Virus record (IMG/VR): IMGVR_UViG_3300009155_000048
Span: 1 to 64,000 of that record
Source: a virus
DNA: 64,000 nucleotides
Strand: one strand, 5' to 3'
The position numbers were made by a program, and so were the translations under genes. The notes under the pieces are model-generated. The model was not told the origin of the DNA, ran no database searches, and was given only the letters and a program-made list of their open reading frames with translations. Each line of letters starts with the position of its first letter. Positions within the stretch are counted from its first letter, which is position 1. Of this stretch, positions 1 through 64,000 are shown one piece after another.

Positions 1-2
1 CT

Positions 3-128
3 ACTTGGGAATCAGAATTTGGCAGTAGAACACCAAACACAACCGAAAAAATGGAATTTTATCATCAGATGAGAGAAGCTGGGTTTGATGGTATGGTTAT
101 ATTAGACACATTAAAAGATAAAATATAA
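3..128 (+). CDS. 3' end of a hypothetical protein (partial, starts before window)
   Basis: Open frame TWESEFGSRT...DTLKDKI* ending at TAA 126-128. Confidence 0.6.
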   Translation, partial: TWESEFGSRTPNTTEKMEFYHQMREAGFDGMVILDTLKDKI

Positions 129-138
129 AAGCATAATT

Positions 139-672
139 ATGAAGAAATTCACAGATTTTAATAATTTCAAAAAGTTATATGAACAAGAAATTACACTTGG
201 TCAAACCACAAATACCGAGGAAACAACATCTACTCCTACACAAGAAGTAGAACAACTAACTGCACAAACCAAAACTGATGAAGTAACAAAATCAGAGCCA
301 GCTAAATTCCTTTCTAAATTATTAGAAAGTAGAGAAATAGCTCAAGTTTATCACTGGCAAGTAAAAGGTGATGAGGGTTCACACTCAGCTCACGTAGCTC
401 TTGCTGAGTACTATGACGAGATAATTGAACTTATTGACGAACTAGTCGAAGTTTATCAAGGACAATATGATCTAATTGATGAATATGATGTAATTGATAC
501 TAAAGAAACAAAAACTAAAGACAAAATTGAATACTTTCAAGAAGTAGTTCAATTTATTAAAGATACTAGATACAAAGCAATATTAGAAGAAGATACACAT
601 TTACAAAATACAATTGATGAAGTAGTTTCAACTATTTATAGATTGTTATACAAATTAAGATTCAATAGATAA
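139..672 (+). CDS. Dps/ferritin-like four-helix-bundle protein (DUF5856-like) with N-terminal capsid-targeting-like peptide
   Basis: HWQVKG...H.AL.EYYD.I.E.ID.L.E motif resembling the Dps ferroxidase region. Confidence 0.7.
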   Translation: MKKFTDFNNFKKLYEQEITLGQTTNTEETTSTPTQEVEQLTAQTKTDEVTKSEPAKFLSKLLESREIAQVYHWQVKGDEGSHSAHVALAEYYDEIIELIDELVEVYQGQYDLIDEYDVIDTKETKTKDKIEYFQEVVQFIKDTRYKAILEEDTHLQNTIDEVVSTIYRLLYKLRFNR

Positions 673-738
673 TGGAAATCAGAAAATAAGTTTCAAGTTC
701 TTTACTTTGAACAAACTTATTTCTAAACAAGATAAAAT

Positions 739-1212
739 TTACTTTAGAAGAGTGTCTATTTTTACATCACGTAAATATGACACTCTTTCTCTTTTGTATG
801 TATCTATAGCATTTCCCCAATTTGGATTTATAGAAGGACTTGCACTATTTAAAGTTAATTGATCATAATATAATCTTAATAAATTACTACCTTCTATAAT
901 TAAATCCTCACCATGTAAATCCATTTGTTGTAAAAATTGACCAGTAGCATTATAAACCACAACAACAACTGAAAACATATCTCTTTTACAACCCTTTAAA
1001 TTATAGTCAAAGAAAACATCATCATATTGAATCTCAATATACTTTTTTTGTGGAGTAGGACCATACATTCTTTTTGACTCTTTATAAGAACTAGTGTTTA
1101 CTTCTTCTTTAAGATTCATATCAATAATAGAATCATCTTCTATTACCATAAAATATGGTTCACTAAAAAGATAAACTTCATAGTAATATTCTGATCTTGG
1201 CTTACTTTGCAT
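739..1212 (-). CDS. Degenerate tail-tube (gp19)-like protein with C-terminal RDVKIDTLLK tail
   Basis: YKESKRMYG.P and G.K.D...VVVYNATG segments resemble jumbo-phage tail tube proteins (from memory); shared tail motif. Confidence 0.45.
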   Translation of the reverse strand: MQSKPRSEYYYEVYLFSEPYFMVIEDDSIIDMNLKEEVNTSSYKESKRMYGPTPQKKYIEIQYDDVFFDYNLKGCKRDMFSVVVVVYNATGQFLQQMDLHGEDLIIEGSNLLRLYYDQLTLNSASPSINPNWGNAIDTYKRERVSYLRDVKIDTLLK

Positions 1213-1408
1213 TTTCTAAAACCTTTTTAATTTTCTTAGACCTTCTTTGTTGTTTGGTTTCTAAGATACCATATCTACTTTTAAGAACACTTTTGGGATT
1301 GAAATTTGAGTCTATTACAATAGGCTCGGATTCTTTAATAATATATGGAGCCCAAACATATCCAGGTTCAATACCTTTTCCTTTTTTACCAATTAAAACT
1401 CTATCCAT
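1202..1408 (-). CDS. Mini-protein: C-terminal fragment of major capsid protein plus basic tail
   Basis: 17/49 ungapped identities to MCP segment NRIVIGRK...RSRYAVAE encoded in this window. Confidence 0.8.
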   Translation of the reverse strand: MDRVLIGKKGKGIEPGYVWAPYIIKESEPIVIDSNFNPKSVLKSRYGILETKQQRRSKKIKKVLENAK

Positions 1409-1429
1409 ATTTTATTATATGAAAAAAGA

Positions 1430-1738
1430 TTAGTAAAGATACTTTCTACCACTCTCATTATAATCTTTGAGATTATTAACGGTTGTATCTAAAAGTGATA
1501 AAGTATCTGATATTTTAGAATTAATAGATTCTAAGCTAGCTACTGAATCATCAATCTGGTCGTTAGACTTTTTAGATTTACTTCTAAAGTTAGATAATTC
1601 ATTTGTTAAAGATATAATCTCTTCTTTTTTAGCATCAATTGTTGATGATATGTTAGCTAACTGATTAATAATTTCAGAAACTCTATCATTTGAGATATCT
1701 ACGGTTTCATCTGCTTCAAAGAATTTTCTAATCTTCAT
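1430..1738 (-). CDS. Coiled-coil hypothetical protein with capsid-targeting-like N-terminus
   Basis: MKIRKFFEA start; heptad pattern. Confidence 0.6.
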   Translation of the reverse strand: MKIRKFFEADETVDISNDRVSEIINQLANISSTIDAKKEEIISLTNELSNFRSKSKKSNDQIDDSVASLESINSKISDTLSLLDTTVNNLKDYNESGRKYLY

Positions 1739-1777
1739 AATTAAGGTTTAATTTTTAATATATAGTATATATAAAAT

Positions 1778-2458
1778 ATGAAACGCAACAAACTAATATT
1801 AGAATTTACTGAGTTCAATGCTCAAAGAATGAATCCAGATTCAGCACAAATGGCTGTACAAGTTGATAATCCACAATTATCAGTCAATGCTTTTGATAGA
1901 CATGAAGACGCAATTAGAGCTGGTGTTTCTAGAATTAATAATATCTTGCATTCTTTATCAAATAGTGCTTCATTTAGAACATTGAAATCTAAATTTGCCT
2001 TAGAAGAACAAAAAATTACATCATTAAAAGTACTTAGAATTGTAAGTGCTGATGATGTTAACTATGATATTTATGTTAGTTTTGTAATTGATGATGAAGA
2101 ATATTTTGGTGTTATTGAAAATATTTTAACAAATGATACCATATTCAAATCTGAAGTATTTAAAGACTTTGACTTAGTTCAAAGTAAAGAATGGATTATC
2201 AGAACAAAGGGATTAATTATTAAAACACTTAAAAAGTGGTTACAACCCGAAGAAGGAAAATATACCTTAATTAATGATTATATCATTTGTTACTCAGTTG
2301 ATACCGGTAGAATGGTTCGTTTAGAAAAGGGAACTAAAGTAGAATTAGTAAGAGCATATGATAATAAGATTGTTATAAAATATAACAATGATTATTATAA
2401 CTTAGTTAATAATAATTTTATCTATTTTAATTATTGGTTTGAGAAGGTGATAATTTGA
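1778..2458 (+). CDS. Hypothetical protein (possible virion protein)
   Basis: 226-aa ORF downstream of TAATATATA motif; ILEFTEFN N-terminus. Confidence 0.6.
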   Translation: MKRNKLILEFTEFNAQRMNPDSAQMAVQVDNPQLSVNAFDRHEDAIRAGVSRINNILHSLSNSASFRTLKSKFALEEQKITSLKVLRIVSADDVNYDIYVSFVIDDEEYFGVIENILTNDTIFKSEVFKDFDLVQSKEWIIRTKGLIIKTLKKWLQPEEGKYTLINDYIICYSVDTGRMVRLEKGTKVELVRAYDNKIVIKYNNDYYNLVNNNFIYFNYWFEKVII

Positions 2459-2474
2459 GATGAGTTATTTATAT

Positions 2475-4130
2475 TTAACCAAAAAACTCTCCACCTCCAG
2501 ATCCACTACCTACAGTAGTCTCTCCAGCAACATAAGTTATACTTCCCGAAAAAGTAATATTATCTCTAGAAACATCTCTATATCTTGTTCCATTATTTCC
2601 ACCAGAATCAACATATGGTACAAATTGAACATAAAAATCACCGGTATGTGAAACTAATCCAGCTGTATCTACAAATACAGCCATTGCCGCAGGTCCATAA
2701 ACTGCATTTCCACTCCAACCACCAGAACCAACACCATATGATGTGTTTACTGGTCTGAATCTTTGTCCACTCAATCTTATTACCCATCCGTAGAAAGATC
2801 CAGTACTACCATTATATTGAATAGGGTTTCCTCTTGTTATAACAATAGATAAATGAACTAATGCACCAACTCTATACGCCTTTGCTGTATATGTTATCCC
2901 ACCGCTACTGAAACTATCTGTTAGTATTCCGAAAGTACCATCCACTGAATAATAAAGATAAGTAAGAGGTGAACTTAAATTAGTAACATCTTCATAATTA
3001 GTAATGCTTCCATTAGTTGATACTATATTACTCGTAGTACTAATTGTACCACTTACCAAAACATTAGTATTAAAAGTAGAAGTGTTACTATTAATAACTG
3101 CTTTAGTTGAACTATTTATTAAAAAATTATAACTACTTGCTGATGCTGATATAGAGTTAGAACTAGCACTAAATTGAGCACCACCTCCGGTAAATATAAA
3201 TTTATCACTTATTGTATTTACTGAAGTAACATTGGAAGTAGATCTAATTGACCCACTAACATCTAACTTATAAGATGGTGATGGTAAGGTAGTATTGATA
3301 CCAACATTTCCAGTACTTGATAAATACAAAGAATCCACAAAAGTTCCAGCTGGATCATTTGGCTTTCTATTTAAGAATCTTATCTCACCATCAGCCTGTC
3401 CGATTCTAGAAGAACCTTTAGTTGAGTCAAAAACAAAGTCATCACTATCATAATACCAGTTATATGCGATAATTGCATTTCCACCTTTGTGGATTGTTAA
3501 TGGCAAAGATTGACCAACATATGAAACCGGATAAGAACCAATCTGAATAGATTCTTTTGGATTATTTGTTCCAAAACCAATCGCACCAGATGGTGTTATT
3601 CTCATTCTTTCTGCAACCGAAACGGCAGAACCATCACCAGTACCAAATGCTAAACCACCTTCATTTCCATTTGTATCCGATGGATTATATGATATATAAG
3701 GACCATCTGTCCAAGATCCACCCGATGTTTTCCATCTAAACTGATTTTTAACTTCAACTGTTGTCCAATCAGGAGAACCAGTAGTAGTGTGTCTATTAAA
3801 TTGTGAAGATAATGATATATTACTACTTCCACTAGTAGATGATAAAAATAAAATATTTGACTTATTATTAAGTGTAGCACCAACAACACCAGTATCAACA
3901 TATGTATCACCAACTAAGCTACCGCTACCACCATAAATACCACCAGACTCTTGTGACCAAGTTGCACCATCCCAAAGATATGTTTTCTTGTTATCAGTTT
4001 GATAAACTTTCATACCTTCATATTTCCAAGTAATGCTAGACCTTGACACGGAACTAGTTGCTACTAATCTTGAATCAAGTGGAATGCTTTGATTTACGTC
4101 ATAATTGGAATTTATTAATATACCAGCCAT
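2475..4130 (-). CDS. Tail fibre/virion appendage-like protein
   Basis: S/T/G-rich; GAIGFGTNNP and GNVGINTTLP..YKLDVSGSI repeats typical of fibre proteins. Confidence 0.65.
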   Translation of the reverse strand: MAGILINSNYDVNQSIPLDSRLVATSSVSRSSITWKYEGMKVYQTDNKKTYLWDGATWSQESGGIYGGSGSLVGDTYVDTGVVGATLNNKSNILFLSSTSGSSNISLSSQFNRHTTTGSPDWTTVEVKNQFRWKTSGGSWTDGPYISYNPSDTNGNEGGLAFGTGDGSAVSVAERMRITPSGAIGFGTNNPKESIQIGSYPVSYVGQSLPLTIHKGGNAIIAYNWYYDSDDFVFDSTKGSSRIGQADGEIRFLNRKPNDPAGTFVDSLYLSSTGNVGINTTLPSPSYKLDVSGSIRSTSNVTSVNTISDKFIFTGGGAQFSASSNSISASASSYNFLINSSTKAVINSNTSTFNTNVLVSGTISTTSNIVSTNGSITNYEDVTNLSSPLTYLYYSVDGTFGILTDSFSSGGITYTAKAYRVGALVHLSIVITRGNPIQYNGSTGSFYGWVIRLSGQRFRPVNTSYGVGSGGWSGNAVYGPAAMAVFVDTAGLVSHTGDFYVQFVPYVDSGGNNGTRYRDVSRDNITFSGSITYVAGETTVGSGSGGGEFFG

Positions 4131-4145
4131 TTTTAATATTTATTT

Positions 4146-5774
4146 TTATGCAAATTTGAATGTCCAAGCTCCATAAGGTGTTGGTAAATTTGTAGTAGCA
4201 GGAGCAATTCCCAAACTACCATTATATATGTAAAATTTATAACTCTTTCCTGTCCATACACCCGAAGAACCAGCGGGAGCATTGACACCGGTAATAACCC
4301 ACTTAGTGAACGCATTAAAAATATTATTATTGGTGTGGTCTCTAATTTCAACTAAATCTGGAAAATCAGATGGATATCCAAAATAAATATATTTATTACT
4401 TCCAGAAAAATTAACAGTTTTATTAAAAGATGAATTAACCGAAGTAGCTGGTTCTGTAATAAGTGGTGTTAATTTATCAGTCACAATTGTTGTTGTAGAT
4501 GGATTTAATATATTAATAATAGTAGATGTTGTGTGTGATACAGTTGCTGTTCCATAGTACCAAGGAATAACTGTTTTAATAGTTGTTGGCGATGTTCTTG
4601 TTGTTACTGCATCTGTTATTGTGGTTACCCAATTAGTAGAATTATATGACGCAGTACCACTCAAGGATGCCGGAACAGTTACATTAACAAATCCAGTTGT
4701 TGTTCCAGTTGTAATTGATCCGACAACTGGTAAACTACCGACATATGCACCACCAGTTATACTAATTGTTGTTATTGAGTATGTCGCTGCACTTCTATTT
4801 ATTGTATAGTTAAGCTTCGCATTACTGATTAAAGCTGAATTACCAGCTTCAAATATAATTGTAGAAGCAGGTGAGATACCAGTTGTCTGTACAGTAGTAG
4901 CTAATGTTGGTGCAACATATGGATACAAAATTCTTCTAATCATTTCTACTACCGGAACATTACTAAATGTTGCACCTACTGGAATTGAACCAACTGCAGA
5001 TGGTATTGGAGTAGCATCTGTGAAGTTAATATTTTGACCATTGAGTAAAACCGGACTACCACTTATTGATACTGTTCCAGCTGAAATAAGAGAAGCTGAT
5101 GTGGATTGAGTGGCAACTGCTTCCCAAACCACCAATGGTGTTCCACCTGGATTTCTATAAGTTAAAACATAACCATCTGTAACTGATTGATTTTCAGTAT
5201 ATGTAGGAAAAACAACTCCATTTAAAGAGATGTTTCCATTATCACTTTTAATGTTAATATCACCACCTGATTTAGTTAATCCAACTTGGACATAAGAAGA
5301 GTTTCCTATTTCAAAGTTTAAGTAAGTGCCATTAGCCGTAGTAACAACTTTAGATTGCAAAAATGGAGAACTAACATCACCACCTTGGAAATTAGAGCCA
5401 GTGCCAGCCAAAATTGCAATTTTGGTATCATAGTTACTAGTTGGTTCAGTTCTTGTATTATAAAAGAAAATATCAACATCAGTGCTATTTGCCAATAAAT
5501 TACTGTTCATGATGTATTGACCATTTGCAGTCTTTTTACCTAAAAATATTTTACTTTGAATGTCATTTTGATCAATACCAATATAACTAGTTCCAAAACT
5601 AGGAATAGTGGTTGGTTTAAATATAGAATTTTCCCAAACAGTATAAACCGAATCTCTTATATCCTTTGGTAAAATTGCTTTAGATGTATTATCAGGCAAT
5701 ACACTTAAAACTTCAGTTATGTCTGTTAATTTAGTTGCATCTGTTGGTGGATTTCCAATACTATAAGTAGCCAT
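4146..5774 (-). CDS. Virion structural protein (beta-rich, T/S/G-rich); probable start ATG 5774
   Basis: Composition, adjacency to fibre gene, TAATATATA just upstream of MATYSIG. Confidence 0.6.
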   Translation of the reverse strand: MATYSIGNPPTDATKLTDITEVLSVLPDNTSKAILPKDIRDSVYTVWENSIFKPTTIPSFGTSYIGIDQNDIQSKIFLGKKTANGQYIMNSNLLANSTDVDIFFYNTRTEPTSNYDTKIAILAGTGSNFQGGDVSSPFLQSKVVTTANGTYLNFEIGNSSYVQVGLTKSGGDINIKSDNGNISLNGVVFPTYTENQSVTDGYVLTYRNPGGTPLVVWEAVATQSTSASLISAGTVSISGSPVLLNGQNINFTDATPIPSAVGSIPVGATFSNVPVVEMIRRILYPYVAPTLATTVQTTGISPASTIIFEAGNSALISNAKLNYTINRSAATYSITTISITGGAYVGSLPVVGSITTGTTTGFVNVTVPASLSGTASYNSTNWVTTITDAVTTRTSPTTIKTVIPWYYGTATVSHTTSTIINILNPSTTTIVTDKLTPLITEPATSVNSSFNKTVNFSGSNKYIYFGYPSDFPDLVEIRDHTNNNIFNAFTKWVITGVNAPAGSSGVWTGKSYKFYIYNGSLGIAPATTNLPTPYGAWTFKFA

Positions 5775-5836
5775 TAATATATTCTGCTTTTTCTTATATA
5801 TTAAAATCCCAATCGCCAATTTAATATATAATCTAC

Positions 5837-6781
5837 ATGAAAAATATCAAATCATATCAACTATTCTTAGAAGATAAAAAAGTAGAGGCAAGTAAATCTA
5901 CAAGAGAAGTTATTATTCAATTTTTAATCACACAAGAAAGAATATCTGGATTATACTTTCGTGATTTTGACTTAATTGAAGATGACAACGGTAGAGAAAA
6001 GTTTATTATTGCTTACACACAAGATGGACCAAATGGTGAAAAACCACTAATGGATAAAATAGTTTTTGATATTATAGATTATTATACCTGGGGATTAGAA
6101 AGTAAGTATGATAAAGGTGACTATGAATTTGATAATACTTGGAGAAATCCTAAAACTAAACCTTTAGAAACAGCCATTAAAGACATGAAGTCAAACATAC
6201 TTCGTCAAATAATTTTTAATGATCCATCAAAAAAATTAGCAGAACCAAATAATGATGATAAAAAACTAATTGATAAGATTTTTGATAAAAATAATGTTTG
6301 GGAAATTTGTAAAAGTAAGGTCACTTCAATTATGAATTCAATCAATAAATATGATATTGAAGAAATTGAAGATAGGTTGGTAGAATATCACGATGAGTTA
6401 ATTGGATGGGAATTGATGATAATGTTTGCTTGGAATTACAAACAAAGTTGGCATGGACTTAAATCAGACTATATCATTGATGACCAAACTTGTAGATTAA
6501 TATGGGATGCCTTCTATGAAATGAATAAACCATATGAGAAAGCCACATTTGAAGAATTCATAAAAAATGTAAAGCCTTGTATTTATATAAACTTTGAAGA
6601 TGAAAGCCACAGAAGTCCAAAAAGATTATCACAGGTTGAACCAATAGGATTCAAAATTGGCAAAAGATTTGAACAATTATATGATGTTGAAGAAGTTAAA
6701 TATCCATATTATCCAAATACAAGAAGATTTGATGATGAATCAGATATATCTGATTACCAAATGACTATTATTATAAAATAA
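5837..6781 (+). CDS. Hypothetical protein with capsid-targeting-like N-terminus
   Basis: MKNIKSYQLFLED; TAATATATA at 5822. Confidence 0.6.
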   Translation: MKNIKSYQLFLEDKKVEASKSTREVIIQFLITQERISGLYFRDFDLIEDDNGREKFIIAYTQDGPNGEKPLMDKIVFDIIDYYTWGLESKYDKGDYEFDNTWRNPKTKPLETAIKDMKSNILRQIIFNDPSKKLAEPNNDDKKLIDKIFDKNNVWEICKSKVTSIMNSINKYDIEEIEDRLVEYHDELIGWELMIMFAWNYKQSWHGLKSDYIIDDQTCRLIWDAFYEMNKPYEKATFEEFIKNVKPCIYINFEDESHRSPKRLSQVEPIGFKIGKRFEQLYDVEEVKYPYYPNTRRFDDESDISDYQMTIIIK

Positions 6782-6810
6782 AAAATCCTCAAATTTCTTT
6801 GAGGATTCTT
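6781..6810. terminator. Bidirectional intrinsic terminator-like hairpin
   Basis: AATCCTCAAA-tttc-TTTGAGGATT between convergent genes. Confidence 0.65.
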
Positions 6811-6944
6811 TCTATCTTCCACTTTCTACTTTTAATTTTCCACTTAGTGAACTCTTTACTATAAATTTGTTCATCATAGATTCGACCACCGTGTGTTTTT
6901 TGATTAAACTGAACAATCACACCTTCAAGGATATATCTATCCAT
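6789..6944 (-). CDS. Unannotated 51-aa mini-protein: N-terminal fragment of prohead protease plus SRKWKIERILKEI tail
   Basis: MDRYILEGVIVQFNQKTHGGRIY... has 9/21 identities to gp21 DYILGGIFTEFGVKNRNERIY; TAATG coupling to upstream gene. Confidence 0.75.
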   Translation of the reverse strand: MDRYILEGVIVQFNQKTHGGRIYDEQIYSKEFTKWKIKSRKWKIERILKEI

Positions 6945-7342
6945 TAACTAAATAAGAATTCAATTTTAATTAAATCTTTGATTTTAGCAGTTGTTAAATT
7001 TAATTCATCAAAGTTTACCTTTTCATATTCAATAGTATTTTCAATACTCATTAAATCAAACATTTCTTTGTTAAAGGATTCAACATCTGAAATTCTAACA
7101 GCTCCAGGAATTGAATTTCCATTTTCATCTTGAGCCTGAATTGGATTTCCTTGCTCATCTTTTTCTAAATACTTATCAAAAATCTTCTTTTCTAATTTTA
7201 ATTTGTCCTCAACTAAAGAAGAAACCTCTTTGATAATTCTCATAAGTCTGAAAGCCAACTTTGCATTGATGTCCATATCAATCAACTCATTCAAAGCTGC
7301 AACTGTTTCATTATTCAATTGTGAATTTTTAATTACAATCAT
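6944..7342 (-). CDS. Hypothetical protein
   Basis: 132-aa ORF coupled to downstream mini-gene. Confidence 0.6.
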   Translation of the reverse strand: MIVIKNSQLNNETVAALNELIDMDINAKLAFRLMRIIKEVSSLVEDKLKLEKKIFDKYLEKDEQGNPIQAQDENGNSIPGAVRISDVESFNKEMFDLMSIENTIEYEKVNFDELNLTTAKIKDLIKIEFLFS

Positions 7343-7359
7343 TTTATTTAAATTATTTT

Positions 7360-8079
7360 TTATACTTTATTATATATCATTTTATCCTCAATTTGTTTAA
7401 CTCTATCCAATGAAATATTATAATACTTTTCATCTCTTTCTATTAAAATATAACCTCTGTTTACTTTTAAAGAAGCAACCGCTGTTGTACCACTACCACC
7501 AAATGAATCTAATACAACATCATTTTCATTTGTATGTTTTTCTATAATTGACTTAAATAGTTCTAATGGTTTTTGAGTTGGATGTTCAGTTCTTTCTTTT
7601 CCATGACAAAGTGGGAAATTATAAATACCCTTATCATATTGAGAATTAAATGTCGGGTTCTTGCCTTTTGTGAAAGTGAAAAAGAATTCAATTGCATTTG
7701 ATAAGTAATTTATCTTAGAGTTAATAGGAGTTGGATTGTTTTTAACCCACTGACAGACTCTTGGTTGTCTAAATCCCCACTTCTCAGCTAATTCTTTTAA
7801 TATATCACATTTCCAAACATCATAAAAGATAATAAGAGTTCCACCTGGTTTTAATATTCTTTTATATTCACTAAATAACAAATCAAAGTTAATTTCTTCT
7901 TTATCCCATTCACCAAAGTCAATACTAATCTTATTGAACTTAGTGTTGTCCGAATTTTTAGTGAAATTAGAATTTTTAGAAATTTGATAAGGTGGATCAG
8001 TTAGTATTAGGTCAATAGAGTTCTTTGGTATTGTTTTTAAAACTTCAAAGCAGTCTCCTAATATAATTTGATTCGTCAT
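7360..8079 (-). CDS. DNA methyltransferase, N6-A/N4-C class (beta group)
   Basis: DLILTDPPY, HPTQKP, VLDSFGGSGTT motifs. Confidence 0.92.
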   Translation of the reverse strand: MTNQIILGDCFEVLKTIPKNSIDLILTDPPYQISKNSNFTKNSDNTKFNKISIDFGEWDKEEINFDLLFSEYKRILKPGGTLIIFYDVWKCDILKELAEKWGFRQPRVCQWVKNNPTPINSKINYLSNAIEFFFTFTKGKNPTFNSQYDKGIYNFPLCHGKERTEHPTQKPLELFKSIIEKHTNENDVVLDSFGGSGTTAVASLKVNRGYILIERDEKYYNISLDRVKQIEDKMIYNKV

Positions 8080-8123
8080 AATTTATATATAATACAAACA
8101 TGACCTTCCCTATTAATTATTTC

Positions 8124-8888
8124 CTAATCTTTCCAGATTGCTTCTAAATCAAGTTTAGACTTAACATCAACTACTCTACCATTTATTTGTAGTGAGTAAC
8201 TAACAACTCCCATAAATTCCTTAACTATCTTTCTAATTTTATCTTGTTCAGATGGATCTAAATCAAAATTAAAAATAGTTACTAAGTTTTCAATTTCCGA
8301 AAAAGTTAAATTATTCTTATTGCCAACAAAGAAAAGAAAATCATAATTATAAGAATTCCATTTTTTAGCATCTACATCACCTGATTTTAATACTAAAAAA
8401 TTTGTTAAACAATTTTCAATTCCAATAGAAGGCATTGAGAATCTATAATTATCAATAACAATCTCACCATTCTTTTTATCTACTTCATACTTATCAAAAT
8501 TGAAATAATTGAAAGTTTTATTACTAAATTCAATCAAATCTGGCTTACCCATCTCATCATTAAAGAATGGAATCCTAATAGTTTTATTCATAGTTAATTT
8601 AACTATTTCTAAAAATATAAAAATAATATCAACACTTTTGATGTCTTCAAACTTATAGTTTTTACTAAATTGAGTATTTGATGATACAATCTTTTTAACA
8701 GACTCAATTACCATATAAAGATTATCTTTATCATAGTTATACTCATAATCTATAATATCTTCTACATCAGCCTTTTTTATTCTTAGTTCAAAATCTGGCT
8801 TATAGAATAATCCTTGTGATGGCAAACTAAAAGTTTCAATCTTTTTGGTCTGTGATAAAAGACCTCTCATTATTTCAACAATACCCAT
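8124..8888 (-). CDS. Baseplate hub gp26-like protein; probable start ATG 8888
   Basis: LPSQGLFY and DIIFIFLEIV motifs resembling T4 gp26 family. Confidence 0.55.
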   Translation of the reverse strand: MGIVEIMRGLLSQTKKIETFSLPSQGLFYKPDFELRIKKADVEDIIDYEYNYDKDNLYMVIESVKKIVSSNTQFSKNYKFEDIKSVDIIFIFLEIVKLTMNKTIRIPFFNDEMGKPDLIEFSNKTFNYFNFDKYEVDKKNGEIVIDNYRFSMPSIGIENCLTNFLVLKSGDVDAKKWNSYNYDFLFFVGNKNNLTFSEIENLVTIFNFDLDPSEQDKIRKIVKEFMGVVSYSLQINGRVVDVKSKLDLEAIWKD

Positions 8889-8958
8889 ATATGTGATTAT
8901 TATTTTTAAGTATATATTATCAAGTACTATTTCTATCTCAATAAAAAACATCAGATAA

Positions 8959-9192
8959 GATAAAGATCATGACTATTATGATGGTGAATTAATAAAAGAT
9001 AATTTTAATCTAAATTATAATAATGAAAATTATCCAACAATAGATCATAAGATCTCTATTCAACATGGATTCTTAAATGAAATTGACCCTTCTATTATAG
9101 GAGGTTTGGAGAACTTATGTATAACAAAAAGGTCAATTAACATATACAAGAATAAATTAACAGAAGAGCAATTTATAAGGAAATTGAATTAA
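8959..9192 (+). pseudogene. Start-less C-terminal remnant of an HNH homing endonuclease
   Basis: DYYDGELIKDNF...YPTIDHKISIQHGF...ENLCITKRSIN; preceded by in-frame TAA, no ATG. Confidence 0.7.
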
Positions 9193-10624
9193 TCTGATTA
9201 ATAAGTGCATTACGATCCTCCTTTAAAGCAGACATGACATCAAATACTCTATCGGAAAATCCAGCTAAACAGTAAATTTGATTTTGCGGCATTTGTAGTG
9301 TGCCAAGTCCAGCTAAATCAAAGCTGAATATGTGTGGGTTACAATTAAACTTCGACTTGTAAGAATTCAATTGAATTAAAGGACTATCATGTCCAATAAA
9401 AGATTGCATATCAGAAAGAATTATCATATTATCATAAGCTTTATTTGCCTTAACAAAAACATCTCTTAGGTTTGTACCACCACCACTGAATCGGAAACTG
9501 TTTCTAATTGTAAGAATAGAATCCATTGGATTGTATTGCTTATAGTTAGCTGATGTTGCGAATGTCATAACATCACAGTTGTTAGCTTTTGCTAACATAG
9601 CTCCGAAAAGTGATGCAATCTCGGATGGACGACCACTCATAGAACCCGATACATCAAGTACAACAAGAGTTTCACCATCAAATTTTGGCACATTCATACC
9701 AGAGATATCAAGAGCTTGGTTAATAGCAGTTAGTACTTTTCTAACATCAGAAGATGCACCCAACTTAGAAATTTCTTCATAAGCTGTTACAAAACGGAAA
9801 GGAAGAACTTTACTTCTTGAAATCATATATTCATCAGTCAATAAATCACAAGCTGCTGGAATAGCTTGAGGTGCTTGATTGATTATATTTCTCAAGTTTC
9901 TCAAAAGAGCAAAGTAACCAATCTTCTTAGTAGAGATTAACTCAACCCAAGCATCAGACTTCAATTTAGCCAAATCTCCTTCATCAGAAGCTTGTTGACC
10001 AGCTTGTGATAACATTGACTCCCAAGTTTGAGTATTCTTCAACTTATCATTAACAAGTGCGTTAAGAGCTGACTTGTTTCTTTCAGTTGGTACTGGATGA
10101 ACTAAGTTAACGATATCTACCAACTTAACTTCTTTGTTTTCGCCTTTATACTTAGCCAATTGATAAGCATCAAACTTATCAAAAGCTTTAGCAAAACCTT
10201 TCTTCAAAGAGTTTGGAAACTTAGGATGATTCTTATCAGTCTTGTTTGCCAAGTAATAAGACATGATTTCAGTCATATCATCAACACGACTAACAACTTT
10301 ATCATAAAAGTTTTTACCCCATTCTTTACCAGAAAGATCAGAAGCTAATTCACCGGCAAGTGCGTGTGTAATACTTCTCATACCAAATTCATCACGAGCA
10401 AAGATTGCGGCTTTAGCAGCAAATTCTTTGTTACTCATAGATTTAATTTGTTTCTTCAAGTCTTCCAATGTTTGGTTGGAATCACGATAGAATTGGTTAT
10501 TAACAAATGAAGTCAATAACAGAGAAACAAGAGCTAATTCATTAGACTCTTTATAAGCCTCACCACCAGCGTGGTTTGTAGTTTTTGTCTTTGGTTTTAC
10601 TACTGTTGCATTAAATTTTGACAT
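9173..10624 (-). CDS. rsr: Ro60/TROVE-domain RNA-binding protein with C-terminal vWA domain
   Basis: TNHAGGEAY, YQLAKY, TWE, ALLRNLRN, PFRF, DVSGSM (MIDAS), GGTN, ILSDMQ. Confidence 0.93.
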   Translation of the reverse strand: MSKFNATVVKPKTKTTNHAGGEAYKESNELALVSLLLTSFVNNQFYRDSNQTLEDLKKQIKSMSNKEFAAKAAIFARDEFGMRSITHALAGELASDLSGKEWGKNFYDKVVSRVDDMTEIMSYYLANKTDKNHPKFPNSLKKGFAKAFDKFDAYQLAKYKGENKEVKLVDIVNLVHPVPTERNKSALNALVNDKLKNTQTWESMLSQAGQQASDEGDLAKLKSDAWVELISTKKIGYFALLRNLRNIINQAPQAIPAACDLLTDEYMISRSKVLPFRFVTAYEEISKLGASSDVRKVLTAINQALDISGMNVPKFDGETLVVLDVSGSMSGRPSEIASLFGAMLAKANNCDVMTFATSANYKQYNPMDSILTIRNSFRFSGGGTNLRDVFVKANKAYDNMIILSDMQSFIGHDSPLIQLNSYKSKFNCNPHIFSFDLAGLGTLQMPQNQIYCLAGFSDRVFDVMSALKEDRNALINQINSISL

Positions 10625-10657
10625 AGTTTTATATTTTTATTTTATTTATTTAAACGT

Positions 10658-10693
10658 AAAAGACCAGATTCACTTTTGGTAAATCTGGTCTTT
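10658..10693 (-). terminator. Hairpin/terminator between Y-like RNAs and Ro60
   Basis: AAAGACCAGATT...AATCTGGTCTTT inverted repeat followed by T-run on minus strand. Confidence 0.6.
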
Positions 10694-10700
10694 AATAAAT

Positions 10701-10990
10701 TTGAGGGACAGGAAAAGCTAGTTGAGCTGTCACAAGAGCTTTCTATTAGAGCGTATCTAACTTTGAAAGTTTGTCGAAATTTTTATTAGGATGTTTTTCT
10801 CCACCCAACTTTTTTATGGTCTTTAGTTTCAACCCCATATAGTTTAGTTCTTTCTGGTAGAACCATTGTTGTCAATGAACCAGTCTTTTTAACCACTTTT
10901 GGTGGGAAACATCAAGCTTGACAAGCCATTCTGTTTTTTTAAATCATAGTTTAATTTACGAAGTATCTCATCCTATGACCATGTCCTCAA
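10701..10990 (-). ncRNA. Putative long (~290 nt) Y-like RNA
   Basis: Termini pair (UUGAGGACAUGG / CCUGUCCCUCAA); UGAGAUACUUCG...CUCA motif shared with neighbouring RNA; directly upstream of Ro60. Confidence 0.65.
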
Positions 10991-11004
10991 ACATATATAA
11001 TCGA

Positions 11005-11069
11005 CCAGAGTAATCTATAAATGAGTGTTTTTTCATATCCTGCGAAGTAACTCATTTATTCACTACTGG
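11005..11069 (-). ncRNA. Putative short (~65 nt) Y-like RNA
   Basis: CCAG/CUGG ends, perfect AUAAAUGAGU/ACUCAUUUAU stem, GAGUUACUUCG motif. Confidence 0.65.
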
Positions 11070-11215
11070 AGTGTTTTTCTTTTATTCTGTGTTTCTAAAA
11101 AGTTTAGATAATCTCTAAAATTATTTTCTAAATTTCTCTTTCACACCGAACTGAGAATTTTTATATACTAACAATTAAAAAAATTAAAACTTTTTTAATT
11201 ATTTTTTTGTAATGA

Positions 11216-11269
11216 TATATATGAACACTAAAATTTGTATTTTTTCAAGGGTGGATTTTTTATAGATTA
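11216..11269 (-). promoter_or_regulatory. Promoter with upstream element CTATAAAAAATCC-N31-TATATA (Ro60/Y-RNA locus)
   Basis: 29-nt exact repeat with 54156-54184; same spacing to TATATA. Confidence 0.6.
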
Positions 11270-11309
11270 CCTTTATAAAAAGTGAAAAGTGAAAATAATA
11301 TATACATTT

Positions 11310-12092
11310 ATGAGACATTTATCAAACTATAAACAATTCAATGAAGAATTAATAATTCAACAAACTATTGATTATATCAATTTATCTATTAATGAGTCAT
11401 CAGATAACAAATCTATTTGGGATAACATTGTAAGTAAACTAAAAGGTCTTTCTGTAGATGGTAGAAAAAAGTTGATTAAATATGCTGTCGGAACACTCTT
11501 AGTTTTCAATACTATAACAAATGTTATTCAAATAATTAACAACTCTAACGCATCATCAGAAGATAAAGAAATTGCAATAGAAATGGTTGAAGAAAAAGAT
11601 AAAGAAGTTTTTAAACCTGGGTATGAATTTAAACTTTCAGAGGCTGGTTGGAACCATATCAAAAGTGAAGAAAAGTGTGAATTAAAAGCTTATACAATTG
11701 GAGATGGTAAAGTTACGGTTGGATATGGACATGCTGAGGATATTATTAAAACTAAATTAAGAAAAGGTCAAAAGATAACACAAGCTCAAGCTGATAAGTA
11801 TCTAAGAGAAGATCTAAAAGTAGCAGCTGATGGTGTAAGAAGAATATTCCAAGATTGGAATGATAGAGGAATAGATGTGAAAATATCACAAAGTATGTTT
11901 GATGCTTTAGTATCATTGGCTTTTAATTCGGGTGTTGGTAGTTTAAGACAATCGGAACTAATACAACACATCAAAAAAGGTGAGTTAAAATTAGCAGGTG
12001 ACTCAATTAAAGATTACAACTTAAATAAAAAATTTCCAGGATTAGAAACCAGAAGAGAAAAAGAAAGTGAAATGTTTTTAGCTTCTTTATAA
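11310..12092 (+). CDS. GH24 phage lysozyme with N-terminal extension; probable start ATG 11310
   Basis: IKSEE..ELKAY...DGKVTVGYGH, QSMFDALVSLAFNSG, GLETRREKE. Confidence 0.88.
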   Translation: MRHLSNYKQFNEELIIQQTIDYINLSINESSDNKSIWDNIVSKLKGLSVDGRKKLIKYAVGTLLVFNTITNVIQIINNSNASSEDKEIAIEMVEEKDKEVFKPGYEFKLSEAGWNHIKSEEKCELKAYTIGDGKVTVGYGHAEDIIKTKLRKGQKITQAQADKYLREDLKVAADGVRRIFQDWNDRGIDVKISQSMFDALVSLAFNSGVGSLRQSELIQHIKKGELKLAGDSIKDYNLNKKFPGLETRREKESEMFLASL

Positions 12093-12097
12093 AAATA

Positions 12098-13147
12098 TTA
12101 TAGACCATATTTTCTCCAACCAGACCAACCACAATTCTTATAAGATTTTTCCGGTTTTTGTGGATATCTCAAGTCAGGATTTTCTTTAGCATATTTTCTA
12201 TAACTAGTTATTGTATTTATAACTCCACTTTTTACTAAATCAGGTACAATAATTTCAAACTCTTCATAAGATATACACTTTCTTAGTTTCTCTCTGTGTT
12301 CTAATGTAAATACTCTATTTTTTAGACTTTCTGACAACTTCATCTTAGTTTCATCAGATAATTTTAGTTTATCAGATCCTTTATTCAACTTCTTATAGTT
12401 AGTATCTTTTAACTTCTGTCTATGTTCATCTGTAAATAATTCACCATTATCACTTTTATTTTTAAGAGATTTTGATATTCTATCATACCATTCTTGCTTA
12501 AGATCATCTGGTTTATTTATTCTTGCATCATTCATTCTTTTAACCATGAAATTTATTTCAACTTCTGAATAATTTGAAAACTGCTCTAATGTCTTCTCTC
12601 TTATTTTCTCTACGGTCTCTACACTTCGTTTAATACCAAACATAGGGTTTAGTTCTCCTCTATTACCAAAATTAGAATTTAATGTACCTACTCTTTTAGA
12701 AGCTTTCTCTGATAGTTTCTGTTTTAACTCAATTGATCTTTCAACTCCTACAATTTCTTCTAGTTTCTTTCCTTTGTTATGGTGTTCACCAATCCAAGTT
12801 ACACCACCATCACCACCATCAGTTGTGTTTAACAGCGGTCCTAAACCATCACAAGATTTACCTATTAGTCTAATTGTTGAAATCTCATAACTATCATAAT
12901 TTTCTTTTGTTAATCCTTCAATTATCTTAACTATTTTTGGTTCAAACCCATCATTTAATATACTTTTAATTTTAGATATTATTAAATTATTCTTTCCTTT
13001 TCTACTACCATTTGCAACTCTAAGATGTGTTAAGTATCTATCATTAACACCTTTACCAATATAAAAAGGTTCATACTCAAAATGGAAATCTCCAAATGAA
13101 TATGAACCTTTTTTTCTTGTGTCTAAATAAACATAAATATAATACAT
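12098..13147 (-). CDS. GIY-YIG (LEM3-like) homing endonuclease with NUMOD3-like repeats
   Basis: YYIYVYLD...PFYIGKG...R, NTTDGGDG, NPMFGIKRS.ET; sits downstream of nrdA. Confidence 0.8.
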   Translation of the reverse strand: MYYIYVYLDTRKKGSYSFGDFHFEYEPFYIGKGVNDRYLTHLRVANGSRKGKNNLIISKIKSILNDGFEPKIVKIIEGLTKENYDSYEISTIRLIGKSCDGLGPLLNTTDGGDGGVTWIGEHHNKGKKLEEIVGVERSIELKQKLSEKASKRVGTLNSNFGNRGELNPMFGIKRSVETVEKIREKTLEQFSNYSEVEINFMVKRMNDARINKPDDLKQEWYDRISKSLKNKSDNGELFTDEHRQKLKDTNYKKLNKGSDKLKLSDETKMKLSESLKNRVFTLEHREKLRKCISYEEFEIIVPDLVKSGVINTITSYRKYAKENPDLRYPQKPEKSYKNCGWSGWRKYGL

Positions 13148-13213
13148 AAAATGATTGTTTTCTTTTATATATTAAGTTATGTTATGTCCCTCAACAAAAA
13201 CAAGTATCCGGGA

Positions 13214-15790
13214 TTACGAACCACATGCCATGCATTCCCCAGGATCTGAATCTAAGCTACACGAGATTTCAGCCATTTGTTCTTCAACTGTTTTTTGAAC
13301 AATTGCTTCTGGAGCTTTTGATTCTTGAACAGTGAACTTAACAGCGTCAGCCGCTGACTTAGTTCTCAAGTAATACATACCAGTCTTCAAATTACTCTTT
13401 GTCTCACGGTAAAATTTAGGATTACCATCTTTATCATAAACCACTTGACAATTAGGATCATTTACCGGAATAATTGGTTGACCATTAGAATCATTTAAGA
13501 AAGAACGTCTTCCCCAACCATAGAAGTGCATTGCTGTTAACTTACCAAAGTTTACATTTTCCATAAACACATTCATAGATTGTGTTTGGTCGATAAATGC
13601 TCCCCTATCAGCCGCCATATCAATAACATCTTTTTGTTTGATTTCCCAAACTGTTTTGAAAATCTCTTTCAAATTAGTTGGTACTTCTGGTACATTTTGT
13701 ACAGAACCATTTTGTTGAATAATCTTATTCTTAACAGAGTCATTCCAAATACCAAGTTTTACTAATTCTTTTACTAAGTATTTATTTACCATAATAAATT
13801 CACCAGAGATAACTCTTCTTAAATAAAGATTTGAAGTTTGTGCTTCACAAGATGCCTCATTTCCTAAGATAGATGCGGTAGAAGCCGTTGGCATAATACA
13901 AGTTGTTAAAGAATTTCTAACACCACATTTAAGAATATCTTCTCTTAATTTCTTCCAATCCCATCTATCAGTTGTAGTTGATCCCCACAAATCAAATTGG
14001 AATTTACCTTGTGAAATAGGTGAACCTTTGTATGTTGCATAATGTCCTGATTCTTTAGCTAAATCACAAGATGCTCTCATTGCCGCATAATAGATAGTTT
14101 CAAAAATTTGTTTATTTACACCTCTAGCCTCTTGAGAATCATAAGATGTTCCCATTAAGAAAAATACATCAGCCAATCCTTGAACACCCAAACCAATTGG
14201 TCTATGTAATAGATTAGAGAATTTCGCTGCTCTTGACGGATAGTAATTAACATCAATAACATTATTCAAATTGATAGTTGCTTGATAAGCTACATCATAC
14301 AGTTTATTATAGTTGTATGTCTTATTCTTATTGACAAATTTAGTCAATGAGATTGAAGCCAAGTTACAAACAGCTGTTTCATTTACCGACTCTTCACCCC
14401 AGAATTCACCTAATCCAACCGATTCAAGTAATTCTTTATTTTGAAGGATTTCTTTCTGTACTTTAGTAATTCCAGTCACCTCAACAATTTCCGCACAAAG
14501 ATTAGAACTCTTAACTACACCAATGTTAGCTTGGTTTGATTTCTCATTAATTGAATCTTTATAAAGAATATATGGGGTACCAGTTTCAACTTGTGACTCA
14601 AGAACTTTATTCCATAAATCTCTAGCCTTAACTACTTTCTTACCATAACCTTTAGATTCATAGTCCAAGTAAATTTTTCTGAAATCCTCACCATAAGTCT
14701 CAGTTAAACCGGGACATTCGTGGGGACACATTAAAGTCCAATCTTCATCTAAGTCAACTCTTTCCATAAAGATATCATTTGCCCAAAGTGCTAAGAAAAG
14801 GTCACGAGCACGTAATTCTTCTTTACCTTGATTCTTTCTCAAATCCAAAAAGTCAAAAATATCAGAGTGCCAAGGCTCTAGGTAGATGGCCATCGATCCT
14901 TTACGTTTTCCACCCCCTTGGTCAACCGCTCTTGCTGTTTCATTAAAGATTTTCAAGAATGGGATAATACCATTTGATGTTCCGTTTGTACCAGCAATAT
15001 AAGTACCTTTAGCTCTGATTTTGTTGAAAGCAATTCCAATACCACCAGCGTTTTTAGAGATTTGAGCAGATTCTTTAAGAGTATTAAAAATGCCTTCAAT
15101 AGAATCATCTTCCATATCTAATAAGAAACAAGATGATAATTGTGGTCTACCTGTACCAGAGTTAAAAAGGGTTGGAGTTGCGTGTGTATAGTAACCCTCA
15201 GAAAGTAAATTATAAGTTTCAATTACTTTAACAAGGTTCTCACCCCAAACCTGTAACGCAGTTCTCATATACATATATTGAGGACGCTCAGCAACTTTAC
15301 CATTCAACTTCAATAGGTAACTTCTTTCTAAAACTTTGAATCCAAAATAGTCAAAATTGTGGTCTCTAGAATGAACAATAGCCGAATCCAATTCATCAGC
15401 ATGTTTCATAACAATGTTATAGAAAGATTGTGAAACAACTGGTGAGTGTTTTCTTGTATTTGGATCCGTGTAGTTATATAAATCTTTAACTGTTTCACTG
15501 AAACTCTTTTTAGTCTCCTTGTGTAAAGAAGTAATTGCAATTCTTGCTGCTAATGTTGCATAATCTGGGTGCTTAGTAGTAAGAGCAGCAGCAGTTTCCA
15601 TAGCTAATTGATCCAATACTCTTGTTTCAATATCTGGAGTAATTCCTTCAATAACTTTTTGAGCAATCTCGAATGGTTGAATCCATTTCGGATCTAATCC
15701 ATAAGTTTGCTGATTGATTCTATCCAGAACTTTATCAAGCATTACTGGCTCTTTTTTGCCGTTTCTTTTTGTGACTTTTATATTAATCAT
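13214..15790 (-). CDS. nrdA: Ribonucleotide reductase class Ia alpha subunit with ATP cone
   Basis: VTKRNG ATP cone, ATPTLFN, SSCFL, SNLCAEI, MPTAS, KTGMYYLR, C-terminal CxxC. Confidence 0.97.
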   Translation of the reverse strand: MINIKVTKRNGKKEPVMLDKVLDRINQQTYGLDPKWIQPFEIAQKVIEGITPDIETRVLDQLAMETAAALTTKHPDYATLAARIAITSLHKETKKSFSETVKDLYNYTDPNTRKHSPVVSQSFYNIVMKHADELDSAIVHSRDHNFDYFGFKVLERSYLLKLNGKVAERPQYMYMRTALQVWGENLVKVIETYNLLSEGYYTHATPTLFNSGTGRPQLSSCFLLDMEDDSIEGIFNTLKESAQISKNAGGIGIAFNKIRAKGTYIAGTNGTSNGIIPFLKIFNETARAVDQGGGKRKGSMAIYLEPWHSDIFDFLDLRKNQGKEELRARDLFLALWANDIFMERVDLDEDWTLMCPHECPGLTETYGEDFRKIYLDYESKGYGKKVVKARDLWNKVLESQVETGTPYILYKDSINEKSNQANIGVVKSSNLCAEIVEVTGITKVQKEILQNKELLESVGLGEFWGEESVNETAVCNLASISLTKFVNKNKTYNYNKLYDVAYQATINLNNVIDVNYYPSRAAKFSNLLHRPIGLGVQGLADVFFLMGTSYDSQEARGVNKQIFETIYYAAMRASCDLAKESGHYATYKGSPISQGKFQFDLWGSTTTDRWDWKKLREDILKCGVRNSLTTCIMPTASTASILGNEASCEAQTSNLYLRRVISGEFIMVNKYLVKELVKLGIWNDSVKNKIIQQNGSVQNVPEVPTNLKEIFKTVWEIKQKDVIDMAADRGAFIDQTQSMNVFMENVNFGKLTAMHFYGWGRRSFLNDSNGQPIIPVNDPNCQVVYDKDGNPKFYRETKSNLKTGMYYLRTKSAADAVKFTVQESKAPEAIVQKTVEEQMAEISCSLDSDPGECMACGS

Positions 15791-15892
15791 GTTAATTTAT
15801 TTTTTTGTATTGATATATATCGATCTATTTTTTAATAGTTTAATCTTATGTTTGTTTTTTTCAATTTTTTGTATTACCTTAAAAAATATTTT

Positions 15893-16849
15893 TTATAGAA
15901 AATCTATGTGATTTAATTTATTTAGATTATACTTGAATTTGGTGTTATTTAAAATCTTTGTAATATTTTTAATATCTATTTCATAGATTTTTTCATATGA
16001 GTTTACTCTAAAAGTAGATGTTCCATAATCAGCTTCTATAACAACACCTGTAATATGTATTAGCTCAGTCACCATACCAGATGGATCTTCTCCTAAAAAT
16101 TCAATCTCAGTTCCCTCATAGATATTTCTATTAGAAACTTCTTTAGAATAATTTTGTTTGCCTATATGGTCTTGTAATTCACTTATTATTAAATTTCTCC
16201 ACTTGTTATCCAATAACTTGAACATATTAAATAAATTATCTGAGAAATAAACCGCTAATTCATTAAACAATTCTATATTTGTAAAACTTTCTTTTTGAAG
16301 ATTAGTTTTTAACAAAAAATAATATTGATTAAAGTCAACACGAGATGGTTTTCTTCTGTTATTTAGAAAGTTAATATCTGTATGTTTTGATAATACTTCA
16401 TATACTTTTTCTTTAATTCTCTTTTCTTTAATATAGTTCTCATTATCTACTGATTCAAACCAATAATGAGAAGATTTATCTACTTCAAAACTATCATTGA
16501 AGCTAGTACCAGTCATTTCAAGAGAATCTTCGGTTAAAGGGTCTTCCTTTTTACCTTTAAAGATAGAATCATATTTTAAGCTATGCTTTCCTTGAATGGT
16601 ATGTTTTGACAAAACAACATCATCTGCAGGTACCTCTGGTTTCAAATCAAACTCTAAGTCTTCATCATCAATCTCAATAACATCATTTAGATGTTCATCA
16701 TCATCTTCAATATCAATTGATTCAGAATCTACTTCCGCATCTGAAGTAGATTCTTCTTCAATGGGTGTAGATTCAGTTGAATCTACACTTTCTTCATTAA
16801 AGTCGTCTTCTAAATCTAGATCTACATCTTTTTTCTTTTTAGCACTCAT
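15893..16849 (-). CDS. Hypothetical protein with acidic N-terminal region
   Basis: 318-aa ORF between helicase and nrdA. Confidence 0.65.
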   Translation of the reverse strand: MSAKKKKDVDLDLEDDFNEESVDSTESTPIEEESTSDAEVDSESIDIEDDDEHLNDVIEIDDEDLEFDLKPEVPADDVVLSKHTIQGKHSLKYDSIFKGKKEDPLTEDSLEMTGTSFNDSFEVDKSSHYWFESVDNENYIKEKRIKEKVYEVLSKHTDINFLNNRRKPSRVDFNQYYFLLKTNLQKESFTNIELFNELAVYFSDNLFNMFKLLDNKWRNLIISELQDHIGKQNYSKEVSNRNIYEGTEIEFLGEDPSGMVTELIHITGVVIEADYGTSTFRVNSYEKIYEIDIKNITKILNNTKFKYNLNKLNHIDFL

Positions 16850-16868
16850 TTGTTTTGTTTATTTTTTA

Positions 16869-18200
16869 TTAGATAGAATCTAAAAACACATCATTTTCCA
16901 ATGTTAGATATGTCGAATTCAAATTTAATCTAACTTGTGATTTTAAAAAATCACCATCTCTTTGTTTTAACAATTTAAATCTATATATACCCTGTCTTTT
17001 CATCTCCTCAGTGCGAATTATGGCAAAGAAGCTATCAGCCGTCTCCGCTATTGCCTTAGATTCCGGAACTTGTTCTAAAGTAATATCGTTTGCATTCCAA
17101 GCATCCTTTGATACCTGTACTCCAGTAATAACCGGTATTTTAAATTTAGCACCAATTGCTCTTAATCCCTCAGCTAATGATTTACCTTTTGTATAAAGAT
17201 TATCACCAGCAATTCCTTTAACCGCAGCTACTAATGTTATATAATCAACAATAATTAAATCAATTTTAATTCCTTTTTTCTCTTTTAATTTCTGAACATA
17301 ATTATCAAAATCATTTACAGTAGCCGTTCCAGCTGCCCAAAACTTAGTAATAATCTTACCAACTTTTTTCTCGAACAAATCACCACTGTTATTATTTTTA
17401 AGGCTTTGTATTCTTTTCTTAATTGCTTCAGTGTCTTTACTTACAGTATCATAGTCATTAATAGGAATTCTCAATCTCATAGCACCAACACGCTTCATTA
17501 CCTTTCTCTCACTCATTTCAAGTGTGATATAAAGCACATTGTAACCCATATCAGCTGATTTAACCGCAAAGTTTTGCATCCACAATGATTTACCATTGTT
17601 TGTTTCAGCCATAATAACATTTAGCGTTGAAATATCCCAACCACCACCAAGCATATGGTCAATGGTTTCAAATCCTGAACGGATTTTAAATTTAGCGGAA
17701 TCTTGTACGTGATTTTCTGGATCATCAAAGTCAGAACCCATATCATCATCATTAACAAAATCGGTTTTAGACATTTGGTCAACAATACTTTTAATCTTAT
17801 TTGCCGCAATAACAGCTGATTCAAAGTCATTGACAGTATCTAAGTTTCTTGTTTCATCAATTATATCAACAGTACCACTTTTCAATCTATTGGAAAGAAT
17901 CCAAGCATTGAATCTTGGAACAATAAAGTTAATCTCATCATATTCAATAAGATTAACAGTTAACATAGCCTTCAAAATTTCTTTAGTAATAAGACCATCG
18001 CGGTCTTCCAAAGAAACCATTTCTAAAATTTGCTTCGGATGTGGAACTTCTGCATCCGAATTTTTCATCATGTAATTTCGGAGAATTGTGTAAACAAATT
18101 GAATCTCAACATTCTTAAAGAAGAATGGTTCAACAATATCAAAATATCTCTTATTCTTGATAATATACGCAAAAAATACCTTTTCTAAAGATATTGTCAT
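16869..18200 (-). CDS. Replicative DNA helicase (T4 gp41/DnaB-like)
   Basis: AETNNGKS Walker A, YITLEMSE, IIVDY Walker B, ES.AIAETAD, LKQR. Confidence 0.92.
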   Translation of the reverse strand: MTISLEKVFFAYIIKNKRYFDIVEPFFFKNVEIQFVYTILRNYMMKNSDAEVPHPKQILEMVSLEDRDGLITKEILKAMLTVNLIEYDEINFIVPRFNAWILSNRLKSGTVDIIDETRNLDTVNDFESAVIAANKIKSIVDQMSKTDFVNDDDMGSDFDDPENHVQDSAKFKIRSGFETIDHMLGGGWDISTLNVIMAETNNGKSLWMQNFAVKSADMGYNVLYITLEMSERKVMKRVGAMRLRIPINDYDTVSKDTEAIKKRIQSLKNNNSGDLFEKKVGKIITKFWAAGTATVNDFDNYVQKLKEKKGIKIDLIIVDYITLVAAVKGIAGDNLYTKGKSLAEGLRAIGAKFKIPVITGVQVSKDAWNANDITLEQVPESKAIAETADSFFAIIRTEEMKRQGIYRFKLLKQRDGDFLKSQVRLNLNSTYLTLENDVFLDSI

Positions 18201-18331
18201 TCAATATTAATTATTTTTTATTTATAGTTGCTGGGATAGTCTAAGTTTAATACATATTGTTCATGAAATTAATTCTCATTTACCAATTTTATTAATTTGT
18301 AAATTTTACCAGTTTATATTATAATAAAAAA

Positions 18332-18706
18332 TTAAGAAAATATCCAATTAAAATTTGGATATTTTTTTGTAATATGTGACCAATATCCACCACTAACATC
18401 ATTATCAACAATAATAGTGTCACCATCTTTAAGATTTTGTAAAATCACTTCTACAACTTTTGTAGCAATACCCTTTTGATTAGTAGAATTAACTATAGAT
18501 TTGATTTCTATAGCATCTTCATGAAATTTAAGTAAGAGTCCAAGAATAGAATCTTTTGAAATCAAAGAAACTTGTGGCCTGTTGAGTTTGTCTAATTCAG
18601 TAGAGGCCCATAAAAAGTTTTTAGTCACTTTAATATGTGGAAAATATGTAGATAACTCATTTGATATTTGAGTCATTAAGTTAAATTTATTGAATTCTAA
18701 TATCAT
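18332..18706 (-). CDS. Putative GNAT-fold protein
   Basis: IKSIVNSTNQKGIATKVV resembles acetyl-CoA binding Q/RxxGxA motif. Confidence 0.45.
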   Translation of the reverse strand: MILEFNKFNLMTQISNELSTYFPHIKVTKNFLWASTELDKLNRPQVSLISKDSILGLLLKFHEDAIEIKSIVNSTNQKGIATKVVEVILQNLKDGDTIIVDNDVSGGYWSHITKKYPNFNWIFS

Positions 18707-20955
18707 ATGTAAGGATTTAAATCTCTAAGTGAAATTGAATTACTAATAAATGACATAAATGCGTCTCTACTTATGTTATACTCTCTAGCCATTTCATCCG
18801 AAACAACTCTAATATCTCCACGTAAATCATCAATATAATTTCTAACTATCTTTCTACAAATTTCAGTAAAATCTGAAAAGTAGATGCCTGATATATCACC
18901 ATCACGGTCACGTATATTACTAATTCTATCCATGAAATTGGTAGCCTTTTCTGATCTCAACCAATCATTAACCATACCTCTTGAGTCACTAGTATCATCA
19001 TAAATTATAAAAGCTAATGTTAATCCAGATAATATTTCATACACTAGTTGTACTTGGTCATCGGTTAAATTGTAATTTTCAAATCTTGAAAGGATTTCAA
19101 GATTAATAGATTCATCAATTGTCATAAATTTTTTCCAAACTAAATCAAAAAATTTTAAATATAAATCAGTACCATCTATGCCACTCATTTTGCTATCGAT
19201 TTCAAATTGTCTTCTATAACCAGATGAATTTTTTAACCAAAGCTCATGAAACTTTGTTTTAGTTTCAATAATTGAATCTTTAGTAGATTGGTCAATATTT
19301 GACTCATTTACAAAGTTCATAAATTTTGTATAGTTTAATTGTTCATAAGATGATCTAAAATCAACTACACTAATCCATTTATTATCGTCACTCGGAGTCA
19401 ATCCAAATAAAATAGCATCTTCTCTAAGAAGATATGCTCTACCATCTCTTTCTTTAACTAATTCGGTGAAGTTGTTAACTTTTGGTATAACATCATAATA
19501 TCTACCACAATCAAAAAGCTCAAAACACCCCTGTTTTATTTGCCATTCATTCCAAAAATCTTTTACCACTAAATCATCACTGTAATATCTTTCACCACCG
19601 AGTTTATAATCTGGTGTCTTCCAATCATTCGACTTTAGCTTTGTTTCTATTTCAAATAGATTCTCATGACGTTCCATTTTTGAAATAAAATCAATTGGAT
19701 GTAAGTAATCACCAATATATTTAGTTGCAACTTTAATTATTGCATCTCTATGTATTAATCCAAATTCTTTAGTATCCACAGCTTGTCTCTTATCAATCCA
19801 ATCTTGCATTGATTCCGACCAAACAGCATTGTCTTGATATATCCACTCATCTAAAAATTCACATTTTTTACACATAGACTTTGGAACCCACCCAAACTTA
19901 CTATCTTCTATAGCTTCCTTTCTATTAATAAACATATTTAGCTTTTTTGAGAATACATGACTTAATCTACTTGGTAATCCCTCATTATGATTTCTAATTT
20001 CAGATACAGAATAGTTTCTTGTGATATCTTTATCATGCCAATGATTAAAATTGGAAACATATCCATTACCTAAAATTTTTCCTTCTTTATCAATCTTTTC
20101 ATATAAATAATTGAAACTATCAGCATATGGATAATGTTCAAAATTAACTTTATTTAAGAAAACTTTCATCTCATATTGATTTTCCGAATTTTTATGTGAT
20201 GCTAATATCTTTGGATCTTTATTACATAAGTTATCAACAACCCAATCAAATAAGAATTGAAAATCAGAGTCTTGTTCTGTATAGATTCTATCTAAGTAAA
20301 ACTTTTTATTACCTTGTGATGTTTCATCCAATACCCAAAATAGTGCTCTAGCTACTAATTTACCCTCATCTGTGATAATTACCATTGATATTTTATCTGG
20401 ATTTTCAGCATAAATATTCATAAAGTGATTAACCTTTTCATATCTCATACAAGAACTACCTAACGTTCCTTTATCAGAGTTATAATTATTTATATTATAC
20501 CATTTTAGAATATCTTTACCTTTAACAACTTCAGTTTTACGACTTACAATACCATGTTTTTTATTCCAAGTAGATTTGAAATTATTGATGAATTTTTCAA
20601 CATCGGTATCTTTGAATTGGTTGTGTCCATTATCTTTAAGAATCTGATTAATCATTCTACCAATTTTAGCATTACCTTTAGTTTTGGTAGTAACATCATC
20701 ACCTTTAGTTAGAAATCTTTGATATTGATTATCTGGTAAAAATGAAACCTCATCATTCTTTTCTTTATCAACATCAATTAGGTTGTAATTAGTTTTAATA
20801 TCAGGTTTATCATCAATAATACTATATAAAATATCAGCTATCTTATCACCATTTGGCATATCATGTATAATGTTCTTAAATTCTTTTGATGTAACCATAA
20901 CAGATTCCAACAATTGATATACTAAATAATCACTATATTTACGAGCTAATTTCAT
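18703..20955 (-). CDS. SCM...RALxW...DRIY family protein (paralog 1)
   Basis: GTLGSSCMRY, ARALFW, FYLDRIY, YPYADS shared with 28553 and 33105 ORFs. Confidence 0.7.
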   Translation of the reverse strand: MKLARKYSDYLVYQLLESVMVTSKEFKNIIHDMPNGDKIADILYSIIDDKPDIKTNYNLIDVDKEKNDEVSFLPDNQYQRFLTKGDDVTTKTKGNAKIGRMINQILKDNGHNQFKDTDVEKFINNFKSTWNKKHGIVSRKTEVVKGKDILKWYNINNYNSDKGTLGSSCMRYEKVNHFMNIYAENPDKISMVIITDEGKLVARALFWVLDETSQGNKKFYLDRIYTEQDSDFQFLFDWVVDNLCNKDPKILASHKNSENQYEMKVFLNKVNFEHYPYADSFNYLYEKIDKEGKILGNGYVSNFNHWHDKDITRNYSVSEIRNHNEGLPSRLSHVFSKKLNMFINRKEAIEDSKFGWVPKSMCKKCEFLDEWIYQDNAVWSESMQDWIDKRQAVDTKEFGLIHRDAIIKVATKYIGDYLHPIDFISKMERHENLFEIETKLKSNDWKTPDYKLGGERYYSDDLVVKDFWNEWQIKQGCFELFDCGRYYDVIPKVNNFTELVKERDGRAYLLREDAILFGLTPSDDNKWISVVDFRSSYEQLNYTKFMNFVNESNIDQSTKDSIIETKTKFHELWLKNSSGYRRQFEIDSKMSGIDGTDLYLKFFDLVWKKFMTIDESINLEILSRFENYNLTDDQVQLVYEILSGLTLAFIIYDDTSDSRGMVNDWLRSEKATNFMDRISNIRDRDGDISGIYFSDFTEICRKIVRNYIDDLRGDIRVVSDEMAREYNISRDAFMSFISNSISLRDLNPYI

Positions 20956-20956
20956 A

Positions 20957-21853
20957 TTATTGTTCTTTTATTAAAGTATTTTTACCTAAGTCTTTACCTT
21001 CTCCATCTTTAATATCATATGGTCTAGCAAAAGTAGGTTTATCTAAATCTTTATTAATTTTAATGTTCAATTTATCTTTTAGTTTAGTAACTAAATAGTT
21101 AAATCCATTTTTTGCTAAAAATGTACCAATACCAACACCAATAGAAAGAAAATTCATTGGAAGTGTTTCAATATTAAAATCATACTTATCAATCATCCAT
21201 CTAATTGCATTCATTGATGGTATTAAAATAGTTGTATAAGCAAACATATCTAAAAATCCACTTATTATATAAGGAGTATTCTTAAAAATAGTCTTAAATA
21301 AATTACCAATTGATTTGAAACAAGAAACTAATTTTTTAACAATTCCATTTCCAAATCCTCTTAATTTTAATTCTTCTAATATAGTTCTCGCATCTGCCTT
21401 AGTTACTTCACTCTTAAATGCTCCAGAACCATTACAAGACTTACATTCTTCTTCACTTCCATCTTCTTCTTCTTCTTCACCGATGTAACCCAATCCATCA
21501 CAGTCTGGACATTCTACAACATCATCTCCAGCTTTATTATTCTTTTCTTCTAAGTAAGTAATAGCAAGAGCGGCAATAGTTAATAAAACTATATTCTCTG
21601 AATTCAAATCTACTTTAAGATTGCCATTTTTAATAAGATTTTCAACAACTGGATACATTGCTCTAATTCCAGCACCAAATGTAAAAACTAAACTATAGTT
21701 AAATTTCAAATCTCTTGATAAAGATTTAAGAATATTCTGAATATACGAATCATCAACAGATTCATTTAGCTTAGGATTAATAATCATTTCAATAAGTTCT
21801 TCAGCCATTTTTAATGACTCTTTGTGTTGATTATATTTTAATATTTTAGACAT
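20957..21853 (-). CDS. Hypothetical protein with hydrophobic segments and DnaJ-type zinc finger
   Basis: CPDCDGLG...CKSCNGSG. Confidence 0.6.
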   Translation of the reverse strand: MSKILKYNQHKESLKMAEELIEMIINPKLNESVDDSYIQNILKSLSRDLKFNYSLVFTFGAGIRAMYPVVENLIKNGNLKVDLNSENIVLLTIAALAITYLEEKNNKAGDDVVECPDCDGLGYIGEEEEEDGSEEECKSCNGSGAFKSEVTKADARTILEELKLRGFGNGIVKKLVSCFKSIGNLFKTIFKNTPYIISGFLDMFAYTTILIPSMNAIRWMIDKYDFNIETLPMNFLSIGVGIGTFLAKNGFNYLVTKLKDKLNIKINKDLDKPTFARPYDIKDGEGKDLGKNTLIKEQ

Positions 21854-21931
21854 ATTGAATATATATTAATTATTATACTTTAATTTTTAACTTTAATAAA
21901 AATGTACATTTTGGTATTAATATATATTAAA

Positions 21932-22123
21932 ATGAAATGTATTAAATTATTTGAAAACTTCTCTGATAGTGATTCAGAAAAACCAAAAGAAAGACCTGAG
22001 AGAAAAGCAAGACCTGAAAAAAAGGACATTAAAAGATGTATTGGTCAATGCGAAAGAAAGTTTTTCTTAAAAGACGGCAAACCAGTTGTGTATTGTCCAT
22101 CTTGTGATAGAATATTGAATTAA
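21932..22123 (+). CDS. Small zinc-ribbon protein with capsid-targeting-like N-terminus
   Basis: MKCIKLFENF; CIGQC...CPSC. Confidence 0.6.
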   Translation: MKCIKLFENFSDSDSEKPKERPERKARPEKKDIKRCIGQCERKFFLKDGKPVVYCPSCDRILN

Positions 22124-22164
22124 ATTTTTAATATATATAGTTATATAAAAAACAAGTAAAAAAC

Positions 22165-22458
22165 ATGAAATACTTAAAATTATTTGAAGACTACAAACAA
22201 GAAGAATTGTGCAAAGAATGTGATTGCAAACTATCTGAATGTAAATGTGACAATGCTGAAGAAGCAAACGAAGCTAAAAAGGCTAAGCCAGATTTCTTAG
22301 ACTTAGATAAAGACGGTGATAAGAAAGAGTCTATGAAAAAAGCAGCTGCTGATAAAAAGAAAGATGGTAAGTCAGAAAAGCCTGCTAAATTAACCGCAGC
22401 TCAAAAGAAACTTCCAGAAGGGCTGAGAAAAGCAATTGAAGCTAGAAAGAAAAAGTAA
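22165..22458 (+). CDS. Small basic, Cys-cluster protein with capsid-targeting-like N-terminus
   Basis: MKYLKLFEDY; CKECDCKLSECKC; KPDFLDLDKDGDKKESMKKA. Confidence 0.7.
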   Translation: MKYLKLFEDYKQEELCKECDCKLSECKCDNAEEANEAKKAKPDFLDLDKDGDKKESMKKAAADKKKDGKSEKPAKLTAAQKKLPEGLRKAIEARKKK

Positions 22459-22721
22459 TGAAACATCTAAGAACTTTTGAGAGTTTTTCTAAGTCAACCG
22501 AAGATGAAACTAAAGATTTCTTAGATCAATTTGGCGAAGACTCTGATGCAGCTAATACTATAGGAATTGGCGTTCCTTGTACAGACTGTAATTGTGTTGT
22601 AGAAGAATGTAATTGTGGATGCAAATCCTGTAAAACAAAACAAAAACACGGTGTTAGTTTCAAAAGAGAACCATATAAACAAGATTATACACCAGATAAA
22701 AAAGATGAAATAACAAAATAA
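22458..22721 (+). CDS. Small Cys-rich protein with capsid-targeting-like N-terminus
   Basis: MKHLRTFESF; CTDCNCVVEECNCGCKSC. Confidence 0.7.
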   Translation: MKHLRTFESFSKSTEDETKDFLDQFGEDSDAANTIGIGVPCTDCNCVVEECNCGCKSCKTKQKHGVSFKREPYKQDYTPDKKDEITK

Positions 22722-22749
22722 AAAACCACTCATATATGAGTGGTTTTTT
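22720..22749. terminator. Bidirectional terminator
   Basis: AAAAAACCACTCAT-at-ATGAGTGGTTTTT between convergent genes. Confidence 0.75.
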
Positions 22750-22751
22750 AT

Positions 22752-24023
22752 TTATGATCCAACTTTGACATCTATCCGTTTAATTGCTACTTGTAACCAA
22801 TCCGGTATTAAATGTGAACTATACTTTAAGATATCAGAAAAGGATCCATCTATAATAATCGTATCTGCGAAATCGGTTTTGCTCCTTACTGAACGACCAG
22901 TCATTTGTAGTAAACCACAAACAGTTTTCCAGGCATACCACTCTGGATTATTTTTCTGTCGCATTTTGTTTTTTTGTGAACCGAGGCTAGGATACGGAAT
23001 TTTAGCTATAATTTGAAATCTACTTCTATCATGGTCAAATGAAACTCCAGTTCCAACAGATGGACTAACAAAAACTGTTGGATCCTCTGTTTCAAAATGT
23101 TTTCTCAACATTTCATCTTTATTACTGGATTCATGAAACACTAATCTTGGATTGTCAACGCCTCTTTGGATCCAATTTGATAACTCAAAAGAATTGGTGT
23201 GAATGATTCCTTTTTTACCTTCATACTTTTTCAACAACTTATGTAAATAAGTAACATAATTCTTAAATGTTTCTTCTTTTTTAGCATAAGACATTTTACC
23301 CAATGGCATATAATATATTGGTCTGTTTTCAACCGGAAACGGTGATGGTACAGAATAGTAAACTGTTTTATCTTCATCTAATCCATTTAATTCTGAAAAT
23401 AATCTTTTATCTAAAATAGTACCAGACATTAAGATAACCATATCATACTTACTCCAAACATACTTATCTAAGTAGTCATAAGCCCAAATTGGTTCTAATG
23501 ATAATTCTTTTTGATCTGTTTTTTCATTGAAATAAGTTTCAAGTACCCAATTGTGTGGATTTTCTTTATATTCTTTTAAGAAAAGGTCAATTTTTAATTG
23601 ATATTGTTTTAAGTCACTTATAACTTGCATCAACTTAACATCGCTATTTCCACCAACACCAGTTATCTTAGATATTCTTAAATCTCTTTTATCTTGTTTA
23701 ATATTTCTACCACCTTGCATAGACTTATCAACATCATCAATGGTTTGAATAACCTCACCTTTAAGATACTCTAAGAAAGTAATATACTGAGTAATAGTTC
23801 CAACTTTTTTAAGTTTCTTTAAGATATCATCCTCATTAGTAAACTTCAATTTCTTAACAGTAGTTTCTGTTATTTTAATAGAAACAAAATCACTCATTAC
23901 ATCATCAAATTCGTGGCAATTACTAACACAATGATTACTTGCAAAATAATTGTGATTGTCTTTTATATGTAAATTATAAACATCTTCTTTATAATCTATT
24001 TTTTTAATACTTTTAATTTTCAT
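22752..24023 (-). CDS. DinG/XPD-like SF2 helicase, C-terminal part, preceded by split-intein C fragment (aa 1-35)
   Basis: MKIKSIKKIDYKEDVYNLHIKDNHNYFASNHCVSN|C; LMSGTI, SPF, GVSF, KIPYP, QMTGRSVRS. Confidence 0.9.
   Translation of the reverse strand: MKIKSIKKIDYKEDVYNLHIKDNHNYFASNHCVSNCHEFDDVMSDFVSIKITETTVKKLKFTNEDDILKKLKKVGTITQYITFLEYLKGEVIQTIDDVDKSMQGGRNIKQDKRDLRISKITGVGGNSDVKLMQVISDLKQYQLKIDLFLKEYKENPHNWVLETYFNEKTDQKELSLEPIWAYDYLDKYVWSKYDMVILMSGTILDKRLFSELNGLDEDKTVYYSVPSPFPVENRPIYYMPLGKMSYAKKEETFKNYVTYLHKLLKKYEGKKGIIHTNSFELSNWIQRGVDNPRLVFHESSNKDEMLRKHFETEDPTVFVSPSVGTGVSFDHDRSRFQIIAKIPYPSLGSQKNKMRQKNNPEWYAWKTVCGLLQMTGRSVRSKTDFADTIIIDGSFSDILKYSSHLIPDWLQVAIKRIDVKVGS
23919..24023 (-). mobile_element. 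Split intein C-terminal fragment (IntC, 35 aa)
   Basis: Block F VYNL.I..NHNYFA, terminal SN followed by Cys+1. Confidence 0.9.
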
Positions 24024-24889
24024 TTCTCAAACTGTTTTAAATTTTTAACTATCTTATCTTCACTTGGTTGCCCTTTTACTATACTTTCATTATAGTTTCT
24101 GATAAACCACTTATCTGTTATTATTACAAATTTATAGTCTTTTAGATTACACCACTTTTTAGCATATCTAATTTTAGTTCTAACTTTATGGTCATCAATA
24201 TTTGATAGAGGTTTTATCTCATATAAAATCTTATTTTCAGTATCAACAAAATCAACTATATAATTATGTTGTACTCCTTTGTATTTGTATGGAATAACAA
24301 CTTTCTCATAAATCAAATCAACATTAAATAATTGAAAATAAGCTTCCCAGGTGGATCTAGTTTTAGTTTTGATAAATTCATTTCCTCTGTAAAATTCTAT
24401 TTCACATCTCGATTTAGCCCAACTATTAGTAACATTAGGTATAAATTTACCATCTCTTATATTGGCCTTCATCTTAACTGAATTTTTATTACACATAGAT
24501 TTAAAAGTTTCACTACTCATCCTATGACTTGTATTATTTTCACCAAGTTGTCTATCCGAAATTGATTTATAATTACACTTAGGATCATCACAGAACTTAT
24601 AAATTCCATATTTTTTTCTAATTAAATTAAAATCTTCTCTATTTGGGAACAAACTTGTAATTTTTCTTTTATTTGGACAATTTTTACTTTTACACTTCTT
24701 ATCCCAATGTTCTGTTAAAAATTCAAAACAAGTTTTAATTTCATCAAATTTTAATTTATAACCTAATTCTAAAAATATCATATTTAATGATGATATCTTA
24801 TCCCTTTCCAATTTCTTATAAATAAATCTGTCTTTAATACTTGAGATATAATCATATATTTTATTCTTCTCCTCTATTGTCAAATTCAT
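24020..24889 (-). CDS. Free-standing PD-(D/E)XK (TnsA-like) endonuclease between split-intein halves
   Basis: RSTWE...YEK..IPY...HNYIVDF...YEIKP. Confidence 0.75.
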   Translation of the reverse strand: MNLTIEEKNKIYDYISSIKDRFIYKKLERDKISSLNMIFLELGYKLKFDEIKTCFEFLTEHWDKKCKSKNCPNKRKITSLFPNREDFNLIRKKYGIYKFCDDPKCNYKSISDRQLGENNTSHRMSSETFKSMCNKNSVKMKANIRDGKFIPNVTNSWAKSRCEIEFYRGNEFIKTKTRSTWEAYFQLFNVDLIYEKVVIPYKYKGVQHNYIVDFVDTENKILYEIKPLSNIDDHKVRTKIRYAKKWCNLKDYKFVIITDKWFIRNYNESIVKGQPSEDKIVKNLKQFEK

Positions 24890-25196
24890 GGGATTCTATT
24901 TTTTCATTTATATATAAAATCTCATCTTCTTCATTCAAATCTTCTACTTTTTTCCAATCACCATTTAATAACTTTACTTTGTGATTACCTGTTATTTTTA
25001 AATTGTCACCATTTTCCATTTCAATCTCATACATCTGTTTGCCTTTATTTAGGTTCCTATGCAATTTAACAACTGGCTTTATTTCTATATCACCACTGTC
25101 CTCATTTATAGTTTTAACTAAATCACCAATCTCTATATCTTTTATCTTTTTAAAACTTCCATCAGATAAAGTTATTTCAGTATCAGGATGAAGACA
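24861..25196 (-). mobile_element. Split intein N-terminal fragment (IntN, aa 168-278)
   Basis: Block A CLHPDTEITLSDG..KKIKDI.IGD.V; block B ITGNHKV. Confidence 0.9.
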
Positions 25197-25697
25197 CTCA
25201 TCTACAATTAAAACATTAGCCTTTCTTTGATCCATAACTCCATTATTATAAAGAGCATATATTAAATATAAGTAAAAATTAGTTAAACTAACTCTACCAC
25301 CAATGTATCCACCTTTGGCATCATCATACGGACAAAAATCACAACTGGTTTTATTTAGTCTATTAAACTCTTTACCATTTGCACAAGAACAAGCGTATTG
25401 AGCACACTCATAATTTTCTTTACCTTTTAGATTATTGATGGATTCATATGTATCATCATATTGGTCTTGTAGAATTTTACCAGCAGTTATAATATCAACT
25501 TTTGATCCAACATCAATTTTTGAGGTATACCAATCAGATATCATCATAGCTAAGTGACTTTTACCACTACCGACCGGCATATTTAATAGGAAAAACTTAG
25601 TATCTGGTTTATCACTCTTAGTCTTTATAATGAAGTCAAGTGCGTCTGTTTGTTCTTGACGTGGTGTATATTTGATTAAATCTTTCTTAATTGACAT
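24861..25697 (-). CDS. DinG-like helicase N-terminal part fused to split-intein N fragment
   Basis: PRQEQ Q-motif, PVGSGKS, Cys cluster, VLIVDE|CLHPDTEI. Confidence 0.9.
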   Translation of the reverse strand: MSIKKDLIKYTPRQEQTDALDFIIKTKSDKPDTKFFLLNMPVGSGKSHLAMMISDWYTSKIDVGSKVDIITAGKILQDQYDDTYESINNLKGKENYECAQYACSCANGKEFNRLNKTSCDFCPYDDAKGGYIGGRVSLTNFYLYLIYALYNNGVMDQRKANVLIVDECLHPDTEITLSDGSFKKIKDIEIGDLVKTINEDSGDIEIKPVVKLHRNLNKGKQMYEIEMENGDNLKITGNHKVKLLNGDWKKVEDLNEEDEILYINEKIESHEFDNRGEE

Positions 25698-25746
25698 AAA
25701 AGTTATATAGTCAATATTTAGATTAGTTTAATTAATATATACAAAT

Positions 25747-26415
25747 ATGAGATATCTACAAATGTATGAAAATTTTGACAAAAATCAAAAAGATGAGACT
25801 TTATACATCTTTGACTTTGACGATACCATTGTGGATAGCCCAAGATTTGAAGAGTTAGCAATCGAATACCTTAAAGAAAGTGAAACAATTGGAACTCTTT
25901 TGCAAAAATCTGTAAATCAAATTAATATTACTTTTCGAGATTTAAAAATTGAAGATGGTAGATTATATGTAAATGATCCAGATGAAAAAATCAAATTAAA
26001 AGGAAACTGGGTTAGAAAGAAAAAACGTGTTTACTTAGTAGCTCCTGATAGATTCTATTTTAGTGATTTAAGTCTTCCAAAATCACCAACTAAGTTATCA
26101 GAACTTTATAATCAAGTTGAAAATAAAGCTATCGTAACTGGTAGAATGAAAGTAATGAAATCTAAAATCGAAAAGGTTTTAGATGAATTTGGATTAGAAC
26201 AACCAAATCATGGACTTTTTTGTTATCCATTAGGTGATGAAACCACTGATAAGGTTGCAATCTGGAAAGGAAAGACTATTGTTCAGCTAATCAAAGATAC
26301 TGGTTTTAAGAAAGTTAAATTCTACGATGATAACTCTAAATGGGTTAACAAAGTTGTCGAAGCCGTTAAGAGAGACTTGCCTGAAATTGATTTTGAAGGA
26401 ATTAAAGTTAAATAA
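25747..26415 (+). CDS. HAD-superfamily phosphatase-like protein
   Basis: FDFDDT, IVTGR, FYDD motifs; MRYLQMYENF N-terminus. Confidence 0.75.
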   Translation: MRYLQMYENFDKNQKDETLYIFDFDDTIVDSPRFEELAIEYLKESETIGTLLQKSVNQINITFRDLKIEDGRLYVNDPDEKIKLKGNWVRKKKRVYLVAPDRFYFSDLSLPKSPTKLSELYNQVENKAIVTGRMKVMKSKIEKVLDEFGLEQPNHGLFCYPLGDETTDKVAIWKGKTIVQLIKDTGFKKVKFYDDNSKWVNKVVEAVKRDLPEIDFEGIKVK

Positions 26416-27906
26416 TTATAACTCAGCTTCTAACATTTTAATTTCATCTAAAACTTTTTTTAGTTCATCTTTTTTAGACATCATTATTTTTTTATTTTTC
26501 TTTCTATCCGCATAAACATCTTCCAACATTTTAATTGTAGGTGAGTTTCTTTTTTCAAAAACAACTCCATTTACACAAACAACATGGTTACTGTTTATTT
26601 TAACCCCATTATCACAATACTCTTTATTATTTGGATTTTGTATTCCTATAAAATTTTCAGGAGCGATATAGAACTGTCTCTGAGTAGTTGGATAAAGTGA
26701 TGCAAAATCATAGGTTACACACCACTGATTCATACCAGTTACCGGATCCTTTACCCAACCACCAGCAATACCAACATTTTCACCAGGCTCTTTATCACCT
26801 CTAAATAAAACTATATTTTCTTGTTCACGAAATCTATTTCTGAGAACACCCTCTGTAATAGCTAAAGAACCAAGTGCATTATTCATCTGTGAGATAACAT
26901 CCACAATCTTTATTTGCGCAAGTGATGAAATCGCATAAATAATTGAGATATAGTTTCTGGATTCATGTATCTTTTGTACTAACACGGAGTCAACCGCGTT
27001 ATAGTACATAAATGTTTCAAAGTCATCCTCATACAATCTTTGTAGTGAACCTGTATATTTAATCTTTTCAACCCCAACTAACTTACTAGACACGAAATCC
27101 AATGAAGATGATTCTTTTACTTTAATTGATGTGTCACAGATTTCATACAACTGCATATAGTCAAAAATCATTCTATGTGCTGGCATTTCTTCATTTGACA
27201 TCCAAACCTTATTTAATCTTTTTGTTAAAGAAGCAACTGCTGGATTAATATCATACTCTCTACCATTAACATATTTTTTAAGCTTTCTAGCACGATTCAC
27301 TAAATAAACCCAGTCATAGTTAATAAAGTTCCAACCAGTGATGAGTGGCATTTTTGGAATCATCTTATAAAAGAAAGCATACATCATATCAAATTCATCT
27401 TCATATTTGATATATTTTAGTTTATAATTAGAACCAAACTTAGCAAAGTACTTATTAGTATTATCTTTAATACGCTGTTGCATATCTTCTGGCATATCTT
27501 TTAATCCAAGTAGAATGATTTTATCATCATATACAATTGAAATAGATAGAACTTTTGTGGGAGCTGTCTCAGCATCAGGAAAACCATCAACAATCTCAGT
27601 CTCAATATCGACAAAGTAGATATTTGGAAGATTATACTCAAATATCTCTTCTTTTTCCTTTTCTGGAAGAGAATCTAAGAACTCATAGATAGCATATCTA
27701 TCTGGAGTATTCACTTCCTCGTGTTTAACATTCTTACCATCCCAAGATTTGAATGTTGGATGACGGTCTTTATCATCATCATCACAAACAATATATTTTT
27801 TGGGATTCTCCCATTCGTAATATTTTAGTTTTATATCGCCGGTTTTATCAACATAACTTACTACTAATCGCTTACTATTATTTAAATATTGTGTATCTAC
27901 TAACAT
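26416..27906 (-). CDS. Family B DNA polymerase, N-terminal subunit (exonuclease plus motif A) of a split polymerase
   Basis: DIETE, TGWN..YD, YNAVD exonuclease motifs; DFASLYP; ends before motifs B and C. Confidence 0.88.
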   Translation of the reverse strand: MLVDTQYLNNSKRLVVSYVDKTGDIKLKYYEWENPKKYIVCDDDDKDRHPTFKSWDGKNVKHEEVNTPDRYAIYEFLDSLPEKEKEEIFEYNLPNIYFVDIETEIVDGFPDAETAPTKVLSISIVYDDKIILLGLKDMPEDMQQRIKDNTNKYFAKFGSNYKLKYIKYEDEFDMMYAFFYKMIPKMPLITGWNFINYDWVYLVNRARKLKKYVNGREYDINPAVASLTKRLNKVWMSNEEMPAHRMIFDYMQLYEICDTSIKVKESSSLDFVSSKLVGVEKIKYTGSLQRLYEDDFETFMYYNAVDSVLVQKIHESRNYISIIYAISSLAQIKIVDVISQMNNALGSLAITEGVLRNRFREQENIVLFRGDKEPGENVGIAGGWVKDPVTGMNQWCVTYDFASLYPTTQRQFYIAPENFIGIQNPNNKEYCDNGVKINSNHVVCVNGVVFEKRNSPTIKMLEDVYADRKKNKKIMMSKKDELKKVLDEIKMLEAEL

Positions 27907-27967
27907 TAATTTATTTTTACTTTTGTTTTTATATCATGAAATCTGCATATTGTTCATGTTTTAAAAT

Positions 27968-27995
27968 AAAAAACCCTCTTTTTTAGAGAGGGTTT
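27968..27995 (-). terminator. Terminator hairpin
   Basis: AAACCCTCT...AGAGGGTTT. Confidence 0.6.
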
Positions 27996-28000
27996 GAGTT

Positions 28001-28525
28001 TTAGAAATCAATATCGAAAAAATCTAACTTATTACCACTTGAGTCAGTGACCATTAAATCAGAGTTTCTTAGAATCTGTGCCTCATAATATTTACCAACA
28101 CGGAATAAAGTTCTAATAAAAGGAATATCATCACTATTTTTATCAATTCTTTCAGAGTCAATCATTAGACAAAGAACTCTTCTATCATCTTCTGGGTTAT
28201 AGTTGATAACATTTTCATCCATGTCTTTCTCTGCTCCTTTCTTAGCATAACAAATAAATTTGGTTTCTAATGTTTCACCAGAAACAACATATTTAATATT
28301 GACATTTGTATCTGGTTTAATATCTACTTCCTCATTTAGATATACTCTAACCCAAAAGTAAACTTTCTGAGATTCTACTATTTCATTTCTTGGTTTAAAA
28401 TCAACACCACTATAATCAACTTTATCTAAATCAATTGACTTAGCTTGTTCAACTAAGCTATTAACATAATTTTGTTGAATTTCTTTTCTATCCGGAAAGG
28501 GATTAAAAACTCCAGGTTTATTCAT
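28001..28525 (-). CDS. Hypothetical protein
   Basis: 174-aa ORF with TAATATATA upstream. Confidence 0.6.
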   Translation of the reverse strand: MNKPGVFNPFPDRKEIQQNYVNSLVEQAKSIDLDKVDYSGVDFKPRNEIVESQKVYFWVRVYLNEEVDIKPDTNVNIKYVVSGETLETKFICYAKKGAEKDMDENVINYNPEDDRRVLCLMIDSERIDKNSDDIPFIRTLFRVGKYYEAQILRNSDLMVTDSSGNKLDFFDIDF

Positions 28526-28552
28526 TTTATAAAATAATATTTTTTATTTATA

Positions 28553-30565
28553 TTATTCTACTGGTAGTTTGTTTGGATTTTTAGTAAAATATCTAAGTGC
28601 CTGAATCATTGAAAATTCTTTACCCTTTATCTCATTATAGATTAATCTAAAGGAATATTCTAAGGTAGCAGAAGTCATCTGTAGATAATAATTGATTTCA
28701 TCTTCATCATTATATTCTGGAAATACTATCTCAAACATCTTAATGAATTTTGATAATCTATCTTTATCAAAACTTGGATATTTTGTATTATACTCACTAA
28801 CACCTTCACAAAATTCAATTAGTGAATTCTCAAATATTTTTTTAATTTGTACTTTTAGTAAATTTGATTGAACATGATTTCTATAAATATTCTCAGCTGA
28901 TAAAAATGCCAAATCAAATATAGTGTTATTGCCTTTTACTTTAATATCCAAAGAGTCATTAAATATTTTTAGTGCATTACTAAATCCACCATTATCAATT
29001 ATTGTATTATTATTAGAATAGAAATTTTGACTATCTTTTAGTCTAAAGTTTGCAGATTCTAATTCTTCTATAACATCATCAGAATTTTCCTTTTCTTCTA
29101 ATGATTTTAACATTTCAACATAATGTACATTCATATAAACCTTTTTATAATAATCATCTATTAAAATAAATTGAGTAGAATCATCTTTTATACTTAATTG
29201 ATAGAACTTAATAAGATCAGAAGTAGCTATACAATCTTCATTTTCAACTTCATCACCAATTGAGAATATTTCTTTATATCTTGGTATATCAGATTTTTTA
29301 ACCTCATAAACACATTTCACATAGTCTTTATGATACCATCTACCATTTATTTCTTTCATAAGTGATTTCAAGTACCAACTACCATCCATTTCATCTTCAG
29401 CAATTAAATCATGATCTTTTGGAAACCAATCTGTATCTCTTGAACTTATATAAACTTCAACAGAGTCATCTTTTGGTAAGTTATCTGATAAAGTTTCAGA
29501 ATAAACACTATCCCCATCACATATTTCTGAATTATGATATTCACTCCAACAACAATTATTCATAGGTAAGTAAGACTGATGATACTCTGACCAAATTACT
29601 TCTTCTTCTGGATAAGATTCATCTATCCACTCACAATAAACTAGATTCTGCCTATCAAAACCACCACCAGTATCTTGACAGTATAAAAGTTCTCTTTTAA
29701 CATCAACACTCGGCTCATAATTATACAGCTTTTTATTCACTGTATAATAATAAGGCATAGTATCCATATATGGGTAATATTCATATTCTTTAGTATCACT
29801 TTCTAATTGCACCACAAGCCTACCAGAATATTTCTTAAATGATAACTCACAATTTTTTTCCTTAACCCAATTTAACATCATTTCTTCTTCAGAAGAATCA
29901 GTATAATAAATTCTATCTAAATATGGACCTTTATCAGTTTGCCAAAGTAAAGCTCTTGATACAAGTTTTTCTTCACCATCTTCAAATTTGGTTAATATTA
30001 AAAGATTACAAACACTAGGATTTTCAACATAAATATCTAAGTATTTTTGACACTCTTCATATCTCATACAAGACTTACCGAGTGTGCCATATCCACTTGA
30101 TGTTTTTTCACAATAATTATCACCTAAATACCAAAATCTAATATCCTCACCTTTAACCAATCTGATTGGATCTTTCTTTTCTTTTTTGGATTTATTTGTA
30201 TTATAAGCAGCTTTGAATTTATCAACAAACTTACTTAATTCGACATCAGTGTATTCTTTACCATTATCTTTGAGAATCTGTCTAATAATTCTGGATATAT
30301 TAGTTTTATTATTTTTATCCGAGAATAAATCTAAAGGATTAATACCAGACTTTATTTTATTTTGAAATTGATTATCTGATACAAAGTGCAATCTATCATT
30401 AGTATCTGATAGGTCTATGGCATTATACTGAGTTTTAATGTCTTTATTAACTAACTCTAAAAAATCTTGGGCGATTTTATCGTCAATTTTCTTCAATATT
30501 TCTTCGAAATATCCAGAAGTAAATAGAACAGATTCCAATAAAAACTGATAATAACCTTTAATCAC
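28553..30565 (-). CDS. SCM...RALxW...DRIY family protein (paralog 2); probable start GTG 30565
   Basis: GTLGKSCMRY, SRALLW, YLDRIY, YPYMDT; (M)IKGYYQFLLES start. Confidence 0.7.
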   Translation of the reverse strand: MIKGYYQFLLESVLFTSGYFEEILKKIDDKIAQDFLELVNKDIKTQYNAIDLSDTNDRLHFVSDNQFQNKIKSGINPLDLFSDKNNKTNISRIIRQILKDNGKEYTDVELSKFVDKFKAAYNTNKSKKEKKDPIRLVKGEDIRFWYLGDNYCEKTSSGYGTLGKSCMRYEECQKYLDIYVENPSVCNLLILTKFEDGEEKLVSRALLWQTDKGPYLDRIYYTDSSEEEMMLNWVKEKNCELSFKKYSGRLVVQLESDTKEYEYYPYMDTMPYYYTVNKKLYNYEPSVDVKRELLYCQDTGGGFDRQNLVYCEWIDESYPEEEVIWSEYHQSYLPMNNCCWSEYHNSEICDGDSVYSETLSDNLPKDDSVEVYISSRDTDWFPKDHDLIAEDEMDGSWYLKSLMKEINGRWYHKDYVKCVYEVKKSDIPRYKEIFSIGDEVENEDCIATSDLIKFYQLSIKDDSTQFILIDDYYKKVYMNVHYVEMLKSLEEKENSDDVIEELESANFRLKDSQNFYSNNNTIIDNGGFSNALKIFNDSLDIKVKGNNTIFDLAFLSAENIYRNHVQSNLLKVQIKKIFENSLIEFCEGVSEYNTKYPSFDKDRLSKFIKMFEIVFPEYNDEDEINYYLQMTSATLEYSFRLIYNEIKGKEFSMIQALRYFTKNPNKLPVE

Positions 30566-30619
30566 AATTTTAAGTGTATTGATTTTAATATATATATTAA
30601 AATTATCCACCGAGAAACT

Positions 30620-31384
30620 ATGCTTAAAAAGTTCAATGAATATTTTGTTCAAGCACAATTTGAACCAATTAAATCTTTTTATCTTAAAGATGACTTAAAC
30701 CGTGATGTTTGGGATGATAATGATAAATTGGATGAAGATATTAGAGAGCAATTAATTAGGATTGGAGAAGACTTTTATGAAGGATTAGAACTATCTGCTG
30801 AAATTGTAGATATTGCTTTCTGTGGTTCATTGTGTAACTACAATTGGTCAGAATATAGTGATGTTGATTTACATATTATTGTTAAATTTGATGACATCAA
30901 TGAAGATCACGAGTTGGTTGAAAAAATGGTAGACTACGCAAAGAAAGTTTGGAATGAACAACATGATATCACCATTAAAGAATTTGATGTAGAAATAGCT
31001 GTCCAAGATGAGGAAGATTTATATGGCGCTATTGAAGGTGGTAGAATGGGTGGTGTTTACTCATTATTAAATGATGAGTGGATTAAGAAACCAAATAAAG
31101 AAGATTTTACACCAGATGAAGATTTAATTAGAAAGAAAGCTTCTGATATTATGACCACGGTTAAGGAATTAGAAGAAGATTATGGATCAGGTGTTGAATA
31201 TGATGAATTAATGAAAAAACTTAAAAAAGTTTGGAAAAAAGTTAAAGATGGTAGACAAGCTGGTTTAGATAGAGAAGGAGAATACTCAATTGAGAATTTA
31301 GTTTTCAAGTTATTGAGAAGAAATGGATATATCCAAAGAATTATGGATGTAAGAAGAAAAGCATATGATAAACAATTTAAATAA
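30620..31384 (+). CDS. Pol-beta superfamily nucleotidyltransferase
   Basis: GSLCNYNWSEYSDVDLH (GS...DxD). Confidence 0.8.
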   Translation: MLKKFNEYFVQAQFEPIKSFYLKDDLNRDVWDDNDKLDEDIREQLIRIGEDFYEGLELSAEIVDIAFCGSLCNYNWSEYSDVDLHIIVKFDDINEDHELVEKMVDYAKKVWNEQHDITIKEFDVEIAVQDEEDLYGAIEGGRMGGVYSLLNDEWIKKPNKEDFTPDEDLIRKKASDIMTTVKELEEDYGSGVEYDELMKKLKKVWKKVKDGRQAGLDREGEYSIENLVFKLLRRNGYIQRIMDVRRKAYDKQFK

Positions 31385-31386
31385 TT

Positions 31387-32079
31387 ATGTCAAATATTAA
31401 GATAAAAGAAATTGAAGAAACCTTCAAACTCACTTTTGAAGAAGAAGAGGGTAAAGTTAGCTCTATTGAAACTGTTTATGAAATGTCGGAAAATGAAGAC
31501 TTTTATAAATTAGTAATATCAATACATAATCTTTCTATTGAAGATACTTTAATTATACACACCAAATTTATTTTTAAGACTGATTTAAAAAAACAAAATA
31601 TCATTGATGATTCTTTTATTTATTTATATGATATCAATTGTATATACCATAAAGTTGAGTTCAAAAATGTAATAGACTTAAAAAATAAAATTGAAGATAT
31701 TATTAAATCTAATGATTTTGGTGAAGATATTCAAATTCTTTCCGATTTTATCGAAGCACCGGCTATGTTCTTGAATTACTATATGAAAAGAGCTAAGATT
31801 ACAGATTACAGTATTTTTGATGTTATTTATGATCCTAAATTCAAAACACAACCTTGTGATAAGACTACATTTGACTTTGATATCAATATTAATAATAACT
31901 ATAATATTCATTTATCTATTTCTAAAATAGAAAGAAAAAATGATGATGATATTGATACTTATAAATTTCAATTTAGATTCTTAGATGAATATAAAACTGT
32001 TACAAATGATACATTAAATAATATACACTTTATCATTGGTAGTAATATTGCCAAAATATTAGATGAAAAGTTGAAATAA
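31387..32079 (+). CDS. Hypothetical protein
   Basis: 230-aa ORF in operon. Confidence 0.6.
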   Translation: MSNIKIKEIEETFKLTFEEEEGKVSSIETVYEMSENEDFYKLVISIHNLSIEDTLIIHTKFIFKTDLKKQNIIDDSFIYLYDINCIYHKVEFKNVIDLKNKIEDIIKSNDFGEDIQILSDFIEAPAMFLNYYMKRAKITDYSIFDVIYDPKFKTQPCDKTTFDFDININNNYNIHLSISKIERKNDDDIDTYKFQFRFLDEYKTVTNDTLNNIHFIIGSNIAKILDEKLK

Positions 32080-32118
32080 TAAAAATAATATATACATATA
32101 TAAAATAACTCAATAACT

Positions 32119-33102
32119 ATGAGAAAAGACAATACACAAAACTATCAAACTCCAAACACTAGAATACAACATTTTAGTGATTTCACCGCAAATGCTGGTG
32201 CTGAAAAGAAAGAGTTAGGTGATGTTAAACGTTCATTTATGGATAATGAGGATAATGTCCATAATTTACCAAATTTAACTAAGATGAAGTATAATAAAGT
32301 TACACATAAAATGGACACCTTATCTAAAGATGAGGTAAATGATAAAATTGACTCACTAGGTGATGTTAAAGAACCATCTCATAAATTTAAAATTGCCGAT
32401 GATGAAGTAAATCCTAATCATAAATTTCAAAACAACACAGAAGTTAAAGAATCAAAGATAATCAAATCATTTGAAGCTTTCGGAGCTGGTTTTGTTGATA
32501 ATCCACAAATTCCACAATTAAATAAAAATATGGAAGTTGATACACCAATGGAAGATGAAATTGAAGGTGGGTGTGGATGTTGTGATGATTGTACTGGTGA
32601 CATGGGATGTCCTTGTGGATGCGAAGATTGTACTTGTTCATCTGATGTTGATTATAGTGATGAAATGGTTAGTTATGAAAATAATGAAGATGTTAAATCA
32701 TATATGTTTTTTGGTAATCTACAAACAGTTCATAGATTGTCTTGTGAATTATCAGAGTATCCAGAAGAACAAGTGAATAGTCTATTAAATGAAGGTCACA
32801 ATTGGGCAGAAGACCATATATCAGTAACTAAAGAATTAGTTAGTCATGTTTATAACTTTTTAATGAATAAAGGGTTAAATGAACATTTAGATGTGAGTGG
32901 TGTAGAGCACGGTGGTGGTAACAATTATATGTTCTTTGCTAATCTTAAAAACATTTCTAAGTGTTGTGAAGAAATACTTGAGATGGATAGAGATGTGATA
33001 GATGAACTATTAGAAAATGGACATGATTGGGCAGAAGATCATATGGCTGCTGCAAAAGAAGATATAAACCAAGTTTACGACTGGTTAAAAAGTGAAATTT
33101 AA
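32119..33102 (+). CDS. Hypothetical protein with Cys cluster and duplicated YMFFxNL...GHxWAEDH domain
   Basis: Internal repeat visible in translation. Confidence 0.7.
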   Translation: MRKDNTQNYQTPNTRIQHFSDFTANAGAEKKELGDVKRSFMDNEDNVHNLPNLTKMKYNKVTHKMDTLSKDEVNDKIDSLGDVKEPSHKFKIADDEVNPNHKFQNNTEVKESKIIKSFEAFGAGFVDNPQIPQLNKNMEVDTPMEDEIEGGCGCCDDCTGDMGCPCGCEDCTCSSDVDYSDEMVSYENNEDVKSYMFFGNLQTVHRLSCELSEYPEEQVNSLLNEGHNWAEDHISVTKELVSHVYNFLMNKGLNEHLDVSGVEHGGGNNYMFFANLKNISKCCEEILEMDRDVIDELLENGHDWAEDHMAAAKEDINQVYDWLKSEI

Positions 33103-33104
33103 AA

Positions 33105-34685
33105 ATGCTAAAGAAATATACAGACTTTTTATTTGAATCATTATTATTAGAATCTACTTTGATTTATTCTGATAAATTTAAGAATTTACTCAAAGAAATA
33201 GATTCTCCAATAGCTAAAGCTTTACAAGATATTGAAAGTAAAGACTTAACTGTAGCTAATAACTATATTGATGTATCTGATGATAAAGAACAAATTTCTT
33301 TTATACCGGATAGAAGAGCTCAACAAATATTAAGTCCTGAAAATTTAGAAAAATTTGCTATTTATAATGGTGATGGTGGTATACTAACTCATGGACCATC
33401 AAATACCGCAATCTTTGACTTATTAGATTATCAACCAACCGGTGATAGAATGTATAGACCAGAAGTAGGAACAAAAGGTGAAGTTTTATCAAAAGCAGTT
33501 GGACCATCATCTGGTAAAACATATCTTAAAATACAATTTCCAGATGGTATATCAGTTATCAACCAGGAAAAAATTAAATATGAAGATGTAAGTAAATTAC
33601 CATTTACACAAGGTCGTCAAAAAATCAGAATTGGTAGAGGAATTAAAGGTCTTCTAGCAGCAGGTGGCGCTACTTTTACTGATACCGAATTAGAAAAATT
33701 TGTAAATCTTTACAAAGCTGAAATTGAAAAGATGAATGATGTCTTTAGACATTTTGAGTTAGTGGAAGGTGATGATATTGCTAATTGGTATAATTATAAC
33801 AATTATGAATTAGGAAGAAATAAAGGGCCATTAAGTGGATCTTGTATGTGTTCAGTTCCATCAAGTTACTTTGAAATCTACACAAGTAATCAAAATAGTT
33901 GTGAGTTATTAATACTTAAAACAGAAGATGGTCAGAAAATAAAAGGTAGAGCATTAGTATGGAAATTAAAATCACCAGAAGGAATTACTTACATGGATAG
34001 AATCTATACACATAATGATTCTGATGTAGAGTTATTCAGACAATATGCTAAGAAGAATGGTTGGTATTATAAACCAAATAATAACCATATGACTAGTAAT
34101 GATATGGTATCACCTGATGGTTCAGTTGTTAGAATGGGAACATTAGTGGTTAAAGTTAAAAGAGGTGGATACGGAAGATATCCTTACTTAGATACACTTA
34201 AATATTATAACCCGGAAAATGGAACTTTATCCACTGAACAGATGGGTGATTGTTATACATTAGAAGACACAGGAGGTTCATATACAAATAATGATGATTG
34301 TGATTTTTGTGGTGGAGATGGTCGAGTAGATTGCCCGGATTGTGACGGAGATGGCGATTTTAGATGTTCAGAATGTGACGGAGATGGGGATATTGAATGT
34401 TCAGGATGTGATGGACATGGAAAAGTAGATTGCTCAAGTTGTGATGGAGAAGGAGAAGAAGAGTGCTCATCTTGTGATGGTACTGGAAAAGATGGTGATG
34501 ATGATTGCTCAGATTGTGATGGTAAGGGTAAAATTGAATGCTCAAGCTGTGATGGAGAAGGTAAGAAAGAATGTGATGAGTGTAGTGGCAATGGTACAAT
34601 TGGATGTGATAATTGTGGTGGAAATGGTAGAGAAGATTGCTCCAACTGCGATACTTCCGGAAGAGTAGATTGCCCAGAATGTTGA
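33105..34685 (+). CDS. SCM...RALxW...DRIY family protein (paralog 3) with C-terminal DnaJ-type zinc-finger array
   Basis: GPLSGSCM, GRALVW, YMDRIY, YPYLDT; 12 CxxC units. Confidence 0.75.
   Translation: MLKKYTDFLFESLLLESTLIYSDKFKNLLKEIDSPIAKALQDIESKDLTVANNYIDVSDDKEQISFIPDRRAQQILSPENLEKFAIYNGDGGILTHGPSNTAIFDLLDYQPTGDRMYRPEVGTKGEVLSKAVGPSSGKTYLKIQFPDGISVINQEKIKYEDVSKLPFTQGRQKIRIGRGIKGLLAAGGATFTDTELEKFVNLYKAEIEKMNDVFRHFELVEGDDIANWYNYNNYELGRNKGPLSGSCMCSVPSSYFEIYTSNQNSCELLILKTEDGQKIKGRALVWKLKSPEGITYMDRIYTHNDSDVELFRQYAKKNGWYYKPNNNHMTSNDMVSPDGSVVRMGTLVVKVKRGGYGRYPYLDTLKYYNPENGTLSTEQMGDCYTLEDTGGSYTNNDDCDFCGGDGRVDCPDCDGDGDFRCSECDGDGDIECSGCDGHGKVDCSSCDGEGEEECSSCDGTGKDGDDDCSDCDGKGKIECSSCDGEGKKECDECSGNGTIGCDNCGGNGREDCSNCDTSGRVDCPEC
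34299..34682 (+). repeat. Coding tandem CxxCxGxG repeats (mostly 11-aa period)
   Basis: CDFCGGDG, CPDCDGDG, CSECDGDG ... CPEC. Confidence 0.85.
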
Positions 34686-34695
34686 TAATAAAACT

Positions 34696-34875
34696 ATGGA
34701 AAATATTTTAACATATGAAGATTTTGTAACCGAGAGTTACAATAAACCAAGAAAGGGCATGAAAAGAAGATGGTCAACTAAATATAAGAAGGCCATCAAC
34801 TGTTCAAACCCCAAAGGCTTTTCTCAGAAACAATTTTGTAAAAGAAAAAGAAATGGTGGAAAATACAAATCTTAA
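34696..34875 (+). CDS. Unannotated 59-aa basic protein with capsid-targeting-like N-terminus
   Basis: MENILTYEDFVTES...WSTKYKKAINCSNPKGFSQKQFC. Confidence 0.7.
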   Translation: MENILTYEDFVTESYNKPRKGMKRRWSTKYKKAINCSNPKGFSQKQFCKRKRNGGKYKS

Positions 34876-35309
34876 ATAGATATAGAAGGATTGATTTTAT
34901 CAACTCTTTTTTCATGCCTACCACCCTCAAATTCCGTGTCTAAAAATACCTCTACTATTCCAATTGCTTCTTCAATTGAAATAAATCTAGCAGGTAAACA
35001 CAAAACATTAGCATTATTATGTTGTCTAGCTAGTGAAGCAATCTCACTATTCCAACAAAGAGCAGCTCTAATATCTCTCCATTTATTCGCAGTCATACAA
35101 ATACCATTTCCGGTACCACAGATTAGAATACCAATAACAGATTCTTCATCTAAAATTGAAGCAGTAACAGCATGTGCATAATCTGGATAATCTACACTTT
35201 CAGTAGATTCAGGTCCAAAATCAATTACAGGGACTCCTTGTTCGGAAATCCAATTAATTAAGGCTTCTTTCATTTCATAACCAGCATGGTCAGATCCAAT
35301 TGCAATCAT
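34872..35309 (-). CDS. rpiB: Ribose-5-phosphate isomerase B
   Basis: GSDHAG, VDYPD, CGTGNG, ARQHNNANVL, FEGGRH. Confidence 0.95.
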   Translation of the reverse strand: MIAIGSDHAGYEMKEALINWISEQGVPVIDFGPESTESVDYPDYAHAVTASILDEESVIGILICGTGNGICMTANKWRDIRAALCWNSEIASLARQHNNANVLCLPARFISIEEAIGIVEVFLDTEFEGGRHEKRVDKINPSISI

Positions 35310-36004
35310 AATAATTCATCTAATTTTCTATCTCTATTAATTTGGACATATTTAGCATTATATTCATTCACATAGTGAAGATTAATAAAGTTATTTTTAT
35401 TTAAAACAATTTGATAATTTAATTGTGATATAAATTTCGGCCCACTCAACGAAGTGGTGTTAATATTTGAAGCCACCGGTTCATCAATTTCATAATTATA
35501 ATTAAATGAGTCTTCTTTACCACAAATGATTGTCTTATCATCCCATCGCTTGAAAGCATCTATATAAACAGATATACCTCCAATTTCACCTAATTTATAA
35601 AAAGTATTACTATTACTTACCTTATTTATAGATTCATTGTGGAATAAAACAGATTCTTGAGCAAACATTCCAATTTGAGATGAACAAATGATAAAATCAA
35701 AGTTATTTTCTTTTAGATAATGATAGAGTACACCCATACCATCCGATTCGGATAAATTCATAACATCTAAGAATTCCTCTGATGTAGATTTCATTTCCTT
35801 AAATATTTCTTTATGAAATGATTGAGACAATTCTTGTATCAATAAAGAATTATATTTCGCATCAATATCTAATTTTAGATTAAATGCGTTTTGAAGTGAT
35901 ACCATTTCATCTCTAGTGATAGACATAGATACTTGTATTTTCTGTGATACCGGGAGTCTTTTATCCAACACTCCTAATTTTAATAATTCTGAATTAATTT
36001 GCAT
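35306..36004 (-). CDS. Truncated major-capsid paralog (C-terminal half) with RDRKLDELL tail
   Basis: SLLIQELSQSFHKEI and YKLGEIGGISVYID align to MCP SILVNELSQTISKQI and YPVGQIGDIQIYVD. Confidence 0.75.
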   Translation of the reverse strand: MQINSELLKLGVLDKRLPVSQKIQVSMSITRDEMVSLQNAFNLKLDIDAKYNSLLIQELSQSFHKEIFKEMKSTSEEFLDVMNLSESDGMGVLYHYLKENNFDFIICSSQIGMFAQESVLFHNESINKVSNSNTFYKLGEIGGISVYIDAFKRWDDKTIICGKEDSFNYNYEIDEPVASNINTTSLSGPKFISQLNYQIVLNKNNFINLHYVNEYNAKYVQINRDRKLDELL

Positions 36005-36200
36005 CTATTAAAGTAAATCTTTTTTCACCATCTTCTGATTCAGAATTCCAAATCTCATATGGTCTAACATACACCGAACCAAAGTTCAGTGACTTATACA
36101 CAACCAATCTTTCTTGTGTTTCTGTGTGTACTGCCATTGATATAATCTCATAGGTACCACCTTTGTAATGTTTATAAACTTGCCCCGGTAGTGGATACAT
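35994..36200 (-). CDS. DUF1653-family protein
   Basis: YKHYKGGTYEI..MAVHTET.E.LVVY...VYVRP...RF. Confidence 0.85.
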   Translation of the reverse strand: MYPLPGQVYKHYKGGTYEIISMAVHTETQERLVVYKSLNFGSVYVRPYEIWNSESEDGEKRFTLIDAN

Positions 36201-37152
36201 CTTTATTAGTTAATTTTTTACCAGTAGTTGGATCGTAATTTAGAATTAACATCTCAACACCTTTTGCTTGTTCTTTCTTTGTATCAGCGTTATTACCACC
36301 TTGTGCTGAACTTCTAAATACTTCTTTTTCAGTCCAAACATATTGGTCTCTTGGTAACAACTCTTCCAACAAAGGAAAATAATAATAAGAAAGCGACCAA
36401 CGACATTTAGTTGTTTTCAACAATTCCAACAATCTTCTATGAGAAGCTGGTCCAAATACACCTTCTTTATCAGCACCATACCAAAATAATCTCTTAGCAT
36501 CATCTTCACCTTTAGATTCATCAAATCGAGCATATGGTGGGTCTAAATACAAATAAGTATCTTCCGAGTCATACTTAGTAATCAATTCTTCAAAGTCAAT
36601 ATTATAAAACTCGGTGATTGATTGTAATTTTTGAGTATAAGTATTCTTCTTTAATTTAGAAATAAGAACTTCTAACTTCAAACGGTCTTTATCTTTTTTA
36701 TAACCGGAGAAACCACCACCTCTTGGGTACACGCTCGAAAAACTTGATGTAATTAAGAAGGCATAAATAGCAGCTTTTTCAAAATCACCAATTTCAAAAT
36801 TCATATTATCAAGAAATTCATTTTTTGTATATTCTTGATATACTTTTTTGTAAAAATCCCATTTTTTGATTGGATCAATTTCGTTTGTGTGTAACAAAGT
36901 ATTTTTAAGGTCCTCTAAATAAGGTAAAAATTTACCAGGTTCCGAACAACATTTATAAAGATTAACTTGATGACGATTTTTATCATTATAAATAACTGTA
37001 TCAAATTTCAAAGATTCATCATCCATATATGTGGCCATTGATCCAGAGAATGGTTCAATATATGTTTTTATTTCACTTTTTGGAATTTTTGAATTTATAA
37101 ATTCCTTAAATGCTGAGGAGCTTTTTCCTCCAAAATACCCATATAATGCCAT
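36172..37152 (-). CDS. Dam-like (D12 class) DNA adenine methyltransferase
   Basis: YFGGKS, YIEPFSG, YND.N, YLDPPY. Confidence 0.88.
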   Translation of the reverse strand: MALYGYFGGKSSSAFKEFINSKIPKSEIKTYIEPFSGSMATYMDDESLKFDTVIYNDKNRHQVNLYKCCSEPGKFLPYLEDLKNTLLHTNEIDPIKKWDFYKKVYQEYTKNEFLDNMNFEIGDFEKAAIYAFLITSSFSSVYPRGGGFSGYKKDKDRLKLEVLISKLKKNTYTQKLQSITEFYNIDFEELITKYDSEDTYLYLDPPYARFDESKGEDDAKRLFWYGADKEGVFGPASHRRLLELLKTTKCRWSLSYYYFPLLEELLPRDQYVWTEKEVFRSSAQGGNNADTKKEQAKGVEMLILNYDPTTGKKLTNKDVSTTGASL

Positions 37153-37188
37153 GTTAATTTTATTTTATTTTTTATTTATATCAGAATC

Positions 37189-38100
37189 CTATAAGAAGTT
37201 TTTATATTCTTCTTTAATAAAATTTTTATATCTAGTCATCAATTTTATACAATCATCATCTATTTTGTTACCTCTTGATATATTAGTAATTTTTTCAAGT
37301 GGTCTTAAATTATCTAAAGAATTAGCAATATGAAATGGAGTATCATCTTTGAATAAGGAGACATGAACTATATGGTCAATTTGCCATTTTTTTCCATAAT
37401 TTTCCCAACTAAGATCATCATAAAATTTACTCTCTAAATTTGATTTTAGTTCATCAGGAGTGTATTTTAGTAAATTATACGTTTTGTCTATTTTAAATAA
37501 AGTTTTTCTATTCAAATAGTTTTTTAATACTTGTCTCCAAGCATGAATATGTATATTCTTTTTATAATTATTTTTATCTTTTTGTCTTCTATCCTCAATC
37601 CTTTTAGAATTTCTGATTTTCCTATCGATATCTCTACAAGATTTACAAATGTGCATATATCTTCCATTTTTAATCAAATAGTCCGACAATTCTCTGTTAA
37701 TATTACATTTTATACAATTTATGTAACCTCTTTCTTCTATTTCTTTTGTTATCTTATCATATTTTTCTTTTGTTTTTAACTTATTTTCTTCACTTCTATT
37801 GAATTTTTCATCACCATAGACTTCTTTAAGTGTTAGTTTATTTTTAAATTGAGCACAAGATGAATTACAAGTGTAGATATTATATCTTTTAATATTTTTA
37901 TTATATTTTTGGTAAGCCAAAAACTTCTCACTTCCACAAATATCACACTTAACATTTATTTTTAAATTTGACTCAACTGGTAGTTGATTTACTGGTATTT
38001 CAATTTTATGATTACACTTTATATCCTGATATCCTAAAGATTTATAATATTCTATATTTAGGTGTGATATTGTTGTTTTAATGTATTCATCCAGAATCAT
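37189..38100 (-). CDS. HNH homing endonuclease with N-terminal zinc/DNA-binding domains
   Basis: SWENYG..WQIDHI...NSLDNLRPL...N; CDICG. Confidence 0.8.
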   Translation of the reverse strand: MILDEYIKTTISHLNIEYYKSLGYQDIKCNHKIEIPVNQLPVESNLKINVKCDICGSEKFLAYQKYNKNIKRYNIYTCNSSCAQFKNKLTLKEVYGDEKFNRSEENKLKTKEKYDKITKEIEERGYINCIKCNINRELSDYLIKNGRYMHICKSCRDIDRKIRNSKRIEDRRQKDKNNYKKNIHIHAWRQVLKNYLNRKTLFKIDKTYNLLKYTPDELKSNLESKFYDDLSWENYGKKWQIDHIVHVSLFKDDTPFHIANSLDNLRPLEKITNISRGNKIDDDCIKLMTRYKNFIKEEYKNFL

Positions 38101-38152
38101 AACTTTATTTACATTTTTTATATAACTTATATATAAAAAATATCACTTCCTT

Positions 38153-38308
38153 ATGGAAAAATATAAACAAACAAAAAAGAAATATAACTCAGACAAAACT
38201 TTTGTTCAGATATCAAAGGATCTACACCAAAAGTTAAAAGATCATTGTAAGGAAAGTGGAATAAGTGTTAAAGACTTCTTGGAGAATTTAATTTCCAAAA
38301 ACATATAG
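38153..38308 (+). CDS. Unannotated 51-aa ribbon-helix-helix-like protein
   Basis: TFVQISKDLHQKLKDHCKESGISVKDFLENLI. Confidence 0.65.
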   Translation: MEKYKQTKKKYNSDKTFVQISKDLHQKLKDHCKESGISVKDFLENLISKNI

Positions 38309-38992
38309 TTACCACCAAAGCCAATTTGCGCTCTTGTAATTATCTACAAATTCTACATCTTTATCTTTATATAAAATATTATGTAAAGTTTGTTTTGATT
38401 TTGCTCTTTGAGAACGATTCAAAGTTTTTCTAAAGTGTTTAGGAGCATTGTGATAATTTCTTTTCTCATCATAAAAATTATGAAGAAGTTTAGATTCTAA
38501 TTCAGATTCCTCTTGTTGAAGAATTTCATCAATTAACTTAACTTTAGTTCTATACTCTTTAACATAGGTAATATCCCAATAAAAACTAGGAACAGTACAA
38601 TAGTACCAAATGCCCCATCTACGGGTGTATGGGTCTTCTTTGAAGTGTTTTTGTACTTGAGAAGGAAGTAAATCATAAGCATATTGACTGATACTTGAAA
38701 TGTGTGGCTTGTGATAAATTGAAAAAGTCTTCTTTTTATCCCAGTCAAATAACTCAATTCTACGAGCAAATGAAGTAGTACCAAAGTTATCACAGATAGT
38801 CCAAAAAACCCAATCATCTTGACGGTTTTGGATATCTTGACGTGGTTCAAGTTTGGCAATATAACCAATAAATTCTGGTTCTGGAAGTTCTATCCATCCA
38901 AGGTTACGTTGTGCGTTTCTATTTTCGAGCAACTCTTTTTTAAGGCGAAGGTATTCCTTCTCTTTAAGAAATTGTTTATTTCTCTTTTTCAT
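38309..38992 (-). CDS. Hypothetical protein
   Basis: 227-aa ORF ending NWLWW. Confidence 0.6.
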   Translation of the reverse strand: MKKRNKQFLKEKEYLRLKKELLENRNAQRNLGWIELPEPEFIGYIAKLEPRQDIQNRQDDWVFWTICDNFGTTSFARRIELFDWDKKKTFSIYHKPHISSISQYAYDLLPSQVQKHFKEDPYTRRWGIWYYCTVPSFYWDITYVKEYRTKVKLIDEILQQEESELESKLLHNFYDEKRNYHNAPKHFRKTLNRSQRAKSKQTLHNILYKDKDVEFVDNYKSANWLWW

Positions 38993-39062
38993 TATGTTTT
39001 GTTAGTTTTTTACTAACAAAACTTCAATTCCTTATTGTAGATATATTTTTTCATAATGTATT

Positions 39063-39092
39063 AAAAAACCCACTTAATTTTTAAGTGGGTTT
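39063..39092 (-). terminator. Terminator downstream of tmRNA
   Basis: AAACCCACTTAA...TTAAGTGGGTTT. Confidence 0.75.
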
Positions 39093-39098
39093 GATTTG

Positions 39099-39451
39099 TG
39101 GAGGTGTCGGTGACGAAACCGAGTCTTCCTTAGTTAACGCAAATTATTCATTCACAGGCTTAGAGAATTTTTCTAAATTCTTCAAAATATAAATTTTTAT
39201 TTTTACGAGTTTCAAACTTAAACTTTCTCGGAACTTTTACAGAGTTCTTACTGTTGGAAACCTATTAAGCTAATACAGCTACTTCGTTTGCCTTTAAGAT
39301 GTTGTTGCGTAGAGCAAATACTAAATCTTCTTTGCCTGCTACTTCAGTTGTTTTGCCGTTTAAAGCGTTTGATACCGTGATTTAATCGGTTAGATATCAT
39401 CCGATGCCTGCATAATTAACCTTACCCTACGAATCAATACTAATCACCCCC
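39099..39451 (-). ncRNA. ssrA: tmRNA; tag ORF 39357-39265 encodes (A)GKTTEVAGKEDLVFALRNNILKANEVAVLA
   Basis: 5' GGGGGTG pairs with 3' CACCTCC-A including G3.U70; T-arm; TAAAC-GGC resume context; double stop TAA TAG. Confidence 0.9.
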
Positions 39452-39519
39452 GTGTTAATTACTTTTACAAAGATATATATAATATCCTAAAAATCAAAAA
39501 AAGTTTAATTTTTTAAAAA

Positions 39520-40035
39520 TTAAAATGGAACATCATCTTTCTTAAATGAACCACTCTTTTTACTATCATAGTAAAAATCAACAGTTAATAATGGATGACC
39601 TTCTTTAGTTTCCCATAAATCCATTTCGGATTCATATTGAATAAGTGTATCAGTTGTTAACTTCTTCAAAAAACCCATAATTTTCATTAATTTATTAAAT
39701 CTCTCAGTTTTGTTCAAAACAAACTGAATACTTAAATCATAACCATCAGTAGTAACATAATAGTTTTCAATATTAGCTAACTTAATCATTTGTCTAATTA
39801 AAGATGCTAAATGTTCTAAAACATCATCGGATGTTGGATCATTGTCTCTACGATCGTAGTCTTCTTCATCTTCGTCATCATAATCATCATCATAGGGGTC
39901 ATCATACATAGATTCTTCATCTTCACCACCATAGTATTCACTATCACCAAAATCAGAGCTATCTGATGTATTATCAAATTCATCCTCTTCTCCGCGTTCT
40001 TCATTTAGAAGTTCTTTATAGTTTTTTAGTTTCAT
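39520..40035 (-). CDS. Acidic hypothetical protein with capsid-targeting-like N-terminus
   Basis: MKLKNYKELLNEE; D/E-rich. Confidence 0.6.
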   Translation of the reverse strand: MKLKNYKELLNEERGEEDEFDNTSDSSDFGDSEYYGGEDEESMYDDPYDDDYDDEDEEDYDRRDNDPTSDDVLEHLASLIRQMIKLANIENYYVTTDGYDLSIQFVLNKTERFNKLMKIMGFLKKLTTDTLIQYESEMDLWETKEGHPLLTVDFYYDSKKSGSFKKDDVPF

Positions 40036-41678
40036 TATTCAAGTTCTATTTTTATATGATCATCGTAGAATTTAATATCTGGATCTAATTTATATGTAGT
40101 AAACAATTGTTGTAATTGTGTTAAGTCTTTATAGAAGTGATTAATATCATTATCATTTATTTCTAAATCAATAACTAATTTACCATTCTCACCTTTTATA
40201 CTATCAACATTATAGAAAATTGATTTCTTAAATTGCTTGATTAATCTATTATACTTTCTAGCAATTGCATCATCAAATCCGATCTTTCTTTTAACCTCTA
40301 ATTTATCCCAATTAGCTGCAACACAAGCTTGAGCCAATCTTTCTAAATAAGTAATATTTTGCAATTCATCATGTGTGTGTTCATTAAAATAACCAACCGA
40401 TACGTTAGTACACTCTCCAATCATATCAATAAAATTAGCAGAATCCGTAAATACACCAGTTGGATCTAAATTTAATTTCAATCCACTTTTATTTAATTCT
40501 TTACAAAGAGACTCTGCAAATTCATTAGAACAACAAGGAATACCCATCTGTGATGTGATTACCGAATAGTAATTTCTTCTATCAAAAGATACCATTTTCT
40601 TAATATCCTTCATAAATTCATACGAATCATAGTCCATTGCAACTTTACCAGAACCAACACCACCTCTTTCTTCACCATAGAAGAACCAATATACACCGGG
40701 TATTTGTTTATCAATCATATACATAAGAATAGCAACTCCTGATTTATCATCAGCTCCTAAGATAGAAGTACCATCCGTCATTATAAAATCTTGACCATCT
40801 TTTTTATATCCAACTAATCCAACTTTATCTTTTGTTCTAGAAGCAGTATCTAGGTGACAAGTAAAAGCGGTATCGGAGTTACCAATTATTGTGTAATAAT
40901 TACCATATTTATCTCTTGTTAATCCAGGTGTTATAAAAGGAACAACTTCTTCCTCATGTCCCATCGGATAAGTTTCGGTAACAAGTGAAATAAATGTTTC
41001 TCTAACATTACTTGGTTCGTACTTAAACTCTCTTGGTGTAATTAGGTTACCAACTTTAGACTCTTTACCCGATATTTTGCCAATAATTTTATTATAAGAT
41101 TGTGTAAATTTAAAAATTTGGTCTTGTGTAAACTTTTCTTTGAAGAAGTATCTAATAAACTGAGCCACTTTAATTTGACCAGGTTTAGATCCGGTCTTAA
41201 TATCAAAATACCATTCTTTATCCGAAATGTCTAATTCTGTAATACCCATTACATTTTTAATATCTGGGTTAGAATCCAAAGAGTATAAATCCCAAACAAT
41301 ATCACTACCAGGTCTTATCTTATCTAACATTTGCCAGAAATCATCAGTGAACTTAATTAAAGTTGGACCACTTTGTTGCTCTATTTGTTGGTTTTTGTAA
41401 AATCCCATTTCCTTTTTTGTTTCCTTTTTATTAGCCTTTTCATTGAAGATGTGTACAAATGCTTCTAAATCATCTTCATTCACATAATCATTTCCTAAAA
41501 CTTGCTTTAATAAATCAGAAGTCATATTTTCTTTTCCCAAAGTCACTCTTTGTGAAGAAGGAACATCACTTCTATTCATTGAAGCTTGAAGACCGTTTAT
41601 TATTTTTCTAAAGAAATGTGAATATCCCATTTCATCAAAAATATCTAATGCTCCTTTAGTCAAATAAACTGCCTTCAC
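40035..41678 (-). CDS. M28/M20-like zinc peptidase with N-terminal extension
   Basis: FTCHLDT, LGADDKSG, GEERG, SFDRR, FTDSA, NEHT. Confidence 0.8.
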   Translation of the reverse strand: MKAVYLTKGALDIFDEMGYSHFFRKIINGLQASMNRSDVPSSQRVTLGKENMTSDLLKQVLGNDYVNEDDLEAFVHIFNEKANKKETKKEMGFYKNQQIEQQSGPTLIKFTDDFWQMLDKIRPGSDIVWDLYSLDSNPDIKNVMGITELDISDKEWYFDIKTGSKPGQIKVAQFIRYFFKEKFTQDQIFKFTQSYNKIIGKISGKESKVGNLITPREFKYEPSNVRETFISLVTETYPMGHEEEVVPFITPGLTRDKYGNYYTIIGNSDTAFTCHLDTASRTKDKVGLVGYKKDGQDFIMTDGTSILGADDKSGVAILMYMIDKQIPGVYWFFYGEERGGVGSGKVAMDYDSYEFMKDIKKMVSFDRRNYYSVITSQMGIPCCSNEFAESLCKELNKSGLKLNLDPTGVFTDSANFIDMIGECTNVSVGYFNEHTHDELQNITYLERLAQACVAANWDKLEVKRKIGFDDAIARKYNRLIKQFKKSIFYNVDSIKGENGKLVIDLEINDNDINHFYKDLTQLQQLFTTYKLDPDIKFYDDHIKIELE

Positions 41679-41687
41679 TTGTATATA

Positions 41688-42080
41688 TTATTTTTTAGAT
41701 ACGGTTATTTCATAAGCATTGTTATAATCAACCTTAACTTGTCCAGGATTCATACCTTGTTCTTTTTTAACAAACTTCTTTTTACAGTAAACAATAAGAA
41801 CATCTTCTTTATCCGACTTAGAATTCTTAGCAGATATTTGTGCTACCTTTTTAATAACTTCTTTTGTTGGTATCATATCTTTAACTTTAATTAAAACATG
41901 GCTTCCAGGAACACCTTTGGCATGAAACCAGTAATCCTCATCTGATGATAATTCAAATGTTACATAATCATTAGACTTAGCATCTTTACCTTGATAAACA
42001 ATAAACCCATCAACATCTAATTTCTTATAGTTTGGTTTATCTAATTTCTTAGACTCATTAAAATTCTTTAAGTATTTCAT
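41688..42080 (-). CDS. Stand-alone NFACT-R (RqcH/FbpA C-terminal, DUF814) domain protein
   Basis: GKDAKSNDYVT...DYWFHAKGVPGSHVLI...YCKKKFVKK..G..PGQV. Confidence 0.88.
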   Translation of the reverse strand: MKYLKNFNESKKLDKPNYKKLDVDGFIVYQGKDAKSNDYVTFELSSDEDYWFHAKGVPGSHVLIKVKDMIPTKEVIKKVAQISAKNSKSDKEDVLIVYCKKKFVKKEQGMNPGQVKVDYNNAYEITVSKK

Positions 42081-42169
42081 TTGTTTATGACTTTATTTAA
42101 ATATGATAATCCGTTATCCTCAATGTCCCTGGATAACTCATCAATTTTTTTGATTTTGGCGTTCTTCAT
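42077..42169 (-). CDS. Possible 30-aa peptide
   Basis: MKNAKIKKIDELSRDIEDNGLSYLNKVINK*, after TAATATATA, ATGA-coupled to NFACT-R gene. Confidence 0.4.
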   Translation of the reverse strand: MKNAKIKKIDELSRDIEDNGLSYLNKVINK

Positions 42170-42243
42170 ATTTTATATATATTAAATTGAAGGACAATAA
42201 AAGTTACTTAAAAACAAAAATTTAACTTTCAACTATAAAGCTT

Positions 42244-43554
42244 ATGTCTAAACTAATGAAACTTAACGAAATTCAAGACGAGTCTGTATTAAATGATATC
42301 TTTAATAATGAGATAATAATATTTGAAGATATACAAGGTAGTAAAATATATGTAAACTGGAATGGTTCCAATTTTACAATTAAATCAAAATCATTATCAT
42401 CGGATCCTATCAATATGATTGATTTAGCTATGCAAAATTATTATAATAATGCTATTAGTTTTTTTAATAATCTTGATAACAGAGTTAAAGGATTGATTAA
42501 TAAAAAATGGTGGTTTTGTTTTGAATTTTTCCCAGATAATCAACCAGCAAATATTGAATACAATAGAGTTCCTAAAAATAATTTAGTCTTAACTTCTATC
42601 TACAAAGGTAACAAATTTGATTATACCATTGATGAATTAGAAGAATATGCTAGATTACTTGATGTTGATGTAATTCCGGTAATTTTCAAAGGCAAACTAA
42701 ATGAAAAAGTTATAGAAGCAATTAAATATTTCTTAAACACAAGTGAGTCAGACTTAGAATATGTATTTGGCGAGAAGTCATTTTCTTACTTCTTCTATAA
42801 AATATTAAGTCCACAAACTCAAAATTCATTTTTGATGAATGAAGACTTTCAAAAAAATGTTGAGAAGTTAATAATAAGAATTGATGGTAAAGATGTATCA
42901 TTTGAAATTTTGAATCCATTATATAAAAGAATATCGGACACAAACTCAACAGACTTTGTTGAAATTTACACACTTATATTAGTTAATTTCTTGAATTTCT
43001 GTCAATCAATAGACTTTAATCAAATTAAAGTAAAGGGAAATAAAAGAGATGAAGTTTATATCTATTTAATTTGTAAGTTATTCAATATGTACTTATCGGA
43101 AGTAAAAGATGATATTGCTAATTTTCAATTTACTGTACCCGAATTCTTTGATAAAGATAAATTTAGAATTAACACAGAGTTGATTCCAAATAAAATGACT
43201 AAACAATTCATTTCAGAGGATAAAAAGTTTGAATATATTTTCAAAGTAATTTTAGGTAGTTTCAATAAGAAGAGAAAGAAACCAATTGGCGTATTCACAG
43301 AAGGAACAATTAACATATTTAACAATTTTGTACAAATGATACAAGAAAAAATTGATGAATTCTTTAACAAAAAAAGTGAGATTGAATTAACCAGAAGTGG
43401 ACTAATTGACTTCTCACAATGGTTTGATGTTAAATATGATGTGGATGCGGAAGAAAATGTTTATCCAGATGTATATACCGAATTAGAAAAAGGTAAGGAA
43501 AAAGATAAAAAAGGAACAAAGGGTGGAAAGTTTGGAGAATATGAAAAGAAATAA
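42244..43554 (+). CDS. RNA-ligase (Rnl2)-like fold protein lacking the motif I lysine
   Basis: FEDIQGS (motif I-like), FCFEFF, LLDVDVIPVIFKG, VEKLIIR. Confidence 0.55.
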   Translation: MSKLMKLNEIQDESVLNDIFNNEIIIFEDIQGSKIYVNWNGSNFTIKSKSLSSDPINMIDLAMQNYYNNAISFFNNLDNRVKGLINKKWWFCFEFFPDNQPANIEYNRVPKNNLVLTSIYKGNKFDYTIDELEEYARLLDVDVIPVIFKGKLNEKVIEAIKYFLNTSESDLEYVFGEKSFSYFFYKILSPQTQNSFLMNEDFQKNVEKLIIRIDGKDVSFEILNPLYKRISDTNSTDFVEIYTLILVNFLNFCQSIDFNQIKVKGNKRDEVYIYLICKLFNMYLSEVKDDIANFQFTVPEFFDKDKFRINTELIPNKMTKQFISEDKKFEYIFKVILGSFNKKRKKPIGVFTEGTINIFNNFVQMIQEKIDEFFNKKSEIELTRSGLIDFSQWFDVKYDVDAEENVYPDVYTELEKGKEKDKKGTKGGKFGEYEKK

Positions 43555-43714
43555 TATAGGTGGAGTATTTAAGGTTAATGCAACGGTAACAAAAACTATG
43601 ATTGAAGACTTAGAGAAACAACACGGGATTGATTTAGTCCAAAGATTGGAGAGTTTACTTGTTTTATTAACAGTTAGAAGACACCGAATTGAAAAAATAT
43701 TATCTAAAATTTAA
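43541..43714 (+). CDS. Mini-protein: major-capsid spine-helix fragment plus RRHRIEKILSKI tail
   Basis: 13/32 ungapped identities to MCP IEVSSALRRTEIEDIKANTGMDIVQKMESILV. Confidence 0.78.
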   Translation: MKRNNIGGVFKVNATVTKTMIEDLEKQHGIDLVQRLESLLVLLTVRRHRIEKILSKI

Positions 43715-43845
43715 TGCCATCTGCTCTTATATCAAAACCAAATAATTGGAGTATTTTATTGAAATATAAGAGAAGAGAAAAGTTGACTAAAATCTTAAAT
43801 AAAATATTAAAAACAATTTCGGTAAATTACATTATAATTGTATGA
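43714..43845 (+). CDS. Unannotated 43-aa peptide with RREKLTKIL motif
   Basis: TAATG and ATGA coupling on both sides; MPSALISKPNNWSILLKYKRREKLTKILNKIL... Confidence 0.55.
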   Translation: MPSALISKPNNWSILLKYKRREKLTKILNKILKTISVNYIIIV

Positions 43846-45065
43846 TCCAAGTAAAAGAGTATAAACCGAAATCTAAATACAACATAAGAAAAAAGTTAGA
43901 GTCAAAAAGATACAGTGTTCAATTTCTACCCGAACTTCTAATTCAAGAATCTCTTAATAAAAACTTCACATACAAAGAAACTAAGCTTAAAACAGCTTAT
44001 CTAATTGATATCACACACAATTTATTACTTAAATACTACTTCAAGAAAGATAACTTATTTAATCTATCATCAGTAGTTCTTAAAGAAAAATATGGTTATC
44101 TATATAACTATTATATGGACTATCTTGTTTCTAAAGACATTCTTAAACTAGTAAAAAATCACCAAAAAGGTAAAAATGCCAGAATCTATAAATTAAATGA
44201 AAAGATTATTAATGGTAAAATCACTCGATATAAAAATGAGGATTCAATCCTATTAAAGAAATACAAGAATGCTGTATCTTTAATTGAGAAACAAGATATA
44301 GACAGTAATACAATCAATCCAGATGTAAAGAGAAAATTAGTTGATGATTTATTTCATGTTCAAATTCAATTTGATAAGGCTATATTTTTCTTAGATTCAA
44401 CTCTACAAGATGTAGATATCTATAATAGAAATAAGTATAGTGTTGAATGTATAAATGATAAACACATATTCTATCACTTTGATAACTATGGCAGAATGCA
44501 CACAAATTTTACTATTTTAAAATCTTTTATTAGAAAAAATTGTCTTCTTATTAATGGAGAAGAAACCAGTGAAATTGATATCAAAAATAGTCAACCATTA
44601 TTTCTCTGTAAGTTAATAGAATCCGATGGTTTAATAATTGTCAATACTGATGAATTTGAACTTTTCAAATTTTTGACATATAATGGTAAGTTCTATCAAT
44701 ACTTAATGGATAATTCCAAGTATAGAGATAGAAAAAATGTTAAAGAAATGATTTATAAGGTTTTTTTTGGTAAGAACTTCAAAAGCAAAGGTGATGATTT
44801 ATTTAAATCATTATTTCCTACAATACATGAATTTATCAAAATCTACAAAAAAGAACATGGTGATTATAGAATTTTAGCACATGACCTTCAAAATTTAGAA
44901 AGCAATCTAATTTTTAACAAAATTGTAAAGGAGATCATGTATATATACCCTGAGGTAAATTTAATAACTATACATGATAGTATTATTTGTAATACAAAAT
45001 ATAGAGATGTGGTTGAAAAGATTTTCCACAAAAACTTAGAAAAAGAATTTCAAAAAATAATATAA
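43842..45065 (+). CDS. Small family-A-like polymerase-fold protein
   Basis: GRMHT, EIDIKNSQP (motif A-like), RKNVK...FFG (B-like), LQNLES, IHDS (C-like). Confidence 0.6.
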   Translation: MIQVKEYKPKSKYNIRKKLESKRYSVQFLPELLIQESLNKNFTYKETKLKTAYLIDITHNLLLKYYFKKDNLFNLSSVVLKEKYGYLYNYYMDYLVSKDILKLVKNHQKGKNARIYKLNEKIINGKITRYKNEDSILLKKYKNAVSLIEKQDIDSNTINPDVKRKLVDDLFHVQIQFDKAIFFLDSTLQDVDIYNRNKYSVECINDKHIFYHFDNYGRMHTNFTILKSFIRKNCLLINGEETSEIDIKNSQPLFLCKLIESDGLIIVNTDEFELFKFLTYNGKFYQYLMDNSKYRDRKNVKEMIYKVFFGKNFKSKGDDLFKSLFPTIHEFIKIYKKEHGDYRILAHDLQNLESNLIFNKIVKEIMYIYPEVNLITIHDSIICNTKYRDVVEKIFHKNLEKEFQKII

Positions 45066-45069
45066 TATA

Positions 45070-45240
45070 ATGAAAAACTACGGGTTATACACAAAAGAAA
45101 GAGGAGATAGAGTTGTTGAGATAATTAATAGAGTTCAAGCGGAAACACTTGAAGAAGCTATTATAATCTTTTCTAAAATAAAGAAACTTACTAAGAAAAA
45201 TATCATAGATATTTTTGACGTTAAAGAGATAACCAAATAA
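45070..45240 (+). CDS. Unannotated 56-aa hypothetical protein
   Basis: MKNYGLYTKERGDRVVEII... fills intergenic gap. Confidence 0.5.
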   Translation: MKNYGLYTKERGDRVVEIINRVQAETLEEAIIIFSKIKKLTKKNIIDIFDVKEITK

Positions 45241-45267
45241 GGTTATCTTTTTTAATATATACCTGAT

Positions 45268-45843
45268 ATGTTTAATCTATCAGATCCAAATATTTCCTAC
45301 TTACTCATATCACCAGAAAAAAGTGATAATCTACCTTCAGATAATAATTTAAATTGTGAGAAGGTTTGTAGTATTTTATACTCTAAAGATTATACCATAA
45401 TACCAGTAACCGGATATTATGAGAATAAATATGAAAAGTCTTTTATTGCAATAAGCTCTAATGATGATAATGATTCTCTAAGATTTGATGCGATTTATTT
45501 AATGGATAAATTTGACCAAGATGCTGTTATAGTTAAATATAAAGGCGATGAAATAGCAACAAAAGTAGAATCTACCGGAACAGAAAAACCAATGAGTGTT
45601 GCCATTTATGACTCCGACTTAAAAAATAAAACTTATCTATATAACGGTGTTTCTTTTTCATTTGTAGAAAAGAAAAGATACTTTTTCCCAAAGAAAAAAG
45701 AAGACCTAAAAAACGGAATGATTGTTGAGTTCTTTAATAATAATAAATGGATACAAAGACAAGTAATTAACATTGAATCGGAATATGAAAAAATGTTTAA
45801 ATTACTTATAAAATATGAGAAAATAAGAGTAGAATGTAAATAA
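45268..45843 (+). CDS. Hypothetical protein
   Basis: 191-aa ORF after TAATATATA. Confidence 0.6.
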   Translation: MFNLSDPNISYLLISPEKSDNLPSDNNLNCEKVCSILYSKDYTIIPVTGYYENKYEKSFIAISSNDDNDSLRFDAIYLMDKFDQDAVIVKYKGDEIATKVESTGTEKPMSVAIYDSDLKNKTYLYNGVSFSFVEKKRYFFPKKKEDLKNGMIVEFFNNNKWIQRQVINIESEYEKMFKLLIKYEKIRVECK

Positions 45844-45876
45844 AAAAGAGAGTTAAATTAATTTAACTCTCTTTTT
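45842..45876. terminator. Bidirectional terminator
   Basis: AAAAAGAGAGTTAAAT/ATTTAACTCTCTTTTT. Confidence 0.75.
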
Positions 45877-45879
45877 CTT

Positions 45880-46623
45880 TTATTGATATTTATTAATCAT
45901 TCCAATTTTTGGAACCATAATATTAATATGACCTTGTAATTTATTGACATCACCATCTTGATAGAAATCATAAATTTTTTTATTTCTTTCTTCAAGTGAA
46001 GTATCTAAGGGTTCCTTACTATGACCAAAGTGATACCCAGTAAACTCCATCTGTTTGTAGTTTAACATTTTCATTATTTTCATATCTTGAAATTTATTCT
46101 CATATCCAATTCCGATAAAATCTTCATTCCATCCACCAATTTTAAATATAGATTCTTTTTTGAAAAGAGATATACCATCAACCATGCTATTCTTAAACCC
46201 AGGTCTCTTAATATTCAAGATGTTATTTATATCAATAACAGATTCTTGTGGAGTTAAATTGATAATATTTGTAGTTGGAATAACACAATCACAATTATCC
46301 AAAGATTGTAATGAAGCAATTAAATCATTTGGGTTCATAATAAAATCAGCATCACCAAATATAACAACCGGCGACATCGCTCTTCTCAATCCAACATTGT
46401 AAGCCCAAGATTTATTAAATGGAACTTCACTCTCAATGAAAATATGAGAGGCTCTTAGATTTAGATTTTTAATTTTAGAATGTTTATCCTGTTCAACAAC
46501 AATAACATCCACACCTTGAAATCCAGAAAGCCAATCAATTACTCTTCTTAGAGAAATAATTCTATCAGGTCTATACTTAAATGGAATTATATATGTAAAC
46601 TTGGGGATATAAGTATTTTGCAT
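45880..46623 (-). CDS. GT-A fold glycosyltransferase (GT2/GT7-like)
   Basis: IIPFKY, VIVVEQ, FNKSWAYNVG, DAD, IGGWNEDFIGIGYE. Confidence 0.85.
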   Translation of the reverse strand: MQNTYIPKFTYIIPFKYRPDRIISLRRVIDWLSGFQGVDVIVVEQDKHSKIKNLNLRASHIFIESEVPFNKSWAYNVGLRRAMSPVVIFGDADFIMNPNDLIASLQSLDNCDCVIPTTNIINLTPQESVIDINNILNIKRPGFKNSMVDGISLFKKESIFKIGGWNEDFIGIGYENKFQDMKIMKMLNYKQMEFTGYHFGHSKEPLDTSLEERNKKIYDFYQDGDVNKLQGHINIMVPKIGMINKYQ

Positions 46624-46717
46624 GCAATTTTTTTATTTTTTATTTATATAATGATATTTGAATTTTGTTTGATATATTCAAATAAATAACCTATATTTGC
46701 TGTTTATATATAATTAT

Positions 46718-47278
46718 ATGATTGATTTATCCAAAGGACTAAGTTTATTTATATCAAATGATAACCAAATTGAACTATGTTTATCCAGTCTGACTAACTT
46801 TTTATCAGAAGAATACACAGTTTTAACTTTCTCTTTTGGCAAAGATAAATTTGGATTATCACCAACAGAAGATAACTTTAAAGAACAAGTTAAAAAGAAT
46901 CTCTTTAGAGTTGAAATGCTAGTAGTTCACCTTAACTATAAATTAAAGAATTATACTGACTTTTTCAATTTTTTAACAAGTTTAAATCTTATAGTCTTTA
47001 TAGTGACACCACGATCTAAATCAGATATTTTGTTAGATAACTCCGGTAGTTACATTAGAAACTTCTATGAGGTTAAAGATAATCCAGATTATTTAACATC
47101 AAGTCTTAAAAGGTTTTCAAATCTAACAATTACAAATATTGATTTGGATTCTTTACCCGATAAATATTTAATCAAAAATATTAATACTGATGAAGAGTTC
47201 ACAGTAAGTCAATATAAGAAATCTTATATTAGAGATAAGAAAATTGACATTTTTTTAGATGATAATGACCAGGATTAA
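46718..47278 (+). CDS. Hypothetical protein (possibly degenerate RecA/DnaB fold) with IRDKKIDIFL tail
   Basis: Tail motif clear; fold resemblance weak. Confidence 0.55.
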   Translation: MIDLSKGLSLFISNDNQIELCLSSLTNFLSEEYTVLTFSFGKDKFGLSPTEDNFKEQVKKNLFRVEMLVVHLNYKLKNYTDFFNFLTSLNLIVFIVTPRSKSDILLDNSGSYIRNFYEVKDNPDYLTSSLKRFSNLTITNIDLDSLPDKYLIKNINTDEEFTVSQYKKSYIRDKKIDIFLDDNDQD

Positions 47279-47322
47279 AAAATTATCCTTATCTTTGTTT
47301 TATATACATAACAATTCTATAA

Positions 47323-48417
47323 ATGAGAGTTAGAAGAAAGTTCCTACAATTGACCAGTCAGACAGTTCCATATGGAACAGAATCTAAAATTAGAAAATTT
47401 CTACCAAAAGGAATAAGTAAAGACCAACATGGTAACTATTTTATGACAATTGGTGATAATTTCACCACTATGTTTACTTGCCACTTAGATACGGCTTGTA
47501 AATATGATAAGCCTGTTAAACACGTTCAAACAGATAATCTGATAATGACTGATGGCTCAACCATCTTAGGTGCTGATGATAAAGCCGGAATGACCGTTCT
47601 ACTCTATATGATTGAGAAAAAAGTACCAGGACTATATTATTTTTTTATAGGTGAGGAAGTTGGGTGTATTGGTAGCTCAAACTTATCAATGACTTTTGAT
47701 TGGACGAACATCACAAAAGTAGTCTCATTTGACCGAAGAGGCACCAAATCAATTATTACCGAACAGTTTTGTGGCAGATGTTGTTCAGATGAATTTGCTC
47801 AAGCATTAGCCGATGAACTAAATTCAACCGGTCTAGGATTAGAAATGGAACCAGATGATACTGGCATATTAACGGATTCAGCACAATTTGTTGATTTAGT
47901 TCATGAATGTACAAACATATCAGTTGGATATTGGAATGAACACACAACCAATGAGATACAAGATATTGAATTTTTATCTAGATTGTGTAGAGCCGTTGTT
48001 AAAATTGATTGGGAATCTCTTCCTATATTCAGACAACCAGGTGATGATGATTGTGGCATCTGGGAAGAAGATGAAGTTGAAGTTCTTGATGATGAATATA
48101 CAGAAAGTGTATTTACATATATCTCAGAAGATAGTGTTACTAAAAAAATGTATATATCTAAAACTTGGATAGAGTGTGAAAAAGACTTAATCAACAAGAT
48201 GTTGTTACAAAAAGGATATACACCAAAGTTAATAATTTGGGATGGCACTTCTTGTTATTGTCAAGAGCATGAGTCATATGATTTTATAGGAAATAGACAG
48301 GATTTAATAAATTTTATTCCCGAACTACAATATATACCATATTCACATTTGAAGTCTAATGTTAAATTAGGTAAAGACTATACAAAACTATCAAAAATCG
48401 CCGAATATGCAAACTAA
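47323..48417 (+). CDS. M28/M20-like zinc peptidase (paralog of 40035-41678)
   Basis: FTCHLDT, LGADDKAG, GEEVG, SFDRR, TDSA, ECTNISVGY.NEHT. Confidence 0.82.
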   Translation: MRVRRKFLQLTSQTVPYGTESKIRKFLPKGISKDQHGNYFMTIGDNFTTMFTCHLDTACKYDKPVKHVQTDNLIMTDGSTILGADDKAGMTVLLYMIEKKVPGLYYFFIGEEVGCIGSSNLSMTFDWTNITKVVSFDRRGTKSIITEQFCGRCCSDEFAQALADELNSTGLGLEMEPDDTGILTDSAQFVDLVHECTNISVGYWNEHTTNEIQDIEFLSRLCRAVVKIDWESLPIFRQPGDDDCGIWEEDEVEVLDDEYTESVFTYISEDSVTKKMYISKTWIECEKDLINKMLLQKGYTPKLIIWDGTSCYCQEHESYDFIGNRQDLINFIPELQYIPYSHLKSNVKLGKDYTKLSKIAEYAN

Positions 48418-48988
48418 ATCTATTATACTTGACTTATATGGTACTTTATTATACTCCGAGTATAAAGCTAGACCTTATCTAAACTTATTTAAGAATATAG
48501 GTCTAACCAAAGAAGAAATGAACTATTGGGCGGATAAAGTCATGACCAAAAATTATTCATATCTACAAGAGATTGTAGAAGAAATAAAACCAGGCCAATT
48601 TGTATATACATCACAATTAGAACATGATATAAAATTAGAAATTGAGTCAACACACTTATTTGATGATACTATTCAAGTATTAGAAACTCTTTCTAAAAGG
48701 TATAAACTCTATCTATTATCAAATATTGCTACTCCATATAAAGAGTGTGTGTTTAATTTAGGTATTGATAAATACTTTGATAAGATATTCTTTTCCTGTG
48801 ATATTGGATACAGAAAACCCCAACCCGAAGCCTTTGAAATGGTCATAAAACATAGCGGTTTACAACCTAAACAATTACTTATGATTGGGGATAGTCAGAG
48901 ATCTGATTATGAAGGTGCCTTAAATTCTGGAGTTAAAGCAGTACTTAAAAACAAGCCTCTCAATCTGATACTATCAGAGATTAACTAA
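48407..48988 (+). CDS. HAD-superfamily hydrolase
   Basis: LDLYGTL, LLSN, RKP.P, IGDS..SD. Confidence 0.88.
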   Translation: MQTKSIILDLYGTLLYSEYKARPYLNLFKNIGLTKEEMNYWADKVMTKNYSYLQEIVEEIKPGQFVYTSQLEHDIKLEIESTHLFDDTIQVLETLSKRYKLYLLSNIATPYKECVFNLGIDKYFDKIFFSCDIGYRKPQPEAFEMVIKHSGLQPKQLLMIGDSQRSDYEGALNSGVKAVLKNKPLNLILSEIN

Positions 48989-49175
48989 GAATAATACCTG
49001 GATTTTTATATCCTTTTTGTTCTACAATCTCCAATAGTTGATTAGGACTTAAATTAGTTTTATCCCAACCTTTCTTTCTTGCATATTCGGAAATAAATTT
49101 CTCTCTCAACATATTAACATCATCAGTTGATAAATTGTTAGTTGATTTAATTAATTTTTCATTATCGCTTTGCAT
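48981..49175 (-). CDS. Hypothetical protein
   Basis: 64-aa ORF with TAATATATA upstream. Confidence 0.55.
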   Translation of the reverse strand: MQSDNEKLIKSTNNLSTDDVNMLREKFISEYARKKGWDKTNLSPNQLLEIVEQKGYKNPGIILS

Positions 49176-49254
49176 ATTTACTTTTTATTTTTGTAAAAGT
49201 ATATATTAAGAGTTTAACCTTGGAAATTCCAAAAATTTTCCATATATTTGTAGT

Positions 49255-49776
49255 ATGGTTATCAAGATAAGAGGCATATTAGAATTTAGTCCAGAGGATG
49301 TGACCAGAAAACACAGAAATCAATCCTCTTGGAAAAGAGTTGCTATCATCAAAACTGATTGTGACTTAGACCGATACTATGCTTGGTTTTTAAAGAAAAG
49401 ATTCAATCTAGAATTAAATAAGAATCTTAGAGGTACTCACGTTACTTTTATCAATGATAAATTTGAAAAAGGTATATTTGACCAATTTGCTCCTCTTTTT
49501 AATGGTAAAGAAATAAATTTCTACATAGAAACCGAACCAAGATCTAATGGTGAGCATTGGTGGTTGAGAGTTCACTGTCCAGAAGCAGAGTCTATAAGAG
49601 AACTTATGGGTTTAAGTAGAGATCCATACTTTGGATTACACTTAACATTAGGACACGCTAATGAAAAATACATAGCTCACTCTGAATACATTACCGAACA
49701 ATGTAAGAGATTTGAGATAATTTCTAACGAACCTCGTAGACCACTCAATGAGCATGAAATAATAGAGTTCAAGTAA
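49255..49776 (+). CDS. 2H phosphoesterase-like protein
   Basis: Two HxT motifs: GTHVTFI and GLHLTLG. Confidence 0.65.
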   Translation: MVIKIRGILEFSPEDVTRKHRNQSSWKRVAIIKTDCDLDRYYAWFLKKRFNLELNKNLRGTHVTFINDKFEKGIFDQFAPLFNGKEINFYIETEPRSNGEHWWLRVHCPEAESIRELMGLSRDPYFGLHLTLGHANEKYIAHSEYITEQCKRFEIISNEPRRPLNEHEIIEFK

Positions 49777-49806
49777 ACAAACTTGAACTCTTTTTATATC
49801 ATGACT

Positions 49807-50601
49807 ATGCCAGAGATTTCGGAAGTTAGAATAATGTCTGATTTTATTAATCAGAATTCCAAGAACAAATTTAATAAAGCCTTTCACGTTGAAAAAGGAA
49901 ATATTCCTACACAATTCCTTGATAAAGAATTTGATATAAAATCTGATTCTAGAGGAAAAGAACTATTACTATTCATTGATGATTTACCTATTCATGTCTT
50001 TATGGGAATGAGTGGCAATTGGAAATATACTCCAACTGAAAAATGGAATGAAACTAAATTCACTAGGCTTAGACTAGATGACGAAACCGGACACTCACTA
50101 TTATTATATGGTGGGTTTATGGGACCAAAATACTCGGTTGGTAAACCATTCACCGGAACCAAAAGAGGACCAGATCCAACTAAAGAGTTTGATGATTTCA
50201 AATCAAATATCTATAAGAATATAGACAATAAAGCTTTTGATAAACCTATCTGCGAAACTTTACTTAATCAAGAGTATTTTAATGGAATTGGCAACTATAT
50301 CAGAAGCACCTTAATATTCTATGCTGATGTGAATCCATTTGAAAAAGCAAGAACTATATTACAAAATTCTGATAGAGTACTTAATTTATGTAAGGATGTT
50401 CCTCTTAAATCTTATGAATTGAACGGTGGGCAACTCAAAGATTGGAAATCACCATTTGATACCGACTCTACTGAATTTAAGAAATGGGTATTTTATCAAA
50501 AGGGATTGGCTTGTACCGATAAAACCGGTAGAACATTCTGGTTTGATGAGAAATGGAAGGACTATTGTCCATATGAAATTAAGAAAAAACGTGGAAAATA
50601 A
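49807..50601 (+). CDS. Fpg/Nei-family DNA glycosylase; probable start ATG 49807
   Basis: MPE N-terminus, RGKEL, GMSG, GPDP, LLNQEYFNGIGNY (H2TH). Confidence 0.88.
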   Translation: MPEISEVRIMSDFINQNSKNKFNKAFHVEKGNIPTQFLDKEFDIKSDSRGKELLLFIDDLPIHVFMGMSGNWKYTPTEKWNETKFTRLRLDDETGHSLLLYGGFMGPKYSVGKPFTGTKRGPDPTKEFDDFKSNIYKNIDNKAFDKPICETLLNQEYFNGIGNYIRSTLIFYADVNPFEKARTILQNSDRVLNLCKDVPLKSYELNGGQLKDWKSPFDTDSTEFKKWVFYQKGLACTDKTGRTFWFDEKWKDYCPYEIKKKRGK

Positions 50602-51061
50602 CTTTATTTATAGTGATAGAGGTGAGGGTAAAACTGAATTTATAACAAGATTAGCCAATGATTTATATAGAAAAGGTGGTTATAAAATAGATTTTTATTC
50701 ACTAACATCAGAGAGTTTACCGAATTTAGAAAGAGGAATTTCATATGATATTTACCCAAATAATATTGTAAATAGAAATTACATTTTAGACCTCAAAAAA
50801 GAAAAGATAAAAGCAGGTAAACTAGATATTCTTTTCATAGATGATATAGATTACTTAGATAATTGGGATGATATATTATCACTAAATTGTGATAAATTTA
50901 TCACTGTTGATATATTGGAAGAAAGAAATTACCCAAAAAGAAGCTGTAATATGGTAAAATTAAAAGGAAACTATAATCTTTTTCACTTACCTGATATAGA
51001 ATATAATAGCTTCTTAAAACCTTATTTAAGAGAGAAAAAATTAGACATATTATTAAAATGA
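50591..51061 (+). CDS. Small P-loop (helicase-like) protein with LREKKLDILLK tail; probable start GTG 50591
   Basis: SDRGEGKT Walker A, LFIDD Walker B; tail motif. Confidence 0.65.
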   Translation: MENNFIYSDRGEGKTEFITRLANDLYRKGGYKIDFYSLTSESLPNLERGISYDIYPNNIVNRNYILDLKKEKIKAGKLDILFIDDIDYLDNWDDILSLNCDKFITVDILEERNYPKRSCNMVKLKGNYNLFHLPDIEYNSFLKPYLREKKLDILLK

Positions 51062-51888
51062 TCAAAGCAGATAAATACTACATTCAGAATCTTGTAAATA
51101 TTATGAGTGATGGAACATTTGATGAAAACCCAAGACCAAAATGGTCTGATGGAAACCCAGCTCACTCAAGATTCATTACTCAAGTATTTGAGGAATATGA
51201 CTTATCAAAAGGTGAGTTTCCAATTACTACATTGAGAAATACTGCAATTAAAACCGGAATTAAAGAAATACTTTGGATTTATCAAAAACAATCAAATTCA
51301 TTAGAGGTTGCCAGAGAGATGGGCATTAATTGGTGGGATGAATGGAACATTGGGGATGGAACAATTGGTCAAAGATATGGCGCTACAATAAAAAGATATG
51401 ATTTGGTAAATAAAAGACTAACCTCATTAAAAGAAGATCCATTTTCAAGAAGACATATTATTAATATGTATCAAGAATCGGATATGGAAGAAACAAAAGG
51501 ATTACACCCCTGTGCATTTGAGACACATTGGTCAGTTAGGAAAATAGATGGTGACTTCTATTTAGATTTAACATTAATTCAAAGAAGTAATGATTATATA
51601 ATGGCTGGGTATATCAATAAGATTCAATATGTTGCATTACAAATGATGTTTGCATCCCACTTAGGATATAAAATTGGTAAATTCTGTCATTTTGTTCAAA
51701 ATCTTCATGTTTATGATAGACATTTTGAGGCATTAAATGAAATATTAGATAGACGTGGTCTAACTAATCAACCATATATTTCATTGAAATCTGATAAAAA
51801 CTTTTACGATTTCACAATAGATGACTTCGAGATACATAACATAGATGGTATTAAGAAGTTAAACTCTAATTTAGAAATAGCTGTTTAA
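51058..51888 (+). CDS. thyA: Thymidylate synthase
   Basis: EILWI, IGQRYG, SRR, LHPCAF, QRSND, NLHVYDRH. Confidence 0.93.
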   Translation: MIKADKYYIQNLVNIMSDGTFDENPRPKWSDGNPAHSRFITQVFEEYDLSKGEFPITTLRNTAIKTGIKEILWIYQKQSNSLEVAREMGINWWDEWNIGDGTIGQRYGATIKRYDLVNKRLTSLKEDPFSRRHIINMYQESDMEETKGLHPCAFETHWSVRKIDGDFYLDLTLIQRSNDYIMAGYINKIQYVALQMMFASHLGYKIGKFCHFVQNLHVYDRHFEALNEILDRRGLTNQPYISLKSDKNFYDFTIDDFEIHNIDGIKKLNSNLEIAV

Positions 51889-51891
51889 AAC

Positions 51892-51920
51892 AAAAAAGTC
51901 CTTATATTATAAGGACTTTT
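51892..51920. terminator. Bidirectional terminator
   Basis: AAAAGTCCTTAT/ATAAGGACTTTT. Confidence 0.72.
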
Positions 51921-51929
51921 ATTCTAAAT

Positions 51930-52223
51930 TTAGAAAGTTACTGAATCTCCACTATCTGGGAAAATTCCGGTATTATAACCCAATTCTGGGAAACTAATAA
52001 CTAAATTTTTAGCACCAGATGGGGTACCGCCAATAGCAGTTCTTGAGAAAGTAACAGACTCAGTTCCATCTAATGTAGTTCCTAATATGGTAAAATTCAC
52101 ACTATTAGTAAGTCCACTAAGTGTAGCTGGTCCTCCTCCTCTTACGTGAAAAGCTTGGTAGTTCACAGTTAATACGTTCGCTGAATACGTAGCCGAAGTG
52201 ATGTGGATGTAAGGTCTTGACAT
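51930..52223 (-). CDS. Small beta-rich protein downstream of MCP (possible head decoration); probable start MSRPY
   Basis: TAATATATA upstream; position after capsid gene. Confidence 0.5.
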   Translation of the reverse strand: MSRPYIHITSATYSANVLTVNYQAFHVRGGGPATLSGLTNSVNFTILGTTLDGTESVTFSRTAIGGTPSGAKNLVISFPELGYNTGIFPDSGDSVTF

Positions 52224-52295
52224 AATATTAAATATTTTTCTTTTATATATTAAAATAAAAAAGTGATTTCCTTCACTATTTGATTTTTTTAAAAA

Positions 52296-52330
52296 AAACA
52301 AACCCTCTCAATTGAGAGGGTTTGTTTTTT
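52296..52330 (-). terminator. Terminator after major capsid gene
   Basis: AAACAAACCCTCTCAA/TTGAGAGGGTTTGTTT. Confidence 0.8.
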
Positions 52331-52344
52331 ATCATTACTATAGA

Positions 52345-54096
52345 TTAGTTAAGTAATCCAGGAGTATCAGACACTTTAATTGTCATATACTGCTTTTGAG
52401 GATACCAACCCACTTCAGCAACTGCGTATCTAGATCTTAACAACATACGTGGAGCGAATGTAGCTTCAGAGATGATACTGATTGACTGAGCCATTAAGTA
52501 AGGTACGAAGATGATACCTGGTTGATCAGGATTGTTCTTTCTACCAATAACGATACGGTTATCGTTATACTTCATGTAAGGGTCAACATAGATTTGGATA
52601 TCACCGATTTGACCAACTGGATACAATTGACCAGAACCGTTGATTTTAGATTTAGTTGGATTAATAGTATATCCAGCGACATCCATTAAAGCTGCAGCTA
52701 AACCTCCGTTAGTTACTGCGAATTGTGCAGGACCAACACGACCTTCTGTTGCAATATAGTTAGAAGCGTGAACCATCTTAGTGATCAACTTACGTTGAAC
52801 AGCGTGTGTAGTTTCACCACCAACTTGAGTTTGAGTGTAAAGAGTATCTAAGTCAAAAATAGTTGGACTAGAGATGTTATTGCTATAAGTAGCACCAGAT
52901 GCTGGAGCTGAAGATCTGTTCAAGTCACCCATTTCAAAGATTTTAGATACAATTTGTTTAGAAATTGTTTGAGACAATTCGTTAACAAGGATAGATTCCA
53001 TTTTTTGAACGATATCCATACCAGTGTTAGCTTTGATGTCTTCAATTTCAGTTCTTCTAAGAGCTGAAGATACTTCAATAGTACCAACCGCGATAGACTT
53101 AGTAGAAACTTTTGGTCCAATTACACCAGCATAAGTCAAATCATCTTCAGCACGACTCATTGGGTATCTACCATTCTGAGAGTTTGTAGAGAAGTTTGTA
53201 GAGAAACCTGGTAATTGATCTTCTAATGCAGAAATCATAGTAACAGTTAAGTTAGAAGTACTTGAGAAAGTAAGACCAGGAATAGCTGTTAATTGAGACT
53301 GGATTGTAGCAGAAGGAGTAAATGTATTTTGAGTTTGGTCAAAAGCTGCTGCTGCTGGGTTATAAACGTTAGCAATTGTTTGTGAACCAATAGTAGCATT
53401 TGCTTGTCTAAATGCTCTGAAGATAGGAAGACCATCGATACGAGAGTAACCTAAGAATTCAAGAACGTTAGCTTTAGAACCACTAATAGATGTACCTGTT
53501 GAAACAGATGCAGCATAGTTACCTAAAGTAAAGTAAGCCTTAGTACCAGTAGCACTTTGGAAACCACCAACTGTTAAAACGATATCAGTTGAAGAAATTG
53601 CAGTTGAAACTTTAGTACCAAACGCACCACTTTGTAACATACCAGCTGTATCAGTTGAGTTAGTTGATACGATTTTAAATACTTGAGGTGCACCATATGT
53701 AGTATCAACATCATCATATTGGAAGTCAATATACAATAAGTCTAATTTTGGACCTGGTGAAGGTTTTACAGCAACTAAATCTAAACCGATTGTTTGAGCT
53801 GCGATTTTCATAGCAACTGGTAATAAGTTTTGACCTAAGTCACCAGAACCAGCCGAACCTGAGTTACTTGACCAGTTAGTACCAAGTGTAGTACCTGATA
53901 AAGTTGATGGTTGAGGAGATGTAACTGCACCCATACCTTGGATTGTTGCGTTTACATACGCATTTTCATTGATAGAGTGGAACTCTGCGTATTCTGACAT
54001 CCAATCAAGTCTGTCTTCACCAGCAACGCCCATGTTCTCTAATACTGGAGACCACTTCTTCAATGCTTTTTGTTTGTCTATTCTAATGTGTGACAT
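52345..54096 (-). CDS. Major capsid protein (T4 gp23-like)
   Basis: KKWSPVLE, IAAQTIGLDLVAVKP, VDPY, PY...F.PRMLLRSRY; follows protease gene. Confidence 0.92.
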   Translation of the reverse strand: MSHIRIDKQKALKKWSPVLENMGVAGEDRLDWMSEYAEFHSINENAYVNATIQGMGAVTSPQPSTLSGTTLGTNWSSNSGSAGSGDLGQNLLPVAMKIAAQTIGLDLVAVKPSPGPKLDLLYIDFQYDDVDTTYGAPQVFKIVSTNSTDTAGMLQSGAFGTKVSTAISSTDIVLTVGGFQSATGTKAYFTLGNYAASVSTGTSISGSKANVLEFLGYSRIDGLPIFRAFRQANATIGSQTIANVYNPAAAAFDQTQNTFTPSATIQSQLTAIPGLTFSSTSNLTVTMISALEDQLPGFSTNFSTNSQNGRYPMSRAEDDLTYAGVIGPKVSTKSIAVGTIEVSSALRRTEIEDIKANTGMDIVQKMESILVNELSQTISKQIVSKIFEMGDLNRSSAPASGATYSNNISSPTIFDLDTLYTQTQVGGETTHAVQRKLITKMVHASNYIATEGRVGPAQFAVTNGGLAAALMDVAGYTINPTKSKINGSGQLYPVGQIGDIQIYVDPYMKYNDNRIVIGRKNNPDQPGIIFVPYLMAQSISIISEATFAPRMLLRSRYAVAEVGWYPQKQYMTIKVSDTPGLLN

Positions 54097-54130
54097 AATT
54101 TTTTTTTATTTTTTTTGTTTTTCTTATATC

Positions 54131-54184
54131 TATATAGTATCCTATTTTTCCTTAATTTTTCAAGGGTGGATTTTTTATAGATTA
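54131..54184 (-). promoter_or_regulatory. Promoter with CTATAAAAAATCC-N31-TATATA (major capsid gene)
   Basis: Exact 29-nt repeat with 11241-11269. Confidence 0.6.
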
Positions 54185-56293
54185 AAGATTTTTGAATCTC
54201 TCCATAATTGCAGTTACATCACCATCAGACAATTTGTCTTCTTGAATTAACGCATTATGTTCAACTAATTTTTTAGTTACAGATTCATTTTTCTTGAATG
54301 GTCTTGTTAACCAGAAATGTTCAACTTTTGATTCAGTTGTTAAGTCTGGGTACAATCTAGCTTGCGATAAGATAGACTTTTTAGAAGATTCATTCAATTG
54401 TGACCAGATTGGCTTAATGTTTTCAGGCATCAATCTAATCAATCTCTCTTCAAGAGATTCATTTTTAACAGATAACGCTTCTCCAATCATCTTTAACACA
54501 TCAGAACTAGTGAAATAACTCTTTTCGTTTATGTAAAGTTTTACTTGTTCTTGCTCCTCGTTTGTTAAGCTGTAATAGCTATCAACTTGGGACTTGTTTA
54601 AGAATTTTAAGAAATGTAAATCATTGGACTCAGAAACTTTACGTTTTTTAGCTTCTTCAATTAATTTATCAATTTGTTGAGATAATTCTGTATCAGAATT
54701 GCCTTCGAATTTAGATTCTTCTCCATAAGGATTTTCCTCTTCTTTTTCATGTGCCATTGGCATTCCCGGCATTCCTTCTTCTTCACCATATGTACCTTCT
54801 TCTGAAGCTACTAAGTGAGGCATACCTTCTTCTTCCTCTTCTTCATATGCCATTGGCATTCCTTCTTCTTCTGAAGCAATCATTTCAAATCCTACTTCTT
54901 CTAAAGTTGGGAATGAATTACCTTTACTTTCATTTAATTTATTACCATTTAATTTCTCAGCAATTAAACCCGCGTAAGAAACAGTTTTATCTAAGTTTTC
55001 AGCAATATACTCAGAGTAAGCGATGTTATCATCTAAGTGTTCAGCAATGTATTCAGAGTAAGCGATGTTACCTTCTACATGCTCAGCTAAATATTCAGAA
55101 TAAGCAATAGAGTTATCTACATGCTCAGCGATATACTCAGAGTAAGCAATATTCTTATCTAAGTTTTCAGCGATGTACTCAGAGTAAGCAATATTCTTAT
55201 CTAAGTTTTCAGCGATGTACTCAGAGTAAGCAATATTCTTATCTAAGTTCTCAGCTAAATATTCAGAATAAGTGATATTCTTATCAACATTCTCAGCTAA
55301 ATATTCAGAGTAAGAAATATTTTTGTCTAAGTTTTCAGCTAAGTACTCAGAATAAGTGATGTTCTTATCTAAGTTTTCAGCTAAGTATTCAGTGTAATTA
55401 ACAGCCTTTTCTAAGTTTTCAGCTAAATAATCATTGTGAGAGATCAACTTATCAGTAGTTGATTTCAATGATTTATTTTCATTAACCACAACTTGAACTT
55501 TTTCAGCTAAGTAATCTAAATACTTAACCATTTGAGAGTTAGTCTTATTAAGTTCTTCATAGTACTCAAGAAGTTGCTCTAATTTTTTCGGATTGATGTT
55601 ACCTGATTTAATAGCAGATTGTGCAGCTTTCTTAGTAGTAGCGATTTCATTAATCAAATACTTAGAATAGTCAGCTAATTGCTGTTTGGTAACGAAGTCA
55701 TTCTGGTTCATATTGAATAGTTCGTTTATTTTTGACTCATCGGACATTTCATATATCCTAAAGTTAGTTTTATTGGAAAACCCATATGATTCATTTATGG
55801 ATTTCATTCTAGCTGAAGCAAATCCTGGGTCAGCAACAATGTCGTAAGTAAACAATTTCTTTAAAGTAACAGTACCATCTGATTCAGTGATACCAGCAGC
55901 TCTTGAAGAAACGAATACAGGACAACCATCATCAACTAAAGATTTAGCTTCTTTACCCCAATAGGTATTCAATAATTTAATCTCACCCTCAACACGATTA
56001 GATTCTTTAACATAAGAAGCTTTTCTAATAATGTGTGAAGCGCGAGATAATGATGTATCAAATACATCTGGGTGATCGAATTCACCATAAACAACACCCA
56101 TATTTTGAATACGGTCATTAAGTTCTTCTAAACAAGGAATAAACTTATCTGCAGTGTAGATTCTTTCATTACGGTTTTTAACACCGAACTCAGTAAAAAT
56201 ACCACCTAAGATATAGTCTTTCTTGCCACCAGAAACTTGAACGCTCTCCTTTAATGGGTTTGAGTTGTTTTCAACGATTAAGATTGGTTTCAT
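54182..56293 (-). CDS. Prohead protease (gp21-like) fused to repeat scaffold/core protein
   Basis: KNRNERIY, GEFDHP, VSSRAAG, YDIVADPGF; then 14-aa repeats and acidic region. Confidence 0.9.
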   Translation of the reverse strand: MKPILIVENNSNPLKESVQVSGGKKDYILGGIFTEFGVKNRNERIYTADKFIPCLEELNDRIQNMGVVYGEFDHPDVFDTSLSRASHIIRKASYVKESNRVEGEIKLLNTYWGKEAKSLVDDGCPVFVSSRAAGITESDGTVTLKKLFTYDIVADPGFASARMKSINESYGFSNKTNFRIYEMSDESKINELFNMNQNDFVTKQQLADYSKYLINEIATTKKAAQSAIKSGNINPKKLEQLLEYYEELNKTNSQMVKYLDYLAEKVQVVVNENKSLKSTTDKLISHNDYLAENLEKAVNYTEYLAENLDKNITYSEYLAENLDKNISYSEYLAENVDKNITYSEYLAENLDKNIAYSEYIAENLDKNIAYSEYIAENLDKNIAYSEYIAEHVDNSIAYSEYLAEHVEGNIAYSEYIAEHLDDNIAYSEYIAENLDKTVSYAGLIAEKLNGNKLNESKGNSFPTLEEVGFEMIASEEEGMPMAYEEEEEEGMPHLVASEEGTYGEEEGMPGMPMAHEKEEENPYGEESKFEGNSDTELSQQIDKLIEEAKKRKVSESNDLHFLKFLNKSQVDSYYSLTNEEQEQVKLYINEKSYFTSSDVLKMIGEALSVKNESLEERLIRLMPENIKPIWSQLNESSKKSILSQARLYPDLTTESKVEHFWLTRPFKKNESVTKKLVEHNALIQEDKLSDGDVTAIMERFKNL
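54955..55440 (-). repeat. About 12 coding tandem repeats of 42 nt (YSEY[LI]AENLDKNIA)
   Basis: Directly visible in DNA and protein. Confidence 0.9.
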
Positions 56294-56319
56294 TTATCGC
56301 AATTTATTTTTTATAACTG

Positions 56320-56370
56320 TATATATTGACCTTGAAAAACCGTCTTTTTTCTTAGAAGGATTTTTTATAG
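56320..56370 (-). promoter_or_regulatory. Promoter with CTATAAAAAATCC-N32-TATATA (protease/scaffold gene)
   Basis: GGATTTTTTATAG at 56358-56370, TATATA at 56320-56325. Confidence 0.55.
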
Positions 56371-56413
56371 ATACCTTTAGAACTTTATCCCATCTAAGTC
56401 ATATAAATTTCTA

Positions 56414-56863
56414 ATGAAAAGAGTAAAAGTTATAATTTTTCAAAAAAATGAAGATTCTTTGGATGAAATTGTTCAATTTTTATCTAAATCGGAAAACTCA
56501 AAAGAATTTTATTTAAAAATGAATAGAGATAAATTCATAAATGAAATTTTATCTATTTCCGATCCAATTCATCAATGGATGCCATTTTTAGAGTCACTAT
56601 CACCAATAAAACTATATGACAAATATGGATCCACTTATCAGTCAAAATATAGAGAAGTACTTAACATATCAACAATATCACACCATATTAAAAGTATAGT
56701 TGTAGAAAACAACACTCTATATGGAATTATTGATATACTAGACACACCAATAGGTGGACGAATTCAATCATTAGATGCAGAACAGATGGTACTAAATCCC
56801 ATATATAATACAGGTGAAATCATAACATTTGATATAGATTTTAATATAAGGGAAGCAGCATGA
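56414..56863 (+). CDS. Catalytically dead prohead-protease paralog
   Basis: SHHIK...YGIIDILDTPIG...SL...TFDI aligns to gp21; lacks DHP His and SSR Ser. Confidence 0.65.
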   Translation: MKRVKVIIFQKNEDSLDEIVQFLSKSENSKEFYLKMNRDKFINEILSISDPIHQWMPFLESLSPIKLYDKYGSTYQSKYREVLNISTISHHIKSIVVENNTLYGIIDILDTPIGGRIQSLDAEQMVLNPIYNTGEIITFDIDFNIREAA

Positions 56864-57270
56864 TACTAACTAGAGAAATTATAGTAAAAATAAATGAGTC
56901 CAACTTTTCATATTATGAAGAGTTAGGATATGATGTTGCTATTGGAGAAGCTCTAATAATTCCAGTTGAATTATTATCAACAGGAAGCCACTATAAAATA
57001 GATTGTAAATGTGATGGATGTAGTATAGTTAAGGAAGTCATATTTAAGAATTATGTTAAATATGATAATAAATGGGGCGAGTACTATTGTAGAAAGTGTT
57101 CAGAGAAGAAAAGAAAAGAAACTCTTAAAGAAAATTATGGCGTTGAATATCCAATTCAAAACAAAGAAATAAAGAAAAGGATTAAGAAAACTATGATTGA
57201 TAAGTTTGGAGTAGATAACCCAACAAAATCAAAAGAAATTATTTCTAAAAGAAAAAAAGTCTCAAATTAA
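56860..57270 (+). CDS. Homing-endonuclease-type zinc/DNA-binding module without nuclease domain
   Basis: N-terminus paralogous to 37189-38100; YGVEYP/FGVDNP repeats. Confidence 0.65.
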   Translation: MILTREIIVKINESNFSYYEELGYDVAIGEALIIPVELLSTGSHYKIDCKCDGCSIVKEVIFKNYVKYDNKWGEYYCRKCSEKKRKETLKENYGVEYPIQNKEIKKRIKKTMIDKFGVDNPTKSKEIISKRKKVSN

Positions 57271-57286
57271 TTTTTGAGACTTTTTT
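57252..57286. terminator. Bidirectional terminator
   Basis: AAAAAAGTCTCAAA/TTTGAGACTTTTTT. Confidence 0.72.
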
Positions 57287-57287
57287 A

Positions 57288-58994
57288 TTAGAATTCAAAT
57301 TCAGCACCTTCACCACCAGCTTCTCCGCCACCACCTTCACCACCCGGTTCTGGACCAGCCTCCGGAGTTGTTTGAGCTCCTCCTTCAGGGGCAGCTTGAG
57401 CACCACCTTCGGCACCAGGTTCACCACCTTCAGCACCAGCTTCAGCACCACCTTCTGGGCCAGCACCACCGCCTTTACCAGATTTAATCCAATAGGCTTT
57501 ATTTTCTTCTTTTTCTTCTGGTGTCAATTTCATAACTTTATCAATTAAATAATCAATATGGAAATATGGTTGGCCATCAGCAGTTTGAATTCCCAACATA
57601 GTGCCTAAAATACTAGCTCTCTTTTCAAAATTTGCCAACTTTTTCCACTCTTCAAATAATTGATTTGAATTAAAATTGATATCTACTTGGTTTAAGAATA
57701 TCTCATCATTTTTCAATTCTGGAAATTCCATACACATTTGTAATTTAAGTGGTTTAACAATTAATTCTTTATAGTTAGCTCTTAAACGGTTAATAAAGTT
57801 ATTAAATTTAACTTCATCTCTAGTCATCTCAGCCGCATCACTAAATACATTACCACCACCATTTTCTTTATCAAATCTTTGGAAAGGAATTTTAGATGCT
57901 CTTTTTAAGATATTAAAGAACCAAGTTAACATATCATTCTCATTTAAGTTGTGACCTTCCGGTGAGACTAATTCCATACCAGGTGTACCAGCATCTCCTT
58001 CTGGGAACCACACTTGTTTATTATATGGTAAATGTTTTCTACCATTTATAGTAACAGTACCCAATGTATCATCCCATTCAACTTCTTCCGAGTAATCAGC
58101 AATTAATTGACCAATTTGTTCTTCAGCACGTTGTCTAGGTAAACCTTTAATTGGAATAGTAAACTTTTGATAAACAGTAGCGTTGATAATATTGAACATA
58201 ATTTTAGTTTGTTCAAGAATCTTTAACTGATTATATGGTTTAATTAAACCCTCAAGATATGAAGTTTCAGAATAATCATTCTGTGTTGAATATGAAATAA
58301 ATACCAATTGAGAATCTAAGAAGATTCTTCTTAATTGTGGATCCTCTGGATATTGAATCCAAAGATTACCAATAGATGGCTCATATGCTGGAACTAATGT
58401 TTCGGGTCTTAGTCTATTAAAGTGAATAATATTTTTTTTCTTATCATCCCAAACAATTTCAATTGCAATATAACCATCAATTAAGAAGTCTTTCATCATA
58501 TTCCAAGCAGTGATATTATCACCAAATCCAAATCTATTATAAATAATTTCAAAATACTCTTGATACTTATCCTTAATATCTTGTGAGTAGTCATTTGATA
58601 AAGGTCTAGGTGAACAAAAATCATTCTCATTATAGATAATTGCCTCATCGGAAACCGATGAAACAAAATCTCTTAATTCATCCTTAATTGAATATTCTCT
58701 TAAAATTCTTCTCTTATCAGCATAACTTCTATCTAAATACGGAACCGACTTTCTATTAAGAACAGACGCAACCGCTTTGGATGAAAAGAAATCATACATC
58801 GAATTATTTTTCTGACTGTACGGATCCTCATTAATACCAACACCGACAGTGTTTCTGATAATCATATCATCATACTTCATACCGAAGTTTGATAAATTAC
58901 GAAGCAATCTATTAAAAAGACCCTTATTCTCAACCGCAGATGAGATATAAGTAGAATTTTGATTTTGTTGATTTAGCGGATTATAAGAAGCCAT
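57288..58994 (-). CDS. Portal protein (T4 gp20-like)
   Basis: SYLE..IKPYNQLKILE, ASKIPF.RF, EMTRDEVKF..FI.RLR; G/E/A/P-rich tail. Confidence 0.92.
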   Translation of the reverse strand: MASYNPLNQQNQNSTYISSAVENKGLFNRLLRNLSNFGMKYDDMIIRNTVGVGINEDPYSQKNNSMYDFFSSKAVASVLNRKSVPYLDRSYADKRRILREYSIKDELRDFVSSVSDEAIIYNENDFCSPRPLSNDYSQDIKDKYQEYFEIIYNRFGFGDNITAWNMMKDFLIDGYIAIEIVWDDKKKNIIHFNRLRPETLVPAYEPSIGNLWIQYPEDPQLRRIFLDSQLVFISYSTQNDYSETSYLEGLIKPYNQLKILEQTKIMFNIINATVYQKFTIPIKGLPRQRAEEQIGQLIADYSEEVEWDDTLGTVTINGRKHLPYNKQVWFPEGDAGTPGMELVSPEGHNLNENDMLTWFFNILKRASKIPFQRFDKENGGGNVFSDAAEMTRDEVKFNNFINRLRANYKELIVKPLKLQMCMEFPELKNDEIFLNQVDINFNSNQLFEEWKKLANFEKRASILGTMLGIQTADGQPYFHIDYLIDKVMKLTPEEKEENKAYWIKSGKGGGAGPEGGAEAGAEGGEPGAEGGAQAAPEGGAQTTPEAGPEPGGEGGGGEAGGEGAEFEF

Positions 58995-59051
58995 AAAATT
59001 TTAAAAATTTCTAGTATATATTAAAAACAGAGTTTCCCATATATATTAAGT

Positions 59052-59744
59052 TTAACGACCATATTTTTCAAGGCTTTTCTTGATTCTATCAGCATGTCCT
59101 TTTAATAGTTTGTAGTTTTCTTTTATATCATCTGAAATTTGATAAAAGTCTTTTATCAAAACTTTACTCATTTCAGCATCTCTATCAGCTCTATCGCCTA
59201 ACTTAGCACTCCAAATCTCATAGAGTTTTCTAGGGTCATATTTATTTTTAGGGTGACCAGAATATAAGAATCTAGGAACTGCTTCCATATTTATCTTATG
59301 GACTAGTTGAACTTGTTGAAGATTATATTCAACCAAAGCATACTCAAATCCATAATTCATCAATTCTCTATAAACTCCTTGAAAATCAACTTCTAATAAA
59401 TTATTGTTTTCAAAGTCTTCTTCTTTGATGTACTTATCAAATATACTCACCCGAACTTCAAGTGGGATAAAATTAAAATTAATACCTATTATAATTATAA
59501 GATTCTCAAATTTCTTAAAATCAACAGTGAAAATTGGAGAATATCTCATCCAATTAGAATCATCCATATAATGTAAGTGATAAAACCCACTCAATTGCAT
59601 CTGACCAACATTCATACTAGTAACTTCACTATCTGATTTACTAAACTTATTATAGAAATAAAGTGAGTTATTTTTATAATTCTCAGCAATTCCATTACCA
59701 TAAACCAAATTATTTAATTTAACTCTTTCTAATAATTCACCCAT
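59052..59744 (-). CDS. DNA end protector (T4 gp2-like)
   Basis: Y...Y..SPIF...GINFNFIP...R; divergent from gp4-like gene. Confidence 0.6.
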   Translation of the reverse strand: MGELLERVKLNNLVYGNGIAENYKNNSLYFYNKFSKSDSEVTSMNVGQMQLSGFYHLHYMDDSNWMRYSPIFTVDFKKFENLIIIIGINFNFIPLEVRVSIFDKYIKEEDFENNNLLEVDFQGVYRELMNYGFEYALVEYNLQQVQLVHKINMEAVPRFLYSGHPKNKYDPRKLYEIWSAKLGDRADRDAEMSKVLIKDFYQISDDIKENYKLLKGHADRIKKSLEKYGR

Positions 59745-59788
59745 AGGATATTAATTTATAGATATATATTAAAAAATAACATTAAGGT

Positions 59789-60298
59789 ATGTTAAATAGT
59801 GCTCCAAAACAACCAGGTAAATATCACCAAGGATTGTTTACTCCAAGTAACAAAGACAAAGTAATTAAATTAAACTCACAAGGTGGATTATACTATCGTT
59901 CCGGATTAGAACAGAAAATGATGGTCTATCTAGACAATAATGAAAAGATTATCAATTGGGGATCAGAACATCTTAGAATACCCTACACTAAAACAGAATG
60001 GGTATCAGAAAATCAAGATTATAAAACATCAGAACATACTTACTATCCTGACTTTTATTATGAGTTAAAAAGAGAGGATGGATCAATTTCTAAAGTTGTT
60101 GCTGAAGTAAAGCCTTATTCAGAAACAATTGAACCTAAATTGAATCCAAATCCAACAGCTAAACAGATGAAGAACTTTGAATATGCTCTTAAAATGTATA
60201 ATAAAAATCTAAGTAAGTGGACTTACATGATTGAATATTGTCAAAGAAAAGGATTTGAATTTATTATTATTACTGAAAAAGTCCTTGGATCAAGATAA
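59789..60298 (+). CDS. Head completion nuclease (T4 gp4-like)
   Basis: YHQGLF.P.N..K, YRSGLE, WGSE..IPY, YYPDF, EVKP, KW, FIIITE. Confidence 0.88.
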   Translation: MLNSAPKQPGKYHQGLFTPSNKDKVIKLNSQGGLYYRSGLEQKMMVYLDNNEKIINWGSEHLRIPYTKTEWVSENQDYKTSEHTYYPDFYYELKREDGSISKVVAEVKPYSETIEPKLNPNPTAKQMKNFEYALKMYNKNLSKWTYMIEYCQRKGFEFIIITEKVLGSR

Positions 60299-60632
60299 TA
60301 ATAAGAAAGAAAACACTCATAATAGTGTTTATACCATCATATAAATTTATAGCAATATTTCTCTTGGTTGATAAGATAACATACTTAAATAGACCAAGAA
60401 AAATAATACCAAAGAAATATATCCACAAATGTGAGAATAAACCAATCGGTAACCAAATTAAATAGAATATCTTAAATAGATAGAAAAATAAATTTGGGAT
60501 AGCACTTTTAATATCCAAATTTGGATCAAATTTAGCAAAAATTTTATTACGATTGGTTAGTTGATATACCTCAACCACAATAAAAACAAGTGAAAGAGCA
60601 TAGAAAAAATTAGACAAAAGGTTCATCTTCAA
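60270..60632 (-). CDS. Small multi-pass membrane protein
   Basis: Three to four hydrophobic segments. Confidence 0.6.
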   Translation of the reverse strand: MKMNLLSNFFYALSLVFIVVEVYQLTNRNKIFAKFDPNLDIKSAIPNLFFYLFKIFYLIWLPIGLFSHLWIYFFGIIFLGLFKYVILSTKRNIAINLYDGINTIMSVFFLIIILIQGLFQ

Positions 60633-60924
60633 AAATAGTTTTTATTTCTCCTAGATTTTTTAAATTTGTGAGAGAATTTTGCATTAGTCTTATACTACCA
60701 GATTTACTTACTTCATTAAAAATCTCATCAGATACAGACACTTCAATCGGATCACCCACAATTCTGTCGTATTCATGAGGAATAGCATCTGAATCTCTAC
60801 TTTCATAAGTCTTTCTTATGTAAGATTTATATTCATCCTTTGTTAAATGTAGTGAACAACCATCAGGACGAATTCCCCATCCACGTTCAGACTCTTCCCA
60901 ATACTGTAAATAAACGCTTTTCAT
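60610..60924 (-). CDS. Hypothetical phage protein
   Basis: WEESERGWGIRPDGCSLH. Confidence 0.6.
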   Translation of the reverse strand: MKSVYLQYWEESERGWGIRPDGCSLHLTKDEYKSYIRKTYESRDSDAIPHEYDRIVGDPIEVSVSDEIFNEVSKSGSIRLMQNSLTNLKNLGEIKTIFEDEPFV

Positions 60925-61001
60925 ACTTTTGTGATATTTATAGTGATATTAATTAAACTCTTAAAGTTTAGCAAATATAATAAATAAAAATTAATTATAC
61001 A

Positions 61002-62153
61002 ATGAGAAAAATAACATTTCATTTAGAGTATATTTGGTTAGACGGTAATTATCCTCAACAAATACGTTCAAAAACAAAAATAGTGGAGAAAGAAATCACC
61101 GACGATATTATTGAAGATATTCAAAATAGTGAAACCGGAGATGTACGCGAACCATTCTATAATGATTGGAAAAAAAATCCAAAATCATTACCAATGTGGA
61201 ACTTTGATGGATCTTCCACTGGCCAAGCCGAAACTTCTAAATCAGAATTGTTATTACATCCAGTAAATATTTTCATGGATCCAGTTAAACACAATGGATT
61301 TATAGTTATTTCTGAAGTATATAATACCGACATGACACCACATCATACTAATAAAAGAGCCAAAATGGTTGAAATGGTTGAAAAGTATGACCAAGAAACA
61401 ATGTGGGGATGGGAGGCTGAGTATTTCATTTATGATAAAAAAACTAATAAACCACTTGGATGGCCAACAGAAGGATATCCTAGACCACAAGGACCATTCT
61501 ATTGTGCAGTTGGTGGTAATAATGTTGATGGACGCGAATTTGTCGAAGAACACACAACATTATGTGAAATTACAGGTTTGAAAATTTCTGGAATCAATGC
61601 TGAAGTTGCTCTTGGTCAATGGGAATATCAAATTGGACCAGTTTATGCAATAGATGGTGCTGACCAAATGTGGATTTCTAGATTTTTATTACAAAGATTG
61701 TCTGAAAAATATGGATATTTTATTGAATTAGAACCTAAACCATATAAAGGAAATGATTGGAATGGATCGGGAATGCACGTTAACTTCTCAACTAAAGAAA
61801 TGAGAGATGATTTGAAAAACAAGAAAAAGTTAGTTATTGAAGCTTGTGAAAAATTAGGACAAAAAGTAGAAGAACATATTGCAGTATATGGACCAAACAA
61901 TGAAGCTCGTTTAACTGGATCAAATGAAACTTGTTCAATTAAAGAATTTAGATATGGAATTGGAGATAGAACAGCTTCAATTCGTATTCCTTCTTCAATT
62001 GAAGACAAAACAACTCCTGGATACTTAGAAGATAGAAGACCAGCTTCAAATGGTGATCCATATGAAATTGTAACTAGAATGGTCAAAACCATCTGTGGTG
62101 GAAAGTTAGATAAAAAATCTGATAAGAAAAAGAAGAAAGAACAAGAAGCATAA
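61002..62153 (+). CDS. glnII: Glutamine synthetase type II
   Basis: EYIWLDG, WNFDGSSTGQA, PQGPFYC, GINAEV..GQWEYQIGP, DWNGSGMH, DRTASIRIP, YLEDRRPASN.DPY. Confidence 0.95.
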   Translation: MRKITFHLEYIWLDGNYPQQIRSKTKIVEKEITDDIIEDIQNSETGDVREPFYNDWKKNPKSLPMWNFDGSSTGQAETSKSELLLHPVNIFMDPVKHNGFIVISEVYNTDMTPHHTNKRAKMVEMVEKYDQETMWGWEAEYFIYDKKTNKPLGWPTEGYPRPQGPFYCAVGGNNVDGREFVEEHTTLCEITGLKISGINAEVALGQWEYQIGPVYAIDGADQMWISRFLLQRLSEKYGYFIELEPKPYKGNDWNGSGMHVNFSTKEMRDDLKNKKKLVIEACEKLGQKVEEHIAVYGPNNEARLTGSNETCSIKEFRYGIGDRTASIRIPSSIEDKTTPGYLEDRRPASNGDPYEIVTRMVKTICGGKLDKKSDKKKKKEQEA

Positions 62154-62155
62154 AA

Positions 62156-62187
62156 AGAAAAACCTCTCAAATTTGAGAGGTTTTTTT
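62156..62187. terminator. Bidirectional terminator
   Basis: AAAACCTCTCAA/TTGAGAGGTTTT. Confidence 0.75.
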
Positions 62188-62337
62188 AATTTTATTAAAT
62201 ATTTTATTTATTTTTCTAATTCTAACTTCTTGTTTTGTTTCATATTGAATACTAACTTTAGCATCAACAAAAGAAGGTTGTGATACAACATCTTGTATAA
62301 AGTCAGACCAATTATATTGTGCGAAGTTCTTGGACAT
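62167..62337 (-). CDS. Unannotated 56-aa mini-protein with ETKQEVRIRKINKIF tail
   Basis: TAATG-coupled to sigma gene; ETKQ..R..KI.K[IV] matches 1202-1408. Confidence 0.65.
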   Translation of the reverse strand: MSKNFAQYNWSDFIQDVVSQPSFVDAKVSIQYETKQEVRIRKINKIFNKIKKTSQI

Positions 62338-62702
62338 TAAATTGAGTGAAGACCCATTCCATCATTACTTGATTCAATACTAATCAATCTAATTTGATGG
62401 TCATTATCACCTTTCTTTTTATAAAGTTCATTATAACCTTTAGCAATACCACGTTTGAATACTTCTGTAAAGTAAGCGAAAGCATTATCAGATTTTTCCT
62501 CATTGAAGTTATACCAATTAGAAAACATATCTAACAGACCAGATTGATAACAATCCATTCTATCATCATTGTTATAATATCTCATTTTTTTAATTGTTCT
62601 TTTAGCAAGAATCTCTAACATCAATTTAGATTTGTTAGTTAATTTTCCTTGTGCTTTTGACACTATGATCTCGACAAAGAGATCTTTATTATGTAAGTAA
62701 AT
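62337..62702 (-). CDS. Late sigma factor (T4 gp55-like); probable non-AUG (ATT) start at 62702
   Basis: YLHNKDL N-motif upstream of the GTG call; NFNEEKSDNAFAYFT. Confidence 0.8.
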   Translation of the reverse strand: MYLHNKDLFVEIIVSKAQGKLTNKSKLMLEILAKRTIKKMRYYNNDDRMDCYQSGLLDMFSNWYNFNEEKSDNAFAYFTEVFKRGIAKGYNELYKKKGDNDHQIRLISIESSNDGMGLHSI

Positions 62703-62784
62703 AGTAGTAGAATTATTTTTTATTATCAGTCCAACTGAAATGCTTTCATGTTATATAGAACATTAAAATAAAAGTTTATAAATA

Positions 62785-62815
62785 AAAAAAACTCTCAAAT
62801 TTCTTTGAGAGTTTT
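62785..62815 (-). terminator. Terminator hairpin
   Basis: AAAACTCTCAAA-tttc-TTTGAGAGTTTT. Confidence 0.7.
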
Positions 62816-62833
62816 CATTAAATTTTATTTTAA

Positions 62834-64000
62834 TTAAGCCTTAACTCTTTCTTTATATTGTAATTCTTTAACAGATTGTAATTCGGTATTTAATACTTCT
62901 TTTCTCTTGTTTAAGTTATTTAATGCTACAGACAAAGCGTTTGATTCACCAATCATCTTTATAGAGCCATTTACTTTATCAATGTTAAATTGAACATCTT
63001 CAAGCTTTAATACAATTTCTCTTTCTTTATCTTCTAATCTTCTTTTTGTAATTAATTCTTTACCTAATTTATTCTCATAGAAGAATGTTAAATCATAGTT
63101 TAATTCATTTCTTACTTCATTTACCAATTCTAAAGCCGACTCATATTTAAAGAATGAATTGCCATATCTTTCATCACATCTGTATAAGAAAGTTGCATTT
63201 TTATAATTGAATGCAAATACTTCTAAATATGGATTAATTAAGTTATTAACTCTTTTAACCACATCCATTTCAACAAATTTATTTAAGTTATTTGAAGTTT
63301 CAAGTAAAATTGGATAGAATTGTTTGTTTACAATTGGAATAATTGGAGAAGCAAATAAACTTTCTAATGTAGTTTCTTTGTTCATTTCATCATCATTGAT
63401 GAAGATAACACCTTTTTTATTTACTGCTAAACCAATAGTTAAATTTTCAGAAATTCTGAAATTAACTCTATCTTCAGTGATAGTAGCATATCTCATACCA
63501 ATCTCAAGATTACGAAGAGTTCTTAACTTATCATTATCTGTTACATGAGTCTCTAAAAGAGTTTTCTCAACATTATTCTCAGAAAGTAAGAACCAAGAGT
63601 CCTTAACTAAACAAAGATAACCTTCTTCAACTTGTTCAACAATTGTGAACACTGATTCTGATTTACCACCAGAAAGAAGATTAGATTTTTGTTGAGGTGA
63701 TTTTGTTAAATTATGAACAAATAATTTAATTTCTGGAACCCAGTCATAAACTGCCAATTCATTAAGAACTTTAGACATTCTATCTTGATCTGATTCCAAG
63801 TTAATAGTTTGTAAAAGAACATTAATAGGCTGTCTGTAAATTTCACCTTGATTTTTACTATTTAAAACATTATACAAATGTTTTAATTCATATACCAATT
63901 GATACTCAGACACATCATCATTTAATGACTCTAATAAACCTTTAATTTCCTTGTCAAAAGTGTAAGCTTTTAGTTTCTCATTAAGAGACAAAACGATTGT
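62834..64000 (-). CDS. Large coiled-coil protein, C-terminal part (N-terminus outside window)
   Basis: Frame open to window edge; position next to head/late genes. Confidence 0.65.
   Translation of the reverse strand, partial: TIVLSLNEKLKAYTFDKEIKGLLESLNDDVSEYQLVYELKHLYNVLNSKNQGEIYRQPINVLLQTINLESDQDRMSKVLNELAVYDWVPEIKLFVHNLTKSPQQKSNLLSGGKSESVFTIVEQVEEGYLCLVKDSWFLLSENNVEKTLLETHVTDNDKLRTLRNLEIGMRYATITEDRVNFRISENLTIGLAVNKKGVIFINDDEMNKETTLESLFASPIIPIVNKQFYPILLETSNNLNKFVEMDVVKRVNNLINPYLEVFAFNYKNATFLYRCDERYGNSFFKYESALELVNEVRNELNYDLTFFYENKLGKELITKRRLEDKEREIVLKLEDVQFNIDKVNGSIKMIGESNALSVALNNLNKRKEVLNTELQSVKELQYKERVKA

Follow-up and report, generated by a model that had tools for sequence, protein, structure and literature searches.

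What does it mean that small, unrelated proteins scattered through the genome of one uncultured giant phage end in the same short basic-hydrophobic helix? The original prediction listed ten carriers of this helix, R-x-x-K-[IL]-x-x-[ILV]-[LF], in the window analyzed here (64,000 nucleotides, positions 1 to 64,000 of IMG/VR record IMGVR_UViG_3300009155_000048), and read most of them as pieces of essential proteins, often the phage's own, fused to a constant tail. All ten quoted peptides were located in the sequence at their genes, the one placed at 50591 belonging to a gene that spans 50573–51061. The genes in question, together with that of the major capsid protein (MCP), are given below, with scores against a tail HMM in bits.

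739–1212, minus strand: g002, 157 aa, predicted Hcp/tail-tube-like beta-barrel (residues 1–127) and C-terminal helix (132–156), tag RDVKIDTLL (745–771), 11.5 bits
1202–1408, minus strand: g003, 68 aa, copy of MCP residues 513–561, tag RSKKIKKVL (1217–1243), 13.1 bits
6789–6944, minus strand: g009, 51 aa, body faintly resembling the N-terminus of the prohead protease, coupled to upstream g010, tag RKWKIERIL (6801–6827), 10.2 bits
35306–36004, minus strand: g039, 232 aa, compact HK97-fold capsid paralog, tag RDRKLDELL at the extreme C-terminus (35309–35335)
43541–43714, plus strand: g050, 57 aa, copy of MCP residues 338–371, decayed tag RRHRIEKIL (43676–43702), 0.3 bits
43714–43845, plus strand: g051, 43 aa, tag RREKLTKIL (43771–43797) 15 residues before the stop, 11.1 bits
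46718–47278, plus strand: g056, 186 aa, alpha/beta body, tag RDKKIDIFL (47231–47257), 13.1 bits
50573–51061, plus strand: g062, 162 aa, small P-loop NTPase, tag REKKLDILL (51029–51055), 10.3 bits
52345–54096, minus strand: g065, MCP, 583 aa, no tag (Pfam Gp23, E 1.8e-27)
56414–56863, plus strand: g067, 149 aa, no tag, possible weak protease-like piece adjoining a homing-endonuclease-like gene
62167–62337, minus strand: g075, 56 aa, coupled to upstream g076, tag RIRKINKIF (62197–62223), 13.9 bits

Frequency and position of the tail motif

The motif is genuine, and its frequency greatly exceeds that expected by chance. The strict pattern occurs seven times among the 113 predicted proteins (33,777 residues) of the contig, every time within the last 25 residues, against a mean of 0.05 matches and a maximum of 2 when each C-terminal 25-mer was shuffled (2000 shuffles). 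In the relative LR745206.1 (635 kb, 943 proteins), 85 of 96 matches lie within the last 25 residues, where shuffled C-termini predict 0.6, and a 100-kb sample of LR756502.1 has the motif in 18 of 177 proteins. Complete relatives carry the tag on about 85–100 proteins, or ~15% of all their proteins of ≤150 aa. The genome is 29–30% G+C and K/I/L-rich.

We trained an HMM on LR745206.1 tails alone and scored it against the window proteins; it picked out g075, g003, g056, g002, g051, g062, g009 and g039 at 9.1–13.9 bits, with the next best protein at 3.9. The window thus holds eight or nine small, fast-evolving proteins with a common C-terminal helix: the eight chosen by the HMM stand from the predicted list of ten, g050 is a decayed copy and g067 is not a member. 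We rejected g067 as a carrier because its RDKFINEIL is internal and scores 3.3 bits. The full tag extends over ~15 residues, h-[ST]-K-x-x-h-R-[DE]-x-K-[IL]-x-x-[IL]-[LF], at a variable distance from the stop, mostly 0–7 residues and rarely up to 16.

Selection on the peptide and lineage specificity

Selection on the tag acts on the peptide and not on the DNA: synonymous codons within the motif follow genome-wide usage, and the flanking DNA carries no information. Conservation in three families is 0.87, 0.92 and 0.80 for the tag columns, compared with 0.75, 0.71 and 0.79 for the bodies, and tails are invariant across families spanning 24–97% identity, including the 29 homologs of g039 and the 23 of g002. 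No part of g056 is better conserved than the tail among its 12 homologs, the most distant of which are 24% identical. The tag persists in positional orthologs that share 24–37% identity, whereas their neighbours are 47–80% identical; that of g075, r0293, lies at 37%. Other positional orthologs are r0373 for g003 and r0341 for g062, the latter a family of 14 homologs whose member in the window sits between an Fpg/Nei-like gene and a thymidylate synthase gene. The ortholog of g050, r0832, has a canonical tail, and g051 is identical in L040.

Carrier genes are under purifying selection and hold their positions, but they diverge far more quickly than the genes beside them. Because they are intact, position-conserved and under purifying selection (dN/dS of g039, 0.26–0.28), they are not debris, in keeping with the original prediction, and the translational coupling that it described is present at all of the nine genes except g056, where start and stop overlap by 1 to 29 bases (11 bases for g003/g002) in the other eight. 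The proposed architecture of a variable body and a constant, selected C-terminal tail is likewise supported. The tag sequence itself is clade-specific, more distant relatives having other C-terminal tags: a variant, E-[YH]-R-K-x-I-I-x-x-L-L, in LR756504.1, DPYGEExW in LR756501.1 and NADDFG[FL] in LR756500.1.

Capsid-derived and other bodies

The three predicted capsid pieces were borne out. The parent of their bodies is g065, which shares 64% identity with the MCPs of LR756502.1 and LR745206.1; BLASTP matches it to g003 (E 1.7e-10; Pfam Gp23 at 25.7 bits, cut-off 24.4), to g039 over MCP residues 340–521 (E 1.8e-7) and to g050 (E 6.5e-7). Of these, g039 comprises the spine helix and the A and P domains and lacks the N-terminal half of the MCP. 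Its AF2 model (pLDDT 83.8, although the tail helix reaches a moderate 57–66) matches T4 gp24/gp23 and other capsids in Foldseek with probability 1.0. Like T4 gp24, the vertex paralog of the T4 MCP, and other HK97-fold paralogs, it is a paralog of its own Gp23-type MCP, but it has only 232 aa, aligns to MCP residues 340–583 with the N-terminal 340 residues absent, ends in the common tag and shares an operon with Dam, DUF1653 and RpiB.

Other body assignments fared less evenly. For g002, the model backs a tube-like body at the level of fold only (AF2 pLDDT 83.8; VIA Z 8–9.3, the top 50 matches all being Hcp or tail-tube proteins). In g062, predicted to be helicase-like, we confirmed Walker A (GEGKT) and Walker B (DILFIDD), but its similarity is to generic P-loops only. 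For g056, a RecA/DnaB_C-like fold is a lead only: its structural neighbours in the ESM Atlas have TM 0.59–0.62, and no Walker A was found in it. The prohead-protease pieces predicted in g009 and g067 were not significant (phrog_207 E 0.018 and 0.0027; own protease N-domain profile E 0.82 and 2.6, respectively).

Carrier bodies are mutually unrelated, comprising the HK97 fold, the Hcp/tube fold, a P-loop, scaffold repeats (r0645) and many without a Pfam match. The self-fragment idea thus holds for the HK97 core, the capsid C-terminal strands and the tube fold, but for the majority of carriers in relatives the body could not be recognised, and the proposed tie between tail and self-fragments fails, with only about 5–6 of the ~85–100 tagged proteins of the relative having head-protein ancestry.

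A proposed docking helix and its alternatives

The tag itself we regard as established: it is selected as a peptide, sits on non-homologous bodies, is conserved among orthologs and is specific to a clade. As to its role, we lean toward a portable docking helix with one lineage-specific partner; it looks like an address or docking label because complete relatives have so many such proteins. The residues of its conserved face, R, K, I, I/L and L, would plug into a groove of the shared partner, and docking would bring many unrelated bodies to the same machine or place. Core genes of the phage itself supplied some of these bodies: the HK97 capsid core, the C-terminal strands of the capsid protein, the tail-tube fold and the P-loop. 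That there is one single reader we infer. The clamp-binding C-termini of T4-family gp43, gp33 and gp55, and PIP boxes, are also C-terminal docking motifs with hydrophobics at i, i+3 and i+4, but separate clamp-type endings occur on g010 (..IEFLFS) and g031 (..LDFFDIDF), and 85 small accessory proteins are unlikely to be clamp clients.

Our best guess at the reader, a tentative one that we think far more apt to fail than to hold, is a phage-encoded Clp-type unfoldase/protease, with the tag as a degradation or adaptor handle. Tag-positive genomes have 2–3 genes for ClpP alongside either ClpX or a Clp-type AAA+ protein with two rings, and three genomes encode a tagged protein with an unrelated body immediately downstream of the orthologous ClpP. 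The degrons and adaptor tails of AAA+ proteases (ssrA, the MuA C-terminus and SspB XB on the ClpX N-domain) are, as here, short and partly basic-hydrophobic C-terminal peptides, they deliver many unrelated proteins to one unfoldase, and tag-bearing phages encode ClpP, ClpX or ClpC-like proteins. The link is nevertheless weak. Across all of the ~15 Clp-family loci inspected, tagged immediate neighbours (4 of ~30) are no commoner than the 10–15% base rate; the motif lies 0–16 residues from the end, with no fixed distance to the free carboxylate, unlike classical ssrA-type degrons; no ClpP was found in LR756501.1, although it has a tag; and none was found on the 107-kb contig, which is only 19% of the genome by CheckV estimate.

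The decoy role originally suggested, in which core-fold bodies (capsid, tube, ATPase) bind host sensors of those folds or the structural proteins of co-infecting phages and the tail delivers whatever is bound to a common sink, for instance a protease, we consider unlikely. The conserved, selected HK97 core of g039 without its N-terminal half, the tube fold of g002 and the capsid-segment copies in g003 and g050 would suit it, as would tagged capsid, scaffold and protease pieces in the relative (r0314, r0373, r0612, r0645 and r0301) and fast divergence of the bodies, as an arms race would predict. Bacterial Avs sensors, reported to recognize capsid, tail-tube and RecA-fold ATPase cores (10.64898/2026.01.04.697583), also count in its favor. 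F-box, SOCS-box and poxvirus ankyrin-PRANC proteins follow the same logic of a variable target-binding body and a constant C-terminal docking module, but their modules are folded domains of 40–50 residues that bind known ligase subunits, whereas the tag is a 15-residue helix with no homology to them. The scarcity of core ancestry among the relative's tagged proteins argues against decoys, other capsid-derived mini-proteins there (r0417, r0793 and r0177) lack the tail, and such phage decoys are absent from the literature searched.

Quite unlikely, too, is a head-cargo signal that targets the scaffold or inner capsid surface for packaging and injection, comparable to encapsulin cargo peptides or the internal proteins of T4. 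Several carriers are of head-gene origin, and a basic helix could pair with the long acidic 14-residue repeats of g066, the protease-scaffold protein. The T4 capsid-targeting sequence of IPI–III and Alt is likewise a short portable peptide on unrelated, fast-evolving small proteins of plastic loci, read by one assembly partner. It is N-terminal, however, and the prohead protease cleaves it off behind an L-x-E site, whereas the present tag is C-terminal, helical and basic-hydrophobic. Moreover, a separate N-terminal tag resembling the T4 sequence, M-K-[YH]-[LI]-K-x-F-x-E, already exists on other proteins of these genomes (10 on the contig and 62 in the relative) and almost never shares a protein with the C-terminal one (1 versus about 5.6 expected), and the C-terminally tagged genes lie in replication, nucleotide-metabolism and transcription operons rather than late structural ones. 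We find it highly improbable that the tails simply bind each other, in mixed helical bundles or a condensate with no separate reader; the helix is amphipathic with conserved hydrophobic positions, and all carriers switch tags jointly between lineages, as mutual binding would require, but the motif reads as having no regular heptad and an arginine mid conserved face. Almost no credence attaches to the tail being no functional unit at all (recombination debris, a by-product of composition, or a signal in DNA or RNA where genes end). The low G+C content and K/I/L richness speak for it, as do the plastic g050/g051 slot, which holds other, unrelated genes in L041, and the presence in the window of a helicase gene with an intein and of several genes for homing endonucleases. 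The excess over shuffled C-termini, normal synonymous usage with no DNA conservation beyond codons, invariant tails with dN/dS about 0.27 and a window in which we found no introns or RNA families largely refute it at the level of the family; for g050 alone it could still hold.

With these alternatives weighed, the docking helix is the reading that we carry forward. Our literature search found no published description of such a shared C-terminal tag. The tag marks numerous small accessory proteins, fast-evolving as a class, within a single clade of huge phages of the Mahaphage type, and the shared helix looks like an undescribed label on small phage proteins.

A C-terminal helix common to a clade of huge phages

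The window is the opening 64 kb of a single virus contig of 107,134 bp with ~30% G+C, estimated by CheckV to represent 19% of a genome, in which our own gene caller (code 11) found 113 genes and 94.6% coding sequence; g numbers refer to these genes. The major capsid protein (MCP) is g065:

52345-54096, minus strand, MCP of the T4 Gp23 type (Pfam E 1.8e-27)

The capsid proteins of LR745206.1 and LR756502.1, two uncultured phages of 635-642 kb, share 64% identity with it, and those of Lak phages 30%. The 635-642-kb relatives belong to the Mahaphage clade, with Bacteroidetes as predicted hosts (PMC7162821). LR745206.1 was fetched whole (943 genes called; its proteins carry r numbers), and LR756502.1 was sampled over 100 kb only (177 proteins). 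Code-11 coding density was 57% in LR756504.1 (positions 1-50000) and 80-83% in two pieces of LR756500.1, compared with 92-94% elsewhere, and these low values may reflect stop-codon reassignment or very short genes there.

The original prediction described about ten small proteins sharing a basic-hydrophobic helix, and all ten quoted peptides were found in the sequence. The strict pattern R..K[IL]..[ILV][LF] has seven matches in the contig proteome (33,777 residues), all seven within the last 25 residues, whereas shuffling each C-terminal 25-mer, the refuting control named in the original prediction, gave a mean of 0.05 matches and a maximum of 2 in 2000 trials. LR745206.1 has 96 matches, 85 of them inside the last 25 residues (0.6 expected from shuffling), and 18 of the 177 proteins in the LR756502.1 sample are tagged. 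A profile built from the relative's tails alone picked out eight window proteins (g075, g003, g056, g002, g051, g062, g009 and g039) at 9.1-13.9 bits, with the next protein at 3.9 bits. The tail of g050 is a decayed copy (0.3 bits) whose ortholog, r0832, is canonical; g067, originally listed for an internal site, proved by the same profile to be a non-member.

The extended consensus reads h-[ST]-K-x-x-h-R-[DE]-x-K-[IL]-x-x-[IL]-[LF]. When 84 LR745206.1 instances were aligned on the motif, the 30 bases before and the 90 bases after it held no information, and codon choice for its Arg, Lys, Ile and Leu follows the genome-wide pattern (AGA, for instance, makes up 71% of Arg codons within it and 77% overall). 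We therefore rejected a DNA-level explanation; these two results, together with the variable distance from motif to stop (0-16 residues, mode 1-2), place the signal in the protein. The tail occurs on ~15% of proteins of 150 aa or less and on <3% of larger ones, and, because the carrier bodies (the proteins apart from the tail) are not homologous to one another, it is a portable module. The original observation was right for the most part, and the tail is far more extensive than could be seen from the window alone: it is a portable helix at the C-terminus of small accessory proteins, found across the clade and defined at the level of the peptide. Our search of the literature for such a tag, and for proteome features of Mahaphages, found no published description.

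An unbiased search of each genome for patterns enriched at C-termini showed that the tag differs between lineages.

C-terminal tags by genome, with capsid identity
LR745206.1 and LR756502.1: R..K[IL]
LR756504.1 (capsid 50% identical): shifted variant E-[YH]-R-K-x-I-I-x-x-L-L
LR756501.1 (capsid 48%): unrelated tag D-P-Y-G-E-E-x-W
LR756500.1 (capsid 35%): N-A-D-D-F-G-[FL]

The carriers in one genome all use that genome's version, as would be predicted if the tag co-evolves with a docking partner, or reader, or if carriers bind one another.

Selection on the carriers and the nature of their bodies

Several lines of evidence bear out the proposal that the carriers are selected genes rather than debris. 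Eight of the nine overlap or directly abut a neighbour, as expected of translational coupling, the exception being g056 (gaps of 94 and 44 bases). For g039, dN/dS is 0.28 against a 96%-identical copy (95% by tblastn) and 0.26 when compared with one that is 54% identical; values for its neighbours are 0.03-0.15. Positional orthologs of g075, g003, g039 and g062 in LR745206.1 are 24-37% identical and keep the tail, with flanking genes at 47-80%. In three families, column conservation is 0.87, 0.92 and 0.80 in the tail versus 0.75, 0.71 and 0.79 in the body, and in the g056 family, where identity falls to 24%, no block is better conserved than the tail. Carrier genes are under purifying selection, yet evolve fast.

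Three of the bodies derive from the capsid, these carriers matching pieces of the MCP as originally claimed. The 68-aa g003 aligns with MCP residues 513-561 (35% identity, E 1.7e-10) and passes the cut-off of Pfam PF07068 (Gp23; 25.7 bits against 24.4) over profile positions 301-354 only. The 57-aa g050 aligns with residues 338-371 (E 6.5e-7; PF07068 E 0.011, short of the cut-off). Neither is long enough for an HK97 fold. The third, g039 (232 aa; 29 family members, identity down to 51%), matches residues 340-521 (E 1.8e-7) and has no Pfam match. Its AF2 model (pLDDT 83.8) has the HK97 fold, with spine helix, P and A domains, and Foldseek matches it to T4 gp23/gp24 and other capsid proteins (prob 1.0, TMq up to 0.62). 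Because g039 aligns to MCP 340-583 only, the N-terminal half (~340 residues in g065) is absent, and the protein is a compact capsid core without that half. By their alignments, all three are derivatives and not usual capsid subunits. An intron/exon origin of the pieces was rejected, the window having no Rfam families and no tRNAs. We likewise rejected the idea that g050 and g051 are remnants of a larger capsid paralog, because their slot in a more distant relative lacks a capsid gene. That slot (IMGVR_UViG_3300042887_005324, 1955-3630 of the fetched piece) holds RuBisCO-large-subunit-like (409 aa) and glycerophosphodiester-phosphodiesterase-like (147 aa) proteins.

The other proposed bodies fared unevenly. 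The tail-tube assignment of g002 (157 aa, 23 homologs) holds with moderate strength at the level of fold, but not of sequence: its AF2 model (pLDDT 83.8) is a beta-barrel with a long C-terminal helix, and the top 50 VIA entries for the barrel (residues 1-127) are all Hcp or tail-tube proteins, with 110-121 aligned residues at Z 8.0-9.3, near the tool's stated noise band, and Foldseek E values of 3e-3 or weaker (prob 0.9-1.0). The protein has no Pfam or PHROG match, and the T4 gp19 family PF06841 has none anywhere in the 107-kb contig. In g062, read earlier as a helicase-like P-loop, Walker motifs are present (A, GEGKT; B, DILFIDD; invariant in nine homologs, with GRT replacing GKT in the ortholog r0341), but a specific kinship to helicases or to the phage's own ATPases did not emerge: the best PDB profile match is to a reverse-gyrase helicase domain (E 0.027), and hhalign probabilities are 2.3% to the phage's DinG-like helicase and 0.1% to its DnaB-like one. 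The body of g056 is alpha/beta without Walker A; its Atlas neighbours are RecA/DnaB_C/KaiC-like (TM 0.59-0.62), a structural lead only, and sequence profiles neither confirm this lead nor relate g056 to the phage's DnaB-like helicase, so that its origin as a copy of that helicase is not supported. Assignments of g009 and g067 to the prohead protease were not significant, with weak matches to phrog_207 (E 0.018 and 0.0027) and to a profile of the phage's own protease (E 0.82 and 2.6). The bodies of g051 and g075 are too small for classification.

The combination of a self-fragment with the tail does recur in LR745206.1, whose tagged set includes the following proteins:

r0314, tagged capsid-core paralog
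r0373, tagged capsid C-terminal piece
r0612, capsid-helix piece with a variant tail
r0645, tagged piece of the scaffold repeats of a protease-scaffold protein
r0301, protease-like piece with a variant tail

It does not describe the class as a whole, accounting for just 5-6 of ~85-100 carriers. Pfam gave no family for ten of the largest ones there, and three mini-proteins from the capsid N-terminus are without the tail. Bodies of capsid, tube and P-loop type are real and conserved, but confined to a minority of carriers.

A second tag and other genes of the contig

A separate N-terminal tag, M-[KR]-[YHNK]-[LI]-K and typically M-K-Y-L-K-x-F-x-E, occurs on 62 LR745206.1 proteins and on ten of the contig:

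21932-22123, N-terminally tagged protein
22165-22458, N-terminally tagged protein
41688-42080, minus strand, N-terminally tagged protein with an NFACT-R RNA-binding domain, unusual phage cargo
Beyond the window: g080, g081, g084, g085, g091, g100 and g106

A single protein has both, where ~5.6 would be expected, suggesting at least two distinct addressing systems.

Several neighbouring loci are of interest in their own right. A DinG-like helicase gene (22752-25697, minus strand) is broken into three ORFs, either as a split intein or as an intein that harbours an endonuclease gene:

24861-25697, minus strand, ResIII and the N-terminal Hint/intein part
24020-24889, minus strand, TnsA-like endonuclease
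22752-24023, minus strand, intein C-terminal part and Helicase_C_2

The family B DNA polymerase gene (26416-27906, minus strand, 496 aa) also looks split, since its ORF covers the exonuclease domain and only the start of the polymerase domain. A 174-aa protein beside it (28001-28525, minus strand) ends in ..KLDFFDIDF, like T4-family clamp-binding C-termini, and g010 (6944-7342) ends in ..KIEFLFS. Homing-endonuclease-like genes lie at 12098-13147, 37189-38100 and 56860-57270 in the window and at 86500-88188 of the contig; g016 combines GIY-YIG with NUMOD3, and g042, g068 and g103 form one homing-endonuclease-like family with a common N-terminal domain and DUF7487 repeats, g068 sitting between the head protease and portal genes. 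Three large paralogs (526-750 aa; 18703-20955, 28553-30610 and 33105-34685), with at least eight further paralogs in LR745206.1, match nothing in Pfam, PHROG or PDB apart from a Cys-rich zinc finger of the DnaJ/BSD2 type with which g036 ends. Two more genes are unusual phage cargo:

9173-10624, minus strand, TROVE (Ro60-like) and VWA protein
61002-62153, plus strand, glutamine-synthetase-like protein

Possible partners of the tail and its meaning for huge phages

The most plausible role of the tail is to dock its carriers on a single common partner. The T4-type clamp-binding motif is a hydrophobic C-terminal ending of the L-D/x-F-L-F type; the tails end ..K-I-x-x-I-L-x, and endings of the clamp type sit instead on g010 and g031, so we rejected this motif and consider the clamp an unlikely reader. 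In degrons of the ssrA type, what is recognised lies right at the C-terminus with constant spacing, whereas here 0-16 residues follow the motif. The T4 capsid-targeting sequence is N-terminal and followed by a protease site, and thus differs in position from the C-terminal tail; the N-terminal tag, which we take to resemble it, is a separate tag, which makes it less likely that the tail serves in head targeting. The g021/g032/g036 family of large paralogs was dropped as a reader, having no PDB or PHROG match to provide a basis.

A Clp-type machine as reader is a guess only, and one that we consider unlikely. Genomes with the tag have 2-3 genes for ClpP and, besides these, one for ClpX (LR756504.1) or for a two-ring Clp-type AAA+ protein of 649 aa, whose V-G-F loop is presumably of the ClpP-docking kind. 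Three genomes have, next downstream of the orthologous ClpP, a gene whose product carries that lineage's C-terminal tag on an unrelated body, and in LR756501.1 the gene directly after the Clp-type AAA+ gene ends in that lineage's tag (DPYGEEIW).

Loci with Clp-adjacent tagged genes (fetched pieces of relatives)
L025, 851-2154
L026, 1048-2160
L027, 1154-2187
L033, 1161-3336

When all the Clp-family loci inspected are counted, however, tagged neighbours do not exceed the base rate, and LR756501.1 has no ClpP.

The original suggestion that carriers act as decoys is compatible with the data; the literature that we searched on phage decoys of capsid proteins held nothing relevant. One could imagine a modular counter-defence in which trimmed versions of conserved phage folds, namely the HK97 capsid core, the tail tube and ATPase cores, along with many other fast-evolving binders, would catch host pattern-recognition sensors or assembly intermediates of rival phages, and the shared helix would deliver them to one phage machine, such as ClpC-like/ClpP. 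If true, viruses of prokaryotes would have here a counterpart to the F-box or PRANC adaptors, but in this full form we regard the system as very improbable.

Small genes without an assigned function number in the hundreds in huge phages, and the tag is found on ~1/10 of these (1/7 of the small ones). With such a selected C-terminal label in common, a large share of this dark matter falls into a single functional class, and the 15-residue peptide offers an experimental handle that could be used as bait for its reader. In the conserved g039 mini-capsid and the tube-like g002, cut-down, fast-evolving copies of the phage's own core folds are kept under selection, making structural mimicry against fold-sensing immunity a directly testable question.

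Follow-up and report, generated by a model that had tools for sequence, protein, structure and literature searches.

Why would a phage carry a short piece of its own major capsid protein (MCP) as a free-standing gene? The question is raised by a gene of 68 codons in the DNA analyzed here, a stretch of 64,000 nucleotides (the window) that forms positions 1 to 64,000 of the IMG/VR virus record IMGVR_UViG_3300009155_000048. The record is 107 kb long, with a non-coding share of only 5.5%, and its completeness is estimated at 19%, which implies a phage genome of about half a megabase. The G+C content of the window is about 29%, and the named phages closest to it are the uncultured huge phages LR745206 (635 kb), LR756502 (642 kb), and LR756501 (735 kb). 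An initial annotation described the gene as a copy of the C-terminal strand region of the MCP followed by a basic tail. In this study, we investigated the identity, conservation, and genomic context of this mini-gene and weighed what its product may do.

Results

The mini-gene lies at 1202-1408 on the minus strand, with an ATG start and a TAA stop at 1202-1204. The full-length Gp23-type MCP of 583 aa is encoded at 52345-54096 on the same strand (Pfam PF07068, E 1.8e-27). BLASTP aligned residues 2-50 of the mini-protein (1259-1405, minus strand) without gaps to residues 513-561 of the MCP (52414-52560, minus strand; approximately T4 gp23 434-479), with 17 of the 49 residues identical and 34 similar (E 3e-12). 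This reproduces exactly the match given in the initial annotation, and the distance of about 51 kb between the two segments was also confirmed. The Smith-Waterman score of the pair was 108, against 29.1 ± 4.4 for 2000 shuffles of the 68-aa protein, none of which reached 108; by these shuffling statistics the alignment is highly significant (z = 18). On its own, the 68-aa protein matched Pfam Gp23 (PF07068) with an E value of 9.2e-6 and 25.7 bits (cut-off 24.4), a match covering only positions 301-354 of the 376 in the profile, and it matched PHROG 138 (major head protein) with an E value of 7.6e-4. A profile of 45 members of the mini-protein family aligned to MCP 513-565 with an hhalign probability of 98.1% (E 8.7e-14). 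The basic tail ETKQQRRSKKIKKVLENAK, reported to follow the MCP-like part, is present at residues 51-68 (1205-1258, minus strand) and contains the motif R-x-x-K-I-x-x-V-L. An ORF on the opposite strand (1197-1433, plus) was also considered and is unsupported, since the homologs and Pfam matches are all in the minus frame.

The part homologous to the MCP amounts to about 49 residues out of its 583. The full HK97 fold consists of an N-arm, an E loop, a spine helix, and P and A domains, which 68 residues do not accommodate, and the mini-protein is not a capsid subunit. In an AlphaFold2 model of the mini-protein from a 45-row alignment, the MCP-like part was coil (pTM 0.27), and the sole confident element was a helix at residues 52-67 (block pLDDT 86-89). 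The earlier statement that the protein is too short for an HK97 fold is borne out both by the fraction of the MCP that it represents and by the lack of a stable fold in this part of the model. Because the excerpt alone was modeled as coil, it seems to need a partner for folding. A complex prediction with the mini-protein and MCP families gave a score of 0.00 in a run without controls and weighs neither way on binding; AlphaFold2 of the MCP, from a 9-row alignment, had a mean pLDDT of 42.7.

The protein database contained one cluster identical to the mini-protein and one that was 82% identical, as well as intact relatives of 68-69 aa at 64-82% identity; one database relative carried an in-frame deletion of one residue. 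A syntenic copy on another IMG/VR contig (L006:5001-5207) was 78% identical and was flanked by genes for a 102-aa coiled-coil protein and a 157-aa protein. The omega value (Nei-Gojobori) of this pair was 0.30, and two other pairs gave 0.39 and 0.49; these values are higher than those of the neighboring genes (0.06-0.16). The mini-gene is constrained yet fast-evolving. A profile from five members retrieved about 70 clusters of 59-85 aa, and an exhaustive profile search retrieved 551 representative clusters (50% identity) at E <= 1e-3, including 64 at E <= 1e-10. Among the best 150 of the 551 clusters, the majority were 56-90 aa long, with a profile match extending through the tail. One strong mini-gene and one full MCP each were found in the phage's own record, in LR756501, LR745206, and LR756502, and in two further IMG/VR contigs, G002 (436 kb, 95% complete) and G003. 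In Lak-C1 and Ralstonia phage RSP15, we found the MCP only and no mini-gene. The copies are intact at 30-80% identity across genomes that are otherwise rearranged in synteny, and the reading frame is kept in close and distant relatives alike. A 662-aa protein with nine matches (P0081) was a repetitive artefact, not a relative, and a search for related loci with P0021 gave no match. Databases label the family members as 'hypothetical' or, through Pfam, as Gp23, and our full-text literature searches found no description of such capsid-fragment mini-genes. These results indicate that the mini-gene is, with little doubt, a real gene under selection and belongs to a huge-phage mini-protein family not described before, in which a short amphipathic helix of cationic character has been joined to an MCP excerpt.

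The family retains residues that are invariant in the MCPs, namely G7, K9, G16, P21, Y22, S44, R45, and Y46, which correspond to MCP residues G517, K519, G526, P531, Y532, S554, R555, and Y556. Its most conserved stretch includes the basic K-S-R-Y strand, whereas the loop tip, highly conserved in MCPs, is variable among the mini-proteins. In a maximum-likelihood tree on 46 shared columns, one branch split 50 mini-protein pieces from 14 MCP pieces (support 95/91, 96% of bootstrap trees); the alignment is short and the deep branching is not resolved. The MCP tips were very short and the mini-protein tips long. Mini-proteins did not match the MCP of their own phage more closely than other MCPs (permutation p = 0.19). 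On the basis of this permutation result and the tree split, recent copying from, or co-evolution with, the phage's own MCP was rejected. The tree split, the missing closeness to the own MCP, and the synteny together fit one old duplication followed by fast divergence, and fit neither repeated recent copying nor gene conversion.

The location of the excerpt in the capsid protein was then read from T4 gp23. As a single sequence the MCP had no match among PDB sequences, and a profile search was required; a profile of nine MCPs matched the T4 gp23 structures (6UZC, 5VF3, and others) with an E value of 4e-13. The best PDB match of the mini-protein family was gp23 436-495 (E 0.013). Along the alignment, P21-Y22 of the mini-protein correspond to gp23 P452-Y453 and S44-R45-Y46 to T475-R476-Y477, and residues 26-30 face gp23 T457-G461, a mapping that depends on a distant profile alignment and not on a structure of the phage's own MCP. 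In T4, the gp23 mutations T457A, R460C, and G461S map to the P loops close to the quasi-threefold axes, and residues 486-502 form the A-P linker (PMC9546572). The quasi-threefold contact has a hydrophobic part, made by the P loops, and an electrostatic part, in which a short acidic P-domain helix faces a basic P-domain strand region (PMC9546572, PMC9958956). This helix bears a cluster of length mutations at residues 268/275/285/287 (PMC9546572, PMC9958956). The quasi-threefold contacts determine the length of the T4 capsid, which is altered by mutations there. From the gp23 alignment, the HK97 topology, and the positions in PMC9546572, the excerpt would comprise the last A-domain strand and a P-domain hairpin bearing the P loop and the basic K-S-R-Y strand, with the hairpin as its putative conformation. 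The description as a 'C-terminal strand region' therefore needs revision: by this alignment, the piece is the last A-domain strand together with the P-loop hairpin.

Further MCP pieces are present in the window. A second MCP-fragment mini-gene at 43523-43714 (plus strand) encodes 63 aa with the tail RRHRIEKIL. Its residues 14-47 match MCP 338-371 (14/34 identical, BLASTP E 1e-8), and the protein has a weak Pfam Gp23 match at profile positions 149-179. As judged from the alignment, this fragment is approximately gp23 263-296, that is, a strand, the short acidic P-domain helix with the length-mutation cluster, and the start of the spine helix. On the same alignments, each side of the quasi-threefold contact has a free-standing copy in the window. 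We found no ortholog of the 63-aa gene in five relatives, which makes it less widespread than the 68-aa gene. A truncated MCP paralog of 232 aa (35306-36004, minus strand), which ends in RDRKLDELL, matches MCP 340-521 (BLASTP E 3e-9); it has orthologs of 191-249 aa in G003, LR745206, and LR756501, two of which lie about 5 kb from the MCP. In addition, an ORF of 56 aa beside a gp55-like gene (62167-62337, minus strand) has a weak full-length match to the mini-protein (E 0.001) and the tail RIRKINKIF, and may be a degenerate second paralog.

The tail helix of the 68-aa protein has a single hydrophobic face (I60/V63/L64), and the remainder is rich in lysine and arginine. The motif [RK]xx[KR][ILV]xx[ILV][LFYI] occurred within the last 21 residues of 6 of the 111 genes of the 107-kb record, where 0.40 were expected. 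None of 1000 shuffles reached six C-terminal motifs, an excess of about 15-fold over shuffles, and the motif was not enriched internally in the record (9 observed, 6.5 expected). Such a C-terminal motif is found on at least six otherwise unrelated genes, including those at 739-1212, 6789-6944, and 50426-51061. The tail HMM also matched the 56-aa (62167-62337) and 63-aa (43523-43714) ORFs. This common tail points to a putative hub that would read one label on many small proteins. Residues 51-68 resembled MCP 8-21 (KQKALKKWSPVLEN) better than 99% of shuffles did. However, the tail HMM found nothing significant in six MCPs, and derivation from the MCP was rejected as the general origin of the tail. 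Comparison with T4 gp23 residues 26-42 was sub-threshold and not significant. A T4-type prohead-protease site, [LI]-x-E, was likewise rejected, since it fits some subfamilies (VLE, ILE) while others have KIE or none.

Several members of the family are built differently. Longer ones run on through the MCP linker and the last strand before the tail. P0174 and P0201 join an N-terminal P-domain strand (MCP 91-126) straight to the hairpin, and in P0174, P0199, P0201, and P0131 the MCP 'DLVxVQPM' strand region is fused to the C-terminal hairpin with the E loop, spine helix, and A domain omitted. P0073 and P0075 look circularly permuted, with the K-S-R-Y strand, then G-Y-V-W-V-P-Y-I, and then the tail, at borderline E values. 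The helix is C-terminal in most members, but L019:3001-3258, L025:2956-3255, P0071, P0093, P0114, P0118, and P0121 have a basic helix, for example RKRKINKIF, at the loop within the hairpin. Such differences in architecture suggest a pair of strands that work together and a helix that is added as a module. The idea that the helix stands in for the spine helix in a mini P domain was unsupported: the helix varies in position, and modeling gave no packed structure.

Members of the LR756501 group have an acidic D-P-Y-G-E-E-x-W motif after the tail, and an adjacent small ORF carries it too. At L001:3695-4240 (LR756501), two adjacent small ORFs of 101 and 78 aa both end in D-P-Y-G-E-E-x-W-x-N, and a gene for a LAGLIDADG-type endonuclease lies about 700 bp upstream. 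In P0180, this acidic motif is N-terminal. Three small neighboring ORFs in relatives were examined as MCP pieces and discarded: L025:2760-2966 and L017:3585-3737 had no significant match, and that of L001:3695-4000 was weak (E 0.019).

Upstream of the mini-gene, after a gap of 21 nt, lies a gene for a 102-aa coiled-coil protein that ends in GRKYLY (1430-1738, minus strand). The two genes are probably on one transcript, and the order of coiled-coil gene and mini-gene recurs in L006, L017, L022, L023, L024, and L025. Downstream, a 157-aa gene with the tail RDVKIDTLLK (739-1212, minus strand) overlaps the mini-gene by 11 nt. It had no Pfam or PHROG family match and is lineage-specific: L017, L022-L024, and L040 lack it, and there the mini-gene borders directly on the DUF5856 gene. 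Most often, the genes run from a fibre-like gene through a 226-aa gene on the opposite strand and a coiled-coil gene of about 101 aa, whose product ends in GRKYLY, to the mini-gene and then a convergent DUF5856 gene. In the window, the 226-aa gene (1778-2458, plus strand) is divergent from the coiled-coil gene, with which it has a common intergenic region. The DUF5856 protein (139-672, plus strand) matches PHROG 858 ('starvation-inducible transcriptional regulator') and is the convergent neighbor of the mini-gene in all relatives.

A promoter-like motif, AATATATA, is located at 1765-1772 (minus strand) in the intergenic region between the coiled-coil gene and the divergent 226-aa gene, 34 nt before the start of the coiled-coil gene, with further copies at 1758-1765 (plus strand) and upstream of 58994 and 56293. 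Of the 43 copies in the 107-kb record, 32 lie no more than 70 nt upstream of a start on the same strand. The motif is kept before the coiled-coil gene in the window phage and five relatives; the mini-gene has no copy of its own. It precedes the portal gene at 57288-58994, the prohead protease-scaffold gene, and a virion structural gene, and also homing-endonuclease genes. From this putative promoter motif, co-expression of the mini-gene with the head genes is plausible. The motif does not fix the timing, and late expression is not established because homing-endonuclease genes are preceded by it as well. The 703-aa protein encoded at 54182-56293 (minus strand) combines a T4 gp21-type prohead protease domain (PHROG 207, weak Pfam S77) with a long coiled-coil part, which is probably the scaffold.

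Discussion

What does a capsid excerpt that is no capsid subunit do? We tentatively favor the possibility that the mini-protein is an interface mimic that would bind the MCP and act on the capsid assembly of its own phage. Four observations lead us to this preference. The excerpt and the companion 63-aa fragment are two elements of the inter-capsomer contact; the family has retained the MCP-invariant residues; folding of the excerpt seems to depend on a partner; and the mini-gene is a fixed, single-copy gene in a region that shares a promoter motif with the head genes. The excerpt, unable to fold alone, would act on the phage's own capsid protein. In T4, the counterpart hairpin makes contact at the quasi-threefold axes with two elements of neighboring capsomers, the P loops and the short acidic P-domain helix, and the mini-protein may dock on that P-domain surface of free capsomers or of the growing procapsid. 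Such docking could delay or tune the capsomer-capsomer contacts and the lattice curvature in a very large shell; alternatively, the mini-protein could occupy unsatisfied P-domain sites. The tail would be a modular docking or address helix common to other small proteins.

Some results speak against an interface mimic. The mini-proteins show no signal of co-evolution with their own MCP (p = 0.19), and the partner 63-aa fragment is not conserved in five relatives. The variable loop tip is odd for a mimic of a hydrophobic P-loop contact, and the geometry of the helix relative to the hairpin is not fixed, because the helix is C-terminal in most members and inside the hairpin in some. A bolder extension is that, in huge phages of this clade, the tagged P-loop hairpin and acidic-helix excerpts regulate capsid geometry in trans, as soluble wedges or caps placed at quasi-threefold contacts that would help to set the curvature and size of the shell around a genome of about half a megabase. 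We regard this extension as unlikely as it stands.

The main rival to an interface mimic is a decoy against host immunity, which we consider doubtful. By displaying a conserved surface that the MCP exposes only prior to assembly, the mini-protein would sequester or mis-trigger a capsid sensor, and the tail would block or recruit something at the sensor. This would account for the fast evolution expected in an arms race (omega 0.3-0.5, long tips), for the retention of exactly the residues that are invariant in MCPs, and for the further MCP pieces with the same tail in the genome. Several defence proteins are triggered directly by capsid proteins, and a short peptide of gp23, Gol, activates the Lit protease; we know of no sensor that recognizes this P-loop hairpin. 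A capsid protein directly triggers CapRel (PMC9712102), and capsid proteins also trigger Avs7 and Dsr1 (bioRxiv 10.64898/2026.01.04.697583). However, the known sensors read whole folds or another region of gp23. The operon motif is common to head genes and not obviously early, and a single copy at a fixed syntenic place resembles a housekeeping morphogenetic accessory rather than a decoy.

The tail also raises the possibility of a head-internal or cargo protein, in which it serves as a loading signal and the mini-protein is packed in the capsid or lines its inner face with the basic helix on the DNA. A strongly basic tail, helical in the AlphaFold2 model and present as a C-terminal label on at least six unrelated genes, is consistent with such a role. 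On the other hand, the helix is internal in some members, and the capsid-hairpin body of the mini-protein is left unexplained, which makes this role improbable.

Still less probable is a weapon against competitors, a dominant-negative fragment that poisons Gp23-type assembly of co-infecting phages or satellites and is tolerated by the phage's own assembly. The excerpt matches all related MCPs about equally, its own not being the best, and it would target the interface that is best conserved in the fold. These phages hardly differ in their MCP C-termini, though, so that self equals non-self and the phage would poison itself, and no immunity partner is evident. Finally, huge phages do carry MCP paralogs, such as the 232-aa one at 35306-36004, and the omega of the mini-gene exceeds that of its neighbors, but the view that it is what a second capsid gene left behind after decay, without function and still open through chance or overlapping neighbors, has hardly any credibility and is largely refuted by 551 clusters with conserved start, length, and tail, by copies intact at 30-80% identity in rearranged genomes, by in-frame indels and omega below 1 in three pairs, and by the retained MCP-invariant residues.

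The significance of the mini-genes depends on which of these readings applies. They touch on an open question, the size control of very large HK97-fold capsids. If active in assembly, they would represent a new class of morphogenetic factor, in which a virus regulates its shell with excerpts of the shell protein, and would supply natural peptide tools for perturbing HK97-type assembly. A decoy role would make them the first capsid mimics encoded by a phage to target immunity that senses capsids. Whichever applies, the several hundred clusters of the family now go by no label other than 'hypothetical' or are mislabeled 'major capsid protein'. Of the two copies of capsid contact elements, the 68-aa gene is conserved across a large clade of uncultured phages, and the 63-aa gene is without an ortholog in five relatives.

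Among known systems, the closest in sequence are T4 gp23 and the vertex protein gp24 (PF07068; PDB 6UZC, 5VF3, 7VS5, and 1YUE), with clear homology at about gp23 434-479. In gp24, T4 offers a precedent for an MCP duplicate that gained a new capsid role. Unlike gp23 and gp24, the mini-protein retains a small part of the fold, about 49 of more than 450 residues; the spine helix, E loop, A-domain core, and insertion domain are all missing, and it cannot be a capsomer subunit. It also carries an extra cationic helix.

The Gol peptide of T4 gp23, which acts with the Lit protease and EF-Tu, is a precedent for a short stretch of gp23 acting alone as a ligand. In contrast to the mini-gene, Gol is encoded within the gp23 gene itself, in the N-terminal third of the protein, and its effect is to set off host defence instead of benefiting the phage. 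Cement or decoration proteins such as T4 Soc and lambda gpD are small and bind where the P domains of neighboring capsomers meet. They are comparable as small accessory proteins at threefold or quasi-threefold sites, a location that is putative for the mini-protein, but each folds independently, without relation to the MCP, and attaches to the outer face of the shell once it has matured and expanded. Encapsulin cargo-loading peptides and the T4 capsid-targeting sequence are short terminal labels read by an HK97-fold shell or a scaffold, and are a possible analogue of the tail as a label common to unrelated proteins. The tail differs from them in having no sequence similarity to them and in that the helix is internal in some members.

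The comparison that bears most directly on the capsid contact is with the T4 ptg mutation clusters at gp23 268-287 and 457-461 (PMC9546572, PMC9958956), which fall in the segments copied by the 63-aa and the 68-aa gene, respectively. In T4, these are point mutations in the capsid protein itself, whereas here the same segments appear as free-standing genes.

Follow-up and report, generated by a model that had tools for sequence, protein, structure and literature searches.

A short capsid-like gene in the operon of a DNA methyltransferase

The stretch of DNA analysed here, referred to below as the window, spans 64,000 nucleotides (positions 1 to 64,000 of IMG/VR record IMGVR_UViG_3300009155_000048). 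The source record, from a huge uncultured freshwater phage, is a fragment of 107 kb for which CheckV estimates a completeness of 19%, and DNA of this phage type is found in freshwater and lake metagenomes. On the minus strand, an open reading frame at 35,306–36,004 encodes mini-MCP, as we call this 232-aa protein: it has the HK97 fold and is a truncated paralog of the major capsid protein (MCP), which is of gp23 type. It belongs to an operon whose first gene, at 36,172–37,152, encodes Dam, a D12-class N6-adenine DNA methyltransferase (PF02086, E 5.1e-16; phrog_56). Dam is followed by a DUF1653 gene (35,994–36,200; PF07866, E 1.5e-17), which overlaps both of its neighbours, then by mini-MCP and by rpiB, encoding ribose-5-phosphate isomerase B (34,872–35,309; PF02502, E 1.1e-58), all on the same strand. 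The mini-MCP ORF shares 11 nt with the upstream DUF1653 gene and 4 nt with rpiB downstream, and stop and start codons overlap along the whole Dam-DUF1653-mini-MCP-rpiB series. A promoter-like box, TATAAATAAAA (37,170–37,180, minus strand), starts 28 nt ahead of the Dam start codon.

The parent family of mini-MCP is represented in the window by the 583-aa MCP of gp23 type (52,345–54,096, minus strand; Pfam Gp23, PF07068, E 1.8e-27), whose nearest counterparts, 64% identical, are those of LR745206 and LR756502, two uncultured phage genomes of 635–642 kb. The portal gene (57,288–58,994) comes ahead of the gene for a 703-aa prohead protease-scaffold fusion (54,182–56,293, minus strand; phrog_207, E 4.2e-31, with a weak Peptidase_S77 match), which opens a conserved same-strand block and is followed by MCP. 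The part of this block conserved between MCP and Dam (38,309–42,080) encodes, all on the minus strand, an NFACT-R protein (41,688–42,080), a 547-aa peptidase-like protein (40,035–41,678), an acidic 171-aa protein (39,520–40,035) and a 227-aa protein (38,309–38,992).

Conservation of the neighbourhood in related phages

A sub-family profile of mini-MCP retrieved 22 distinct related IMG/VR loci. Their genes follow one order on one strand: protease-scaffold, MCP, NFACT-R, the 547-aa peptidase-like protein, the acidic 171-aa protein, sometimes the 227-aa protein, Dam and mini-MCP. Dam lies directly upstream of mini-MCP in 20 of the 22 loci, often overlapping it, and the protease-scaffold gene is found upstream within the 8-kb flank in 15. 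Homologs of the MCP-to-Dam block, with order and strand unchanged, are present in 21–22 of the 22, that of the 227-aa protein in 9. MCP is encoded upstream of mini-MCP on the same strand in 20 loci, at a distance of 4.3–7 kb with four to five genes between, as against 16 kb in the window. The conserved order is kept in the window, where the inserts are a 9.6-kb plus-strand block (42,244–51,888) and an HNH endonuclease gene (37,189–38,100). The pair formed by Dam and mini-MCP closes the same-strand block begun by protease-scaffold and MCP.

An earlier reading of the sequence alone (the sequence-only reading) had placed mini-MCP inside a metabolic operon. This describes the window correctly, since Dam, DUF1653 and rpiB are indeed its neighbours there, but it holds only locally: DUF1653 adjoins mini-MCP in 4 of the 22 related loci and rpiB in none of them. 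In LR745206 and LR756502, the mini-MCP orthologs, of 243 and 261 aa, come straight after Dam, without DUF1653 or rpiB. DUF1653 is a lineage-specific member of the operon and rpiB a lineage-specific addition; one other locus carries rpiB, as judged by its ORF pattern.

Homology and fold of mini-MCP

The sequence-only reading had also described mini-MCP as a truncated MCP paralog, collinear with the C-terminal half of the capsid protein and devoid of its N-terminal half. Both peptide pairs that it had aligned are found at the places given, with 8/15 and 10/29 matching residues by eye count, and the proposal was confirmed by BLASTP, which aligned mini-MCP 23–165 with MCP 340–521 (E 3e-9) with one gap of about 60 aa. 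When family profiles were compared with hhalign (alignment A1, 21 mini-MCP orthologs, against alignment A2, 17 MCPs), residues 21–200 matched MCP 338–560 with a probability of 98.9% (E 2.2e-17). The collinear portion corresponds to codons 21–200 (35,405–35,944, minus strand), and by both methods MCP residues 1–337 have no counterpart in mini-MCP; from T4 structures, these residues presumably form the region of the propeptide, N-arm, E-loop and insertion domain. The matching part covers the spine-helix region, a shortened A domain, from which a stretch of about 65 aa is absent relative to MCP in the hhalign alignment, and the last P-domain strands. The residues E373, Q376, I382, Y492, G495, Y503 and D505, invariant in the MCP family, are retained in the mini-MCP family.

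Searched against Pfam, mini-MCP matched no family at E≤0.01, and the Gp23 model PF07068 gave no score; a PHROG search returned phrog_28442 (E 1.1e-5). A tblastn search of the 232-aa protein against 50,697 phage records yielded no match at E≤1e-3, and relatives in phage records were reached by profile searches only.

An AF2 model of mini-MCP built on A1 (pLDDT 83.5, pTM 0.78) displays the HK97-fold core, that is, a P domain with a long spine helix and an A domain with a central sheet and two helices. The Foldseek comparison with HK97 folds, which the sequence-only reading had suggested, was performed against PDB and BFVD, and the top matches were all HK97-fold capsid proteins. With VIA-align, HK97-fold targets gave Z scores of 11 to 13.8 over 184–207 residues. 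The best match was T4 gp23 (Z 13.8, rmsd 3.4, 205 residues, model 4–214 on chain 105–521), while T4 gp24 reached Z 12.1 (200 residues) and HK97 gp5 about 12 (chain ~125–383). Since the protein totals 232 aa, with 205 aligned across gp23 105–521 and HK97 gp5, there is no space for an N-arm or an E-loop, and its homology is confined to MCP 338–560. The first 20 residues are very conserved in the A1 alignment and, as judged from the aligned ranges, probably replace the strand preceding the E-loop. Taken together, BLASTP, the profile match, the model, Foldseek and VIA-align identify mini-MCP as an HK97-fold core, made of the P domain and the A domain, that descends from a gp23-type MCP.

T4 gp24 is a near-full-length MCP copy with an insertion domain. 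By size and architecture mini-MCP is something else (232 aa against the 583 of MCP, and nothing of residues 1–337), which agrees with the earlier view that it is not a vertex protein of gp24 type.

Selection and evolution of the family

The search for homologs of mini-MCP gave 29 proteins with 51–100% identity, nearly all of them full length, and dN/dS was 0.28 when mini-MCP was compared with an ortholog of 95% identity and 0.26 with one of 53%. From 1.8 billion cluster representatives, a profile search recovered 160 proteins at E≤1e-3. Most of the matches listed have 200–260 aa and align end to end with the mini-MCP profile, and full-length MCPs match it by their C-terminal part only. In a tree of the shared region, the 20 full-length MCPs all fell into one starred clade together with 3 mid-length hits (SH-aLRT 96), and all 101 mini-MCPs of 190–280 aa were placed outside it. 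This separation indicates that the mini-MCPs are an old paralog family and not recent copies of each genome's MCP. Measured against the same relative, dN was 0.375 for mini-MCP, 0.09 for the homologous part of MCP and 0.14 for Dam, a divergence of mini-MCP about four times faster than that of the homologous MCP part.

Short MCP-like pieces are scattered in this genome and its relatives; LR745206 and LR756502 harbor mini-MCPs and short pieces, and no second full-length MCP paralog was found in them. A distant homolog is encoded by a cultured phage, the Tenacibaculum phage PTm1, whose 191-aa ORF-116 is annotated as hypothetical. It lacks the C-terminal tag described below, has MazG and a helicase as its neighbours and is some 130 kb away from the PTm1 head genes; the GenBank record of PTm1 gives no virion labels.

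A C-terminal tag shared with other small proteins

As the sequence-only reading had stated, the translated ORF ends in NRDRKLDELL. The last nine residues, RDRKLDELL, fit the pattern R-[DE]-x-[KR]-[ILV]-x-x-[ILV]-[ILF], which we refer to as the tag. In mini-MCP it has the form R-D-x-K-[IL]-D-x-L-L, and most members of the family end in R-D-x-K-I-D-x-[IL]-L. It belongs to a C-terminal helix (residues 217–232; 35,309–35,356, minus strand) defined by the model, in which it lies on helix 217–231 with a lower pLDDT of 52–77, and by family conservation. The tag is present in 75 of the 99 short family hits, and its arginine, R224, is the one invariant column of a 77-sequence mini-MCP alignment.

Eight other ORFs of the window also end in the tag, and Dam of the window does not carry it. 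In the complete relative LR745206, 68 of the 80 occurrences of the motif are located at most 15 residues from a C-terminus, versus about 11 expected, and most of the tagged proteins have 66–243 aa. When the ten largest of them were scanned, none matched a Pfam family and one matched a PHROG of unknown function. Two short tagged ORFs of the window (1,202–1,408 and 43,523–43,714) copy pieces of MCP. A 157-aa tagged protein (739–1,212) has the 13-aa tag as its only match to the mini-MCP family; its model (pLDDT 82.6) consists of a tail-tube/Hcp-like barrel and the tag helix and matches tail-tube and Hcp chains with a best Z of 9.5 and a Foldseek E of 2e-3, a likeness with moderate support.

A 16-aa BLAST match had raised the question whether this 157-aa protein supplies the missing N-terminal half of MCP. 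The hhalign probability against the MCP family was 0.2%, and the protein was also rejected as part of a split MCP, its model resembling a tail-tube/Hcp barrel instead. The tag is not a copy of the C-terminus of the protease-scaffold protein either, as no match exists between them. Binding to the sliding clamp was considered as well, a clamp-binding motif occurring in T4 gp43, gp33 and gp55; no gp45 family match was obtained in the 107-kb record, and the gp55-like protein of this phage is without the tag.

Promoter-like boxes and RNA-library contigs

The box TATAAATAAAA occurs 6 times in the 107 kb, 4 times at 25–28 nt before start codons, and precedes Dam, a DnaB-like helicase, a 174-aa gene ahead of DNA polymerase and a glycosyltransferase. 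Another box, AATATATAC, has 18 occurrences in the 107 kb, 15 of them upstream of genes, and is found ahead of portal, protease-scaffold and a 1372-aa virion protein; a SAM-lyase-like gene is preceded by it as well. The two boxes put the Dam/mini-MCP unit in another signal class than the head genes, although the letters of the box do not tell which class comes earlier, since TATAAATAAAA equals the T4 late-promoter consensus; non-late expression, as suggested by the sequence-only reading, is one possible timing. Of 20 distant loci, 1 has retained the exact TATAA[AT]TA box ahead of Dam, and looser TATAAnTAA-like boxes are seen there.

Contigs from two lake metatranscriptomes cover the Dam/mini-MCP operon; they cannot rank genes or timing, and DNA carry-over is possible. 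One RNA-library contig (35,192–35,342) spans the junction between rpiB and mini-MCP. Contig depth was 20–31 for MCP versus 3.36 over the DUF1653/Dam junction (36,120–36,258), the sole contig near mini-MCP with a depth given, and such contigs do not serve to rank the genes.

Discussion

MCP paralogs have been known so far as parts of the shell, as exemplified by T4 gp24. Mini-MCP is a selected, ancient and truncated HK97-core paralog, coupled to Dam and bearing a clade-wide C-terminal tag. It thus combines the bare core of the fold with a tag common to dozens of small proteins and with coupling to a DNA-protection gene, over a wide clade of the largest known phages. In the literature on capsid decoys and truncated phage MCP paralogs, we found no description of this family.

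Our preferred reading, to which we give a probability of roughly one in three, is that mini-MCP is a soluble mimic of the MCP core that stays off the lattice and would then probably act as a bait for MCP-binding host sensors. In bacteria, both MCP and the tail tube are recognised by sensors through their conserved core folds (bioRxiv 10.64898/2026.01.04.697583). As it is without N-arm and E-loop, mini-MCP is unlikely to be an ordinary lattice subunit; deprived of the arms that tie subunits together, it would probably build no shell and would exist in solution as a mimic of the MCP core. It would be made from the transcription unit of Dam, that is, of DNA protection, and not from those of portal and protease, and would occupy a surface that is otherwise bound to MCP. 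A host immune sensor of the conserved capsid fold would be the preferred target, mini-MCP being the counter-defence bait, and the common tag may give mini-MCP and the other tagged proteins one handle to a shared putative partner.

We favour this mimic because mini-MCP is coupled to Dam, falls in a non-head signal class and diverges faster than MCP, and because the 157-aa barrel-like protein is another tagged protein that resembles an abundant virion protein; sensors are also reported to read conserved MCP and tail-tube cores. Dam coupling, divergence and the second look-alike fit a decoy role circumstantially. Other arguments are that a selected, old family is without lattice elements, that the tag is found almost only at C-termini, and that the untagged homolog of PTm1 is far from the head genes of that phage. 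Several considerations go against a bait. Mini-MCP might activate, instead of blocking, those sensors that read the conserved core of MCP; its fixed syntenic place over a wide clade looks more like that of a core morphogenesis gene than that of an accessory counter-defence gene; and TATAAATAAAA, which equals the T4 late consensus, is compatible with late expression. Our literature search found no capsid-protein decoy. We regard as doubtful a wider version, in which huge freshwater phages of the clade run a bait system made of tagged look-alikes of sensor-read virion proteins, with mini-MCP, co-transcribed with Dam, as the capsid bait. The set would include the MCP core, the short MCP pieces and the tail-tube-like barrel, all with the same C-terminal tag, which would pass the bait and any sensor bound to it to one common partner. 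At the sequence level, the tag does not stand for such a system in general, since among the 68 tagged ORFs of LR745206 only mini-MCP has a larger paralog detectable by BLAST.

A close rival, in our estimation possible and on balance unlikely, is a minor head or head-assembly protein that joins or caps MCP capsomers. It might be a much reduced counterpart of gp24, might fill special positions, or might act as a holdase or chain terminator limiting off-pathway polymerisation of MCP in a very large capsid, and the tag would anchor it to a component of the prohead. Mini-MCP closes the conserved block that leads from protease-scaffold and MCP to Dam, with MCP 4.3–7 kb upstream in 20 of the 22 loci, and this block echoes the order 21-22-23-24 of the T4 head genes. 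Moreover, the A-domain hairpin residues invariant in MCP (Y..G.......YVD) are retained, the gene is conserved as core genes are, and neither LR745206 nor LR756502 has another full-length MCP paralog to serve as a vertex protein. Such a role sits less well with the lack of the N-arm, E-loop and insertion domain of gp23 and gp24, with a translational coupling whose partner is a DNA methylase, not a head gene, and with a promoter-like box unlike that of portal and protease-scaffold. The tag, common to dozens of small orphan proteins, and the place of the PTm1 homolog outside the head module also argue against it.

The conserved bicistron of Dam and mini-MCP (20 of 22 loci) and the precedent of head-built anti-restriction proteins in phage P1 (PMC12810830) would suit a capsid-docking adaptor for the co-encoded Dam, conceptually like the P1 Dar system. 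Through its MCP-like body, the adaptor would attach to the inner capsid or to the prohead and carry along the methylase or other tagged cargo, so that DNA would be shielded while it is packaged or when it is next injected. We consider this improbable, given that Dam has no tag; no longer or fused form of mini-MCP, a Dam-mini-MCP fusion included, was found, which is weak evidence. Even less probable is a dominant-negative MCP core that poisons the capsids of co-infecting related phages or of capsid-hijacking satellites. A capsomer core kept while the linking arms are gone would be the classic design of a poison subunit, and mini-MCP diverges fast, but assembly of the phage's own capsid would also be endangered, there is no sign of satellites or of specificity, and the literature search yielded no precedent. 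The scattered short MCP-like pieces could suggest that mini-MCP is just what is left, decaying and without function, of an MCP gene that was duplicated or recombined. This explanation, to which we attach hardly any probability, is refuted by the conservation pattern: orthologs are intact and full length over the whole range of identity, dN/dS is low at 0.26–0.28, the family is large with conserved termini and tag, the model is confident, and RNA-library contigs run over the gene. Mini-MCP is a selected, working gene.

Should mini-MCP prove to be a head protein, it would reveal a novel means of building or controlling HK97 capsids of very large size. Should it prove to be a bait for immunity that senses capsids, no structural-protein decoy derived from a phage's own proteins would have been found in phages before it, and the tag would point to a whole set of candidates. 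In both cases, the tag delimits a large group of proteins with a putative shared partner.

Comparison with known systems

T4 gp23 (PF07068; PDB 7VRT, 5VF3, 6UZC), the best structural match, has the core of the fold and common descent in common with mini-MCP. Mini-MCP has only about 40% of the length, with an A domain about 65 aa shorter and an extra C-terminal tag helix, and the propeptide, N-arm, E-loop and insertion domain of gp23 are all missing. T4 gp24 (PDB 1YUE) is likewise an MCP paralog encoded downstream of MCP on the same strand. Its solved chain has 390 residues, whereas mini-MCP has 232 aa matching MCP 338–560 only, is coupled to Dam and is separated from MCP by 4–16 kb of other genes.

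Encapsulins keep the E-loop and form closed shells. They are also small HK97-fold proteins (250–280 residues; PDB 9FY6 and 7S20, Z of about 11 against the mini-MCP model), and in solved encapsulin chains (235–302 residues) the alignment starts near residue 25 and reaches nearly to the end of the chain. Mini-MCP differs from them by the absence of an E-loop and by a tag located on the shell-like protein itself and not on a cargo.

The likeness to the DarA and Hdf proteins of phage P1 is conceptual only. In P1, anti-restriction is tied to the head, with 55 DarA-Hdf pairs on the inner surface of the capsid (PMC12810830), whereas the tie seen here is one of gene order alone, and that paper does not report an HK97 fold for DarA or Hdf. 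A second conceptual likeness is with phage inhibitors of structural-protein sensors, such as DSAD1 acting against DSR2 (PMC11087589), in which a phage protein keeps a sensor from detecting a virion protein that is abundant. DSAD1 is not described there as a copy of the sensed protein, and a tagged mimic derived from the phage's own MCP, as we tentatively propose, would be a different design.

Short and truncated copies of the major capsid protein

Besides the mini-MCP, the truncated 232-aa paralog of the major capsid protein (MCP), two short ORFs in the window carry the C-terminal tag R-[DE]-x-[KR]-[ILV]-x-x-[ILV]-[ILF] and copy pieces of MCP. The one of 68 aa (1202-1408, minus strand) corresponds to MCP residues ~513-561 and the one of 63 aa (43523-43714, plus strand) to residues ~338-371; related genomes contain counterparts of both as open frames, 61-79 aa long for the former and 73-97 aa for the latter. 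A second truncated MCP-like ORF, matching MCP ~380-528, was found in each of the complete uncultured phage relatives LR745206 (271 aa, 224464-224823, minus strand) and LR756502 (252 aa, 241384-241644, minus strand). ORFs of 169-179 aa are present as well, copying MCP residues ~7-58 and 84-115, corresponding to the propeptide and N-terminal region.

The tag on other proteins

Over the whole LR745206 genome (loci L063-L094), the tag terminates 68 ORFs, mostly of 66-243 aa, and the motif is almost missing elsewhere in the proteins of this phage (80 matches in total). Scanning the ten largest of these tagged ORFs revealed no Pfam family. No family match was obtained either for two tagged proteins of the window, of 193 aa (46697-47278, plus strand) and 211 aa (50426-51061, plus strand), the latter displaying, by eye, GEGKT Walker-A-like and ILFIDD Walker-B-like strings.

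The 68-aa MCP-hairpin mini-gene lies upstream of, and is translationally coupled to, a gene encoding a 157-aa tagged protein (739-1212, minus strand) with the invariant end SYLRDxKIDTLLK. Structure comparison of its model (pLDDT 82.6) indicated a likeness to tail-tube and Hcp barrels (Z 9.5), tube or Hcp chains making up nearly all of the top 48 structural matches, and the barrel is predicted to be extended by a C-terminal helix of 25 residues. Homology of this protein to MCP was considered and rejected.

Three further ORFs were compared with the prohead protease: a small tagged ORF at 6789-6944 (minus strand), a tagged ORF of 56 aa immediately following the gp55-like late sigma gene (62167-62337, minus strand) and a 149-aa ORF in which the tag is internal (56414-56863, plus strand). 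The similarities, including that of the 149-aa ORF to phrog_207 (E 0.0027), were weak and non-significant (BLAST E 0.19-0.36). The protease itself (54182-56293, minus strand) is fused with a long scaffold-like part, in which a ~13-aa YSEYLAENLDKNI-like unit is repeated in tandem roughly twelve times and which also includes an acidic Glu/Met-rich stretch.

Genomic organization and promoter-like boxes

Comparison with 20 related loci showed that the gene order between MCP and the Dam methyltransferase gene, conserved in other respects, is interrupted by two insertions, an HNH/endonuclease VII-like gene (37189-38100, minus strand) and a 9.6-kb plus-strand block (42244-51888). Among the genes of this block are tagged ORFs and a SAM-lyase-like gene, and a glycosyltransferase gene on the minus strand (45880-46623) is enclosed within it. 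Elsewhere, a 526-aa protein (33105-34685, plus strand) ends with 130 residues of consecutive CxxCxGxG-type cysteine repeats and gave a weak BSD2_CRD match; several of its neighbours bear MK.LK.F.E-like peptides at their N-terminus.

Two promoter-like boxes were recognized in the full 107-kb record. TATAAATAAAA (window 18226, 28552, 37180 and 46648, minus strand) stands at a constant 25-28 nt ahead of the start of units for replication and DNA modification. At 15 sites, AATATATAC precedes genes including those for the portal, the protease-scaffold and a 1372-aa virion protein, at a distance of 11-41 nt except for a single site at 78 nt.

A relative in a cultured phage

ORF-116 of Tenacibaculum phage PTm1 (AP019524.1 84446-85021; L053:4447-5022), a 191-aa 'hypothetical protein' flanked by MazG and a helicase, is a distant, untagged relative of the mini-MCP (profile E 1.1e-5), providing an experimental handle in a cultured phage.

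Follow-up and report, generated by a model that had tools for sequence, protein, structure and literature searches.

A 57-codon open reading frame, ORF1, was found in a DNA fragment of an uncultured "huge" phage (IMG/VR record IMGVR_UViG_3300009155_000048, 107 kb as a whole), of which positions 1 to 64,000, hereafter called the window, were analyzed. By comparative sequence analysis ORF1 was shown to be a genuine protein-coding gene and a divergent member of a large family. Each family member was shown to reproduce, as a separate small protein, one piece of a Gp23-type major capsid protein (MCP), followed by a basic amphipathic helix carrying a C-terminal tag. Directly behind ORF1 lies a second mini-ORF of 43 codons, ORF2, which is probably what is left of a second family copy after truncation. 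The features discussed below are collected in Table 1.

Table 1. Positions of the capsid-piece mini-genes, their neighbours and related features (numbering of the window)
Feature	Coordinates	Strand	Remarks
Upstream conserved 436-aa gene	42244..43554	+	overlaps ORF1 start by 14 nt
ORF1, 57 aa	43541..43714	+	copy of a piece of a Gp23-type capsid protein, with C-terminal tag
MCP-like core of ORF1, residues 8-41	43562..43663	+	strand end, short acidic helix, turn and start of long helix; aligns to MCP 338-371
Tag region of ORF1, residues 46-57	43676..43711	+	motif R-x-x-R-I-x-K-I-L, 3 residues from end
ORF2, 43 aa	43714..43845	+	lineage-specific orphan, coupled on both sides
Helix-end-plus-tag match in ORF2, residues 13-31	43750..43806	+	alignment to the family member of locus L012
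Downstream conserved 407-aa gene, possibly family-A polymerase palm-like	43842..45065	+	motifs read by eye; nearest Atlas cluster
Resident MCP, 583 aa, Pfam Gp23	52345..54096	-	PF07068, E=1.8e-27
MCP segment resembled by ORF1, residues 338-371	52984..53085	-	BLASTP/tblastn to ORF1
Sister mini-gene, 68 aa, MCP P-domain strands and P loop, same kind of tag	1202..1408	-	BLASTP to MCP 513-561, E=3e-12
Shortened MCP paralogue, 232 aa, tag at the very C-terminus	35306..36004	-	BLASTP to MCP 340-521, E=3e-9, 61-residue gap
Tagged mini-ORF, 51 aa, weak likeness to N-terminal part of prohead protease	6789..6944	-	phrog_207, E=0.018
Tagged mini-ORF, 56 aa, coupled behind a short gp55-like sigma gene	62167..62337	-	tail compared with the A1 profile

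ORF1 and its family

Both ORFs were found where the preliminary description had placed them, and the TAATG that couples ORF1 to ORF2 was present at their junction. The stop codon of ORF2 in turn overlaps the start codon of the next gene in the sequence ATGA. Translation from the ATG of ORF1, which has GGAG 5 nt upstream, gives 57 residues, and translation from an upstream GTG would give 63. Neither the product of the 436-aa gene nor that of the 407-aa gene had a match in Pfam, PHROG or PDB. The Atlas cluster nearest to the 407-aa product bears the automatic name family-A polymerase palm domain protein (score 0.97), and the protein is possibly of this kind.

With the 436-aa gene as bait, 76 syntenic loci were gathered. 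In 53 of 77 related loci an intact copy of the ORF1 gene was present in synteny, flanked by these two conserved genes; ORF1 itself occupies this slot, is coupled to the gene upstream and falls within the length range of the family. The homologues fell into 365 or more protein clusters (63-75 aa), and a precomputed PF07068 hit was on record for almost every one of them; members as a whole are 53-75 aa long and come from huge phages of about 0.25-0.8 Mb whose head genes are of the T4 type. When a family profile (alignment A1) was made without the window's copy, ORF1 ranked first of 1715 frames with E=3.9e-7. The dN/dS ratios in close pairs were 0.16-0.6 (median 0.51; 97% of pairs below 1), which indicates that the family is under purifying selection, although only a moderate one. 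Conservation in relatives had been proposed as a check on the two mini-genes, and for ORF1 it is seen in the intact copies and in these ratios.

The gene was absent from about 20 of the 77 loci, a decayed copy was seen in locus L011, and two near-complete relatives had no capsid fragment of any kind. A gene of the ORF1 type is therefore dispensable. In a tree of the flanking genes the window fell in a clade in which 11 of 13 rows lacked the gene, with four further intact copies counted later. A clean independent gain of the ORF1/ORF2 pair in the window is weakened by these further copies and by the decayed copy in L011. At the 5' end of ORF1 the window and L003, a 99% relative, show a recombination mosaic. 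No paper was found that describes a mini-gene design of a capsid piece joined to a shared tag.

The resident MCP was the sole full-length Gp23 match in the record. In the preliminary description a similarity of 13/32 identities between ORF1 and the MCP had been reported, and this similarity proved significant: pairwise BLASTP aligned ORF1 to MCP 338-371 with 14/34 identities and 76% positives (E=1e-8), and tblastn of ORF1 against the whole 107-kb record gave the same MCP segment with E=8e-7. ORF1 by itself had no Pfam hit at E<=0.01. The family profile matched T4 gp23 residues 258-301 with E=3e-7 and gp24 with E=3e-3, and hhalign to MCP 338-393 gave E=5.5e-5. Residues 258-301 of T4 gp23 comprise a strand, a short acidic helix of the P domain, a turn and the start of the spine helix. 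The earlier label of a capsid spine-helix mimic was consequently right as to the capsid mimicry, which is seen in a conserved and selected family, and too narrow as to the spine helix, of which only the first part is copied together with the strand, the acidic helix and the turn.

The MCP 338-371 segment is nearly invariant among 80 clade MCPs. At the DNA level, the ORF1 core and the MCP gene are 57% identical, with 16/34 identities at third positions; the core was therefore not recently copied from the MCP gene, and recent gene conversion was ruled out. A template/variable repeat pair of a diversity-generating retroelement was also rejected, as the near-identical DNA repeat was absent. Most family members are closer to T4-like MCPs, while the window's ORF1 is closer to the resident MCP. 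No second full-length Gp23 paralogue from which the T4-like excerpts could derive was found: ten near-complete or long relatives each had one full-length MCP per genome.

An AF2 model of ORF1 (pLDDT 78.5) consisted of coil (residues 1-17) and two helices (18-28 and 32-56). In the model of the resident MCP, which was of low confidence (pLDDT 52), a strand at 336-345 and helices at 348-357 and 362-394 were predicted, and the order of predicted secondary structure at the matching place was the same in both. The family profile aligns to T4 gp23 and gp24 (PF07068; PDB 5vf3, 6uzc, 7vrt, 7vs5, 8t9r, 1yue), but the part represented amounts to only some 45 of more than 500 residues, a basic tag is added, and the ORF1 gene lies among unrelated genes at a distance from the head genes. 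The N-arm, E-loop hairpin, insertion domain, A domain and P-domain sheet are all missing from ORF1, so it cannot form the HK97 fold, and as coil plus two helices with about 45 parent residues it did not pass as a complete one. ORF1 is an excerpt of a capsid protein and not a capsid protein in its own right.

Other fragments of head proteins were found in the window. The product of the 68-aa sister mini-gene scored 25.7 bits against Pfam Gp23, which is above the cut-off, and maps to about residues 436-479 of T4 gp23. For the 51-aa mini-ORF, tblastn gave a match to 56156-56215 with E=0.12. The 56-aa mini-ORF showed slight similarity to the gene of the prohead protease (E=0.011), and its tail matched the tail of the A1 profile with E=0.003 genome-wide. 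It was ruled out as a split C-terminus of gp55, an arrangement that would have put the tag at the position for clamp binding, as the end of the sigma protein is identical in 80 relatives and the slot downstream is variable.

The C-terminal tag

In these phages the tag takes the form R-x-x-K-[IL]-x-x-[ILV]-[LF] and is found on many unrelated proteins. Enrichment of the motif at C-termini was 17-fold in this record (p=4e-8) and 20-fold in the relative G002 (p=4e-31). The tag is defined by a motif within about 12 residues of the C-terminus, as in ORF1; in ORF2 it lies 15 residues from the end, which is borderline. The tag is the best conserved part of the ORF1 family, with R46 invariant and I50 more than 90% conserved in alignment A1, and the codons of the conserved residues vary synonymously across relatives. 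The tail is a real C-terminal tag, conserved at the protein level. The tail was also considered as a DNA-level element, for instance a late promoter, and rejected: of 34 relatives only 2-4 had the octamer TATAAATA within the tail, there was no enrichment of it in the window (23 occurrences against 18 expected), and the use of several synonymous codons at the conserved Arg and Ile positions also counts against such an element.

The tail had been suggested to be an autonomous module. Across the proteome this holds, since the C-termini of unrelated ORFs are enriched in it, and a different MCP fragment also ends in the tag though its parent sequence has no such tail. Within ORF1 the tail is not cleanly separable: the prediction has one unbroken helix, of which the tail forms the final third, and an alignment of the tail to the spine helix of the MCP is also possible.

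The second mini-ORF

ORF2 was found only as itself, on five contigs, in a collection of 5.8 billion proteins, and among the related loci only in the window and L003. Its likeness to the ORF1 tail was weak (protein score 37, reached in 7/2000 shuffles; DNA p about 0.03-0.06), and the family HMM did not recruit it (E=4 genome-wide and 0.9 within the slot). A better match was obtained to the syntenic mini-protein of L012/L013, where ORF2 residues 13-31 aligned to residues 46-64 of the L012 protein with 10/19 identities (0/5000 shuffles, family-wise p=0.006). The part matched is the C-terminal helix with the tag; the N-terminal 12 residues of ORF2 match nothing. A plain tandem duplication of the 3' half of ORF1 is only weakly supported. 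From these alignments, ORF2 probably arose by truncation of a second family copy, of which the last helix turns and the tag were kept. The chance of an open 45-codon frame of ORF2-like composition was about 0.006. ORF2, which may or may not be translated, is an orphan of one lineage, and the earlier term "near tail-only peptide" is apt as a description of it.

Possible functions of the tagged capsid pieces

In T4, the head-length mutations A268V, A275T, D285V and D287V/N adjoin the short acidic helix by which a capsomer touches its neighbours, and a further group, T457A, R460C and G461S, is in the P loop (Fang et al. 2022, PMC9546572). The piece copied by the ORF1 family and the 68-aa excerpt, with its P-domain strands and P loop, correspond to these two clusters, and D23, a near-invariant acidic residue of the family, is located in the short acidic helix. 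The function that we infer and favour for ORF1 is that of an interface mimic with a common handle. The mini-protein would dock on a complementary basic patch of capsomers and thereby cap or tune the lattice contacts, and the tag would couple it to a common reader. Such a mimic could be a chaperone of assembly, or a modulator of size, for the capsid protein of the phage itself, and the T4-like members that make up most of the family could inhibit a foreign capsid protein. A tagged capsid-piece gene acting as an interface mimic, with ORF2 derived from a second copy by truncation, is the best explanation overall, if a tentative one.

Several observations bear on this proposal. The interface argument rests on homology to T4 because the model of the resident MCP is poor, and neither single-sequence nor clade-profile searches of the MCP against PDB gave a match. 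Most members are biased towards T4-like MCPs, which is hard to reconcile with a role in assembly of the phage's own capsid; the bias of the window's copy is the reverse. A helical peptide of 57 residues without the rest of the P domain may also present the acidic helix differently from the capsid.

The scaffolding or size-redirecting proteins P22 gp8, the 80-alpha scaffold, SaPI1 CpmB and P4 Sid bind the capsid protein via a C-terminal helix. By analogy, ORF1 would resemble them as a small helical protein proposed to bind a capsid surface and to change how capsomers join. Unlike ORF1, they are not copies of an MCP and carry no proteome-wide tag.

An alternative explanation, judged unlikely, is that the excerpt is an immune decoy. 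It would imitate an MCP surface seen by a sensor of host defence and soak up or block that sensor, with the tag as its link to a shared handling system. Bacterial defences that respond to capsid proteins are known, as seen for CapRel (PMC9712102) and for the Avs families, which sense MCP folds (bioRxiv 10.64898/2026.01.04.697583). Nowhere are Gp23-type proteins more conserved than in the pieces copied, the same tag is found on fragments of several head proteins (MCP and prohead protease), and the genes are accessory, patchy and fast-evolving like many counter-defence genes. However, there is no known sensor for this MCP segment, and decoys made of fragments are not mentioned in the capsid-sensing papers found. 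A free fragment might equally trigger the sensor as block it, and mimicry of T4-like MCPs in most members would be odd for shielding the phage's own MCP.

Somewhat less likely still is that the tag is a degron, or a peptide tethering an adaptor, for a phage Clp-type protease. The mini-protein would then be short-lived or would be an adaptor delivering bound MCP. The proteome-wide and C-terminal occurrence of the tag and its conservation above the rest of the family are consistent with this, and ClpP genes were found in four of four near-complete relatives. ClpP is also encoded by the relative G001, in which tagged proteins are few and capsid fragments absent, and its presence therefore does not discriminate. 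Classical ssrA-type degrons are moreover unlike this basic, helical tag.

It is improbable that ORF1 and ORF2 are gene debris, that is, non-functional leftovers of capsid-gene recombination that are still open. The restriction of ORF2 to one lineage, the decayed copies in relatives such as L011, the loci that lack the gene and the recombination mosaic at the 5' end of ORF1 would all be expected of debris. For ORF1 this explanation is opposed by purifying selection across the family, by the hundreds of clusters and by the conservation of length, start coupling and tag with turnover of synonymous codons. For ORF2 it is opposed by a frame that stays open over precisely the interval between two genes and overlaps their start and stop signals with its own, at the low chance given above.

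The least probable explanation is that the tag is the clade's version of the C-terminal peptide by which T4 proteins bind the gp45 sliding clamp, with the mini-proteins competing at the clamp for replication or late transcription: as in the T4/RB69 clamp clients gp43, gp55 and gp33, a short C-terminal peptide is common to unrelated proteins and would be read by one hub, its hydrophobic spacing (positions 4, 7 and 8) is like that of PIP-like motifs and the tails ending gp43 and gp55, the tagged ORF at 46697-47278 ends in a gp55-like acidic stretch and the gene of the gp55-like sigma is immediately followed by a tagged mini-ORF. However, T4-type tails are hydrophobic and acidic (PMC2988020) whereas the ORF1 tail is strongly basic and does not qualify as one, canonical acidic tails are already present on the 28001-28525 product and on the PolB of relatives, the 56-aa ORF is no split gp55 C-terminus, and no gp45-type clamp domain was detected in five genomes.

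The interface mimic with a common handle thus stays the favoured function. A broader proposal, which is doubtful at present, is that huge phages run a system of modular mimicry. Contact-forming excerpts of head proteins (the acidic helix and the P loop of the MCP, and pieces of the prohead protease) would each be fused to one proteome-wide address tag, and would control growth of the capsid lattice or poison the assembly of co-infecting T4-like phages via a common tag reader. Such excerpts would be repeatedly generated and replaced at the same slots.

The idea is directly testable in T4-type model phages because the pieces map to the two clusters of T4 head-length mutations. If it is true, huge phages would make small regulators or weapons from the exact surface pieces that hold the capsid lattice together, combined with a shared handle. 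This would be a new route to control or sabotage the assembly of very large capsids, and would provide a natural, ready-made set of peptide inhibitors for the lattice contacts of the HK97 fold. The occurrence of the tag throughout the proteome further points to a system for sorting or turnover, as yet undescribed, in the largest phages known.

Mini-gene locus and family

The record is 107 kb long, an estimated 19% or so of a genome, and the window (29% G+C) is its first 64 kb. Among public sequences it is closest to uncultured "huge" phages, 634-735 kb in size. T4-type head genes are present in the window and are listed in the table, where the part of the prohead protease beyond its protease domain may be a fused scaffold-like region. 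The short gp55-like sigma has identical final residues in 80 relatives and therefore has no equivalent of the C-terminal segment with which T4 gp55 binds the clamp.

Features of the window (aa, length of product; MCP, resident major capsid protein)
Feature	Position	Strand	aa	Remarks
Tagged ORF	739-1212	-	157	residues 52-66 weakly like MCP ~112-130 (tblastn E=1)
Tagged excerpt of MCP P-loop region	1202-1408	-	68	overlaps start of 157-aa tagged ORF
Tagged mini-ORFs weakly like parts of the prohead-protease gene	6789-6944, 62167-62337	-		phrog_207 E=0.018; tblastn E=0.12 and 0.011
Acidic-tailed product	28001-28525	-	174	
Shortened MCP paralogue	35306-36004	-	232	spine helix and P-domain strands kept, most of A domain deleted, tag at very end
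RNA-binding protein	41688-42080	-	130	NFACT-R_1 domain, E=1.9e-14
ORF1	43541-43714	+	57	capsid-like mini-gene
ORF2	43714-43845	+	43	mini-ORF
Conserved gene downstream of mini-genes	43842-45065	+	407	motifs (by eye) spaced like motifs A, B, C of family-A polymerase / T7 RNA polymerase
MCP, Gp23-type	52345-54096	-	583	PF07068, E=1.8e-27
Prohead protease with long extension	54182-56293	-	703	phrog_207 E=4e-31; weak Peptidase_S77; protease domain in first ~340 residues
Portal, T4-type	57288-58994			
Late sigma, gp55-like, short	62337-62663	-	108	length from called GTG

ORF1 overlaps the 3' end of a conserved 436-aa gene by 14 nt, and GGAG stands 5 nt ahead of the ORF1 start codon. The TAATG coupling of ORF1 to ORF2 in the preliminary description was borne out, as the ORF2 start codon lies within the TAATG closing ORF1 (43714). 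The ORF2 stop, which ends at 43845, lies within the ATGA opening the 407-aa gene. Pfam, PHROGs and PDB sequence searches returned nothing for this gene; its nearest Atlas cluster is auto-named family-A polymerase palm-domain protein (score 0.97). Compared with the 99%-identical related locus L003, a dense substitution cluster and a 3-nt indel at 43495-43590 cover the end of the 436-aa gene and ORF1 codons 1-15, with near-identity beyond, a pattern that looks like a recombination mosaic. The slot between the 436-aa and 407-aa genes holds other insertions in two relatives, a stretch of odd composition in locus L004 (4310-5170), with the polymerase-like gene absent within 1.5 kb, and a 555-nt insert with frames of low-complexity repeats in locus L008 (4320-4900).

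Seventy-six loci were gathered via the 436-aa gene, 77 counting the window. Conservation in relatives had been proposed as a check, and in a profile-based census of the slot an intact small ORF was found in 53 of the 77 loci, including the window. L011 has a decayed remnant, as does L015 at a contig end, and about 20 loci have no copy. The alignment of 32 sequences runs from a conserved strand-like N-terminus through an acidic motif, its Asp nearly invariant, and an H-x-x-D turn to a basic C-terminal stretch, in which the first Arg is invariant and an Ile is more than 90% conserved. With a profile excluding the window and L003, ORF1 ranked first of 1715 record frames (E=3.9e-7). The family profile matched 365 clusters of 63-75 aa in a 5.8-billion-protein collection; nearly all carry a precomputed PF07068 hit and none is informatively named. 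dN/dS was 0.16-0.6 in close pairs, with a median of 0.51 over 428 pairs and 97% of values below 1. ORF1 is a member of a large family under selection; that it is plain debris is unlikely.

Capsid element and origin of the ORF1 copy

The claimed capsid likeness of ORF1 proved to be real, because the ungapped alignment to MCP 338-371 (14/34 identities, 76% positives) is significant both pairwise (E=1e-8) and against a six-frame translation of the whole record (E=8e-7). The family profile matched residues 258-301 of T4 gp23 with E=3e-7 to 1e-6, and gp24 with 3e-3. T4 capsomer neighbours are joined at quasi-threefold axes in two ways, by hydrophobic contacts of the P loops and by a short negatively charged P-domain helix making charge contacts to a basic P-domain strand region (Fang et al. 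2022, PMC9546572). The head-length mutations A268V, A275T, D285V and D287V/N adjoin this helix, T457, R460 and G461 form a second length-mutation cluster, and G292, V306 and V307 lie within the spine helix (Fang et al. 2022, PMC9546572). By the profile match and these T4 sites, the excerpt comprises a strand, the short acidic helix, a turn and the beginning of the spine helix. ORF1 had been described as a spine-helix mimic; part of that helix is indeed copied, but not alone. In an AF2 model of ORF1 built with the family alignment (pLDDT 78.5), residues 1-17 are coil, residues 18-28 form a helix, and residues 32-56 form a single long helix. The MCP model was weak (pLDDT 52), but the corresponding part of it has a strand (336-345) followed by two helices (348-357 and 362-394).

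Most family members resemble T4 gp23 258-301 (mean BLOSUM score 69) more than their clade's own MCP (mean 43), whereas in the window, L003 and L014 the resident MCP is favoured (81 versus 38 in the window). With a typical member as tblastn query, 1813 cultured T4-like phages gave hits in their MCP genes, with identity of up to 51%; with ORF1, none of them did. Since the clade MCP profile found nothing in the PDB at E<=0.01 and the MCP segment matched by ORF1 is almost invariant across 80 clade MCPs, the T4-like majority is not a copy of the present resident gene. ORF1, with 57% DNA identity to the MCP gene in its core, looks like an old copy of the resident gene. In a quick flanking-gene tree, the window and L003 fell in a well-supported 13-row clade whose other 11 rows are without an intact copy; the decayed L011 copy fell outside it, and at least 5-8 gains or losses were required overall. 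The history of the window copy may be one of fresh gain or of repeated loss.

C-terminal tag, ORF2 and other excerpts

The basic tail of ORF1 (R-x-x-R-I-x-K-I-L) is the last third of its single long helix in the model, and the hhalign family-MCP alignment continues across it to MCP 372-393 (E=5.5e-5). The motif class [RK]-x-x-[KR]-[ILV]-x-x-[ILVF]-[LFY], defined after cases were seen, is 17 times commoner in the last 13 ORF residues than elsewhere in the record (8 versus 9 hits, p=4e-8). The enrichment was 20-fold in G002, a relative (33 ORFs, p=4e-31), and 8-fold in another relative, G001. Across relatives, the conserved residues of the tag are encoded by several synonymous codons, and constraint therefore acts at the protein level. 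The 68-aa ORF at 1202-1408 is a copy of MCP 513-561 (E=3e-12) followed by the same kind of tail, which is quite unlike the C-terminus of the MCP itself. The tail, which had been suggested to be an autonomous module, is therefore a tag that is both real and portable, although within the ORF1 family it does not form a structural unit of its own. In relatives, tagged mini-ORFs other than that at 62167-62337 are found in the slot that follows the gp55-like gene.

Among related loci, ORF2 is restricted to the window and L003, where the copy is identical. Only self-matches, on five contigs, were found in the same large protein collection, and the sequence was not found as a repeat elsewhere. Similarity to the ORF1 tail is weak, and the family HMM was below significance. 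In the syntenic T4-type member of L012/L013, the final turns of the helix and the tag are matched by ORF2 residues 13-31 (10/19 identities, 0/5000 shuffles, family-wise p=0.006). Most simply, ORF2 would have arisen by truncation of a second copy from the family. Plain debris is possible for ORF2, although the chance of an open 45-codon frame at its composition is about 0.006 and it is coupled at both ends.

Clade-profile alignment by hhalign placed MCP 351-559 on gp23 275-479, and the 1202-1408 product therefore corresponds to about T4 residues 436-479. This region comprises P-domain strands and the P loop, and includes A455 and the second length-mutation cluster. Because the excerpts map to gp23 258-301 and ~436-479, the two families match the two sides of the same inter-capsomer contact. 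In scans with the Pfam Gp23 model, each of ten near-complete or long relatives had a single full-length MCP; short fragments numbered one to six in eight of these genomes and were absent from the remaining two. Counterparts of the shortened MCP paralogue, of 250-265 aa, occur in relatives.

Proposed role

Possible alternatives to the capsid-binding role proposed below are an immune decoy and a degron or adaptor read by Clp; ClpP was found in 4/4 near-complete relatives, but a relative with few tags has it as well. A sliding-clamp client tail is unlikely because T4-type tails are acidic and the phage has canonical acidic tails of its own. The 174-aa product ends in a hydrophobic-acidic peptide very like T4/RB69 clamp-binding tails, and the relatives' PolB genes end in a similar motif; a gp45-type clamp domain (PF09116) was not detected in five genomes.

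In a limited literature search, no account of tagged capsid excerpts that stand alone was found. Three points are added here: both excerpt families map onto the two T4 length-mutation clusters, ORF1 is of a resident-like subtype, and a truncated, tail-only ORF2 follows it. As a mini-protein, ORF1 is conserved and under selection, reproduces an element of the contact between capsomers, and bears a tag found across the proteome. Such a mini-protein would bind the complementary surface of capsid-protein capsomers and thereby cap or tune lattice contacts, while the tag would link it to a shared reader.
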